Assembly (NCBI RefSeq): GCF_016432865.1
Contig: NC_067400.1
Location: 246,078,001 to 246,142,000 of the forward strand
Direction of reading: 5' to 3'
DNA from: Antechinus flavipes
Taxonomy: Eukaryota
Length of the DNA: 64,000 nt
Positions 1-64,000 of the stretch are shown here, piece by piece (position 1 is the stretch's first letter; each line of letters begins with the position of its first letter). A program made the translations under genes and the position numbers. Below the pieces are notes generated by a model. It saw nothing but the letters and a program-made list of their open reading frames with translations. It searched no databases and had not been told where the DNA came from.

Positions 1-1490
1 CCAGATCTCAGATATGTGGAAAAAGAAGAAATTTACGGCCAAAGAAGAACTAAAAATATTATGAAATGCAAAATGGATAATTTTGGCTTAGGAATATCTA
101 TTTGATTGCTGAGTAAAAAGAGGATCTGAATGGACTGAGTCAAGAAGACCTGTTTAGAAGATCTTTTAGAGAGGAGCTGTGTGGGACTTTTCTAAGTGGG
201 AATTTTTATGATTGGAAAGAAGTATTTCAATAAAAATGATATTATGAAGGTAGGGCAAACAATTTTATTTGACCAAAAAGATATTTGCATACATTAAAAG
301 ATCTTGATTGTATGTTTTCACTCCAGAAAGGAGAGGAAAATTTGAGAAAAGAGGTAGGGGGTGTTGATTGAGATGGTATTAGTATAATCTCTTTTAGGAC
401 TTGGGTAAATTTGAGATATCTGTTGGTTATCAAGTTGAAATTAGGGTTGTTGTGCCATTCCCCAACTGATAAATGGTCAAAGGATATGAACAATTTTCAA
501 TCAAAGAAATTAAAACAATTTGTAGTCATGAAAAATGCTCTAAATCACTATTGATTAGAGAAATTCATATTAAGATGATTCTGAGATCCTGCTTCAAACC
601 TCTCAGGTTGGCAAGATAAGAGAAAAAGATAATAATGAATGTTGGAATGGATGTGAGAAAACTTGGACACTAATGCATTACTGATGGAGTTGTGAACTGA
701 TCCAACCATTCTGCAGAGCAATATAGAACTATACCCAAAAAGTTATCAAACTGTGCACACTCTTTGATTCAGCAGTGTCTTTATTGGGTCTGTTTCTCAA
801 AGAGATCATAAAACAGGGAAAAGGACCAACATGGGCAAAAATGTCTGTAGTGCCCTTTTTAAAGTGACAAAGAACTGGAAATTGAGTGATGCCCCTCAGC
901 TGGGGAAAAATTGAATAAGTTACGGTATATAAATATAATGGAATATTATCGTTTTGTAAGAAATGATGAGCAAGCTGATTTCAGAAAAGCCTGGAAAGAC
1001 TTACATGAGCTATGCTAAGTGTAGGGAGCATAACCATAACCAAGAGAACATTGTTCACAGTAACAACAAGATTGTGTACCCATCAACTGTGATGGACATA
1101 GTTCTTTTCAACAATGAGATGATTCAAAACAATTCCAATAGACATGTGATGGAAAGAAACATTCACATCCAGAGAAAGAAAGAGAGAGACCAAATGTGGA
1201 GATAAGCATAGTATTATTATCACTCTGTTGTTGTTGCTTGTTTGTTTGCTTATTTTTTTTCACATATTGTGTTTTTTTTTCTCTTTTGCTATTTTTACAT
1301 AACCTAATGAATATGGAAATATGTTTAGCATAACTGCACATGTTTAATCTATATTGAATTCCTTGCTGTCTAGAGAAGAGGGAACAAAGGAGGAGGAAAA
1401 GAAAAATTTGGAACACAAGTTTTTACAAGGTACATGTTGAAAAGTATCTTTGCATGTATTTGGAAAAATAAAATACTATTTTTTTTTAAA
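1..1490 (+). mobile_element. L1 LINE 3' fragment (end of ORF2, 3'UTR, A-rich tail), interrupted at 86-452 by inverted array spacer DNA
   Basis: L1-type motifs cattccccaactgataaatggtcaaaggatatgaac and gatgagcaagctgatttcagaaaagcctggaaagacttacatga; A-rich tail at about 1466-1492. Confidence 0.85.
86..452 (-). repeat. Inverted copy of array spacer (compare about 12960-13290) embedded in L1
   Basis: Reverse complement contains taaacaggtcttcttgactcag, ctcagcaatcaaatagatattcctaagc and caatcaacaccccctacctc, all matching the spacer. Confidence 0.8.
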
Positions 1491-1996
1491 AAGGGCTTGA
1501 CCACAATCTCAACTTCAATCTAGAATTTGTGTGAACTCTTCTATCACTTGAAACTCAAGAAGTACTACTTTTGAGATACAGGATTATATAGCTAGATGAA
1601 GTATCAGATATAGAGAGAAAAGTGTAATAGAAGGAGGTCAGTGAAGTCTTGGAGAGTCCTGCCATGAAGACTGGATAGGGCATCAGTAACATTAATAATA
1701 TACCTTTGGCAACACTAAAATCATTTCTCATTAGAGGAATGAGATTGTGGCAGAGATTACTCAGAAAAACAGTGAATCAAGAGACAAAAGATAAAAACAA
1801 AATCTTAAATTGCTGGTGGTATTATCCGAGACCAAACAATTGCAAAAATGTGATTTTACATTAGCAATTTGACTAATGGTAATTATGCAATTCTGGCTTG
1901 GGTCTGTCACATTTCCTGATGTAAAGGTGTAGCTGGTGCCATACATACTCACAAAACATACTCTAACAACAATCTACCCAAGTGAATCCTGACATC

Positions 1997-2194
1997 ATGT
2001 GTTACTATGGCAGCTATTATGGGGGCCTGGGCTATGGCTATCGCTCTGGTTATGGCTGTGGATGTGGCTGCTTCCATGGTCTAGGATATGGTTATGGAGG
2101 CTGTGGCTATAGAGGCTGTGGCTATGGAGGCTATGGCTATGGCTGCTATCGTCCATCTTGCTGTGGAAGTTATTATTCTTATGGCTTCTACTGA
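1997..2194 (+). CDS. High Gly/Tyr keratin-associated protein, KRTAP20/19-like, 65 aa (ORF intact, promoter damaged, possibly silent)
   Basis: [30 protein letters not shown]...[19 protein letters not shown] context gacatcATG; AATAAA 2415-2420; TATA box deleted. Termini resemble human KRTAP20-2 as recalled (MCYY...[14 protein letters not shown]); the N-terminal half also resembles KRTAP19. Confidence 0.75.
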
Positions 2195-2894
2195 ATAATC
2201 CCTTGCTGGACTGTTAAGGAATCCTTACTCATCTTTTCTTTGGGTTAATTCCATGGTCTTGTAAGGACCTCACATTCCTTCTGTACCTGCAGCAGACTTG
2301 TCCTTCTGCTAAATGATATAGACTTTCACCTGTGATGAGGAAAACTCCTCCAACAACAACTCATTCTCAAAAAAATTGGCTCAGCTCATATATTATTGTG
2401 TCTTAAAACTTTCTAATAAACTTGTTTCCCTGGCTTAGCAAAGTTTTGTTTTTGTTTTTTAATGTGGCCTTCTTGACCTCCCTATCCTTGGGTTTCATGA
2501 TCTCTTCAGGAAGAGATTTCAACCTTGACGTATTTATTTGTGTCATTGCAGAACATTTTCCCTCCACTTCATTTTGGCAATGAAGTGAAACCTCTCCCAG
2601 TTTCTGTCAGCAAAGACATTATTTCCATTTCAAATGTCTTTCTCAAATCTGACTTCTGTAGTACTTAAGATTTCATTCTCTAATAATACCAATGGCTCAC
2701 CTTACTGAAGGCATGGTCTTTGTCTACAATAAGTTCCATCCCTTCTCCCACATTCTGTCCATAAAGAGACAGGGTTTTTATCTTCGAAGTTTCAAAAAGT
2801 TCCACATCTTCTTGGTGTCATATTCATAATTCATGATTTCTAGCTCCAAATTATCCCTGATGATTTCAAAATTTTCTTTCTAATCTTAGTCTGG

Positions 2895-3147
2895 AAAGCT
2901 ATGTGAAGTCGTGGGTTGAGTGCTGGAAATGGAGTGAAGAAGACCCATCTTCCTGAGTTCAAATCTGTCCCCATCAAATCTGTCCTAAACAATTTGTGTA
3001 ACCATGGATAAAGCATTTTGTTTGCATCAGTTTCCTTAATTGTATATTGCACTAGAAAAGGTAATGGCAAATGCCATTGTTTTCTTAGCCAAGAATTCCT
3101 CAAAGTAACAACTATTCAGACAACAGAGAAAAATTGTTGAACACCAA
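2895..3147 (+). mobile_element. Decayed MAR1/CORE-type SINE present in each unit
   Basis: gagtgctggaaatggagt...gagttcaaatctgtcc...cagtttcct...gaaaaggtaatggcaaa...gaacaccaa. Confidence 0.6.
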
Positions 3148-6100
3148 AATTCTTGTCTAGCTTTCTTTTTCCACTTTTTTTTCACTTAGAAATCTCAAGA
3201 TCTGTAGCACAGAACAAGTGAACGGCATACCACAAAGACTACAGAAGAGAGTCGCATATAAAGTCTAAAAAATTTCAGCTAACCATGACTCTTCAGTTGA
3301 CCAAATCTCTAGGAGCCAACTGCACATCTTGACCAACTCAAACTATGCCTTTGAACTAATGCTCTCTTCTATATTAGAGCAGTTGATCCACGGTAGCAAG
3401 GATGACCTGTATAACCAGCAAACACTCAACTCTCTAGTCAACTTAAGCACCCAGGAAAAGCGAGCATCTGCTAAACTATTCAGCAGTCTAAGCTATGAAC
3501 TTTATCATATACCTCATGGAGGTTCTTTAGAAGATACCAAAACCTAATCCAACAGCTGGTACATAGGTGGAACTTACTCAATTTTTCTTGATTATAATTC
3601 TGTTTCAGGTAGTTTGGGAAACACTACAAATGCTAATACCTAGGGATTCTTATTTACTTGCTATTGGTTAGTTTCAAATGTCTTTCCTTACAATATATTG
3701 AATATGGGCATTATTGTATATTGAAAAAAAAGCATATAACTTTTTGATTATCTGTTGGATTTTAAAGGAAAATATCCTTAGCAGCCTAAGTCGATTGATT
3801 TCTTCCTAAAAATATCTCCAAACAGTTGTGAGGATAAATTCTATGAAGGTCAATTCCATGGAAATAAATCTTTCAGTAAAAGGGAAATTCTTTCATGTAT
3901 AATCCCTTATTGGGCAGAGAATGTTTTGTTTTCTTTAGTGAAGCCAAAAATCAGTTTAGAGGGAAAGAATATTATCTATGAGTCCCTTTAAAAGTTCTTA
4001 GGGACAAACAGAAGGGGTCTAATATTTATACCTTAAAAGACCTGAGACAAATCCCTGAGTATCCTCCAAATGCAAAAGTCCAAGTTCCTTAAAATGAGTC
4101 TCTTAGGTCTTCATCTAGAGGACATTCTATCTTATGGTCTGGACCCCTCTGGAAGCACTTCAGCTTAGCCAAAGATCACCCATGGGTAACCCAAGAATTT
4201 CTCAGGAGTTGCTCGACCTGAGTCAAAACCTCATTCTCTTCTCCCTGCTACAATTTCTTAGTTGTTGTCTGCTTTATTTGCCTTGGACTCGGTAACATTC
4301 TAATTTTGACATAAAATAAACCAGTTCCAGCTTCAGTTCCAGAGGAGTATTTCTTCTGAGTTCACTAGTTTAATAGGCTAGCAATAGTGTAAATGCATGA
4401 TTCTACCAATCTCATATTGTCAGCACTGCCAGCTGCCTTTTAATTAGATATTGCCTTTAGCATATTTTAGGGAAAAATTCAGAAGTATCTATCTGCTCTT
4501 TTTTTCATTGTCTTTGAAATCCCTGAACATCACATTCCTGACCCTCACTTTCAAGAGAAACTGCTTTCTGCAATTTATCCAGTAATGTTCTCCTGAATAA
4601 ACCTAAAGGCTTCTTCCAACTTTCTTGTTTCTTGATTTTTCTTTGGCTAGTTACTCTTCCTAGATGTGCTTGACCCCACTTTTCCTGTATAACTGTTATT
4701 TCTTATTCTTCTTAATTACTTCATAAATCTGTCATTTCATACAAAATGGATGGTGAAAATCAACTTTCTACCTCTTTTCTTTTTTTCTTTCTCTCTCTAT
4801 TGTCATTTTCTTTCTTTTATGAATGTTCTTTCTAATAATAAGAGAGAAGAACCTCTTTCCATTTCAGAGATTCCAAGCCATTCCTTTGGACACTCACTGA
4901 TACAGGTCCAGATCCATAATACCGTCTCTGGTAAGTTTCAGAGTCACATTATCAATAATCAATATACAAAATTTAAACTTAACAACCAATATATAGGTCA
5001 AATCATCCCAAGTCTAGAACAGATTTCCTCATCTTGCCTTATGCAAAGCCTCCATCTTTTCTCAACTTTTGTCCTCCTCTTGCAAGAGCAACAATATCCA
5101 GCAAAGATTTAATTTTATAGTGTCATGGACATACCTGACCCTGCACTATCAATGCAAATGTCTTTTTAGTTGAATAAATTTGTCTGCCTACTTTTACAAC
5201 ATCAAGGGCATACAAATACCTCTTTTTAATAGCAAGATTTTCACTTAGACAAGGTCCACACAGAACCTCTTCCAAAGAACCTCAGATTGGTTTTCAATCA
5301 TTTGCCTACCAGATCCTCTTTCCACTCAGTTACCTATGGATTTTCCAAAGGCATTCTTCTGACTCCTCCTCCTCACCTAGGACACTGCAGTCTCACAGGC
5401 CCTACACTTATTGTCTTGTAAATTCCAACTATTTTAACTTCTCTGAGGATTTAAGTGGCCTCTATCTGACATTTCATTCTCTTCTGTAGCTGGCCCATTC
5501 CTAAATTGGCAGTCTTCATATCCTTTTTTTCCCCTCCATGTATTTAATAGTCTTACCAGTGTTAGATGGTAATACTCCCTCATTCAGACAATGCTCAACA
5601 TTTGCCTTTTGTTTGTCTTTGCAATGATTGACTGTCCACTGTGCCTAGAATACTCTCCTCTCTCTTACCTTAACCTCTGTCTTGCTCTGGTATATTATAC
5701 TATAAATTTGAAAACTACCAGTGGTATACAGTCTTTCCATTTCCCCAAGTATCCTGTGCTCTGCCTCTGAATTTCTTTCCCATCAACTTTCCATATTTGT
5801 GGCAGGTTCCTTTGTGTTTACATATTTTCACTGGCATCAGGATGTCAGTGCTGCCTGAGAAGAGTGACTCTGTGGACATTTCTTATAACTCTGACCATAA
5901 GCCTAGGTGTGGACACAATGGAAAAACTGGGGAGATCATTTCTGCTTTATCTGCTTTTGGAATAGGTGTGGGGTGGTTGGATTTCATCAAGAGGGAGTTC
6001 ACCCAAATTTCAAATTCAGTCTGAAATTTGAGTAAAATTCAATCTCAAGAAGCACTAATTTAGAAAGGCAGAATTCCATAACTATGACAAAGTATCAGAT

Positions 6101-6349
6101 GGCCAGGGAAGCATGTATAATCAAAAGACAACATTGAGGTCTTGGAGAGGGCTGCTATGTAGGGCTTCAGTCACCTTAACAGCATACTTGTGGCAATGCC
6201 ATAATCATTTCACAATACAGAAATGAGATTGTAAGTAGGGCCTTCACAGGAAATAAATGAACCAAGAAGAAAAAACACAAACAAAACTTTAATTTGCTGA
6301 TGGTATTGTCAGGAACCAAATAATTACAAGAATGTGATTTTACATTGGC

Positions 6350-6430
6350 AATTTGGTTAATGGTAATTATGCAATTCTGGCCTGAGTCTGCCACGTTTCC
6401 TGCTGTAAAGGTATAAATGTTCCTGTGCAG
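6350..6430 (+). promoter_or_regulatory. Representative KRTAP core promoter: TTAATGG element, TTTCCTG (ETS-like) element, TATA box
   Basis: ttggTTAATGG 6352-6363, tttcctg just upstream of TATAAA 6412-6417. The arrangement recurs upstream of nearly every copy. Confidence 0.7.
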
Positions 6431-6495
6431 ATGGTGCTATACATACTTACAGAACCTGCCCTTAACATCCAACCATTCAAGTGAATCCTGACACC

Positions 6496-6693
6496 ATGTG
6501 CTACTATGGCAGCTACTATGGGGGCCTGGGCTATGGCTATGGCTCTGGTTATGGCTGTGGATGTGGCTGCTTCCGTGGCCTAGGCTATGGCTATGGAGGT
6601 TGTGGCTATGGAGGCCTGGGCTATGGAGGCTATGGCTATGGCTGCTGCCGTCCATCTTGCTGTGGAAGATATTATTCTTATGGCTTCTATTGA
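6496..6693 (+). CDS. High Gly/Tyr keratin-associated protein, KRTAP20/19-like, 65 aa
   Basis: [71 protein letters not shown] 6412-6417; gacaccATG; AATAAA 7004-7009. Confidence 0.92.
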
Positions 6694-7003
6694 AAAACTT
6701 CTTGCTGCTGGGATGTCATGGAATTTTTGCTCCTCTCAGCTTTAGGATAACTCCATGGCCTTTTAAGGACTTCATATTCCATCTGTGTCTACATCTGGGT
6801 GATGTGGAATAGCCACAACAGGGTCTTGGAATGCCCATGGAGCCCTCTAGACATGAAAGTGGTAGAGACCTTTAAGCTTTCAGGACCCATCCTCCTGGCA
6901 AGATGCACACTGTCTCACCTGTTATGAGGGAGATTCCTCCAACAACTTCTTCCCTACAAGTTGGCTCAGCTTTCATACATTATTGTGTCTTTTACAACTT
7001 TCT

Positions 7004-7009
7004 AATAAA
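7004..7009 (+). terminator. Representative polyadenylation signal (AATAAA), conserved in all units
   Basis: ct/gc-AATAAA-cttg context at an equivalent position after each gene, followed by GT/T-rich sequence. Confidence 0.8.
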
Positions 7010-7460
7010 CTTGTTCCCCTACTTAATTAAATTGTCTTTGCCTATTCTGTTTGACCTTCTTGTACTGAGTTTTAGCCTCTCATCATGAAGAGATTTTCAG
7101 CTTTGATGTGTTTATCTGTGTCATAGCAGAAGATTTATTCTCCAATTCAGTTTTGCAATGAACTGATACTTCAAATTTCTATTCAGAAAAGGCATTATTT
7201 CCTTTGCATGCAATATCTTTCTGAAATTTGACTATTGCAATACTACATTTTAGTACCTTATAATATCCTGCTCCACATTCCTTAAGGAATTGTCAGCTCC
7301 ATTCCTTCCCTCATATTCTGCCCACAAATGGACAGGGCTTTTATCTTAAATTCTCAAAAAGATTCACATATTCTTGGTATCATATTCATGTTTTATGCCT
7401 TCCATATCCAAGGTGCCCCTGATGATTTCAGAACTGTCTTCCTAATCACTAATCTTGAAA

Positions 7461-7728
7461 GCTAGGTAAAGCAGGGGATTCAGTAAAACAAACAAACAAA
7501 AAAAAAATCAGAATCAGGAAGACATATCTTCATGTGTTCAAATCTATCCTCACATGTCAAGTAGTTTTTGTAGCAATGGGCAAGTTAATTAACTTTCTTT
7601 GCCTCAGTTTCTCATCAGTATAATAAGATGAAAAAGATAATGGCAAAGTACTATTTTGGGGGCCACAAAATCCTCAATTGGGGTGAAAAAGTTTCAGATC
7701 ACAGTGAAAAATGACTGAACAACAAAAA
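7461..7728 (+). mobile_element. Decayed MAR1/CORE-type SINE (paralog)
   Basis: gggcaagttaattaac...gcctcagtttctcatc...atggcaaa...atgactgaacaacaa tail. Confidence 0.65.
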
Positions 7729-9249
7729 ACCTTTCCTAGCTATCTTTCACCTGATTTCACCAAAAAATCTCAAGCTCTGTAAAACAGAAAAAGTGAATAA
7801 AAGATCACAGTGATCACAGAATAGAGTCATGTATGCAGTTTGAATATTTTCATGGTGCCTTGCACCTTCACTGGGCCCCATCTCTAGTACCTTATGGTAC
7901 ATTCTGTCCAACTCAAAAATGGACCTCAACTTGAGGCTCTCTCCTCAGCAGACCCATGATTACAAGGATATTCTTTATAATCATTAAATACATAAACTCT
8001 CTAGTCAACTTAAACACCCAGAAAAAAAAAAGACCTCTGCTTGACTGTTCAGCAGCCTGGCTACCCCACCTTCACAGGCTAGACTTTCCTCAATATCATA
8101 TACCTCATAGATATTCTTTGGCAGAAAGCAGAGCTTAATACTCCTTCTGATACATATATGGGACTTACTGAATTTTTGTTGATGAAAATTCCATTTCAGT
8201 CAATGAAGAAAATACTAAAATTGCTAATAACAATTGATAATTGTTCTTCTGTTGGCTCTTAGTTTCAAATGAATTTCCATTACTATATATGCTTATAGGC
8301 ATTTTTGTGCATTGAAGAAAAGCATATAAGTTTTTTTTTTAATATCCATTGGATTTTAGGGGGAAAATGCCCTCGGTAGCCTCTGTCTATTGATTTCTTC
8401 CTAAAAAATGCCTCCAAAGGTTGGCCAATACTTGTCAGAAGGCATTCTGTGAAGACCAATATGTGAAGACCAATCCCAAGGTCTTTTCTTCAGTAAAAGG
8501 GAAATTCTCTTGTAGACAACCCTCATTTAGAAAAGACAAAAACTAGATGAAAGGGATATAATGCAATCTCTGAATACATATCATTCTCCTTAGGGACAAA
8601 CAGAAGAGGTCTACTAATTATGTGATGGAATGGCTATTAAAATACCTTAAGAGAGCTGACAAATCTCTGAATATCCTAAAAACCCAAGAGTTTGAGATTC
8701 TTGAAATGAATCACTTAGGTCTTGATCTAGAGGACTTTCTACCATGTGGTCTGAACTGCTCTGTATGTTCTTCAGCTTAGCTACAGACCACTCATGTATT
8801 AAGCAGACTGCTTACACATACATCATCTTGTATCTTCCTGAACTCTAATCCCTTGTATTCCTCTTCATGAAATTTCAAAGTCACAGTAGGATTTCTGAAT
8901 GTTATGTACTTTATCCCTTACAGTGTAGCTGTAGGAGGATGAGAATTTAGAAGAGGTAACATGCATCTGGATGCCTAAGAGATGCACTCATTTTCTTCTT
9001 GACAAGAAAAGAATTTCTGAGGAACTGCTCGACCTGAAAATCAAAACCTTATTTACTTCAATCTACTCCATTTTTTAAGTTGATGAACTCATTTGGCATA
9101 GATTCAGTTACTTTCTAATTTTGACATGAAATAAATCAGTCCAGCTCCAGACCACCAGTTATTCTGAATCCAATCATTCAACAAGCTATCAATAGCTTGA
9201 ATGCATGAACCTCCCAATCTCATATTGCCAGCACTGCCAACAATTCCTA

Positions 9250-10400
9250 TACTTAAATAAATATTGTCTTCTCTATGGTTTGTAAAAACTATTCAAGATC
9301 TCTAACTGATCTCTTTTCTCTTTCTTTGAAAACCCTGACCATCACATTTCTGATCTTCATTTTAAAGAGAACTGTTCTCTGCAAGTTGTCCAGTGATGTT
9401 CTCTTGAATAAAACTAAAGGATTCTTTAAATTTTTCTGCTGTTTGATCATTCTTTGACTTTGACACTGCTGGCCAATTACTCCTCCTGGGTGTCCTTTCC
9501 CTGCTCTTCCTGTCTGATTGTTCTTTCTTGTTCTTCTTAATTAGTTCGCTATCCTAGTCTTTTTTGAAAAATGAATGGTTGAAGCCAAAGTTTCTATCTC
9601 TTTTCTATCTTTTTTCTCGTGTTCTTTGAAAAATAGAGAAAAACACCCTTCCATTCCTAAGTTTCCAAGCCATTTTTTTGGACACTCACTGACATATGTT
9701 AAGATCCATAATGACAACTCTGTTAACATTCAGACTTACATTATCAATAGTCAACACATGTAATTTCAACTTGAAAACCATTACATATTTGAAATCATCC
9801 CAAGTCTAGAACATATTGACTCATCCTGCCTCATGAAATATCTCTTAATTCTTCTCAACTTCTCTCCTCCTTTCAGGAGCAACAAAGCCTAGCAAAGAAA
9901 TTAAGTTTATAGTTTTAGGGACATCCCTGACCTTGTATTATCAATGCAAATATCTTGGTAATGGAATAAACTTATCTGCCTTACCTTCACAACATTACTG
10001 GCATAGACGTATTTCTTTCAAATCACAAAGATTCCCACTTCAACAAAGCCCACACAGTCTCTCTCCAAAGGAGCCTCTGGTTGGTCTCATCTCAGTCCTT
10101 TGCCTACCAAGATCCTCTCTCTACCTACGAATTTTCCATAGCCTTTGTTCAAATTCTTTTTCCCCAAAGACTCTCCAACATCCCAACATTTTTTGTCTTG
10201 TAAACCCCAATTCCTTTTCCTTCTTTAAGGATTGTAAGAGATAGTTTCTATTGGGTTTTTCACCTTTTCCCATAGCAGGTCCATTCCCAAATTGTCAATC
10301 TTAATATCCTTTCTTTCACTCTCCACATTTAATAATCTTGCCAGTGCCAGCCTACCTTCCTTCATTCAGACAATGCATGCTATGTACCTCTATTTACCAT
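9250..10400 (+). mobile_element. Highly decayed L2 LINE ORF2/3' fragment forming the distal spacer (representative)
   Basis: gaactgttctctgcaagttgtccagtgatgttctc...ctttgacactg...cctgtctgattgttctttct matches the recalled L2 RT segment ETALSKVTNDLL...AFDTVDH...YLSDCSF. Confidence 0.6.
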
Positions 10401-10840
10401 TGCAAAGACTGGCTGGTTCATTATATTCTTAGTTTAAAATTGATCTGACACATGGTCTTGAACATTTTCCCTCATATCCAGTGCCTTTGCCTCTGACATC
10501 TTCTCCCATCAACTCTCCATGTTTGTGGCAAATCCCTTGTGTTTAAATGTTCTCTCTGCCTTTAGGACTTTAGAGGTGTCCAAGAAGAGGCATTTAGTAG
10601 ACATTTCACATAAACATAACTATAAGTTTAGGGGCTAGCACCTTGCAAAACCTGGGGAGGTGTCTTTTGCTTTATCTACTCTTGTAATAGGTGTTAACTG
10701 TGTAGATAGATTGCATCTAGACCAACTTCACCACAATCTAAATTCCAACCTGAAATTTCTATGAACTCTTCTCTCACTAGTGTCAAGAAGCACTAATTTA
10801 GAGAGCTAGGATTCCATTGGTGTGATGAAGTATTAAATAG

Positions 10841-11130
10841 TCCCTCCCTGCTTTTGGCTAATTCCATCATCTTTTAGGGACATCACATTCCATCTGTATT
10901 TGCATCAGGGTTGCATGGGAAAGCTACAGAGAGGATCTAGGAATCCTCATGAAACACTCAGATCAGCGAAATTGTAGGGATCAAGAAGCAGCAGGACCCA
11001 TGGTCCTAGGCAATGATGCAGAATCACACTTTCTAAGGAAGACTCCTTCAACAACTCATTTCCAGAAAGTTGGATCAACTCTGATACATGAAGGTTTATT
11101 GTCTGTCAAGACTTTTTAATAAACTTATTT
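10841..11130 (+). pseudogene. KRTAP relic: 3'UTR and polyA signal only (promoter and CDS deleted)
   Basis: Upstream motif gatgaagtattaaatag (10825-10840) is joined directly to 3'UTR sequence tccctccctgcttttggctaattcc (compare 14648). Orphan AATAAA at 11118-11123. Confidence 0.85.
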
Positions 11131-11994
11131 TCCTAGCTTAGCAAAATTGTTGTTATCTGTGCTTCTTGATTTCTTTTTCCTAGGTTCAGTATCTCATCAG
11201 GAAATAATGATGTATTTATCTATCTCATTGTAGAAGATGTGTTCTGCAATTCATTTTTGGCAACGAAGTGATCTGAAAAGACATCATTTCCATGTAAAAT
11301 GTCTTTATAAAAATTAACATCTACGTTATTTACATTTTAATACCCTTATAATTTAAAAACTCAATAATAATGTAATACTTAATAATATCTATACCCACTT
11401 TACAAAAGACACTGCCTTCTATTCATATAAGCTCCATCACTTCCTTGTTCTTCCTCATGGGCTGTGTGACTCTAAGCAAGCTGTTTAACTTCATTTACCT
11501 CAGTTTCTCATCTTATAATGAGCTGGAAAAGATAATAGTGATTGATTTCATCAATTCCATAGATATTCTTTCAGTGAAAGGGAAATTCTCTATGATTGCA
11601 CTCATTAAACAAAGATTATTTTATTTTCATTAGCAAATAAAAAAATCAGTTGCATAGGGGCAGAATGCTTTCTCTAAATCATTGTTATCCTTCTTTTTGA
11701 CAAGCAAAAGGGGTCTATTACATCATGTAGTGTCCAATTACACCTTCTTGTTGTACTCAATTAGTCACCATCTTGTACTTTCATATAAAAAATACTGACT
11801 GAAGCCCAGAGATTTATGTCTTTTGTTTCTTTTAACCATTCTCTCTGGAAAAGTGACAGAGAAAAATGTCCTACTTTTCCAGAATTTCCAAAACATTTCT
11901 TTGATCACTCACTGACCTAGATTCAGATCCATAATGACCTCTATGGTGATGTGGGGTAGTACCCATATTATCAATAGGTAACATACACAATTTA

Positions 11995-12952
11995 CTTTTT
12001 TTATTTTAACGCATTTTATTTTCCCAAATACATGCAAAGAAAGTTTTCAAAATGCACCTTTGCAAAATTTTGTGTTACAAAATTTTCTACCTCTCTCCTC
12101 TCTTTTCCCTTCCCAAGATAGAAAGCAATCTCATATATGTTAAACATGTACAATTCTTCTAAACATAATTTCATACTCATCATGCTGCACAAGAAAGAAC
12201 AGATCAAAAGGAGAAAAAATACAAGAAAGAAAGAAAAAAAAGACAAGCAAACAAACAGTAGCAAAGGTGAAATAGTTTTCTGTCTGGATGCAGATGGCAC
12301 TTCCTATCACAACTCTGTTGAAATTACTTTGAATCATTTCATTGTTGAAGAGAACCAAGTCCATCATACTTGATCATCACATAAGCTTCTTGTTACTATG
12401 TACATGTTTCTCTTGGTTCTTCTCTGTTCACTCAATATCAGTTCATGTAAATCTTTCCAAGCTTTTCTGAAATCAGCCTGTTCATCATTTCTTATAGAAC
12501 AGTAATATTCCATTACAATCATACACCATGACTTTTTTAGCCATTTCCTATCTAATTGGCATCCAATCGATTTCCAGTTGCTTGCCTCTACAGAAAGCAT
12601 TACTATAAACATTTTTGCACATGTGAGATCTTTTATGGTTTCTTTGGCATACACACCCAGTAGAGACAATGCTAGATCAAAGGGTATGTACAGTTTGATA
12701 CCCTTTGTCATAGTTTAAAATTGCTTTCCAGAATGATTGGATCATGTCACAACTTCACCAACAATGTGTTAGTGTCCCAGTTTTCTCACATCCCCTCCAA
12801 AATTGATCATTATCTTTTCCTCTCATCTTAATCAATCTGAGAGGTGTGAAGTAGTACCTCAAAGTTGTCTTAATTTGCATTTCTCTAATCAATATTGATT
12901 TAGGGCATTTTTTATATGACTAGAAATTATTTTAATTTCTTTGATTGAAAAA
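11995..12952 (-). mobile_element. 5'-truncated L1 (ORF2 C-terminus plus 3'UTR)
   Basis: Minus-strand ORF 12364-12711 reads ...MEYYCSIRNDEQADFRKAWKDLHEL... (L1 ORF2 C-terminus). T-rich tail at about 11995; no clear TSD. Confidence 0.9.
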
Positions 12953-13935
12953 ATATATATATATCAAATTACTTCAAGTCTAGAAGAGATACATTAATCC
13001 TATGTCAGTCAATACCCCCTACTTCTTCTCAATTTCTCCCCTCCTTTCAGGAGTAACAGTGAAAATCTTAGGTTAACAATATCAAGGACATCCATGACCC
13101 TTCACTATCAATGGAAATACATTTTAAGTTGAATAGACTTGTTTGCCCTATCTTCACATAACACTGTCATTGAAATACTACTTCCAATTACAAAGATTCC
13201 CACAGAGCACCTGTCCAAAAGACTCTCTAAACAGGTCTTCATGACTCAATCTTTTGTTCATCCCAATCTTCTTTCCACTCAGCAACCAAAAGGATTTTCC
13301 AAAGCCATTCTTCAGACTCTTCCATTCCTAGAATCTCTCAAAGTCCCAGGTCCCATACTTGTTATGTTGTAAACTGCTTTTTCTTCCCTGAGGATTGAAG
13401 TAGCTTCTATCTGGCATTTCACTATATTCTTTAACTGGCCCATTCCCAAATTGGCAGTCTTCATAACCTTTATTTCCCTTTCCCTGTTTTATGATCTTGC
13501 CAGTGCTAGCCCACCTTCTTTCATTCACACAATGCACAACATTTGCCTTCTGTTTACCTTTGTATAAACTGGCTGTCCACCCTGCCCAGAATACCCTCTT
13601 TCCTCCATCTTTCCCTTTGACTTTCTCTAGTCCATTACATTGGATGTATCATCCATAATACTGATTTGAAGCACATGGCCTTGCTTATTTACCCTAGTAC
13701 CCTCTGTCTCTGAGATCTTCCTGCATCAATTCTCCCAAAGGGAGGGACTCTGTGGACATTTTATAAAACCCAACCATGAGATTAGTAGTGGACCCAATAC
13801 AAAGAATGAGAAAGCGTTTTTTGCTTTATCTGCTTTTGAAATAGATATTGGGTAGATTCCATTAAAAGGTGCTCCATCATGATCAGAATAACCAATCTGA
13901 AATCTGTGTGAACTCTTCAGGCACTTGAGCCTCAA

Positions 13936-13956
13936 AATAATAATAATAATAATAAT
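13936..13956. repeat. (AAT)7 microsatellite
   Basis: Read directly from the sequence. Confidence 0.9.
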
Positions 13957-14398
13957 TTAGAGAGACAGAATTATATGGGTGTGATGAAGTATCGTTTGGT
14001 CAGGAAGATAAGTGTAATGGAAGAAGGTCAGTGACATCTGGGAGAATACTACCCAGGTAAGGTAGGACATCAATAATATTAATAGGATATCTTTAGCAAC
14101 ACTATAATTGTTGCATATTACAGGAATGAGATTTTGGCAGCATCTGCTCAGAAAAACAATGAAAGAAAAAGAAAAACATAAAAACAAAACCATAATGTGT
14201 TGATTGTGTTGTCAGGGATAAAACAATTGCAAGAATGTGATTTTACACTGACAATTTGGTTAATGGGATTTATGCAATTCTGTCCTGGGTCTGCCACACT
14301 TCCTGCTGGAAGGGTATAAAAGTTCCTGTGCAGATGGTACTATATGTATTCACAGAACTTACCCTAAACAACCATCCACTCAAGTGAATCCTGACACC

Positions 14399-14611
14399 AT
14401 GTGTTACTACGGTGCCTATTATGGAGGCCTGGGCTATGGCTATGGCTCTGGTTATGGCTGCGGATGTGGTTGCTTCCGTGGCCTAGGCTATGGCTATGGA
14501 GGCTGTGGCTATGGCGGCCTGGGTTACAATGGCTATGGTTACGGTGGCTATGGCTATGGATGTTGTCGCCCATCTTGCTGCGGAAGGTATTATTCTTATG
14601 GCTTCTATTGA
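14399..14611 (+). CDS. High Gly/Tyr keratin-associated protein, KRTAP20/19-like, 70 aa
   Basis: [10 protein letters not shown]...[38 protein letters not shown] 14315-14321; AATAAA 14920-14925. Confidence 0.93.
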
Positions 14612-17600
14612 AAAACTACCTGCTGCTGGACTGTCAAGGAATCTTTGTCCCTCCCTGCTTTGGGCTAATCCCATTGCATTATAAGGATTTCACATTCTTT
14701 CTGTGTTAAAGCTTGGTGGTATGAGAAAGCTACCACAACAGGGTCTTAGAATCCTAATAGAGCCCTCAGGGCAGGGAAGTGGCAGGAATGAACAAGCAGC
14801 AGGACCCGTACTTCTGAAAACTGGTGCAGATTCTCACCTTACAAGGAAGACTCCTCCAACAACTCATTTCCAGCAAGTTGGCTCAGCTCTCATACACAAT
14901 TGTGGCTTTACAACTTTCTAATAAACTTGTATTCCTGGCTTAGTAAAACCGTTTTTATCTATCCTTCTTGAACTCTCTGTACTTGGGTTTCAGCCTTGGA
15001 AGATGTTTGGCCTTGATATGCTTATCTATGTTATTGCAGAAGATTTATTCTCCAATGCATTTTTGGCAACGAGTTGATACCTCCGAAAATTTCTATTCAG
15101 AAAATGCATTATTTCCACATAAAATGTCTTTTTCAAATCTGACTATTGAAGGACTTGTATTTTAGTCCATAATAATACCTATGCTCCACTTTACTGAAGG
15201 AATGACCTTTGTCTCCTATAAATTCCACATCTTTTCTCACATCCTGCCCATAAATGGGCAAGGATTTTATTTTCAGTTTTAGAAAGGTTCACATATTCTT
15301 AGTGTCATATTCATACTTTGTGACTTTCAAATCCAAAATGTTGCTGATGATTTCAGAATTGTCTTTCCAGTCATAGTCTAGAAAGCTAAATAAAGCAGTG
15401 AATTGATTCCTAGAATAAAGAAAATGAATCTTAGTAAGTTCAAATCTGTCCTCATACCTTAAATAGTTTGTGTGACCCTGAGAAAGCCAATTAACTTCAT
15501 TTATTTTTTTTCCTCATCTCTATCACTAGAGAAGGTTATGTTAAATGACTTCATTTTCATGGTTTGGATTAGCCTTCACAGAGGTTCTTTGGAAGAAATC
15601 AGAGCTTGACACTCCACCTGATGGATAAGCAATGATTACTAAATTTTTATTGCTTAAAATTTTGTTTCAGACACTGTGGGAAACACAAGAAATGCCAATA
15701 ACTATGGGTTTTTGACCTCCTGCTCTTTGTTCACTTCAGATGTATTTCCATTTCTCTACATTGCTCATAGGCATGACTGCATTGATAAAAAGCATCTTAA
15801 TTTCTACATTTCCACTAGCTTTTAGGGGGAAACATGCTCAGCAGCCTCTCTCTGTGGAGATCTTCCTAAAAATATCTCAAAATGGTTGATGAATCCTTTC
15901 TCAGGAAACATTCTTTGAAGTTCAATTCCATGAATACAAAGCCTTCAGTAAATGAGAAATTGGTCATCCCTTCTCAAACAAAGAATATTTTATTTTAGTT
16001 AGCAAATACAAAAATCAATATGGGTAGAATACTTTCTATGAATCTATGTTATCCTACTTTTTGAAAAACAGAAGGGGTGTGCTACTTACACTATGTGGTG
16101 ACCATTAAAATATCATAAGAAAGCTAAAACAAGTCCCTGGATATCTTCTAAACCCAAGAGTTCAAGTTCCTTGGTTTCAATTACTTAGGCCATGATCTGG
16201 AATTACTTTTCCCATGTAGTCTGGACTCCTGTGGATGCTTTTTAGCTTAGCCAAAGACCACCCATGTCTTGAGCACTGCTAATGACAAACAGACCAACAT
16301 TTCCATTCCCCGCCCCCCCCCATTCTAATCCCTTGTATCCCAAGATCACAGGAGGATTTCTGGGGCTAGCTCTTATTGAGCTACCTCTTCTTTTAAGTGC
16401 AGTTATAAGAGAATGAAGATGGGAGGAGAGGACACACTTATAGATGTGATCTGAGGTCATTGATCTCCTGGGCAACTAAAAAATTTCTGAGGATTTGTTC
16501 AACCTAAAAGTCAAAACCTCATTCTCTTCTCTCTACTAAACTTTCTCAATTATTGACCACCTCATTTACAATGGGGTCAGTTACTTTCTCATGCTGATAT
16601 AAAATAACCTAGCTCCAAGTCCATAATATTTCTCCTGAACCCATTGATTCAGCCAGCTATCAGGGGCTGCATTGCATATTCTAACCAAGCTCATATTCTC
16701 AGGATTGCCAAAACCACCACATTTAAGTAGACTTTTCCTTTTCTGTGGTTTATGGGATCTGTTCAGTGCTCTCCTTTCACTATCTTTGAAAGTCAATAAC
16801 TTCACATTTCTGAAACTCTACTTGAAGAGAAAGTGCTCTCTGCAAGATCTCCGGTGATGTGCTCCAGAATAAACTTGAAGATCTCTTCAATATTCCTGCT
16901 GTTTTTACACTTTGGCTTTGACACTGCTTTCCAGATGCCTTTTGTAGTTTTGCTATCACTGTTCTTCCTGACTGATCTTTCTTGGTATTCTTAACTAGTT
17001 CACCATCTTGTCTATATATATATGACTGGCTGAATCCTAAGCTTCTATCTCTTTTTCTTTTACATTTGTCCCCTGAAGAATGCAAGACAAAAATTTGCTT
17101 TCATTCCAAAGTTTCCAAGCCATTCCTTAGTCACTCACTGTCACAGAACCAGATCCAAAATGGCATTTCTGATAACTTGCAGACACATTATCAAGAGTCA
17201 TTATACACAATTTCAACTTGATAATCAATACATACCTCAAATCACTTTAATTCTAGGGAACATTTCCTCATCCTGTCTCATGAGAAGTCCCTACCTCTTC
17301 TCAATTTCTCTTCTCCTTTCAGAAGCAACAACATCAAGCCAAGATCTTAGTTTTATAATGCCAGAGACATCCCTGACCTAGCAATGCAAATATCTTTTTA
17401 ACTGAATAAACTTGTCTAGTCCACTTTCACAACATCAATGGCAAAAAGGAAACACTTTTTTCCAATCTTGATTAACATAGACAAGGTCCACACAACATTT
17501 TCTCTTAGTACCAGCCCCCCCCCATTGTCTTGTAAATTCCAATTGTTTTCCTTCTCGGATGATTGAGATAGATTTTATCTGGCTTTTCACTCTCTATAGT

Positions 17601-18149
17601 AGCTGGCCCATTCTCAAATTAGCAATCTTCATACCCTTTATTACCTACTTTGTATTTTATGGTCTTGCCAGTGTTAGCTTACCTTCCTTCATTAAGACAA
17701 TGCATGTCCTGTGTCTTTTGTTGGCCTTTGCACAGAGTGGCTGTCCACCCTGCCCAAAATACTCTTCTCTCTTCACTTCTCCCCTCTGACTTTTTTTTGT
17801 TCATTATATTCTCAGTTTGAAACCCACCTATTGCATATGGCCTTTTCCCCAAGTATAGTGTCCCTCTCTGACTCTGACTTCTCTCATCAACTATGTTTAA
17901 TGGCAGGTTCCTTGTGTTTACACATTCTCACTTGCCTTAAATCTTTAGAGCTGTCCTAGAATAGGGACTCTGTGGATATTTGTTATAACCCCAACCATGA
18001 GCCTAGAGGTTGACACAAGGCAAAAACTATCTGTTTTTGGAATGTGTGTTGGATATAGGGAGTCCATCAAGACAGTGTGCACCACAATCTCAATTCCAAT
18101 CTGAAATTTGTGTAAGCTCTTCTATCACTAGAGTGTCAAGAAGCACTAA

Positions 18150-18530
18150 TGTAAAGAGAAAAGATTCCATAGATATGATGAAGTGTCAGAAGCTAGACAG
18201 GCAAAAGTAATCAAGAAGGACAGTGAAATCTGGGAGAATGCTGCATGAAGCATAGGTAGGGCATCAATCACATTAACAACATAATTTTAGAAAATAATCT
18301 ATTCACAATTCAGGAATGAGATTGTAGTACAATCTTCTATGGAAAAAAAGAATCAAAAAGAAAAAAAATATTAAGGTGTTGATGGCGTTGTCAGAGATGA
18401 ATTGCAAAAATGTGATTTTACCCATGGGAATTTGGTTAATGGGAATTATGCATTTCTGGCCTGAGTCTGGCACACTTCCTACTGCCATAAAAATTCCTGT
18501 GCAGATGGTGCCTTACATACTCACAGAACC
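18150..18530 (+). pseudogene. KRTAP relic: promoter and part of 5'UTR only (CDS and about 3 kb downstream missing)
   Basis: Promoter motifs ttggttaatggg, cacacttcct, cataaaaattcctgtgcagatggtgcc and 5'UTR ctcacagaacc run straight into pre-CT-tract spacer sequence cactctttcctgggtgtgct. Confidence 0.75.
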
Positions 18531-18564
18531 CACTCTTTCCTGGGTGTGCTAGACCCTGCTCTTC

Positions 18565-18736
18565 NNNNNNNNNNNNNNNNNNNNNNNNNNNNNNNNNNNN
18601 NNNNNNNNNNNNNNNNNNNNNNNNNNNNNNNNNNNNNNNNNNNNNNNNNNNNNNNNNNNNNNNNNNNNNNNNNNNNNNNNNNNNNNNNNNNNNNNNNNNN
18701 NNNNNNNNNNNNNNNNNNNNNNNNNNNNNNNNNNNN
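18565..18736. other. Assembly gap (172 N)
   Basis: N run at the CT tract. Confidence 1.
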
Positions 18737-18905
18737 CTTTTCCTTCTCCTCCTTCTCTTCCTCCTTCTCCTCCTTTTCCTTCTCCTCCTTCTCTTCCTCC
18801 TCCTCTTCCTCCTCCTCCTCTTTTTCCTCCCCCTCTTCCTCTTTCTTCTCTGTCTCCTCCTCCTCCCCATGCCCCTCCTCAATCCTCCCTTTTTCTCCTC
18901 CCCTT
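18737..18905. repeat. Polypyrimidine (CT/CCT/CTT) low-complexity tract
   Basis: Nearly pure C/T on the + strand. Confidence 0.9.
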
Positions 18906-20042
18906 TCTCTATTGCAACCCCTACCCAAACTTTTCCCCTCACCTGCTCAATGGATTTTCCAGACTCTTTCTCCTCTAGGACTTTTGAAAATCCCAGGCTC
19001 CATGCTTGTTATCTTGTCAACTCCAATTACCTTTCCTTTTCTGATGATTTAAAGATATAGCTTCTGTTTTGCATTTCACCCAATTCTTTAGCAGGCCAAT
19101 TATAAAATTGGTAGTCTTCAAACTTTTTTATTTATATTCCTTAATTTCATGGTCTTCCTAGTGTTAGCTAACATTCCTTCATTCATATTTTGAATGGCAT
19201 ATGTCTTCTATTTGTCTTTGCACAGACTGGCATTCCAGCCTGCCCAGAGAACTCTCTTCTCTCCTAAAATCCCCTCTGACTTTTCCTAGTCCACTATACT
19301 CTCAGTTTGAAACTCACCAGTGGTACATGGGCTTGCTCACTCCTCCAAGTATCCAGTGCCTCTAAAATCTTTTCTCATAAACTCTCCCGTTTGTGGCAGG
19401 TTCCTCTATGTTTACATGTTCTCACTAGTCTTAGGTCCTTAGAACTTCCCAAGGAAAAGCACTCTGGACATTTTGTAAATCCCCAATCTTTACCTCATGG
19501 CAGGAACAGTGCAAAAACCAGGGAGGTGGATGAATTCCATCAAGAAAATCTCCTCCACAATCTCAACTGGAATCTGAAATTTGTGAGAACTCTTCTGTCA
19601 TTGGAGTATCAAAAACCATTAATTTACAGAAAGGATTTCATAGGAGTGATGAAGAATTAGATAGCAAGGGAACCATGTATAATAGAAGGAGGATGGTGAC
19701 ATTTTGGAGAGCAATGCCATGAAGCTTTAGCATACCTTTGGCATCTTCATAATTGTTTCACATTATAAGAATGAGATTGTGGCAGAACCTTCTCAGAAAA
19801 ACAATGAATCAAGAGGGAAAAACAAAAACAAAACATTAAGGAGTTGGCAGTGGTGTCAGAAAGCAAACAATTGCAAGAATGTGATTTTACCCAGGCAATT
19901 TGGTTAATGGTAGTAATGAAATCCCAGACTATCTCTGTCACATTTCCTGCTCAAAGGGTATAAAAGTTCCCATGCAGATGTTGCCTTATATATTCAAAGA
20001 CCCTATCCTGATAATTCATCCACCCAAGTGAATCCTGACACC

Positions 20043-20294
20043 ATGTGCTACTACGGCGGCTACTATGGAGGCCTGGGCTATGGTTATGGCTCTGGTTATG
20101 GCTGTGGATGTGGCTGCTTCCGTGGCCTAGGCTATGGAGGCTATGGCTGTGGGGGCTGTGGCTATGGAGGCCTGGGCTATGGAGGCTATGGCTGTGGAGG
20201 CTGTGGCTATGGAGGCCTGGGCTATGGAGGCTATGGCTATGGCTGCTGCCGTCCATCTTGCTGTGGAAGGTATTATTCTTATGGCTTCTATTGA
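20043..20294 (+). CDS. High Gly/Tyr keratin-associated protein, KRTAP20/19-like, 83 aa
   Basis: Two copies of the 15-aa module [22 protein letters not shown] 19959-19965; AATAAA 20570-20575. Confidence 0.92.
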
Positions 20295-21043
20295 AAAACC
20301 TCTTGTTGTCAAGGAATCTGTAGTCCTGAAAGGACATCCTCTTCCATATGCATCTGCAATTAAGCTATATGAGAAAGCTACCACAGCAAGGTCTAGTAAT
20401 CCCCATGTCACAATTAGCCAAGGAAGTGACAAGAAACAAGAAACAGCAGGACCCATCCTTCTGGGGAATGATGCAGACTTTCATCTGTCATGAGGGAGAC
20501 TCCTCCAGCAACTCTTTTCCAGCAAGTTGGCTCACCAATCATATACTATTATGTCTTTTAAGACTTTGCAATAAACTTGTTTTCTTTGCTTATCAAAGTT
20601 GTTTTTACTTGTCCTGCTTAATTTCCATCTCCTTGGGTTTCAGCTTCTCATCATGAAAAGATTTTTAACCTTGATGTGCTTATCTGTCATTGCAGAAGAT
20701 TTGCTCTCTAATGCATTTTAGCTACAAGCTGATACCTCTGAAAATGTCTGTTCAAAAAAAACATTATTTCTATATAATATGTCTTTATCAAATTTGACTA
20801 TTGCAGTACTTACATTTTAGTCCATTAAAATATGTATGCCACATTTCACTAACAGAATGCCCTATAAGCTCATTCCCTTCTCTCACATTGCGCCCATAAA
20901 TGGAGAGGGCTTTTATTAATGCCAAAATTTTCAGTTTTCAAAACCTTTCACATGTTTTTGGTATCTTATTCGTGGTTTGTAAATTCTTAATCCAAGTTGT
21001 CCCTGTTGATTTCAAAATAGTCTTCCCTGTCTTAATTTGGAAA

Positions 21044-21295
21044 GAGCTAGATGAAACAGGGGTTTGAGTGCTGGAAAGAATCAATCATCTTCATGTATTG
21101 AAATCTGTCCTCATGCCCTAAGTAGTTTATACGACCCTGGGCAAGTCATTTAACATTTATTTATCTCTGTTTCTTCATCTATATAATGAAATGAAGAAGG
21201 TTATGGCAAATGACTTCCCTTTTTTTTTTTAACCATGATATTCGCAAATGCAATGACTATGATTCAGAAAACAGATAAAAATGACTGAACAACAA
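21044..21295 (+). mobile_element. Decayed MAR1/CORE-type SINE (paralog)
   Basis: gaccctgggcaagtcatttaac...atggcaaatgac...atgactgaacaacaa. Confidence 0.65.
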
Positions 21296-22311
21296 TACCC
21301 TTATCTAGCTGTCTTTTATCACTTTTTTCTCCAAGAAATATCAAGATCTGTAGCACAGTACAAGTTAATAGCACACCACAATAATCTCAGGAAAAAAGTT
21401 GTATACATAGCCTAAATACTGTCAATTAACTCTGCACTTTCAGTGATCTGAATCTCTAGTAACCAGCTACACATCCTGTCCAACTCAAAAACTGTCATTG
21501 ACCTGAAGCTTTTCTTACATGGGGGCAATGGACACAAGATAGCAAAGATGTCCTGCATAACCAAAAAACAAAAGTCCACAACATCAAGTCCTTGACAGGA
21601 CTTCAGAACATAGAAGAGCTTGATATTCCTCTGGGTACATAAGGCAGTGCTTGCTAAACTTTGTTAAGTTTTTGTATTCCCACTGGTTTTTAGATGGAAA
21701 TGAGCTCAGCAGCCTCACTCAGTTGAGTTTGTTCTACAAAATGATTCCAAAAGTTTGAGCAATCCATTTTCAGGAAATATTATATTAAGGTCAATTACAT
21801 GGATACAAAGCTTTTTAGTAAAATGGAAATTTTCTCTTTCTCACCCATAATTAAGCAAGGCATATTTTATTTTGCTTAGCAAATACAAAAATCAGTTAAT
21901 TGGGGCAGAATGCTTTCTCTAAATCATTATTAACTTCCTTTTTGACACACAGAAATGGTGTACTATTTACATTATGTGATGGCCATAAAACACCTTAAAG
22001 CAACTAGGATAAGTCCCTGAATATCATCTAAACCCCAAAGTCCATGTTTTAAGAATTAAGTCATTTTCGATGTTAATCTGGAGGAACTTCAACCATGTGA
22101 TCAGCTTAGTCAAAAACCATCCATGTGCTGAACAGTGCTGTTTATACACAAACCCAATACTTCCATCTCCCTGAACTCCAATGCCCTGTATTTCACTTCA
22201 TGAAATCTCAAGGTCGCAGTAGGATTTCTGATTGTCAAGTGACATCTTATTGGGTTATTTTGTGCTTTGGGATGCAGTTGTAAGAGGACTAAAATCTGGG
22301 GGAAGAGATGA

Positions 22312-22680
22312 TGTAAATTCTGGGCTAGCTTCCTGGAGGCCTCAGGGTCATTCAAAGTCAGAATAAGCAAAAGCCCTTTGGGAGAAGAATGAAGGAGATG
22401 GACAAAATTGACAGGAGTTTTGCCAAAGATTTAGAGTCCAGAATCTCCACACTTTTCTCCTCTCCATCCTGCAACCAAGGGAAGTCTGGTTTGGCTCACT
22501 CCACCCTCTAATCCCTCCTACGATTATCTGTATATACCAAAAGATGGAGCCAGCACAGAATAGTGAGAAGGGCCATTTCCCCAAATATATGCTAATAGAG
22601 TTATTGCCCAATAGGTAATTAGCCTTAAGTGCTTGGTTGTCTGATTCAAGCACACCTTTTAAGAGTTTCAGCCCTTTACA
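22312..22680 (-). mobile_element. Solo ERV LTR, 369 bp
   Basis: TGTAAA...TTTACA termini, flanked by agatga / agatgg (6-bp TSD with one mismatch). Absent at this site in other units (gagatgacacat). Orientation is tentative. Confidence 0.8.
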
Positions 22681-23261
22681 AGATGGCACACATCTGGATG
22701 CCCAACAGATTTGAATTCATTTTCTTCTGGACAACTGAAGAATTTCTGAAGAGCTGCTTAACCTGAGAATCAAAACCTTATTCTCTTCTCCCTGCCACAC
22801 CTTCTCATTTGGTATACAACTTATTTACTATGGACTCAGTTACTTGGCAGCTTATGTCAAAAAAGTTTGACATAAAATAATCCAGTTCCAGCTCCACTTC
22901 CAGAACAGTATTTCTTCTAAATTCACTTAATTAACAAGCTATTAATGGTTTGAAAATATGATCTTACCAATCTCATATTGTCAGCACTGACCAGGATTGC
23001 CATATTTAAATACATATTGCATGTATTGTGATTTGTGGAAACTACTCAGGATTTGTAGCTACTCTCTTTTCACTGCCTCGGAAAGTCCATCACATTCTTG
23101 ACTCTCATCTTCAAAAGAAACTGCTCTCTGCAAGTTGTCCAGTGATGTCCTGCTGAGTAAACCAAAAGTCCACTTGAAACTTTCCTACTGTTTTATTATC
23201 CCTTGCCTTTGAGAATGGCCAATTACTCTTCTTATATGAGCCTGACCCTGCTCCTCCTGCC

Positions 23262-23578
23262 TTATTGTTCTGTCTTCTTATTTTTGTCTTCTTCTTGTCC
23301 TTTTTGTTGTTCTTGATCTTATCCTTATTCTTCTTATTTTTGTTCTTCTACTTGTTCAAATTTTTCTTCTTCTTTCTCCTCCTCTACATTCATCTCNNNN
23401 NNNNNNNNNNNNNNNNNNNNNNNNNNNNNNNNNNNNNNNNNNNNNNNNNNNNNNNNNNNNNNNNNNNNNNNNNNNNNNNNNNNNNNNNNNNNNNNNNNNN
23501 NNNNNNNNNNNNNNNNNNNNNNNNNNNNNNNNNNNNNNNNNNNNNNNNNNNTTCTCTTTTTTCTTGTCCTTCTGTACC
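23262..23578. repeat. CT-rich (TTC/TTG) tract spanning an N-gap
   Basis: ttcttg/ttcttc repeats on both sides of gap 23397-23551. Confidence 0.85.
23397..23551. other. Assembly gap (155 N)
   Basis: N run at the CT tract. Confidence 1.
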
Positions 23579-25309
23579 AAATTGGCATTTCATATAAAAT
23601 GTTTAGACTAAAGTCCAAGCTTCTGTCTCTATTTTTCTTTAACTCATGCTATCTAAAATAAGAGAGAAAAATCTCCCATTCCAAAGTTTACAAGTCAGTT
23701 CTTTGGACACTCACTAACAAAGATCCAGATCCACAATAATATCTCTTTAAGATCCAGATGCGCATTATCAAAAATCAAAATAAAAAATTTCATCTTGATA
23801 ACAAATACAAATGTCTAGAACAGATTTCCTCATAGTTTCTTATTGCAAAGCTTCCTATCTCCCTTCACTTTCTCTCCTCCTTTCAGGAGCACAAATATCT
23901 AACCAGGTTTGTAGGTTTACAGTTACAGAGACAAACTTGTCCCTCCAATTCCAGTGCAAATATCCCTGTAATTGAACAAATTTGTCTGCCCTACATTTAC
24001 AACATTACTGGCATTGAAATAATTCTTTCCAATCATAAAGACTCCCATTTAGACAAGGTCCATGTAGCAACTCTCTAAAAGAGTTTATGATTGATCTCAT
24101 TCATTCAATTTTTTGCTCATCCAGATCCACTTTTCACTCAGCTGCCAAAAGATTTCTCCAAATGCACTGCTCAGATTCTTCTTCCTCTAGGACTCTTGAA
24201 AGGCCTAGGATCTCTTGTTGTCTTGTAAACTCCAATTACTTTTCCTTTTCTGATAATTTAAAGATATAGCTTCTATCTGACACTTAGCTCTCTTCTCTGA
24301 CTGGCTCATTCCAAAATTGGTAGTCTTCATACATTTTTATTTTTATTCCTTAATTTCACAGTCTTCCTAGTGTTAGCTAACATTCCCTCATTCAGATTAT
24401 GGATGGCATGTGTCTTCTATTTGTCTTTGCACAGACTGGCAGTCCAGTCTGTCCAGAAAATTCTCCTCTCTCCTAACTTCCCCTCTGACATTTGCTAGTC
24501 CATTATACTCTCAATTTGAAACCCACCCATGGTACATGGGCTTGCTCACTTCTCCCAAGTATCCAGTGCCTCTGTCTCTAAGATCTTCTTCCATCAACTC
24601 TCCATGGTCATGGTAGTTCCCTCTGTGTTTATATGTTCTCTCTAGTCTTAGGACTTTAAAGCCCCACAAGGAGAAGGACCTTGTTGCCATTGCTTATATT
24701 CCCAAAATGATGTTACTGGAGAACACAGTGCAAAAACAGGGGAGGTAATTTTTGCTTTATCTGCTTTTGGAATAAATGTTGGGTGAATGGACTCCTTCAA
24801 GAAAATCTTCACCATAATCTCATCTCAAATGGGAAATTTGTATGAAGACTTCTGTCATTGGAGTCTCAAAAATCATTAATTTAGAGAAAGGATTTTATAG
24901 CTGTAATGAATAATCAAACAGTGAAGGAACAATGTATAATGGAAGGAGGATGGTGACATTTTGGACAGTGATGCCATGAATCTTTTGTAGGGCATATGTC
25001 ATATCCTTTGGCATACCTTTGACAACATAATTGTTTCACATTATAGGAATGACATTATGGCAGAAAAGCAATGAATCAAGAGAAAAACAAAAACAAAACA
25101 TTAAGGAGCTGGTTGGTGGTGGTGTCAGAAACCAAAGAATTGTAAGAATGCAATTTTACCCAGGTAATTTGGTTAATGGAAATGATGAAATCCTGGCCTG
25201 ACTCTGCCACATTTCCTGATTGAAGGGTATAAAAGTTGCTATGCAGATGGTGCCATACATACTCAAACCCTATCCTAAAAACCCATCCACCCAAGTGAAT
25301 CCTGACACC

Positions 25310-25603
25310 ATGTGCTACAATGGCGGCTGCTATGGGGGCTTTGGCTATGGCTATGGCTCTGGTTATGGCTGTGGATGTGGCAGCTTCCGTGGCCTAGGCT
25401 ATGGCTGTGGAGGTTGTGGCTATAGAGGCTATGGCTATGGAGGTTATGGCTGTGGAGGCTGTGGCTATGGAGGCCTGAGGTATGGAGGATATGGCTGTGG
25501 CTGTGGAGGCTGTGGCTATGGAGGCCTGGGCTATGGAGGCTATGGCTATGGCTGCTGCCGTCCATCTTGCTGTGGAAGGTATTCTTCTTATGGCTTCTAC
25601 TGA
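25310..25603 (+). CDS. High Gly/Tyr keratin-associated protein, KRTAP20/19-like, 97 aa (longest copy)
   Basis: [14 protein letters not shown]...[23 protein letters not shown] 25228-25234; AATAAA 25886-25891. Confidence 0.9.
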
Positions 25604-26729
25604 AAAATCCCTTGCTATTGGGCTGTCAAGGAGTCTGTAGTCCCAGAAGGACATCACCTTCCATCTGTGTCTGCAGCTGAGCTACCTGGGAAAGCTACTG
25701 CAATGGGGTCTAGCACCTCCATGGCACATTCAGAGCAAGTCATGGCAATGACCAAGAAACAACAGGACCCATCCTTCTGGGAAATGATGCAGACTCTCAC
25801 CTGTCACGAGAGTGAATTCTCCAACAACTCCTTCCCAGCAAGTTGACTCATCTCTCATATGTTACTATTTCTTTTACAACTTTGCAATAAACTTACTTCT
25901 CTTGCTTAGTAAAGCTATTGTTACTTGTGCTGCTTGACCTCTGTCTCTGGGTTTCAGTCTCTCATTAAGAAGAGATTTTCAGTCTTGATGTGCTTATCTG
26001 TGTCATTGTAGAAGTTTAGGTCTCCAATGCATTTTTGGCAATAAGCTGATATTATTGAAAATTTATGTTCAGAAATGACATTATTTCCACATTTTATATG
26101 CATACCATATAGCATTTCCATGTAAAATGTCTTTCTCAGACTTAACTACTGCAGTTCTTACATATAATTCCATTAAAATATGAATGACCCACTTTGTGGA
26201 AGGAATGATTTTTGTCCCCTATAATCTCCGGCCCTTCTCTCATGTTGTGTCCATAAATAGACAGTATTTTTTTCATCAAAGTTTCATATATTTTGATGTC
26301 ATATTCAGGGTTTGTAGATTGCAAATGAAAGATATCCCTGTTGATTTCAGAATTGTTTTCCGAGTCTTAGTCTGGAAAGCAAAATGAAACACAATATTGA
26401 GTGCTAGAAATGGAGTCAGGAAAACTTAGTCTGTTCAAATCTGTCCTCATAACCTAAGTAGTTGGAGGCTTTGTTTTCCTCATTTCTTCATTTGTATAAT
26501 GGATTGGAGAAGGCTATGATAAAAGAATTTCTTTTCTTGGCCACTAAAACATCAGATACAGTGACAATGATTTTGACAATGTTGAAAAAACGACTTAAAA
26601 ATAAAATCCTTGTCTAGCTCCCTTTCAGAATTTTGCTTTCTACAAAAGATTTCAAGATCTAACACACAGCATAAGTTGATGGCATACCACAATAATCACA
26701 GAAAGAATCATATTCATAGTCTGAATATT

Positions 26730-27353
26730 TTTTGTTTTATTTTTTTAGTTAATATGTTCCCCCAGTTATATTCAAGACAAAAATTCTGTTTTACATTTTT
26801 TTTTTAATTTTTGAGTTCTGAGTTCTCTCTCTTATCCCCAACCACAATTAAGAAAACTGGTGAAGTCATGAAAAAGATTTCCATAAAAGTCAAGTTGTCG
26901 AAAAAAAACAAAACACATAGATCTACCCACCCTAATGAAAATAAAAACCATCAAAAGAAAATGAAGTTAAGAAAAAAGAGAAAGAGATAAGAGAGAGAAA
27001 ATGCTTCAGCCTAAATTCAGACACAATGAGATCCTTTTCTGAGTATGGATAGAATTTTTCATCATAAGTACTTCAGAGTAATCATGGAAGATTATACTAT
27101 TCAGACCACAAAAGTTATCCATAGCTGATCATCCCAGAACATTGCTATGATTTCACATACAATACATTTCACTTTGCTTGCATTCATGGAGGACTTTCCA
27201 GACTTTTTTCTACCTGAGAACATCCTACTCATAATTTCCCATAAAATAATAATATTCTATCATAAACATATCACACAGTTTATTGAGCCATTCCCCAACT
27301 GCTGGGCATCCATCTCACAATTTCTAATTTTTTTGCCCAGAGAAGAGAACTGC
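26730..27353 (-). mobile_element. Old truncated L1 3' end shared by several units (copy 1)
   Basis: T-rich tail on the left; reverse complement encodes an L1 ORF2 WKL.GCP..GEWL-like motif; degenerate TSD catagtctgaatatt / acacaggctgaatgtt. Confidence 0.75.
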
Positions 27354-28799
27354 ACACAGGCTGAATGTTGTCAGCTAACTCTACACTTCCAGTAGGCTGA
27401 ATCTCTACTAGCCAATTGCACATCTCGTCCAAATCAAATACTGACATAAACCTGAAGCTTTTTCTGACATGCTGTAAGGATGTGCAGCAGAATCTCAAAA
27501 CATACTCTCTATTCAACTTACATACCCATCAAAAAAGAGCACCTGCTTGGCTGTTTAGCAGCCTGCCTGATAACTTTTGGATTCCTCAGTTCCATTGGCT
27601 AAACTGTCCATAAAATCATGTCACTGAAAAAACTTCAGAATATACTAGAGCTTGACATTCCAGCTGGTACATAGGAAGTGCTTACTAATTTTGCAAGTTT
27701 TTATTTCCACTGACTTTTAGTGGGAAATATCCTCAGCACTCTCACTCTGCTGAGTACTTTTAAAAATGTGTCCAAAATGTTGAGCAATTAATTGTCATGA
27801 AACACTACAGTAAGGTTAATTGCATAGATAACAAAGCCTTCAATAAAAGGGAAATTGTCTCTTTCTTACCCCTCATTAAGCAAAGAATATTTTATTTTGA
27901 TTAGCAAAAACAAAAATCAGTTAATAGGAGCAGAATACTTTCTCTAAATCATTGATATCCTTCTTTTGGCAAATAGAACAGATCTAATACTTTCACTATG
28001 TAATGGTTAAAAAAAAAGCTTAGGAGAACTAGGACAAGTCCTTGAATATCTTCTATACCCCAAAATCTGTGTTCCTTGAATTGAGTCACTTCCATCTTCC
28101 TAAACTTCAATCGCTTGTATTTCACTTCATGAAATCTCAAGGTCATAGTAGAATTTCTGATTGTCAGGTGACCTCCTATTGGGCTATCTTATGATTTAAA
28201 GTATAATTGTATGAGGACTATAATCTGGGAGAAGAGATGGCAACCCTCCAGAGTCCCAACAGACTTGAGTTCATTTTCTTCTAGACAACTAAAAAATTTC
28301 TGAGATGCTGCTCAACCTGAGAGTCAAAACCTCCTCTTGTCTATGCTACACTTTCTCATTTGGTATCTATTTTATTTGCCATAGACTTAGTTACTTGCTC
28401 AGTTTGACATAAAATAATCCAGTTAGAGCTCTAGCTCCAAACCAGAATTTCTTCTGATCTCACTGGTTCAACAAGCTATTAATGGCTTGAATACATAATC
28501 CTACCAATGTCATATTGTCAGCACTGCCAAGAACTCCCACATTTAACTACCTATTTCCTTCATTATGGTTTGTGGAAACTACTCAGGGTCTCTAGCTGTT
28601 CTCCTTTTATTTCCTCTGAAAATCCTGACTATTACATTCTCGACCCTCACCTTTAAGAGAAACTACTCTCTGCAAGTTGTCCAGTGATGTCCTCCTGAGT
28701 AAATCAAAAGGCCACTTCAAATTGACTGCCACTTCATCCCTCTTTGGCTTTGAAATTGTTGGCCAATTCCTCCTCCTAGATATGCTTGATCCTGCTCTT

Positions 28800-29062
28800 C
28801 CTGCCTGGTTGTTCTTTCTTACTTTTCTTCTTTTTCTCTTGTAATTCTTGTTCTCTTTCTTCTTTGTTTTCTTCTTGTTGTTCTTTTTTATGTTCTTCTA
28901 CTTGTTTTTCTTCTTCTCCTACTTTTTTCTTGTTCTTGTTCTTCTCCTTATTCTCCTTGTGCTTCATCATCATCATCATCTTTTCTTCTTTTTCTTTTTG
29001 CACTTCTTCTTCTTCCCTCTTCTTTTTCTGCTTCTCCTCCTTGTTCTTCTTCTTCAGCCTAT
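28800..29062. repeat. CT-rich (TTC/TTG/CAT) tract
   Basis: Degenerate trinucleotide repeats. Confidence 0.9.
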
Positions 29063-29690
29063 TGTTGTTACATATAAATTGACAGACCGAAGTCCAGCTT
29101 CTGTCTCTCAGATGCCCAAAGGATTGTTCAGACTATTCATCCCCTAGGACTCCTGAAAGTTCCTGGCTCCACATTTGATGTCTTGTAAATTCCAACTGCT
29201 TTTTCTTTTCTAATGATTTAAAGATATAGATTTTATCTGGTTTTTAATCCTTTTCTGATGCTGGCTAATATCAAAATTGATAGTCTTCATACCCTTAATT
29301 GCTCTTTCTTAATTTGATGGTGTTCCAAGTGGTAGTCAACTTCATTCAGACTATGAATAGCATGTACATTCCATTTGCCTTTGTACAGCATGGCTGTCCA
29401 GCCTTCCCAGGAAATTCTCCTCTCTCCTAAATATCCCTCCAACATTTTTTAGTCCATTCTACTCTGTTTGAAGCCCACCAGTGGAACTTGGGTTTGCTCA
29501 CTTCTCCAAGTATCCTGTGCTGTTGCCTCTAAGATCTTTTCTGATGAACTCTCCTTGTTTGTGGCAAGTCCCTTTGTGTTTACATGTTCACTCTAGTTTT
29601 AGGATATTAAAACCATACAAGGTTAGTGAAATACATAAAGAAAAAAAATAGGGAAGTGATTTCTGCTTTATCTGCTTTTGGAATAAGATC

Positions 29691-29897
29691 ATGAATGGTT
29701 TCCACAAACCATAGTAAAGGCAATTGGTAGTTAAATGTGGGAGTTCTTAGCAGTGCTGAAAATATGAAATTGGTAGGACTATGTATTCAAACCACTGATA
29801 GCTTGTTGAACCAGTGAGATCAGAAGAAATGCTGGTCTGGAGCTGGAGCTCTAACTAAATTATTTTATGTCAAACTGAGCAAGTCCTGAGTCTATGG
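29691..29897 (-). repeat. Inverted copy of spacer segment 28379-28585
   Basis: Reverse complement aligns end-to-end with 28379-28585, including the private variant gttagagctc. Confidence 0.9.
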
Positions 29898-30410
29898 ACT
29901 CTGTCAAGAGGGTCACCACCAAAATCTCAACTCAAATCTGAAATCTGAATGAAGTCTTGTATCATTGGAGTATCAAAAAGCATTAATTTAAAAAAAGGAT
30001 TTCATGGCTATGTTGAGGTATCATAAAGAAACCATGTATAATGGAAGGAAGATGGTGACATTTTGGAGAGCAGTGGCATGAAGCTTGGGTAGGGCATCAG
30101 TCATATTTTTTGGCATACCATTGGCAACATCATAATTGTTTCAAATGATGAGAATGAGATAGTGGCAAAACATTCTCAGAAAAAGAATGAATCAAGAGGG
30201 AAAAAACAAAAGCAAAACATTAAGGAGTTGGTGGTGGTATCAGATATCAAACAATTGCAAGAATGTGATTTTACCTAGGAATGATGAAATTCTAGCCTGC
30301 TTCTGCAACATTTCCTGCTCAAAGGGTATAAAAGTTGCTGTGCAGAAGGTGCCATACATACTCAAAGACCCTATCCTGAAAATCCATCCACCCAAGTGAA
30401 TCCTGACACC

Positions 30411-30608
30411 ATGTGCTACTACGGCAGCTACTATGGGGGCCTGGGCTATGGCTGTGGGTCTGGTTATGGCTGTGGATGTGGCTGCTTCCGTGGCCTAGGC
30501 TATGGCTGTGGAGGCTGTGGCTATGGAGGCCTGGGCTATGGAAGCTATGGCTATGGCTGCTGCCGTCCATCTTGCTATGGAAGGTATTATTCTTATGGCT
30601 TCTACTGA
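30411..30608 (+). CDS. High Gly/Tyr keratin-associated protein, KRTAP20/19-like, 65 aa
   Basis: [18 protein letters not shown]...[23 protein letters not shown] 30327-30333; AATAAA 30875-30880. Confidence 0.9.
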
Positions 30609-31326
30609 AAAATCCCTTGCTATTGGGCTGTCAAGGAATCTGTAATCCCAGAAGGATATCACCTTCTGTTTGTGTCTGCAGCTGAGCTACATTGGAAAGC
30701 TACCACAACAGGGTCTAGCAATCCCCATGGCATACTCAGAACAATGACCAAGAAGCAGCAGGACCCTTCCTTCTGGGAAATGATGCACACTCTCACCTGT
30801 CAGACTTCTCCAACAACTCCTTCCCAGCAAGTTGGCTCATCTCTCATACATTATTGTGACTTTTATGACTTTGCAATAAACTTGTTTTCCCTTGCTTACC
30901 AAAGTTGTTATTTGTCCTGCTTGACCTCTGTCTCTTTGGGTTTCAGCCTCTCATCATAAAGAGATTTTAAGCCTTGATGTGCTTATCTGTGTCATTATAG
31001 AAGTTTAGGTCTCCAATGCATTTTTGGCAACACTTTGAAATCGCTGAACATTTCTGTTCATGAATGACATTATTTCCATTTAAAGCATCTTTCTCAGATT
31101 TGACTATGAAGTTCTTACATATTAGTCCATTAAAATACATATGCCCCACTTTACTGAACAAATGGCTTTTGTTCTCTATAATCTCAGTCCCTTCTCTCAT
31201 TTGTGCTTGTACTGTCCAACTTTCCAAAGTTTCATATATGTTTGGTATTATATTCATGATTTGTAAATTCTAAATCCAAGGTATCCCTATTGATTTCAGA
31301 ATTGTCTTCCCAGTCTTACTCTGGAA

Positions 31327-31555
31327 AACTAGATGAAACAGAGAATTGATTACTGAGAATGGAGTCAGGAAAAATTATCTTAGTGCATTCAAATCTGTCC
31401 TCATCACCTGAGTATTTGAATACTTTGTTTGTCTCAATCTGTATAACGGTCTGGAGAGGGCTATGGCAAATGGTTTTTTTTTTTTTTTTGGACCATTAAA
31501 ATGTCGGATGCAGTCACAATGATTCAGAAAACAGTAAAAAATGACTGAGCAACAA
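31327..31555 (+). mobile_element. Decayed MAR1/CORE-type SINE (paralog; others at about 15385, 26378, 34950, 40598, 53675, 63900)
   Basis: ggagtcagga...ttcaaatctgtcctc...ctggagagggctatggcaaa...atgactgagcaacaa. Confidence 0.6.
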
Positions 31556-31675
31556 AATCCTTGTTGAGCTCTCTTTCACCACTTTGTTTTCTTTAGGAAA
31601 TCTCAAGATGTAAAGCACAGCATAAGTTAGGCACACAATAGTCACAGAAAGAATCATGTATACAGTCTGAATATT

Positions 31676-32236
31676 TTGTCTTGTTTTGTTTTTGGTTGGA
31701 AAAGTTTTTTCCTAAAATTTTTGAGTTCTACATTTTCTCCCTTATTCCCATTCACAATTAAGAAACCTACTGTGAAGTTATGAAAAACATTTCCATAAAA
31801 GTCAAGTTGTCAAAAGAATTATAATTCCCTCATGGCAAAAAAAAATGAAGTTAAGAAAAAGAGAAAGAAATGAGAGAGAAAGAGAGAACATTTCAGTCTT
31901 TATTCAGACATAATGAGTTTCTTCTCTGGGTAGGATTTTTCATTATAAGTCCTTAAGTGAAGTCGTGGATGATTGTGCTACTGAGACAATTAAAGTTTTC
32001 TACAGCTGATCATCCCAGAACATTGCTATGACTTTGCATACAATATATTTCACTTTGCTTGAGTTCATGAAGGATTTCCAGATTTTTTCCTTCCTGACAG
32101 CATTCTGCTCATCATTTCCCATAAAAAATAATATGCCTTCACAAATACACTCCACAGTTCATTGAGCCATTCCACAACTGATGAGCTTCCCCTCAATTTC
32201 CAGTGTTTTTTTTTTTTTTCTTGAGAAGAGACCTGC
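31676..32236 (-). mobile_element. Old truncated L1 3' end shared by several units (copy 2, perfect TSD)
   Basis: Flanked by ATACAGTCTGAATATT at 31660-31675 and 32237-32252. Confidence 0.85.
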
Positions 32237-32779
32237 ATACAGTCTGAATATTGTCAGCTAACTCAGTGGCCAAATCTAGACAGCTACATATCCTGTCCAA
32301 ATCAAAACTGACATAAACCTGTAGTTTTCTTTATATGAGTACAAAGATGTGCAGCATATACACGAAACAATTAAACTCTCTAGTCAACTTAAATACTCAT
32401 GAAAAAGAGCACCTGCTTGGCTGCTCAGCAGAATGCCTAACATCCTTTGGATTCCTCAGTTCCACCGGCTAGACTGTTCACAAAATCATGTCTCTGATAG
32501 AATTCCCCAAGATACTAGAGTTTGACACTCCACCTGGTACATAGGTAGTGCTTACTAAATTTTTTAAGTTTTTGTATTTCCACTTAGGTTTAGTGGGAAA
32601 TGTCCTCAGTATCCACATTCTGTTGAGTTCTTTCTAAAATTATCTCCTGACACTGCTTTTTCTGCCTAATTGTTCTTTCTTGATCTTCTTTTTGTGTTCT
32701 TCTTGTAATTCTTTTTCTTTTTTCTTCATTTTCATCTTTTTTGTTCTTGTTTTTTTTTTCTTTTTCTGGTTCATCTTCA

Positions 32780-32909
32780 NNNNNNNNNNNNNNNNNNNNN
32801 NNNNNNNNNNNNNNNNNNNNNNNNNNNNNNNNNNNNNNNNNNNNNNNNNNNNNNNNNNNNNNNNNNNNNNNNNNNNNNNNNNNNNNNNNNNNNNNNNNNN
32901 NNNNNNNNN
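32780..32909. other. Assembly gap (130 N)
   Basis: N run at the CT tract. Confidence 1.
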
Positions 32910-33086
32910 TTAATATAAAATGACTGACTGAAGCCAAATTTCTGTCTTTTTTCTTTCTTTTATCCATACAATCTGGAATAAGAGAGAAAAATCACCCTCC
33001 ATTCCAGAGTTTACAAGCCAACCCACTAGATACTTGCAAGCACAGGTTGAGATTCACAACAGCATCTCTCAAAAAATTTAGACTCA

Positions 33087-33255
33087 GAAGCAGCTAAGTA
33101 GTACAGTGGATAGAGCACTAGCGCTGAAATCAGGAGGACCTGAATTCAAATCTGTCCTCAGACATTTAACACTTCCTAGCTGTGTGACCCTGGGCAAGCC
33201 ACTTAACCCCAGTTGTCTTGGAGGGGGAGGGGGGAAGAAAATTAAAGAAATATAA
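33087..33255 (+). mobile_element. tRNA-derived SINE (WSINE1/SINE1-like), unique to this unit
   Basis: A-box-like agctaagtagtacagtgg, B-box-like gaattcaaatc, core ctagctgtgtgaccctgggcaagccacttaacc and A-rich tail. Degenerate TSD aaaaatttagactca / aaaaaccagaatca. Confidence 0.85.
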
Positions 33256-33938
33256 AAACCAGAATCACATTACCAAAAGTCAATATAAAAATTCCACTTT
33301 GATAATTATTACAAATATCAAATCATCCCAAATCAAGAACAGATTTCCTCATTCTGTCTGATTGCAAAATTGCCAATCTCTTTTCAACTTCTCTCCTCTT
33401 TACAAGAGCACCAATATCTAGGCAAATTTGTAAGTTTATAGTGACAGAGACATCCCTACCCCTCTAATTCCACCTACAAATTTCACTAAAAATTGAACAA
33501 ACTTGTCTAAATCAATATATCAGAAGTATCAGATAGCAAGGAAAGCATGTATAATAGAAGGAGAATGATGACATTTTGGAGAGTGATGCCATGAAGCTTG
33601 GTTAGGGCATCAGTCACATGCTTTAGCATGTCTTTGGCAACATCATAATCATTCATATTATGGGAATGAGATTGTCACAGAACCTTCTCAGAAAAATAAT
33701 GAATCAAGAAGGGAAACAACAAAAACAAAACACTAAGGAGCTGGTGGTAGTGTCAGAGACCAAACAATTGCAAGAATGAGATTTTTCCCAGGAATTTGGT
33801 TAATGGAAATGATGACATCCTGGCCTGACTCTGCCACATTTCCTGCTCAAAGAGTATAAAAGCTGCTGTGCAGAAGGTGCCATACATACTCAAAGACCCT
33901 AATCTGAAAATCCATCCACCCAAGTGAATCCTGACACC

Positions 33939-34190
33939 ATGTGCTACTACGGCGGCTACTATGGGGGCCTGGGCTATGGCTATGGCTCTGGTTATGGCTG
34001 TGGATGTGGCAGCTACCGTGGCCTAGGCTATGGAGGCTATGGCTGTGGAGGCTGTGGCTATGGAGGCCTGGGCTATGGAGGCTATGGCTGTGGAGGCTGT
34101 GGCTATGGAGGCCTGGGCTATGGAGGCTATGGCTATGGCTGCTGCCGTCCATCTTGCTGTGGAAGATATTCTTCTTATGGCTTCTACTGA
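33939..34190 (+). CDS. High Gly/Tyr keratin-associated protein, KRTAP20/19-like, 83 aa
   Basis: [10 protein letters not shown]...CGSYRGLG...[23 protein letters not shown] 33855-33861; AATAAA 34479-34484. Confidence 0.92.
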
Positions 34191-35229
34191 AAAATCCCTT
34201 GTAATAACAAGGGTTGTCAAGGAATCTGTAGTCCCAGAAGGACATCACCTTCCATCTGTGTCTGCAGCTAAGCTACAAGGGAAAGCTACCATAACAGGGT
34301 CTAGCAATCCCCATGGTACATTCAGGGCATTGAAGTGGCAGTGACCAAGAAAGAGCAGGACCCATCCTTCTGGGAAATGATGCAGACTATCTCCTGTCAT
34401 GAGAGTGACTTCTCCAACAACTCCTTCCCTGAAAGTTGGCTCACCTCTCATACATTATTATGTCTTTTATGACTTTGCAATAAACTTGTTTCCCTTGCTT
34501 ACCAAAGTTGTTGTTACTTGTCCTGCTTGACCTCTGTCTCCTTAGATTTCAATCTCTCATCAAAAAAAGATTTTCATCCTTGAAGTGCTCATATGTGTCA
34601 TTTCAGAAGTTTAGATCTCCAATGTATTTTTGCCAACAAGCTGATGCCTCTGAAATTTTCTGTTTAGAAATGACACTATTTTCATGTAAAATGTCTTTCC
34701 CAGATTTGATTCTTGCAATTCTTACATATTAGTCCATTAAAATACATAAGCTTCACTTTATTGAAGAAATTACCTTTGTCTCCTATAATCTCAAACTTTT
34801 CTCTCATGTGCTCATAAATGGACAGTGTTTTTATTGTCAAAGTTACAAAAAATTTCACATATACCTGGTGTCATATTCAGGGTTTGTAAATTCTGAATCC
34901 AAGATGTCCTTGTTGATTCCAGAATTCTCTTCCTAGTCTTAGTCTAGGACTGAGGACTGAGTGCTAGAAATAGAGTCAGGAAAATTTATCTTCATGTGTT
35001 CAAATCTCTCCTCATAAACTAAGTAGTTGGAGTTTTGTTTGCCTCAATTTCCTCATCTGGATAATGCACTGGCGAAAGCTATATTCTTGTCTTGGACATT
35101 CAGATGCAGTGACAATGAATCAAACTTTTTTTTCCTCCAAGAAATCTAAATATCTGAAGCACAGTACAAGTTAATGGCACTCCACAATAATCACAGAGAG
35201 AAAAATAATCATGTACACAGTCTGAATTT

Positions 35230-35807
35230 TGTTTTGTTTTGTTTTGTTTTACTTATTAAGCTTTCCCTTCAGGTACATTTAAAACAAAACAAATTTGCTT
35301 TTTTATATAAAATTTTTGAGTTCTAAATTTTCTCCCTTATCCCCATCCACAATTAAGAAACCCCAAGTTATGAAAAATATTTCAATAAAGGTCAAGTACT
35401 CAAAAATACATAGATCTTCAGTTAAAAAAAACACAGAGAGATGACAAAAATAAAGAGAATGTCTCAGTCTCTATTCACACAATGAGTTATTTTTCTGAGT
35501 ATGGGTAGGATTTTTCACCATAAGTCCTTCAGAGTACTCATAGAAGATTGCAGTACTGAGAATAGCAAAGTTATCCACAGCTGGTTATCCCAGAACATTG
35601 CTATGACTTTGCATACAATATATTTCACTTGGCTTGAATTCATGGAGGACTTTCCAGATTAATTTCTTCTGAGAGCATCCTGTTCATCATTTTCCACAAA
35701 ATAACATTCCATCATAAACACATGCCACAGTAAACTATTTAGCTACTTACCAGGGGATGGGAATTTCCCCTCAATTTCCAATGTTTTTGTCCTCAGAAGA
35801 GAGCTGC
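35230..35807 (-). mobile_element. Old truncated L1 3' end shared by several units (copy 3)
   Basis: Homologous to 31676-32236 at the same spacer position. Confidence 0.75.
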
Positions 35808-37304
35808 ACACATGCTGCATATGGTCATCTGAATTGTCACATTCAGTGGACTGAAACTCTACAAACCAGCTGCACATCTTTTCCAAATCAAACACTGACA
35901 TGGACATGAAACTTTTACTTATATGAGTGTGAGGATGGACTGCATAATAAGAAAACACTTAAATTCTCCTGGCAACTTAAACACACATGAAAAAGAGCAC
36001 CTGTTTGGCTGCTCAGCAGAATGTCTAACATCCTTTGAATTCCTCAATTCCACTGGCTAAATTGTCCACAAAATTATGTACCTGACACAACTTTCCAAGA
36101 TACTAGAGGTTGACATTCCACCTGGTACCATAGGCAATGCTTACTAAATTTTGTAAGTTTTTGTATTTCCACTGGCTTTTAGTAGATAATGTCCTCAGCA
36201 TCCACATTCTGTTGCATTGTTTCTAAAAATATCTCCAAAATGTTGAGCAACTCAAAATCAGGAAAGATTACATTAAGGTCAACTGCATGGATGCAAAGCC
36301 ATCAGTAAAAGTGAAATCTTCTCCTTTTCACCCTCATTAAGCAAAAAATATTTTGTTTAGAAAATACAAAAATCAGTTGACAGGGGCAGAATGCTATCCC
36401 CAAATCATTGTTTTCCTCCTTTTGGACAAACAGAAGGGCTCTCAATAGCTTGTACTACTATGTGGTGGCCATAAACACCTTAAGAGAACTAGGACAAGTC
36501 CCTTAATATCTTCCATACCCACCAAAATCCATCTTCCCTGAATTGAGCCACTTAAGTGTTAATCTGAAGGACCTTTTACCACGGTCTGAATGTCTCTGGA
36601 TATTTTTCAGCTTAGCCAAAAACACCCACATAAAGAACATTGATGTTTACATAAATCAACACTTCCATCTTCCTGAATTTCAATTCCTTTTATTTCATTT
36701 CATGAAATCTGAAGTTTGTGTAAGATTTCTGGTTGTCACATGATATACTATTGGGCTATCTTATAGTTCAGAATGCAGTTGTAAGAGGACTAGAATCTGG
36801 GAGAAGAAATGACACATCTCTGGTTATTCAACAGTTCTTAGACTGAAGAATTTCTGATCAGCTACGCTTTCTCATTTGATGTCCACTTTATTTACCATGG
36901 ACTCAGTCACTTGCTTGCTTTAACATAAAATAATACAGTTCCAGCTCCAGTTCCAGACCAACATTGCTTCTGAACTCACTGGTTCAACAGGTTATCAGTG
37001 GCTTGAATGCATGATCCTACCAATCACATGTTGTTAGCACTGCCAAGGACATTCCCACATTTAAGCATACATTGCCTTTACTGTGATTTATAGAAACTAC
37101 TCAATGTCTCTAGTTGCTCTCCTTTCACTTCCTTTAAAATCTCTGAACATCACATTCCTGACCTTCACCTTTAAGACAAACTACTCTCTGAAAGTGTGGG
37201 GTGATGTCCTCATGAGTAAACCAAAAAGTCCAATTGACTGATGTTTCATCCTCTTTGGCTTTGAGATTGGTGGCCAATTACTCGTCCTGGGTGGGTGCTT
37301 GACA

Positions 37305-37460
37305 CTGCTTGTTCTCCTTATTGTCTTGTTCCTCTTCCTCTTTTCTTTTTCTTGCAATTCTTCTTTTTCTTCTTTGTCTTCTTCTTGCTGTTGTTCTTCT
37401 TGTTCTGTTTCTTCTCCTTATTCTTTTTCTTTTTCTCCTTTTTCTTCCTCATTTGGTTCT
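37305..37460. repeat. CT-rich tract (essentially identical to about 56065-56222)
   Basis: Spurious ORF translations 37295-37477 and 56056-56238 are identical. Confidence 0.9.
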
Positions 37461-38363
37461 TTAATAAAACTGATTGATTGAAGTCCAGATTCTGTCTCTT
37501 TTCTTTCTTTTACCCATGCTATCTGGAACAAGAGAAAAAATATCTCCTTTCATTCCAGAGTTTACAAACAAATCACTGGACACTCACTGATACAGGTGGA
37601 GATCAATAATAGCATCTCTCATAAGAGTCAGACCCTCATTATCAATAGTCAATATGAAAAAGTTCACTTTGATAAGCATTACACATTTCAAATAAGTCCA
37701 TACCTAGAAGAGATTTCCTCATTTTGCCTAATTGCAAAGCTGCCTAGATCTCTTCAACTACTCTCTCATCCTTTCAAGAGCAATACTATCTAGCCAAGTT
37801 GGTAGGTTTACAGGGACAGAGATGTCCCCGACCCTCTACTTCCACTGCAAATATCATCATAATTGAACAAATTTGTCTGCCCTACATTCACAACATTTCT
37901 GGCATTGAAATACTTATTTCAAATGACAAAGTATTCCAGTTAGACAAGACCCCTCAGCACCTACCTAAAAGAGCTTCTGACTGGTATGCTTGACTCTATT
38001 GTTTGCTCACCTAGATCCTCTTTCCACTCATTTGTCCAATGGGTTGTTCAGGCTCTTCCTCCCCTAGGACTCCTGAAACTCTCAGGAACCACACTTGTCT
38101 TGTTAACTCAAACTGCCTTTCCTTTTCTGGTCATTTAAAGATACAACTGCTGTCTGGCATTTAACCCTCTTCTGAAGCTGGGCAATCCCCAAACTGGAAG
38201 TTTTCATACCCTTTATTTCTCTTCTTTAAATTAATGGTGTTCCAAGTACTTGCCAACCTTCCTTAATGCATGGTGTGTGGCTTCTATTTGCCTTTGCAGA
38301 GACTGGCTGTCCAGCCTGCCCAGAAAATTCTCCTCTCTCTTAACTTTGTTCCCAATATTTTCT

Positions 38364-38748
38364 TTTCTTTTCTTTTTTTAATACATTTTTATTTACAAGA
38401 TATATGCATGGGTCATTTTTCAGCATTGACAATTGCAAAACCTTTTGTTCCAATTTTTCCCCTCCTTCTCCCCACCCCCTCCCCAAGATGGCAGGTTGAC
38501 CAATACATGTTAATTATATTAAAGTATAAATTAAATCCAATATATGTATACATGTACATATAGTTATTTTGCTGTACAAAAAGAATCGGACTCTGAAATA
38601 GTGTACAATTAGCTTGTGAAGGAAATCAAAAATGCAAGCAGACAAAAATAGAGGGATTGGGAATTCTATGAAGTGGTTCATACTCATTTCCCAGAGTTCT
38701 TTCTCTGGGTGTAGCTGGTTCTATTCATTACTGCTCTATTGGAACTGA
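38364..38748 (-). mobile_element. Truncated L1 3'UTR insertion
   Basis: T-rich tail; 14-bp TSD tcccaatattttct (38350-38363) / tcccaaccttttct (38749-38762) followed by aa, an endonuclease-type site. Confidence 0.85.
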
Positions 38749-39569
38749 TCCCAACCTTTTCTAATCCATTACGCTCACAGTTTGAAACCCACCAGTGGTG
38801 GGCTTGCACACTTCTCCAAGTATCCTGTACCTCTGCTTCTAAGATCTTCTCCCATCAACTCTCCCTGTTTGTAGCAAGTCCCTCTGTGTTTACATGTTCT
38901 CTCTGGTCTTAGGATTTAAAAGCCAGATATGGAGCGATTTCTTATATCCCTCATGTGAGGTTAGTGGAGAACACAGTACAGAAACTGAGGAGGAGATTTG
39001 TGCTTTCTGATAAGTGTTGGGTAGATGGACTCCATCAACATGGTCTCCATCACAATCTCAACTTGAATCTGAAATTTGTATGGAGTTTTTTGTCACTACA
39101 GTAACAAAAATCATTAATTTGAATTAATTTGAATGAAAGAAGATTTCATGGCTATGATGAAGTATCAGACAACCAGGAAACCATGTATAATGGAAGGAAA
39201 TTGTTGATGTTTTGGAGAGCAAAGCCATGAAACATGGGTAGAGCATCAGTCTCGGGTTTTACCATACTTTGGCAACATCATAATTGTTCCATTATGGCTA
39301 TAAGATTGTCATAGAACTTTCTCAGAAACATAATGAAACAAGAGTAAAAAACAAAAACAAAACACTAAGGAGCTGGTGGTGGTGTCAGAGACCAACAATT
39401 GCAAGAATGAGATTTTACCTAGGGAATTTGGTTAATGGAAATGATGAAATCCTGGCCTGACTCTGCCACATTTCCTGCTCAAAGGATATAAAAGTCGCTG
39501 TGCAGATGGTGCCATAAAACTCAAAGACCCTATCCTGAAAACCCATCCACCCAAGTGAATCCTGACATC

Positions 39570-39842
39570 ATGTGCTATTACGGAGGTTGCTATGGGGGCC
39601 TGGGCTATGGCTATGGCTCTGGTTATGGCTGTGGATGTGGCTGCTTCCGTGGCCTAGGCTGTGGAGGCTATGGCTATGGAGGCTGTGGCTATGGAGGCCT
39701 GAGGTATGGAGGCTATGGCTATGGCTGTGGAAGCTGTGGCTGTGGAAGTTGTGGCTATGGAGGTCTGGGCTATGGAGGCTATGGCTGTGGCTGCTGCCGT
39801 CCATCTTGCTATGGAAGGTATTCTTCTTATGGCTTCTACTGA
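39570..39842 (+). CDS. High Gly/Tyr keratin-associated protein, KRTAP20/19-like, 90 aa (Cys-enriched copy)
   Basis: [10 protein letters not shown]...[11 protein letters not shown]...[23 protein letters not shown] 39487-39493; AATAAA 40124-40129. Confidence 0.9.
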
Positions 39843-42019
39843 ATAACCCTGGCTACTGGGCTGTCAAGGAATCTGTAGTCCTGGAAGAACATTACCTTCC
39901 ATCTGTGTCTGCAACTGGGCTATATGGGAAAGCTACCACAACAGGGTCTAGCAATTCCCATGGCACACTCAGAGCACCGAATTGGCAGTGACCAAGAAAT
40001 AGCAGGACCTATCCTTCTGGCAAGTGATGCAGACTCTCACTTGTCATGAGAGTGACTTCTCCAACAACTCCTTCCCAACAGCTTGGCTCACTTCTTATAC
40101 ATTATTGTGTCTTTTGTGACTGCAATAAACTTGTTTCTCTTACTTACTGAAGTTGTAGTTACTTGTCCTACTTGACCTCTGTCTCCTTGGGTTATACCCT
40201 CTCATCATGAAGAGATTTTCAGCCTTGATGTGCTTATCTGTGTCATTGTAGAAATTTACATCTCCAATGCATTTTTGGCAACAAGCTGATACCTCTGAAA
40301 ATTTCTGTTCAGAAATCACATTTTTCCATGTAAAATGTCTTTCTTGTATTTGACTATTACAATTCTTCCATATTAGTCCATTAAAATACATATACCCCAT
40401 TTTACTGAAGGAATGACTTCTGTCCCTTATAATGTCAGTCCCTTCTCTCACATTGTATCCATAAATGGAGAGTGCTTTTATTGTCAAAGTTTCAAAAAGT
40501 TTCATATATACTTGGTGTCATATTCAAGGTTTATAAATTCTTAATTACAAGATTTCCTTGTTGATTCCAGAATTGGCTTCTTAGTCCTAGTCTGGAAAGC
40601 TTGGGGAAATAGAGAATTGAGGACTGAAAATGGTGTCAGGAAAACTAATCTTTGTGTGTGCAAATCTCTCCTCATAACAGAAGTAGGTGAAGGTCTTGTT
40701 TGCTTCAGTTTCCTAATCTGTATAATGGATTGTACAAGGCTATCTTCTTTTTTTGGTCCAAAAATCCTCAGATGCAGTGTCAATGATTCAAAAAACAAGA
40801 AAAAATGGCTGAACAAGAAAATCCTTGTGTAAGCTCACTTTCGCCACTTTTTTTTCCCCTCTAAGTAATTTTCACATCTGAAGCACAGCAAAAGTTAATG
40901 GCACTGAACAATAATCACAGAAAGAATTATATACAATCTGAATTTTGGGGGGTTTATTTTCCTTATTTAATACTTCCTCTAGGGTCAGTTCCACTGACTA
41001 GGCTGAACAAAAAATCATGTCCCTCAGAGAATTCCCCAAATACTAGAACTTGACACTCCACCTGGTACTTAGGCAGTGCTTAGTAAATTTTGTAAGTTTT
41101 TGTATTTCTGACAGCTTTTAGTGGGAAAAGTCATACTTTTCCCTCAGCACCCTCACTCTGTTGAGTTCTTTCTAAAAATATCTCCAAAATGTTGAGCAAC
41201 TCATTTTCAGGAAAGATTACATTAAGGTCAATTGCATGGATGCAAAGACTTCAGTAAAAGGTAAATAATCACTTTCTCACCCTCCCTAAGCAAAGAATAT
41301 TTTATTTTGGTTAGCAAATACAAAAATCATTTGATTGGAGCAGAATACTATCCCTAAATCATTGTTTTCCTCCTTTTTGACAACAGAAGGGTTCTCAATA
41401 CATAAATAATACCTTAAGGGAACTAGGACAAGTCTCTGAATATCTTCTATACTCTAAAATTGGTGTTCCCTGAATTGAGCCACTTGAGTGTTAATCTGAA
41501 GGTCCTTTTACTACGTGGTCTGGACTTCTCTGGATGTTTTTCAGCTTAGCCAAAAATACCTACATGTAGAGCGAAACATTGCTATTTACACAAACCAACA
41601 TTTCTATCTTCCTAAACTTCAATCCCTTGGACTTCAGTTCATAAAATCTGAAAGAAGTATACGATTTCTGATTGTAAGAAATTGGGCTACCTTATGCTTT
41701 AGAATGCAATTGTAAAAGGACTAGAATCTAGGAGAAGAAATGACAAACCTCTGGATGCTGAACAGACTTGAGTTCATTTTCTTCTGGAAAATTGAAGAAT
41801 TTTTGAGTAGCTGTTCCACCTGAGTCAAAATCTTCTCTTCTCTCTGCTACACTTTGTCTCCTTATTTACCATGGACTCAGTTACTTGCTCAGTTTGACAT
41901 AAAATAGTCCACTTCCAGCTCCAGACCAACATTTCTTCTGAATTCACTGGTTCAATAGGATACCAGTGACTTGAATGGATGATCCTACCAATCTCATATT
42001 GTCAGCCCTGCCAAGGACT

Positions 42020-43240
42020 TCAACGTTTAAATATGGATGGTCTTTACTGTGGTTTGTAGAACTATTCAATGTCTCTAGTTGCTCTCCTTTCACTTCTTTT
42101 GAAATCCCAGAACATCACATTCCTGACCTTCTCCTTTAAGAGAAACTGCTGTCTGAAAGTGTTCGGTGATGTTTTCCTGAATAAACCAAAAGGCCTCTTC
42201 AAATTGACTGCTGCTTCATTCTTCTTTGACTTTAAGATTGCTGGCCAATTACTTGTCCTGGGTGTGCTTGGCTCTGCTTTTCCTCCTTATTGTTTTTCTT
42301 GTCCCTCTTCTTCTTTTTGTAATTCTTGGGGTTTTTTCTCCTTCTTCTTCCTCATCTGGTTCTTTAATATAAAATGATTGATTGAAGCCCAGATTCTGTC
42401 TCCTTTCTGTCTTTTACCTATGCTATTTGGAATGAGAGAGAAAAATCTCCTTCCATTCCAGAGTTTACAAATCAGTTCATTGGACATGAACTGACAAAGT
42501 CGAGATCAATTGATTCATTAGACTCATTCCTTCATTATCAATAGTTAATATAAAAAATTTCACTTTGCTATTACAGATTTCAAATCAGTCCATATCTAGA
42601 ACAGATTTCCTCATTTTACATAATTGTAAAGCTCCCTCTCTCTCTTCAATTTTTCTTCTCCTTGCAGGAACAACAATATCTAGCCAAGTTTGTAAGTATA
42701 CAGTGACAGAGAGGTCCCTGACCCTCTATGTCCACTGCAAATATCACCATAATTGAACAAAATTGTCTGCCCTGTATTCACAACATTTCTGGAATTGAAA
42801 TGCTTCTTTCCAATCACAAAGATTCTCACTTAGACAAGATCCACACAGCAGCACTTCGAAAGAGCTTTTGACTGGCGTGCTTGACTCTATTGTTTGCTCA
42901 ACTAGATCCTCTTTCCACTCAGTTGTCCAATTGATTATTCAGACTCTGCCTCCCTTTAAAAAGTCCCACACTCCACAATTCTGGTCTTTTAAAAATCAAT
43001 TGCTTTTCCTTTTCTGGTCATTTAAAGATTCTGCTTCTGTTTGACATTTAACCCTCTTCTAAATCTAGGCAATCCTAAAAGTGGCAGTTTTCATACCTTT
43101 TAATTCTCTTCTTTAATTTGATATTCCCAGTGTTAGCCAACCTTCCTTCATTCAAACCATGAATGGCATGGGCCTTCTATTTGCCATTGTATAAACTGCC
43201 TTTCCAGCCTACCCAGAATATTCTCCAATCTCCTAACTTC
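42020..43240 (+). mobile_element. Decayed L2 fragment (paralog)
   Basis: Same motifs, plus the L2-like segments tccactcagttgtccaa and ctgcctttccagcctacccagaatattctcc. Confidence 0.55.
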
Positions 43241-43353
43241 CCCTCTATCATTTTCTAGTCCATTATACTGTCAGTTTGAAACTTACCAGTGGTACATGGC
43301 TTTGTTCACTTCTCTAAGTATTCTGTGTCTCTCCCTTTAAGATCTTCTCCAAT

Positions 43354-44132
43354 AGAGCAATCTGGAATTATGCCCAAAAAATTATCAAATTGTGCATACC
43401 CTTTGATCCAGCAGTGTTTCTATTGGGCTTATATCCCAAAGAAATACTAAAGAAGGAAAAGGGACCTGTATGTGCCAAAATGTTTGTAGCAGCCCTATTT
43501 GTAGTGGCTAGAAACTGGAAAATGAATGGATGCCCATCAATTGGAGAATGGCTGGGTAAATTGTGGTATATGAATGTTATGGAATATTATTGTTCTGTAA
43601 GAAATGACCAGCAGGATGAATACAGAGAGGACTGGCGAGACTTACATGAACTGATGCTAAGTGAAATGAGCAGAACCAGGAGATCATTATACACTTCGAC
43701 AACGATATTGTATGAGGACATATTTTGATGGAAGTGGATTTCTTTGACAAAGAGACCTAACTGAGTTTCAATTGATAAATGACGGACAAAAGCAGCTACA
43801 TCCAAAGAAAGAACACTGGGAAACGAATGTGAACTATCTGCATTTTTGTTTTTCTTCCAGGTTATTTATACCTTCTGAATCCAATTCTCCCTATGCAACA
43901 AGAGAACTGTTCGGTTCTGCAAACATATATTGTTTCTGAGATATACTGCAACATATCCAACATTTAAAGGACTGCTTGCCATCTAGGGGAGGGGGTGGAG
44001 GGAGGGAGGGGAAAAAAATTGGAACAGAAACGAGTGCAAGGGATAATGTTGTTAAAAAAAATTACCCTGGCATGGATTCTGTCAATATAAAGTAATTATT
44101 AAATAAAAATTTAAAAAAAGAGAGAAAAAAAA
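43354..44132 (+). mobile_element. Young 5'-truncated L1 with perfect TSD
   Basis: AAGATCTTCTCCAAT at 43339-43353 and 44133-44147, ttt/aaga site. Uninterrupted ORF2 C-terminal frame 43390-43728 (PFDPAVFLLGLYPKE...GCPSIGEWLGKLWY); A tail. Confidence 0.95.
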
Positions 44133-44858
44133 AAGATCTTCTCCAATGAACTCTCCCCATTTGTGGAAGGTCTCTTTGTAATTATATGTTCTCTCTGGTC
44201 TTAGGACTTTAAAACCAGACAGGGAGAGGTACTGTGTAGCCATTTCTTATATCCCTATTGTGAGTTTAATGGAAAACACAGTGCAAAAACTGGAGAGAAG
44301 ATTTGTTTTTTCTGCTTTTGGAATAAGTGTTAGGTGAATGGATTCCATCAAAAGAGTCTCCATCACAATCACAACTTGAATCTGAAATTTGTATGGAGTC
44401 TTCTGTCACCGGAGTTGCAAAAAAGTCTTAATTTAGAGAAAGGATTTCATGGCTATGATGAAGTATCAGACAGCCAAAAAACCACATATGATGGAAGGAG
44501 GATGGTGACATTTTGGAGAGCGATACCATGAAGCTTGGGTAGGGCATCAGTCACATGCTTTAACATACCTTTGGCAACATCATAATCATTCACATTATGG
44601 GAATGAGATTGTCACAGAATCTTCTCAGAAAAATAATGAATCAAAAGGGAAAAAAACAAAAACAAAACATTAAGGAATTGGGGGTTGTGCCAGAGACCAA
44701 ATAATTACAAGAATGTGATTTTCCCCAGGGAATTTGGTTAATGGAAATGATGAAATCCTAGCTTGATTCTGCCACATTTCCTGCTCGAAGAGTATAAAAG
44801 TTTCTGGCAGATGAGTACCATACATACACAAAAACCCCATCCTGAAAATCCTGACACC

Positions 44859-45056
44859 ATGTGCTACTATGGCGGCTGCTATGGGGGCCTGGACTATGGC
44901 TATGGCTCTGGTTATGGCTGTGGATGTGGCTGCTTCCGTGGCTTAGGTTATGGCCATGGAGGCTATGGCTATGGAGGCCTGGGCTATGGAGGTTATGGCT
45001 ATGGCTGCTGCCGTCCATCTTGTTGTGGAAGGTATTATTCTTATGGGTTCTACTGA
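44859..45056 (+). CDS. High Gly/Tyr keratin-associated protein, KRTAP20/19-like, 65 aa
   Basis: [14 protein letters not shown]...GYGHGG...[23 protein letters not shown] 44793-44799; AATAAA 45340-45345. Confidence 0.9.
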
Positions 45057-46299
45057 AAAAAATCCCTTGCTACTGGGATGTCAAGAAGTCTGTGGTCCTG
45101 GAAAGATATTACCTTCCATCTGTATCTGCAGCTGGACTACATGGGAAAGCTACCACAACAGGGTCTAGCAATCCCCATGGCACATTCAGGGTACCAACGT
45201 GGCAGTGACCAAGAAACAACAGGACCCATCCTGGGAAGTGATGCAGACTCTCAACTTTTATGAAGGAGACGTCTCCAACAACTCCTTCCCAGCAAGTTGG
45301 CTCACCTCTCATACATTATTGTGTCTTTTATGACTTTGCAATAAACTTGTTTCCTTTGCTTACCAAAGTTGTTACTTGTCTTATTTCACCTCTGTTTCCT
45401 TTGGTTTCAGTCTCTCATCAAGAAGAGATTTTCAGTTCTTTCTAAAAATGTCTCCAAATGATTGAGCAGTTCATTGTCAGGAAATATTATATTAAAGTCA
45501 ATTCCATGATAAAAACCTTCAAGAAAAGGGAAATTCTCTTTTCCAACCCTCATTAAGCAAAGAATATTTTTTTTGGTTAGGAAATTCAAAAATCAGTTGA
45601 TTGAGGCAGAATGCTTTCACTAAATCATTTTTATCCTACTGTTTGCCAAACTGAGGTGGTCCATGTGATGGGCATAAATCATCTTAAGGGAGCTAGGACA
45701 AGTCCTGGGTATCTTCTAAACCCTAAAATCTGTTTTCCTTGAATTGAGTCACTTAGGACTTAATCTGGAGGATCTTTTTTTATGTGGTATGAAATTCTCT
45801 GGGTGCTTTTAAGTTTAGCCAAAAATCGCCCATGTACTGAACAGTGTTATATAGACAAAACAAGATTTTCATCTTCCTGAACTCTAATCCTTTCTATTTC
45901 ACTTCATGAAATTTCAGAATTTATTGTAGGATTTCTGGTTATCAGATGACATCTTATTGGGTAATATTATCATTTAGAGTGCAGCGTAAGAGAACTAGAG
46001 TCTGGGTGAAGTGATGACACATCTCTGGTTGACCAATAGATTTAAGTTCATTTTCTCCTGGATGACTGAAGAAATTCTGAGGAGCTCCTCAATTTGAAAA
46101 TCAAAACCTCCTTTTCTATCTGTTACATTTTCTCATTTGGTGTCCAATTTATTTACCTTGGACTCAGTTACTTGCTAAATTTGACATAAAATAATCAAGT
46201 TCCAGCTCCGATTCCAAATGAGCATTGCTTCTGACTTCACTTGTTGAATAGGCTATCAATAGCATGAATGCATTCTACCAATCTCATATTGACAGCACT

Positions 46300-47770
46300 G
46301 CCAAGGACTCCCACATTTAAATATGCATTGCCTTTATTGTATGTAGTTTGTGGAAACTATTCAATGTCTCCAGTTGCTCTCCTTTCACTTCCTTTGAAAA
46401 CCCTGAACATAAGATTTCCAACTCTCCCTTTCAAGAGAAACTGCTCTCTGTAAGTTATCAAGTACTGTCTTCCTAAGAAAACCAAAAGGCCACTTCAAAT
46501 TCACTGCTGCTTCATCCAACTTTGGTTTTGAGGCTGATGGCCAATTACTACTCTTGGGTGTGCTTGACTCTGCTTTTCCTGCTTGGTTATGCTTTCTGGT
46601 TCTTCTTCCTTTTTTTCTTCTTCTTGTAATTTCTGTTGTTTTTCTTCTTCATCTTCTTGTTGTTTTTCTTGTTCTTGTCCTTCTCCTTTTTTCTTTCTTC
46701 TTGTAATTCTAGTTCTTTTTCTTCATCTACTTTTTCTTGTTCTTTTTGTTTTTGTCCTACTCCTTGTTCATCTTTTTTTTTCTTATCATCATCTTCTTTT
46801 TCTTGTTCTTGTTCTTCTGCATATTAATCTTCTACTTCTTCTCCTCCTCCTTCTGCTTCTTTCTTATTTTGTTCTTTAATGTAAAATGACTGACTCAAGC
46901 CCATGTTCTCTCTCTTTTCTTTCCTTTATTCATGCTATCTAGAATAAGAGAGAAAAATCTTCCATTCCAGAGTTTAAAAGCCAATCCATTGGACACTCAC
47001 TGAAACAGATTGAGGTCCACAATAGCATCTTTCATAAGATTGAGATCCTCACTATCAAGAGTCAATATAAAAAATTTCACTTTGATAATTATTACAAATT
47101 TCAAATCAGTACATATCTAGAACAGATTTCCTCATTTTGCCTAATTGCAAAGCTTCCTCTCTTCAACTTTTGTTCTCCTTTCAGGAAAAACAATATCTAG
47201 CCAAATTTCTAGGTTTATAGTAACAGAGACATCCCTGACTTTCCACTTTCACAGCAAATAACACTATAATTGAACAAATCATCTGCCCTGGATTCACAAC
47301 ATTTCTGGCATTGAAATACTTCTTTCTAATCACAAAACTCTCACTTAGACAAGATTCACACAGCACCACTCTAAAAAGAGCTTCTGATTGGTGTGCTTGA
47401 TTCTATTGTTTGCTCACCTAGATCCTCTTTCCACTCAGTTGTTCAATGAACTATTCAGATTCTGCCTTCCCTGGGACTTCTGAAACTCAAAGGCTCCATA
47501 CTTTGTCTTGTAAAAACCAACTGCCTTTCCTTTTCTGATCATTTAAAAATACAGATGCTGTCTGACATTTAACCCTCTTCTCAAGCTAATCAATTTGAAA
47601 ATTGACGGGTTTTATGCCCTTTATTTCTCTTCCTTAATTTGATGATGTTCCTGATGTTAGCCAACCTTCATTCAAACAATGAATGACATGTGCTTTCTAT
47701 TTGTCTTGTATAAACTATCTTTTTAGCCTACCCAGAAAATTCTATCTCCTAACTTCCCCTCCAACATTTT
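46300..47770 (+). mobile_element. Decayed L2 fragment (paralog) containing an expanded CT tract
   Basis: Homologous to 9250-10400. Confidence 0.55.
46580..46878. repeat. CT-rich tract
   Basis: Degenerate ttc/ttg repeats. Confidence 0.9.
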
Positions 47771-48599
47771 CTAGTCCATTATAATCTCAGTTTGAAACTC
47801 ACCAATGGTACATGGCTTTGCTCATTTCCCTAAGTATCCTGTACCTCTGCCTCTAAGATCTTTTCTCATCAACTCTCCCTCTTTTTGGCTGTGTTTGCAT
47901 GTTCTTTCTGGTCTTAGAACTTAAAAGCCAGACAAGAGAAGGATTTTGTAGCCATTTCTTATATCCCTAATGTGAGGTTAGTGGAATACACAGTGCACAA
48001 GCTGGGAAAGTGAATTCTGTTTTGTTTTGTTTTGTTTTTTGCTTTTGCAATAAGTGTTGGGTGGATGGACTTCATCAAGAGGGTCTCCACCACAATCTCA
48101 ACTTGGATCTTAAATTTGTATGAACTCTTCTGTCACTGGAGTCTCAAAAACATTAATTCAGATATAGGATTTCATGGCTGTGATGAAGTATCAGACAGCC
48201 AGGAAACCACAAATAATGGAAGGAGGATGGTGACATTTTGGAGAGCAAAGCCGTGAAGCTTGAGTAGGGCATCAGTCATGTGCTTTAGCATACCTTTGGC
48301 AACATCATAATCATTCATATTATGGGAATAAGATTGTCACAGAACCTTCTCAGAAAAATAATGAATCAAGAGGAAAAAACAGAAACAAAACATTAGGGAG
48401 CTGGTGGTGGTGTCAGAGACCAAACAATTGCAAGAATGTGATTTTTCCCAGGGAATTTGGTTAATGGAAATGATGAAATCCTGGCTTGACTCTGCCACAT
48501 TTCCTGCTTAAAGGATATAAAAGCTGCTGTTCAGAAGGTGCCATACATACTCAAAGACCCCATCCTGAAAATCTATCCACCCAAGTGAATCCTGACACC

Positions 48600-48842
48600 A
48601 TGTGCTACTACGGCAGCTACTATGGAGGTCTGGGCTATGGCTATGGCTCTGGTTATGGCTGTGGATGTGGCTGCTTCCGTGGCCTCGGCTATGGAGGTTA
48701 TGGCTGTGGAGGCTGTGGCTATGGAGGGCTGAGGTATGGAGGCTATGGCTGTGGCTGTGGAGGTTGTGGCTATGGAGGCTATGGCTATGGCTGCTGCCGT
48801 CCATCTTGCTGTGGAAAGTATTCTTCTTATGGCTTCTACTGA
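48600..48842 (+). CDS. High Gly/Tyr keratin-associated protein, KRTAP20/19-like, 80 aa
   Basis: [10 protein letters not shown]...GLRYGG...[23 protein letters not shown] 48516-48522; AATAAA 49127-49132. Confidence 0.92.
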
Positions 48843-49430
48843 AAAACTCCTTGCTACTGGGCTCTCAAGGAGTCTGTAGTCCTGGAAGGACATCACTTTA
48901 CATCTGTGTCTGCAGCTGAACTATATGGGAAAGTTACCACAACCGGGTCCAGCAATCCCCATGGCACACTCAGGGAAACGATGTGGCAGTGACCAAGAAA
49001 CAAAAGGACCCATCCTTCTGGGAAATGATGCAGTCTCTCCCCTGTCATGAAGGAGACTTCTCCAACAACTCCTTCTGAGGAAACTGGCTCACCTTTCATA
49101 CATTGTTATGTCTTTTATGACTTTGCAATAAACTTGTTTCCCTTGGTTACCAAAGTTGTTGTTACTCGTTCCATTTATCTGTCTCCTTAGGTTTTAGGCT
49201 GTCTTATATAAAAGATTTTCATCCTGGCTTGATTTATCTGTATCACTGCAGAAGGATTGGTTTCCAATGCATTTTTGGCAACAAGCAGATAACTTTGAAA
49301 ATTTCTATTCAAAAATGATATTTCCATGTAAAGATGTTTTCTCCAGAAAATTTCAAGACTTGAAGCACAGCACTAGTTAATTACAGACCACAATCATCAT
49401 TGAAAGGATCGTGTACACAGTCCAAATATT

Positions 49431-50043
49431 TTGTTTTGTTTTGTTTATTTAACATTTTCCCCGAGATACATTCCAAACAAAAAATATTTACATTTTTTCA
49501 AAAATTTTTGAGTTCTAAATTCTGTCCCTCATTCCCACCACCACTACAAGACCTCTTATGAAGTTATTAAAAATATTTCCATAAAGGTCAAGTTGTCAAA
49601 AAAAAAACATAGATCTCTCTTGCTAATGAAAATAAAAACCCTCAAGAAAAACCTAGTTAAGAAAAAGAGAAAAAGATATGAGAGAGAGAAAGAATGCCTC
49701 AATCTTCATTCAGCCACAATGAATTTCTTCTCTAGGTATAGATAGGAATTTTCATCATAAATCCTTCAGAGTAGTCATGGAAGATTGTAGTACTGAGACT
49801 AGCAAAGTTATCCGCAGCTGGTCATCTCACAATATCACTATTACTTTGCATAAAACACATTTTACTTTGCTTGAGTTCATAGAGGACTTTTCAGATTTTT
49901 TCCTTCCTGAGAGCATCCTGGTCATCATTTCCCATAAAACAATAATATTCCATCATAAACATACTCTACAGTTAATTGAACCATTCCACAATTGATGAGG
50001 ATCTGCTCAATTTGCATTTTTTATGCCCTGAGAAAAGTGCTGC
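49431..50043 (-). mobile_element. Old truncated L1 3' end shared by several units (copy 4)
   Basis: Homologous to 31676-32236 at the same spacer position. Confidence 0.75.
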
Positions 50044-51594
50044 ACTCTCTGAATATCATCAGCTAGCTGCAATTGCAGTAGGTTGAATTTCTACTAGCCA
50101 GCAGCACATCCTGTTCAAATCAAACACTGAGATAAATCTGTAGCGTTTCCTGACATGAGTGCAAGGATGTGCTACATAGCCAGAAAACACTTAAACTGTC
50201 AAGTCATCTTAAAACACCCAAGAAAAAGAGCACCTGCTTGGCTGCTAAGCATCCTGCATAACAATCTTTGGTTTCCTCAGCTGCACCAGATAGACTATTC
50301 ACAAAATCATGTCCCTGACAAAACTTCAGAATATACTAGAGCTTGACACTCCACCTGGCACATAGGCAGTGTACTAAATTTTATTAGTTTTTGTATTCCC
50401 AGTGGCTTTTATTTGAAAGTCCTCAACATCCTCACTTTGTTGAATTCTTTCTAAAAATGTCTCCAAAATCTTGAACAATTCATTGTCAGGAAACATTACA
50501 GTAAGGTTAATTGCATGGATTCAAAGCCTTCAATAACCCCTTCTCACCCCTCTTTAAGCAAAGAATATTTTATTTTGGTTAGCAAATACAAAAATCAATT
50601 TATTGGGGAGACTGCTTTCAATTATTATTATACTTCTTTTTGACAAGTAGAAGGACTCTAAAACCTACACTATGTGTTGGTCATAAAACACCTCAAAAGA
50701 GCTAGGGCAAGTCGCTGAATATTTTCTAAAGCTGCAAATGTGTGTTTCTTGAATCGAGTCACTTAGGTCTTAGTATAGAGGATCTTTTTCCATGTGCTTT
50801 GGACTGCTCTCGATGGTTTTCGGTTTAGCCAAAAAACACTCTTGAACAGATCAGTGCTATTTAAAAAACATTTCTATCTTCCTAAACTTCAGTCCCTTGT
50901 ATTTCACTTCATGAAATCTCAAGGTTGCAGTAGGTTTTCGGTTTGTCAGGTGATTTCTTATTGGGCAACCATATGCTTTTGATTGTAGTTGTAAGAAGAC
51001 TAGAATCTGGAAGAAGAGATGACACATTTCTGGATGCCCAACAGACTTGAGTTCATTTTCTTCTGGGAGACTGAAGAATTTCTGAGGTGCTGCTCAACCT
51101 GAGAGTCAAACCTTCTTCTCTTTTCTCTGCTATGCTTTCTCATTGGATGTTCACTTGATTTGCTATGGACTCAGTTACTTGCTCAGTTTGATATAAAATA
51201 ATCCAGTTCCAGCTCCAATTCTAGACCAGCATTTCTTCTGAACTCACTGTTTCAACAGGCTATCCATGACTTGAATGCATGACCCTACAAATCTCATATT
51301 GTCAATACTGCCAATGACTCCCACATTTAAGAGCACACTGCCTTTACAGTGGTTTGTGGAAACTATACAGGGTCTTCAGCTGCTCTCCTTTCACTTGTTT
51401 TAAAAGCCTTGAACATTGTAGTCCCCATCATCAACTTCAAAAGAAATTGCTCTCTACAACTTGTCCAGTGATGTCCTCCTAATTAAACTTAAAAGCCACT
51501 TCAAGTTTCCTGTCACCTTATCCATCTTTGACTTTGACACTGCTAGTAAATTATTCCTCCTAGGATTGCTTGACTCTATTCTTCCTGGATTATT

Positions 51595-51800
51595 GCCTTT
51601 ATTCTTCTTCTTTTTGTCTTCTTCTTGTAGTTATTTTTTTTCTTCTTCACATTCTTGTTGTTCTTGTTCTAGTTTTGGTCCTCCTTTTCCTCCTCCTCCT
51701 CTTCCTCTTCTTCTTCTTTTTCTCTTTTCTCCTCCCCTGCTTTTTTGTCTTTTTCTCCTTCTCCTCCCCCTTCTCTTTCTTCTTCTCCTACAGCTTATTT
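51595..51800. repeat. CT-rich tract
   Basis: Degenerate ttc/cct repeats. Confidence 0.9.
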
Positions 51801-52215
51801 TTTAATATAAAATGCTTGACTGAAGCCCAGATTCTGCCTCTTTTCTTTCTTTTACCAATGTTATCTAGAATGAGAGAGAAAAATCTCTTTCCATTCCAAA
51901 CTTTAAAAGCCAATCCATTGTATACTCACTGACACAGATCTAGAAAAATAATAGCATCTCTCATAAGACCTAGATCCTCATTATCAACAGACAATACAAA
52001 AAAATTTCAATTTGATAACTATTACAAATTTCAAATCATCTTCCAAGTCTAGAACAGATTTCCAAATCTTGCTTTATTGCAAAGCTCCCTAGCTCTTCAA
52101 CTAGTCTCATCTTCAAGAGCAACAATATCTAGTCAAATTTGTAGGTTTATACTAACAGACACATCCCTGCCCCTCTATTTCCATTGCCAATATCATCAAG
52201 ACAATTAATTAGATA

Positions 52216-52305
52216 AAGGATTTCATAGTTGTGGTGAAGTATCAGACAGCCAGGGAATCAAAGGATTTCATAGCTGTGGTGAAGTATCATTCAGCCAGGG
52301 AATCA
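52216..52305 (+). repeat. 45-bp tandem duplication upstream of gene 52673
   Basis: aaggatttcatag(t/c)tgtggtgaagtatca(ga/tt)cagccagggaatca twice. Confidence 0.95.
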
Positions 52306-52672
52306 TGTCAAGTGGAAGGAAAATGGTAACTTTTTGGAGAGCCTGGGTAGGGCATCAGTCACATTTTTTTGGCACCATCATAATCATTCACATTATCGGA
52401 ATGAGATTGTCACAAAATCTTCTCATAAAAATAATGAATCAAGAGGGGAAAAACAAAACAAAGCATTAAGGAGCATTAAGGTGGTGTCAGAAACCAAATA
52501 ATTGCAAGAATGTGATTTTTCCCAGGAAATTGGTTAATGGAAATGATGAAATCCTGGCCTGACTCTGCCACATTTCCTGCTCAAAGGGTATAAAAGTTGC
52601 TGTGCAGATGGTGCCATACATACTCAAAGACCCTATCCTGAAAATCCATCCACTCCAGTGAATCCTGACACC

Positions 52673-52924
52673 ATGTGCTACTACGGCGGCTACTATGGAG
52701 GCCTGGGCTATGGCTATGGCTCTGGTTATGGCTGTGGATGTGGCTGCTTCCGTGGCCTAGGCTATGGAGGCTATGGCTGTGGAGGCTGTAGCTATGGAGG
52801 CCTGGGCTATGGAGGCTATGGCTGTGGAAGCTGTGGCTATGGAGGCCTGGGCTATGGAGGTTATGGCTATGGCTGCTGCCGTCCATCTTGCTGTGGAAGA
52901 TATTCTTCTTATGGCTTCTACTGA
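52673..52924 (+). CDS. High Gly/Tyr keratin-associated protein, KRTAP20/19-like, 83 aa
   Basis: [10 protein letters not shown]...[23 protein letters not shown] 52589-52595; AATAAA 53213-53218. Confidence 0.92.
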
Positions 52925-53961
52925 AAAATCCCTTGTAATAACAAGGGCTGTCAAGGAATCTGTAGTCCCAGAAGAACATCACCTTCCATTTCTGTCTGCA
53001 GCTAAGCTATAAGGGAAAGCTACCACAACAGGGTCTAGCAATCCCCATGGTACATTCAGGGCATTGAAGTGGCAGTGACCAAGAAAGAGCAGGACCTATC
53101 CTTCTGGGAAATGATGCAGACTATCTCCTGTCATGAGAGTGATTTCTCCAACAACTCCTTCCCTGAAAGTTGGCTCACCTATCATACATTATTGTGTCTT
53201 TTATGACTTTGCAATAAACTTGTTTCCCTTGCTTACCAAAGTTATTGTTACTTGTCCTGCTTGACCTCTGTCTCCTTAGGTTTCAGTCTCTCATCAAAAA
53301 GAGACTTTCATCCTTGAAGTGCTCATATGTGTCATTGCAGAAGTTTAGATCTCCAATGTATTTTTGCCAACAAGCTGATGCCTCTGAAATTTTCTGTTAA
53401 AAATGACACTATTTTCATGTAAAATGTCTTTCCCAGATTTGATTCTTGCAATTCTTACATATTAGTCCATTAAAATACGTATGCTTCACTTTATTGAAGA
53501 AATTACCTTTGTCTCCTATAATCTCAAACCTTTCTCTCATGTGCTCATAAATGGACAGTGTTTTTATTGTCAAAGTTATAAAAAATTTCACATATACCTG
53601 GTGTCATATTCAGGGTTTGTAAATTCTGAATCCAAGATGTCCTTGTTGATTCCAGAATTCTCTTCCTAGTCTTAGTCTAGGACTGAGGACTGAGTGCTAG
53701 AAATAGAGTCAGGAAAATTTATCTTCATGTGTTCAAATCTTTCTTCATAAACTAAGTAGTTGGAGTTTTGTTTGCCTCAATTTCCTCATCTGGATAATGC
53801 ACTGGAGAAAGCTATATTCTTGTCTTGGACATTCAGATGCAGTGACAATGAATCAAACTTTTTTTCCTCCAAGAAATCTAAATATCTGAAGCACAGTACA
53901 AGTTAATGGCACTCCACAATAATCACAGAGAGAAAAATAATCATGTACACAGTCTGAATTT

Positions 53962-54568
53962 TTTTTGTTTTGTTTTACTTATTAAGCTTTCCCTCCAGTA
54001 CATTTAAAACAAAACAAATTTGCTTTTTTTCTAAAATTTTTGAGTTCTAAATTTTCTCCCTTATCCCCATCCACAATTAAGAAACCCCCAAGTTATGAAA
54101 AATATTTAGATAAAGGTCAAGTAGTCAAAAATACATAGCTCTCCCATGGTAATGAGTATAAAAATCTTCAAGAAAAATTCAGTTAAAAAAGAAACACAGA
54201 GAGATGACAAAAATAAAGAGAATGTCTTGGTCTCTATTCACACAATGAGTTATTTTTCTGAGTATGGGTAGGATTTTTCACCATAAGTCCTTCAGAGTAC
54301 TCATAGAAGATTGCAGTACTGAGAATAGCAAAGTTATCCACAGCTGGTTATCCCAGAACATTGCTATGACTTTGCATACAATATATTTCACTTGGCTTGA
54401 ATTCATGGAGGACTTTCCAGATTAATTTCTTCTGAGAGCATCCTGTTCATCATTTTCCACAAAATAACATTCCATCATAAACACATGCCACAGTAAACTA
54501 TTTAGCTACTTACCAGGGGATGGGAATTTCCCCTCAATTTCCAATGTTTTTGTCCTCAGAAGAGCTGC
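53962..54568 (-). mobile_element. Old truncated L1 3' end shared by several units (copy 5)
   Basis: Near-identical to 35230-35807. Confidence 0.75.
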
Positions 54569-57101
54569 ACACATGCTGAATATTGTCATCTAAATTGTCA
54601 CATTCAGTGGACTGAAACTCTACAAACCAGCTGCACATCTTTTCCAAATCAAACACTGACATGAACATGAAACTTTTACTTATATGAGTGTGAGGATGGA
54701 CGGCATAATAAGAAAATACTTAAATTCTCCTGGCAACTTAAACACACATGAAAAAGAGCACCTGTTTGGCTGCTCAGCAGAATGTCTAATATCCTTTGGA
54801 TTCCTCAGTTCCACTGGCTAAATTGTCCACAAAATCATGTACCTGACACAACTTTGCAAGATACTAGAGCTTGACATTCCACCTGGTACCATAGACAGGG
54901 CTTACTAAATTTTGTAAGTTTTTGTATTTCCACTGGCTTTTAGTAGATAATATCCTCAGCATCCACATTCTGTTGAGTTCTTTCTAAAAATATTTCCAAA
55001 ATGTTGAGAAACTCATTATTAAGAAAGATTACATTAAGGTCAACTGCATGGATGCAAAGCCGTCAGTAAAAGTGAAATCTTCTCCTTTTCAGCCTCATTA
55101 AGAAAAAATATTTTGGTTAGAAAATACAAAAATCAGTTGATTGGGGCAAAATGCTATCCCCAAATCATTGTTTTCCTCCTTTTGGACAAACAGAACGGTT
55201 CTCAATAGCTTGTACTACTATGTGGTGGCCATAAACACCTTAAGAGAACTAGGACAAGTCCCTTAATATCTTCTATACCCCCCAAAATACATCTTCCCTG
55301 AATTGAGCCACTTCAGTGTTAATCTGAAGGACCTTTTACCGTGGTCTGAACTTCTCTGGATGTTTTTCAGCTTAGCCCAAAACAACCACACAAAGAACAT
55401 TGATGCTTACACAAATCAACACTTCCATCTTCCTGAATTTCAATTCCTTTTATTTCATTTCATGAAATCTGAAGTTTGTGTAAGATTTCTGGTTGTCACA
55501 TGATATACTATTGGGCTATCTTATAGTTCAGAATGCAGTTGTAAGAGGACTAGAATCTGGGAGAAGAAATGACACATCTCTGGTTATTCAACAGTTCTTA
55601 GACTGAAGAGTTTCTGATCAGCTACACTTTCTCATTTGGTGTCCACTTTATTTACCATGGACTCAGTCACTTGCTTGCTTTAACATAAAATAATACAGTT
55701 CCAGCTCCAGTTCCAGACCAACATTGCTTCTGAACTCACTGGTTCAACAGGCTATCAGTGGCTTGAATGCATGATCCTACCAATCACATGTTGTTTGCAC
55801 TGCCAAGGACATTCCCACATTTAAGCATACATTGCCTTTACTGTGATTTATAGAAACTACTCAATGTCTCTAGTTGCTCTCCTTTCACTTCCTTTAAAAT
55901 CTCTGAACATCACATTCCTGACCTTCATCTTTAAGACAAACTACTCTCTGAAAGTGTGGGGTGATGTCCTCCTGAGTTAACCAAAAAGTCCAATTGACTG
56001 ATGTTTCATCCCTCTTTGGCTTTGAGATTGGTGGCCAATTACTCGTCCTGGGTGGGTGCTTGACACTGCTTGTTCTCCTTATTGTCTTGTTCCTCTTCCT
56101 CTTTTCTTTTTCTTGCAATTCTTCTTTTTCTTCTTTGTCTTCTTCTTGCTGTTGTTCTTCTTGTTCTGTTTCTTCTCCTTATTCTTTTTCTTTTTCTCCT
56201 TTTTCTTCCTCATTTGGTTCTTTAATAAAACTGATTGATTGAAGTCCAGATTCTGTCTCTTTTCTTTCTTTTACCCATGCTATCTGGAACAAGAGAAAAA
56301 ATATCTCCTTTCATTCCAGAGTTTACAAACAAATCACTGGACACTCACTGATACAGGTGGAGATCAATAATAGCATCTCTCATAAGAGTCAGACCCTCAT
56401 TATCAATAGTCAATATGAAAAAGTTCACTTTGATAAGCATTACACATTTCAAATAAGTCCATACCTAGAAGAGATTTCCTCATTTTGCCTAATTGCAAAG
56501 CTGCCTAGATCTCTTCAACTACTCTCTCATCCTTTCAAGAGCAATACGATCTAGCCAAGTTGGTAGGTTTACAGGGACAGAGATGTCCCTGACCCTCCAC
56601 TTCCACTGCAAATATCATCATAATTGAACAAATTTGTCTGCCCCATATTCACAACATTTCTGGCATTGAAATACTTATTTCAACTCACAAAGTATTCCAG
56701 TTAGACAAGACCCCCCCCCAGCACCTACCTAAAAGAGCTTCTGACTGGTATGCTTGACTCTATTGTTTGCTCACCTAGATCCTCTTTCCACTCATTTGTC
56801 CAATGGGTTGTTCAGGCTCTTCCTCCCCTAGGACTCCTGAAACTCTCAGGAACCACACTTGTCTTGTTAACTCAAACTACCTTTCCTTTTCTGGGCATTT
56901 AACCCTCTTCTGAAGCTGGGCAATCCCCAAACTGGAAGTTTTCATACCCTTTATTTCTCTTCTTTAAATTAATGGTGTTCCAAGTACTTGCCAACCTTCC
57001 TTAATGCATGGTGTGTGGCTTCTATTTGCCTTTGCAGAGACTGGCTGTCCAGCCTGCCCAGAAAATTCTCCTCTCTCTTAACTTTGTTCCCAATATTTTC
57101 T

Positions 57102-57487
57102 TTACTTTTTCTTTTTTTAATACATTTTTATTTACAAGATATATGCATGGGTCATTTTTCAGCATTGACAATTGCAAAGCCTTTTGTTCCAATTTTTCCC
57201 CTCCTTCTCCCCACCCCCTCCCCAAGATGGCAGGTTGACCAATACATGTTAATTATATTAAAGTATAAGTTAAATCCAATATATGTATACATGTACATAT
57301 AGTTATTTTGCTGTACAAAAAGAATCGGACTCTGAAATAGTGTACAATTAGCTTATGAAGGAAATCAAAAATGCAAGCAGACAAAAATAGAGGGATTGGG
57401 AATTCTATGAAGTGGTTCATACTCATTTCCCAGAGTTCTTTCTCTGGGTGTAGCTGGTTCTATTCATTATTGCTCTATTGGAACTGA
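57102..57487 (-). mobile_element. Duplicate of the 38364-38748 L1 insertion
   Basis: Same TSDs (57088-57101, 57488-57501) and near-identical sequence. Confidence 0.85.
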
Positions 57488-58309
57488 TCCCAACCTTTTC
57501 TAATCCATTACGCTCACAGTTTGAAACCCACCAATGGTGGGCTTGCACACTTCTCCAAGTATCCTGTACCTCTGCTTCTAAGATCTTCTCCCATCAACTC
57601 TCCCTGTTTGTAGCAAGTCCCTCTGTGTTTACATGTTCTCTCTGGTCTTAGGATTTAAAAGCCAGATATGGAGTGATTTCTTATATCCCTCATGTGAGGT
57701 TAGTGGAGAACAAAGTACAGAAACTGAGGAGGAGATTTGTGCTTTCTGATAAGTGTTGGGTAGATGGACTCCATCAACATGGTCTCCATCACAATCTCTA
57801 CTTGAATCTGAAATTTGTATGGAGTTTTTTGTCACAACAGTCACAAAAATCATTAATTTGAATTAATTTGAATGAAAGAAGATTTCATGGCTATGATGAA
57901 GTATCAAACAACCAGGAAACCATGTATAATGGAAGGAAATTGTTGATGTTTTGGAGAGCAAAGCCATGAAGCTTGGGTAGAGCATCAGTCTCGGGTTTTA
58001 CCATACCTTTGGCAACATCATAATTGTTCCATTATGGCTATAAGATTGTCATAGAACTTTCTCAGAAACATAATGAAACAAGAGTAAAAAACAAAAACAA
58101 AACATTAAGGAGCTGGTGGTGGTGTCAGAGACCAACAATTGCAAGAATGAGATTTTACCTAGGGAATTTGGTTAATGGAAATGATGAAATCCTGGCCTGA
58201 CTCTGCCACATTTCCTGCTCAAAGTATATAAAAGTTGCTGTGCAGATGGTACCATAAAACTCAAAGACCCTATCCTGAAAATCCATCCACCCAAGTGAAT
58301 CCTGACACC

Positions 58310-58561
58310 ATGTGCTACTATGGAGGTTGCTATGGGGGCCTGGGCTATGGCTATGGCTCTGGTTATGGCTGTGGATGTGGCTGCTTCCGTGGCCTAGACT
58401 ATGGAGGCTATGGCTGTGGAGGCTGTGGCTATGGAGGCCTGGGCTATGGAGGCTATGGCTGTGGAGGTTGTGGCTATGGAGGCCTGGGCTATGGAGGCTA
58501 TGGCTATGGCTGCTGCCGTCCATCTTGCTGTGGAAGGTATTCTTCTTATGGCTTCTACTGA
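58310..58561 (+). CDS. High Gly/Tyr keratin-associated protein, KRTAP20/19-like, 83 aa
   Basis: [10 protein letters not shown]...FRGLDYGG...[23 protein letters not shown] 58227-58233; AATAAA 58832-58837. Confidence 0.92.
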
Positions 58562-60469
58562 ATAACCCCTTGCTACTGGGCTATCAAGGAATCTGTAGTC
58601 CTGGAAGAACATTACCTTCCATCTGTGTCTACAACTGGGCTACCACAACAGGGTCTAGCAATCCCCATGGCACACTCACAACAATGACGTGGCAGTGTCC
58701 AAGAAGCAGCAGGACCCTTCCTTCTGGGAAATGATGCAGATGCAGACTCTCACCTGTCATACTTCTCCAACAACTTCTTCCCAGAAAGTTGGCTCACTTC
58801 TCATACATTAATATGCCTTTTATGACTTTGCAATAAACTTGTTTCCCTTGCTTACCAAAGTTGTTGTTACTTATCCTGCTTGATCTCTAGCTCCTTGGAT
58901 TTCAGTTTACTGTCAAGAAGAGATTTTCAGCCTTGATGTGCTCAGCTGTGTCACTCCAGAAGTTTAGGTCTCCAATACATTTTTTTGGTAACAAGCTGAT
59001 ACCTCTGAAAATTTCTATTCAGAAATGAATTATTTCCACATAAAATGTCTTTCTCAGATTTGACTACTGCAATTCTTACATCTTAGTCCATTAAAATACA
59101 TATGCCCCATTTTACTGAAGGAATTTCCTTTGTCCCCTATAATCTCAAACTTTTCTGTCATGTTATGCCCATAAATGGACAATGTTTTTACTGTCAAAGT
59201 TTCATATATTATTGGTTTTATAATCATGGTTTTTAAATTCCAAATCCAATATGTCCCTATTGATTTCACAATTGTCTTCTCTGTCTTAGTTTGGAAAGCT
59301 TGGTGAAACAGAGGATTGAGTCAGGCTTTTAGTGGGAAATACTCTCAAAACCTTCACTCTTTTGAGTTCTTTCTAAAAATGGTTAAGCAATTAATCGTCA
59401 GGAAACATTATATTAAAATCAATTCCATGGATACAAAATCTTCAAGGAAAAAAATCTCTTTTTCACCCCTCATTAAGCAAAGAATGTTTTATTTTGGTTA
59501 GCAAATATTAAAATCAGGTGGTTGAGGCAGGATGCTTCTCTAAATCATTGTTATCTTCCTTTTTGTCAAACAGACGTGGTCTAATACTTACACTATATGA
59601 TGAGCATAAAACATGTTAAGAGAGTAAGGACAAGTCCATGAATATCTTCTAAACCCAAAAGTCCTTGTTCCTTGAATTGAGTCACTTAAGTCTTAATCTG
59701 GAGGATCCTTTACCATGTGGTCTGGAATGCTCTGGATGTTTTTAAGTTTAGCCAAAAACCACCCATGTATTGAGTAGTGCTATATACACAAAACAATTCT
59801 TTCATCTTCCTGAACACCAATCCCTTATATTTCACTTCATGAAATGTCAAAGTTATTGTGGTATTTCTGGATGTCAGGTGACATTTATTGGGCAACCTTA
59901 TGCTTTTGATTGCAGTTGTATGAGGACTAGAATCTGGAAAGAGATGACACATTTCTGGATGCCCAAGAGACTTGAGTTCATTTTCTTCTGGGAGACTAAA
60001 GAATTTCTTAGGAGCTGCTCTCCCTGAAAGTCAAAAACTCCTTCTTTTCTCTCTGCTACACTTTCTCATTTGGTGTTCACCTTATTTACCATGGACTTAC
60101 TTACTTGCTTAGTTTGATATAAAATAACCCAGTTCCAGCTCCAGTTCCAGACCAGCATTTCTTCTGAACTCACTGGTTCAACAGCCTATCCATGGTTTGA
60201 ATGTATGATCCTATCAATCTCATATTGTCAATACTGCCAATGACTTCCATATTTAAGAACACATTGTCTTTTCAATGGTTTGTGGAAACTATTCAGGGTC
60301 TCTAGCTGCTCTCCTTGCATTTGCTTTCTCAACCTTCAATTTCAAGGGAAATTGCTCTCTGCAAGTTGTCCAGTGATGTTCTCCTGATTAAACTTAAAGG
60401 CCACTTCAAATTGACACTGCTGCTAAATTACCCTTCCTGGATTTGCTTGACCCTGCTCTTCCTGGTTGA

Positions 60470-61200
60470 TTCTCCTTCATTGATCTTTTTATCTTCTTGT
60501 AATTATTTTTCTTCTTCTTCATATTCTTCTTGTTGTTATTCTTGTTTTTGTACTTGTTTTTCTGCAATTTCTTCTTGTTGTTCTTACTCTTATTTTTCTT
60601 TTTTTTGTTGTTCATCTTCTTCATCATCATCTTCTTCTCCTNNNNNNNNNNNNNNNNNNNNNNNNNNNNNNNNNNNNNNNNNNNNNNNNNNNNNNNNNNN
60701 NNNNNNNNNNNNNNNNNNNNNNNNNNNNNNNNNNNNNNNNNNNNNNNNNNNNNNNNNNNNNNNNNNNNNNNNNNNNNNNNNNNNNNNNNCTACTCTCTAT
60801 AAATTGTCCAGTAATGTCCTCCTGTGTAAACCAAAAGGTCACTTCAAAGTGGCTGCTGCTTCATCAACTTTGACTTTGAGACTTATGGCCAATTACTCCT
60901 TCTGTTCATGCTTGATCCTGTTCTTCCTGTCTGATTGTGCTTTCTTGTTCCTGTTCTTCTTTTCTTCTTCTTGTAATTCTTGTTCTTTTTCTTCTTCATC
61001 TTCTTGTTCTTCTTGTTCTTGTTCTCCTTTTTTCCTTCTTATACTTCTAGTTCTTTTTCTTGTTCTTGTTCTTTTTCATCTTTTTTCTTATTTTTGTCCT
61101 ACTTGTTCATCTTTTTCTTCTTGTTCTTCTTCATATTAATCTATTTCTTCTTCTATTACTACTTCTTCTCCTCCTTCTTATGCTTCTTTCTTATTGTGTT
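60470..61200. repeat. Two CT-rich tracts separated by an N-gap and a second copy of the pre-tract spacer
   Basis: Tract 60470-60641, gap, pre-tract 60790-60925, tract 60930-61200. Confidence 0.85.
60642..60789. other. Assembly gap (148 N)
   Basis: N run at the CT tract. Confidence 1.
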
Positions 61201-62915
61201 CTTTAATGTAAAATGACTGACTCAAGCCCAACTTCTGTCTCTTTTCTTTCCTTTATCCATGCTATCTATAATAAGAGAGAAAAATCTCCTTTCATACCAG
61301 AATTTACAAACCAATCCACTGGACACTCACTGACACAGGTCAAGATCCACAATAGCAATTGTCATAAGATCCAGATGCTCACTATCAACAATCAATATAA
61401 AAAATTTCACTTTGATAATTATTACAAATTTCAAATCAGTCCATATCTAGAACAGATTTCCTCATTTTGCCTAATTGCAAAGCTCCCTGTCTCTCTTCAA
61501 CTTCTCTTCTTTCAGGAACAACAATATCTAGCCAAGTTTACAGTGACAGAGACTTCACTGAGCCTCCACTTCCATTGCAAATATCACTGTAATTGAACAA
61601 CCCCATTTGCTCTGTATTCACAATATTACTGACATTGAAATACTTTTTTCCAATCACAAAGATTCTCACATAGACAATATCCACACAGCACCACTTCAAA
61701 AGAGCTTCTGACTGGTGTGCATGACTCTTTTGTTTGCTAACCTAGATCCTCTTTCCACTCAGGTGTCCAATGAATTGTTTAGACTCTTCTTCCCCTAGGA
61801 CTCTTGAAAGTCCCAGGCTCCACACTTGTCTTGTAAAAACTAACTGCCTCTCCTTTTTTGATCATTTAAAGATACAGCTTCTGTCTGGCATTTAGCCCTC
61901 TTCTGAAGCTGGGTAATTCCCAAACTGGCAGTTTTCATATCCTTTATTTCATTTCCTTAATTTGATGGTGTTTCCGGTGCTAGCCAACCTTCATTCAAAC
62001 AATAAATGACATGTATTTTCTATTTGCCTTTGCATAGACTGGCTATCCAGCCTGTCCAGAAATCTTTCCTCTCATCTAACTTGCTCTTCAACATATTCTA
62101 GTCCATTAGTCTCATTATAGTCCATCTTCTCCCAGTTTAAAACCCAACAGTGGTGCATGGGCTTGCTCACTTCCCTAAGTATCCTGTGCCTCTGCCTCTA
62201 AGATGTTCTCTCGTCAACTCTCCCTTTTTGTTGCAGTCCCTCTGTATTTACATGTTCTCTCTAGTTTTAGGACTTTAAAGGCAGACAAAGAAAGGCATTC
62301 TGTAGCCATTACTTATATTCCTAATATGAGGTTAGTGGAGGACAAAGTGTAAAAATTGGGGATTTCTGTTTTATCTGCTTTTGGAATAATTGTTGGATGG
62401 ATAGACTCCAACACACTCTCAAGTCAAATCTGAAATTTGTATGAATCTCCTATCACTGGAGTGTCAAAGACCATTTATTTAGAGAAAGGATTTGACGGCT
62501 GTAAAGAAGAATCAGAGCCAAGAAAGCATGTATAATGGAAGGAGGATGGTGACATTTTGGAGAACAATGCCATGAAGCTTGAGTAGGGCATCAGTCACAT
62601 GCTTTAGCATACCTTTGGCAACATCATAATCATTCATATTATGGGAATGAGATTGTCACAGAACCTTGTCAGAAAAATGATGTATCAAGAGGGAAAAAAA
62701 CAAAACAAAACATTAAGGAGCTGGTGGTGTCAGATGCCAAACAATTGCAAGAATGAGATTTTTCCCAGGGAATTTGGTTAATGGAAATGATGAAATCCTG
62801 GCCTGACTCTGCCACATTTCCTGCTCAAAGAGTATAAAAGCTGCTGTGCAGAAGGTGCCATACATACTCAAAGACCCTATCTGAAAATCCATCCACCCAA
62901 GTGAATCCTGACACC

Positions 62916-63149
62916 ATGTGCTACTACGGCGGCTACTATGGGGGCCTGGGCTATGGCTATGGCTCTGGTTATGGCTGTGGATGCGGCTGTTTCCGTGGTC
63001 TAGGCTATGGCTATGGAGGCTGTGGCTATGGAGGCCTGGGCTATGGAGGCTATGGCTGTGGCTGTGGAGGCTATGGCTATGGAGGCTATGGCTATGGATG
63101 CTGCCGTCCATCTTGTTATGGAAGATATTCTTCTTATGGCTTCTACTGA
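62916..63149 (+). CDS. High Gly/Tyr keratin-associated protein, KRTAP20/19-like, 77 aa
   Basis: [10 protein letters not shown]...[23 protein letters not shown] 62833-62839; AATAAA 63438-63443. Confidence 0.92.
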
Positions 63150-64000
63150 AAAACCCCTTGCTACTGGACTGTCAAGGAATCTGTAGTCCTGGAAGGACAT
63201 CACCTTCCATCTGTTTCTACAGCTGTGCTACATGGAAAAACTACCACAACAGAGTCTAGCAATTTCCATGGCACATTCAGGGCAATGATGTGGCAGTGAC
63301 CAATAATGAGCAGGACTCATCCTTCTGAGAAGTGATGCAGACTCTCACCTATCATGAGAACATGATAGTTCTCCACCAACTCCTTCCCAGCAAGTTGGCT
63401 CACCTCTCATACATCATTGTGTCTTTTATGACTTTGCAATAAACTTGTTTCCCTTACTTACCAAAGTTGTTTTCATCTGTCCTGCTTATGTGTCTCCTTG
63501 GATTTTAGGCTATCATCATTAAGAGATTTTCAGCTTTCATGGGTTTATTTGTATCACTGAATAAGTATAGGCCTCTGATACATTTTTGGCAACAAGCAAA
63601 TACCTTTTAAATTTCTGTTCAGAAATGACATTATTTCTATGTAAAATAGCTTTCTCAGATTTGCAGTTCTTACATATAAGTCCATCAAAATACTTACACC
63701 CCATTTATTGAAGGAATGACCTTTTTCTCCTATATTCTCAGGTTCTTCTCTCATATTGTGCCCATAAATAGACAGTACATTTATTGTCAAAGTTTCTAAA
63801 ATAATTTATATGTACTCGGTATCATATTTATGATTTGTAAATTCTAAATACATGATGTCCTTGTTGATTTCAGAATTGTCTTCCCAGTCTCATTTTGGAA
63901 AGCTAGGTGAAACAAAGGATTGAGGAAATGGAGACAGAAAGATTTGTGTTAAAATCGGTCTTCATAGCCTAAGTAATTGAAGGCTTTGTTTGCCTCAATT

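What the first reader, a model, noticed from the sequence alone, without database searches (positions are those of the whole stretch)
1493..64000. Large lineage-specific tandem expansion of one HGT-KRTAP subfamily in a marsupial (13 intact genes and 2 relics in 64 kb)
Seen: 15 co-oriented units share the same spacer architecture and encode 65-97 aa Gly/Tyr/Cys proteins with near-invariant termini ([27 protein letters not shown] ... CCRPSC[C/Y]GRY[Y/S]SYGFY). Known: HGT KRTAPs (KRTAP6/7/8/19/20/21/22) are single-exon hair-shaft matrix genes that vary in copy number between lineages. Inferred: whole roughly 5-kb units, including ancient SINE/L2 spacer, were amplified in this lineage. Short low-complexity genes like these are often missed or collapsed in annotation, so this repertoire may be undescribed. 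The array probably continues past the window's right edge.
Basis: partly seen in the sequence, partly recalled or inferred. Interest (0 to 1): 0.72.

Follow-up and report, generated by a model that had tools for sequence, protein, structure and literature searches.

The report
Old marsupial hair-matrix gene array
The window holds 13 intact, unannotated copies of a small glycine/tyrosine-rich hair-matrix gene (KRTAP20-like) in a dasyurid marsupial; this kind of array is already published for opossum and wallaby, and the copies here are old duplicates kept by selection, not a recent burst.

Summary
There are 13 intact + strand single-exon ORFs of 65-97 aa (Gly 41%, Tyr 24%, Cys 15%) and two gene-less units, about 4.35 kb apart on average. 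All four proteins scanned match Pfam PF11759 (KRTAP) above its cut-off. No assembly gap touches a coding sequence.

"Lineage-specific" is supported only at the level of marsupials, and that is already published. KRTAP20 is expanded in opossum (36 intact + 6 pseudogenes, same ORF lengths and layout) and in wallaby (38).

In this window the units differ by 15-34% in their flanks. Synonymous sites in the conserved coding ends differ as much (pS 0.20) and replacement sites far less (pN 0.034; pN/pS 0.17). So the near-invariant termini reflect purifying selection on old duplicates, not recent amplification or wholesale gene conversion.

The one young event is a ~6.1-kb tract, 2.2% diverged, copied between two unit pairs. 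It is most likely a long ectopic conversion.

None of the 13 proteins is in a 15-billion-protein collection, so the practical gap is in annotation. g1 has an intact ORF but lacks the TATA box. Gap 4 could hide a further unit.

The scan noted the same array in overlapping and adjacent windows (s1-208974, s1-208948).

The parts
1997..2194 (+). g1, 65-aa KRTAP20-like ORF. It is intact, but the TATA box and the TTAATGG element are missing (14-bp deletion). Six residues differ from g2, several at positions conserved in nearly all other copies. Possibly promoter-dead.
6496..6693 (+). g2, 65 aa. TATAAA at -84, AATAAA at +311.
10726..11312 (+). Relic A: a unit whose proximal promoter and CDS are deleted (about -390 to stop+36), with the junction near 10840. 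The 3' UTR and AATAAA are retained.
14399..14611 (+). g3, 70 aa.
17965..18564 (+). Relic B: a 5' flank with a TATA-like box, ending about -35. Near 18533-18537 it is fused to the 28-nt lead-in of the TC-rich spacer block. The CDS, the 3' flank and most of the spacer are deleted.
20043..20294 (+). g4, 83 aa.
25310..25603 (+). g5, 97 aa, the longest copy, with extra 15/45-bp repeats.
30411..30608 (+). g6, 65 aa. The TATA box is present; the upstream TTAATGG element is deleted.
33939..34190 (+). g7, 83 aa.
39570..39842 (+). g8, 90 aa.
44859..45056 (+). g9, 65 aa. TATAAA is at -66 because of an 18-nt deletion in the 5' UTR.
48600..48842 (+). g10, 80 aa.
52673..52924 (+). g11, 83 aa.
58310..58561 (+). 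g12, 83 aa.
62916..63149 (+). g13, 77 aa. Its 3' flank runs to the end of the window.
33800..39900 (+). Copy 1 of the young ~6.1-kb tract (g7 CDS, spacer, g8 promoter and CDS). It is 97-100% identical to copy 2, and identity drops to about 80% outside both ends.
52530..58620 (+). Copy 2 of the young tract (g11 CDS, spacer, g12 promoter and CDS). Spacer divergence is 2.2% over 5340 aligned bases.
18565..18736 (.). Assembly gap 1, inside the TC-rich block. Its flanks are colinear with paralogues.
23397..23551 (.). Assembly gap 2, inside the TC-rich block. Its flanks map about 25 bp apart in gap-free paralogues.
32780..32909 (.). Assembly gap 3. About 1 kb of spacer present in paralogues is absent here, either deleted or unassembled. 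No CDS is expected in that stretch.
60642..60789 (.). Assembly gap 4. The lead-in plus TC-rich block occurs on both sides. The two copies are 66% alike, and each is closer to other units (76% and 81%). A unit may be hidden in the gap or have been deleted.
1..1495 (.). Left boundary of the co-oriented run. It consists of an inverted piece of spacer (84-443) and a repeat (494-1474) that also occurs at 12013-12951 (- strand) and 43354-43678 (+ strand). I take the repeat for an L1 3' end from memory; this is unverified.

Best explanation
This is a segment of the high-glycine-tyrosine keratin-associated-protein cluster of a dasyurid marsupial, most likely Antechinus flavipes. It is a head-to-tail array of KRTAP20-like single-exon genes.

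Gene anatomy. Each unit carries:
- a TATA-box promoter about 84 nt before the ATG;
- a homeobox-type TTAATGG element about 55 nt further upstream;
- a 198-294-nt ORF;
- a 3' UTR of about 270-310 nt ending at a conserved AATAAA.

Function (inferred from the family, not tested here). The proteins would be made in differentiating hair-cortex cells and form the matrix between keratin filaments. The conserved Cys-bearing N- and C-termini would make the contacts or cross-links. The central Gly-Tyr repeats vary in number by slippage of 15/45-bp units.

History. The units arose by old tandem duplication of whole ~4-5-kb units and have since evolved by birth-and-death under purifying selection. There are two deletion relics and one copy without a TATA box. 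One recent ~6.1-kb ectopic exchange overwrote one pair of units with another.

The array is this dasyurid's part of the KRTAP20 expansion already described in marsupials.
For: - Family: PF11759 is above its gathering score for all four proteins scanned. The best named hits are A. flavipes and S. harrisii KRTAPs, then eutherian KRTAP20-2-like proteins.
- Composition: G 41.4%, Y 23.9%, C 14.6%.
- Gene signals: TATAAA at -84 in 12 of 13 genes, TTAATGG at -139 in 11 of 13, ACCATG context, and AATAAA at +221 to +311 in all 13.
- Selection: pS 0.199 against pN 0.034; pN/pS 0.17, bootstrap interval 0.09-0.27. pS tracks flank divergence: 0.263 vs 0.295 between clades and 0.149 vs 0.215 within clade B.
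- Whole-unit homology of the spacers. A MIR-like core motif lies at the same offset (+854 to +873 after the stop) in four units.
- Young tract: the sliding-identity profile, and 5'- and 3'-flank trees that disagree (g8+g12 against g7+g11, each 100/99-100 support).
- Published parallel: opossum has 36+6 KRTAP20 genes, ORFs of 168-294 nt (intact genes), mostly co-oriented and 4-10 kb apart, with almost no conversion and omega0 about 0.10. Wallaby has 38.
Against: - There is no expression evidence.
- The species was not confirmed at DNA level. The only A. flavipes protein found is not encoded in this window.
- Assignment to subfamily 20 rests on best-hit names and on published nomenclature. My protein tree has 52 usable columns and is unresolved.
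- The ages depend on an assumed neutral rate.
- The promoter motifs are matches to consensus sequences recalled from memory and are not shown to be bound.
Confidence: 0.85

Rival explanations
1. One reading: a recent amplification specific to this species, genus or family produced the 15 units.
For: Copy number of HGT KRTAPs varies between lineages. The protein termini are nearly invariant. One 6.1-kb tract is only 2.2% diverged.
Against: Flanks differ by 15-34% and synonymous sites by 15-33%. Outside the tract the closest pair is 86% identical. The ages are at least 19-137 My, against 6.8-11 Ma for the Antechinus nodes. Conversion can only make copies look younger, so these ages are minimum ages.
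Confidence: 0.07
2. Concerted evolution: the conserved coding ends are kept alike by repeated gene conversion, as an earlier scan note reports for an array about 132 kb downstream.
For: One long exchange tract exists. Within clade B, pS (0.149) is somewhat below flank divergence (0.215). The neighbouring array is reported as converted (s1-208948, unchecked).
Against: Overall pS (0.199) is close to flank divergence (0.225), while pN is 0.034, and pS correlates with flank distance (r 0.52). Strong codon bias (GGC, TAT) may also depress pS. GeneConv found almost no conversion events in KRTAP20 of other species.
Confidence: 0.1
3. Most copies are unexpressed pseudogenes whose short ORFs merely remain open.
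For: g1 lacks the TATA box and g6 lacks an upstream element. There is no expression data. The RefSeq pipeline produced no model for any of the 13.
Against: pN/pS is 0.17, with no bootstrap replicate at or above 1. The proximal 200 nt upstream are more conserved (p 0.16) than the distal flank (0.26). TATA and poly(A) signals are conserved. Real gene death in this array shows up as deletions (relics A and B).
Confidence: 0.08

Closest known systems
Opossum (Monodelphis domestica) KRTAP20 array, chr4 7.82-8.17 Mb (Wu, Irwin and Zhang 2008, PMC2528016)
   Same: Small single-exon HGT genes with ORFs of 168-294 nt (intact genes), including 198, 213, 243 and 294 nt as in this window. They form long, mostly co-oriented runs 4-10 kb apart, with scattered pseudogenes, almost no detected conversion, and most sites under purifying selection (omega0 about 0.10).
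   Different: A different order (Didelphimorphia). Orthology with the units here is untested. That study reports positive selection at about 5% of sites; I could not test this on 13 short genes.
Wallaby KRTAP20 expansion, 38 copies (Khan et al. 2014, PMC4180150)
   Same: The same subfamily, expanded in an Australidelphian marsupial. The authors describe it as a marsupial trend shared with opossum.
   Different: It is described there as species-specific and positively selected. The divergences measured here argue that most duplicates in the dasyurid are far older than the species.
Eutherian KRTAP20-2 / KRTAP20-1 (for example the mouse and other rodent expansions)
   Same: The best named sequence matches. 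They share the MCYYG...[10 protein letters not shown]-terminus and the CCRP.CCGRY.SYGFY C-terminus, and they hit PF11759.
   Different: The eutherian proteins are shorter (45-65 aa), mostly have RYWSYGFY instead of RYYSYGFY or RYSSYGFY, and lack the [14 protein letters not shown] block seen here and, in part, in wombat.
KRTAP array about 132 kb downstream in the same genome (scan note s1-208948)
   Same: The same gene type, also a tandem array.
   Different: That array is reported as homogenised by conversion, with near-identical CDSs in older flanks. Here the synonymous sites are as diverged as the flanks.

Membership tests
High-glycine-tyrosine KRTAP (Pfam PF11759, Keratin-associated matrix) | Sequence match to the family profile above the curated cut-off | tested here: met
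   Scores are 23.1-35.6 bits against a cut-off of 21.1 for all four proteins scanned. The other nine are 89-98% identical to g2 at aligned residues.
High-glycine-tyrosine KRTAP (Pfam PF11759, Keratin-associated matrix) | Small protein with very high Gly + Tyr content and conserved Cys | tested here: met
   65-97 aa; G 41.4%, Y 23.9%, C 14.6%.
High-glycine-tyrosine KRTAP (Pfam PF11759, Keratin-associated matrix) | Intron-less gene with its own promoter and poly(A) signal, arranged in a tandem cluster | tested here: met
   The ORFs are uninterrupted. TATAAA is at -84 in 12 of 13 genes, AATAAA follows the stop in all 13, and there are 15 co-oriented units. The transcript ends are predicted, not observed.
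High-glycine-tyrosine KRTAP (Pfam PF11759, Keratin-associated matrix) | Expression in the hair cortex and presence in the hair-shaft matrix | not testable with these tools
KRTAP20 subfamily | Groups with KRTAP20 rather than KRTAP6/19/21/8/7 in a phylogeny | tested here: inconclusive
   Most of the eutherian hits are named 20-1 or 20-2-like and few are named 19-like. The tree on 52 columns has no well-supported branch. Published classifications place all expanded marsupial HGT genes in subfamily 20 and call subfamilies 6 and 19 eutherian-only.
KRTAP20 subfamily | Location in the HGT cluster next to KRTAP7, KRTAP8 and KRTAP11 | not testable with these tools
Lineage-specific (recent) expansion | Paralogues much less diverged than the age of the lineage, and no orthologues in sister taxa | tested here: not met
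   Flank divergence is 15-34% and pS is 0.15-0.33, giving ages of at least 19-137 My against nodes at 6.8-11 Ma. The orthologue half of the feature could not be tested.

The most novel reading that the evidence does not exclude
Most units of this array may be one-to-one orthologues retained under purifying selection since before the dasyurid radiation, perhaps since the Australidelphia-Didelphimorphia split (about 72-80 Ma). If so, the 'species-specific, positively selected' KRTAP20 expansions reported separately for opossum and wallaby would be one ancient marsupial expansion. The genus-level change would then be limited to events such as the 6.1-kb exchange tract and deletions.
Probability: 0.3. 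Interest if true: 0.4.

Novelty: new member of a known kind. Interest (0 to 1): 0.25.

Why it matters
The value is practical. Thirteen apparently functional hair-matrix genes in 64 kb are absent from the public protein sets, and the one related A. flavipes gene model found is a chimera of two neighbouring genes. Gene-family counts and selection scans that rely on marsupial annotations will therefore undercount HGT KRTAPs.

On evolution, the measured divergences change the reading from 'recent burst' to 'old array kept by purifying selection'. This fits birth-and-death evolution and the published lack of conversion in KRTAP20. It also gives a testable prediction of conserved synteny across dasyurids. 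None of this would surprise a specialist.

Tried and rejected
No expression or read-level check of the gaps or of the 6.1-kb tract was therefore possible, and read laying was not used.
The devil and A. flavipes loci could not be fetched, so cross-species synteny, the decisive test, was not run.
- The protein tree with 81 database relatives is unresolved on 52 columns. It was used only to show that it cannot settle the subfamily or orthology.
- The supplements of both KRTAP papers hold coordinates, not sequences, so signature motifs could not be compared with opossum or wallaby.
- RNAalifold on the 13 3' UTRs gave no covariation support (covariation term +0.62).
- Rfam found nothing at gathering scores.
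- Pfam and the ESM Atlas gave nothing for the suspected L1 ORF fragments, so their identity rests on memory.
- PDB sequence search: no hit, as expected for a low-complexity protein.
- The large representative-protein search was not run.
- Rejected: wholesale gene conversion as the cause of the conserved termini, because pS is about equal to flank divergence.
- Rejected: relic B as an artefact of gap 1, because the deletion junction lies left of the gap.
Full report
**Observation**

A scan for ATG-TGY-TAY starts finds 13 + strand ORFs of 65, 65, 70, 83, 97, 65, 83, 90, 65, 80, 83, 83 and 77 aa. Their ATGs are at 1997, 6496, 14399, 20043, 25310, 30411, 33939, 39570, 44859, 48600, 52673, 58310 and 62916. 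tblastn with two of the proteins, with low-complexity filtering off, finds exactly these 13 loci and nothing on the - strand.

The proteins are 89-98% identical to g2 at aligned positions. The N-terminus (about 29 residues) and the C-terminus (about 24 residues) are almost invariant. The length differences all lie in a central Gly-Tyr-Cys repeat, which Tandem Repeats Finder reports as 15-bp and 45-bp periods. Composition is Gly 41.4%, Tyr 23.9% and Cys 14.6%. Mean ATG-to-ATG spacing, counting the two gene-less units, is 4.35 kb.

**Assembly gaps, tested first**

- The four N runs are at 18565-18736, 23397-23551, 32780-32909 and 60642-60789.
- None lies in or next to a CDS. All lie inside the TC-rich low-complexity block that every spacer carries about 1-2.5 kb upstream of the next gene.
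- At gaps 1 and 2 the flanks map to neighbouring positions in gap-free paralogous spacers.
- At gap 3, about 1.2 kb that separates the two flanks in paralogues is reduced to 263 bp including the Ns. About 1 kb of spacer is therefore deleted or unassembled. No gene is expected in that stretch.
- At gap 4 the lead-in plus TC-rich block is present on both sides. The two copies are only 66% alike, and each is closer to other units (76% and 81%). Either a whole unit is hidden in the gap, or an old deletion fused two units.
- I did not try to fill any gap. The unit count is a lower bound.

**The two relics**

blastn of g2 with 400-bp flanks finds 15 loci.

- Relic A aligns to paralogues from about -1300 to about -390 relative to their ATG, up to window position about 10840. 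It resumes at stop+36 to stop+50 at 10840-10880. A deletion of about 0.65 kb therefore removed the proximal promoter and the CDS and left the 3' UTR and AATAAA.
- Relic B aligns to 5' flanks up to about -35, at window position about 18530-18536. Its last 28 nt before gap 1 instead match the lead-in that precedes the TC-rich block in other spacers, for example 89% to 60434-60461. The deletion junction therefore lies left of the gap, and relic B is real, not an artefact of the gap.

**Unit architecture**

- 84-100% of every spacer aligns to at least one other spacer, at 67-84% weighted identity. Whole units were duplicated, spacer included.
- A short MIR-core-like motif occurs at the same offset, +854 to +873 after the stop, in units g4, g7, g8 and g11. 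The motif was recalled from memory, so it is only a lead.
- Unit-specific insertions also exist. A repeat at 494-1474, 12013-12951 (- strand) and 43354-43678 looks to me like an L1 3' end, but Pfam and the Atlas did not confirm it.
- Left of about 1495 the unit homology stops. An inverted spacer piece follows, so the co-oriented run starts or is interrupted there.
- On the right, the last 851 nt align to the 3' flank of the other units as far as the edge. Scan notes describe KRTAP arrays in the next windows; I did not check those notes.

**What the genes are**

- All four proteins scanned match Pfam PF11759 (Keratin-associated matrix) above the gathering score.
- The word-indexed protein search returns, in order, an Antechinus flavipes model (E 1.7e-21), a Sarcophilus harrisii model (7e-13) and an unnamed metagenome-set protein. 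Then come about 75 eutherian proteins, nearly all named KRTAP20-1 or 20-2-like, and one wombat fragment. A profile of the 13 proteins gives the same picture.
- This supports a dasyurid origin. An earlier scan note names the genome as the yellow-footed antechinus. I could not confirm that at DNA level.
- A tree of these short, low-complexity proteins has only 52 usable columns and no well-supported branch. Assignment to subfamily 20 therefore rests on best-hit names and on published nomenclature, under which subfamilies 6 and 19 are eutherian-only and marsupial HGT expansions are subfamily 20.

**Gene anatomy**

An alignment of the 165 nt before each ATG shows the following.

- GTATAAAAG, with TATAAA at -84 (±2), is present in 11 genes. 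In g9 it is at -66 because of an 18-nt deletion in the 5' UTR.
- g1 has lost it through a 14-bp deletion.
- A TTAATGG element lies at -139 in 11 of 13 genes. It is changed in g1 and deleted in g6.
- All 13 genes have an ACCATG or ATCATG start context.

From memory, TTAATGG fits the HOXC13 site TT(A/T)ATNPuPu of Jave-Suarez et al. 2002. HOXC13 and LEF1 are listed as regulators of hair-shaft keratin genes in PMC10052683. Binding here is inferred only.

Downstream, TTTGCAATAAACTTG is conserved at +267 to +311 in 12 genes. In g1 it is at +221, because g1 has a deletion in its 3' UTR. The predicted mRNAs are single-exon and roughly 0.55-0.7 kb long. The proximal 200 nt upstream are more conserved (mean p 0.16) than -500 to -201 (0.26) or the 3' flank (0.22-0.24).

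**Selection or conversion**

I analysed the 53 ungapped codons of the conserved ends with the Nei-Gojobori method.

| Comparison | pS | pN | Distal-flank divergence |
|---|---|---|---|
| All pairs | 0.199 | 0.034 | 0.225 (mean of all four flank regions, -500 to +500) |
| Between unit clades A and B | 0.263 | 0.038 | 0.295 |
| Within clade A | 0.328 | 0.032 | 0.277 |
| Within clade B | 0.149 | 0.031 | 0.215 |

- Overall pN/pS is 0.17, with a codon-bootstrap 95% interval of 0.09-0.27 and no replicate at or above 1.
- Synonymous divergence tracks flank divergence in every comparison.
- The near-invariant termini are therefore explained by long-term purifying selection on old copies, not by recent origin or CDS-limited conversion.
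- This agrees with the literature on KRTAP20: almost no GeneConv events, and omega0 of about 0.10 for the main site class in opossum.

**Duplication history**

- ML trees of 450 nt of 5' flank and of 450 nt of 3' flank both split the units into clade A (g1-g3) and clade B (g4-g13), with 100/98-100 support. Clade A has terminal branches of 0.15-0.20. Clade B is star-like, with terminal branches of mostly 0.04-0.12 and one of 0.21.
- The one close relationship differs between the two trees. g8+g12 pair in the 5' tree and g7+g11 pair in the 3' tree.
- A sliding-identity profile explains this. From about 33.8 kb to about 39.9 kb, against about 52.5-58.6 kb, identity is 94-100%. It falls to about 80% beyond both ends.
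- Inside the tract the spacer differs at 117 of 5340 aligned sites, which is 2.2%.
- The tract starts just upstream of one CDS and ends just after the next. It sits in register in two places four units apart, and both places keep older, paralogue-level flanks. The most economical reading is a long ectopic gene-conversion or double-exchange tract that overwrote one unit pair with another, not an added duplication.
- An assembly duplicate cannot be excluded without reads. The 2.2% divergence and 84 gap columns argue against it.
- The two protein pairs have since changed at 4 and about 7.5 replacement sites, against 2 and 3.5 synonymous sites. These counts are too few for any claim about selection.

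**Dating**

Jukes-Cantor distances were converted with three rates: 1.37e-9 (the value used for Antechinus in PMC9290055), 2.2e-9 and 4e-9 per site per year.

| Comparison | Age range |
|---|---|
| The 6.1-kb tract | 3-8 My |
| Closest pair outside the tract | 19-57 My |
| Clade B | 32-92 My |
| Split between clades A and B | 47-137 My |

The Antechinus crown is 6.8 Ma, the Antechinus-Murexia split is 11 Ma, the calibration used for devil-Murexia is 4-22 Ma, and dasyurid-didelphid divergence is about 72 Ma. Conversion makes copies look younger, so these are minimum ages. The array is therefore predicted to be largely shared across Dasyuridae and possibly far beyond. Only the tract is young enough to be genus-level. 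This is inference from divergence.

**Comparison with what is known**

- Wu, Irwin and Zhang 2008 list 36 intact and 6 disrupted KRTAP20 genes in opossum, on chr4 7.82-8.17 Mb and one unplaced scaffold. The intact ORFs are 168-294 nt and include 198, 213, 243 and 294 nt, as in this window. Most are co-oriented and 4-10 kb apart, on either side of KRTAP8, KRTAP7 and KRTAP11.
- Khan et al. 2014 report 38 copies in wallaby. They state that both marsupials show expansion of subfamily 20.
- The kind of feature is thus known. What this window adds is a dasyurid instance and the measurement that its copies are old.

**Annotation status**

- None of the 13 exact proteins is in the 15-billion-sequence collection, which does hold A. 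flavipes RefSeq proteins.
- The only related A. flavipes model, XP_051846539.1 (132 aa), reads the first 50 residues of one gene and then runs into the 5' leader and the CDS of a neighbouring paralogue. It is a chimeric model, and it is not encoded in this window.
- Across all marsupials the searches found only this model, one devil model and one wombat fragment.

**Not done**

- No read-level or expression data were obtained.
- No cross-species DNA was fetched.
- No N stretch was filled.
- Nothing in the window was taken for human sequence.

**Verdict**

It is an ordinary, already-familiar kind of gene array. The 'lineage-specific expansion' reading needs correcting to 'old marsupial array under purifying selection with one recent exchange'. 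Interest is low to moderate, mainly as an annotation gap.

Noticed in passing
window 33800-39900 and 52530-58620: A ~6.1-kb tract running from one CDS to the next is 2.2% diverged between two unit pairs 18.7 kb apart, inside flanks that are about 20% diverged. The 5'- and 3'-flank trees disagree accordingly. This looks like an unusually long ectopic conversion tract, 3-8 My old.
   Followed up: partly
window 1837-2194 (g1): g1 keeps an open 65-aa ORF but has lost the TATA box (14-bp deletion) and the TTAATGG element, has a deletion of about 90 nt in its 3' UTR, and differs from g2 at six residues. It may be a promoter-dead pseudogene that an ORF-based count scores as intact.
   Followed up: partly
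window 60355-61200 (around gap 60642-60789): The spacer lead-in and TC-rich block occur on both sides of the gap. The two copies are only 66% alike, and each is closer to other units. Either a 16th unit is hidden in the gap or an old deletion fused two units.
   Followed up: partly
window 1-1495: The co-oriented run ends at about 1495. Upstream lie a repeat also present at 12013-12951 (- strand) and 43354-43678 (+ strand), and an inverted piece of spacer (84-443). This hints at an inversion breakpoint or an oppositely oriented block to the left, as in the opossum array.
   Followed up: partly
XP_051846539.1 (P0001), Antechinus flavipes RefSeq; not in this window: This 132-aa model is a chimera. 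It has 50 residues of one KRTAP20-like gene spliced onto the 5' leader and CDS of a neighbouring paralogue.
   Followed up: partly
window, 3' UTRs of the 13 genes (stop to about +330): RNAalifold finds no covariation-supported structure (covariation term +0.62, total -12 kcal/mol over 363 columns). Short blocks such as CTCCAACAAC and TTGGCTCA are conserved at sequence level without an explanation.
   Followed up: partly
window -139 relative to each ATG (for example 6357, 19904): TTAATGG is conserved in 11 of 13 promoters, 55 nt upstream of the TATA box. It fits a homeobox (HOXC13-type) site as I recall the consensus. CAAAG is found just 5' of the TATA box in eight of the ten clade B genes.
   Followed up: no
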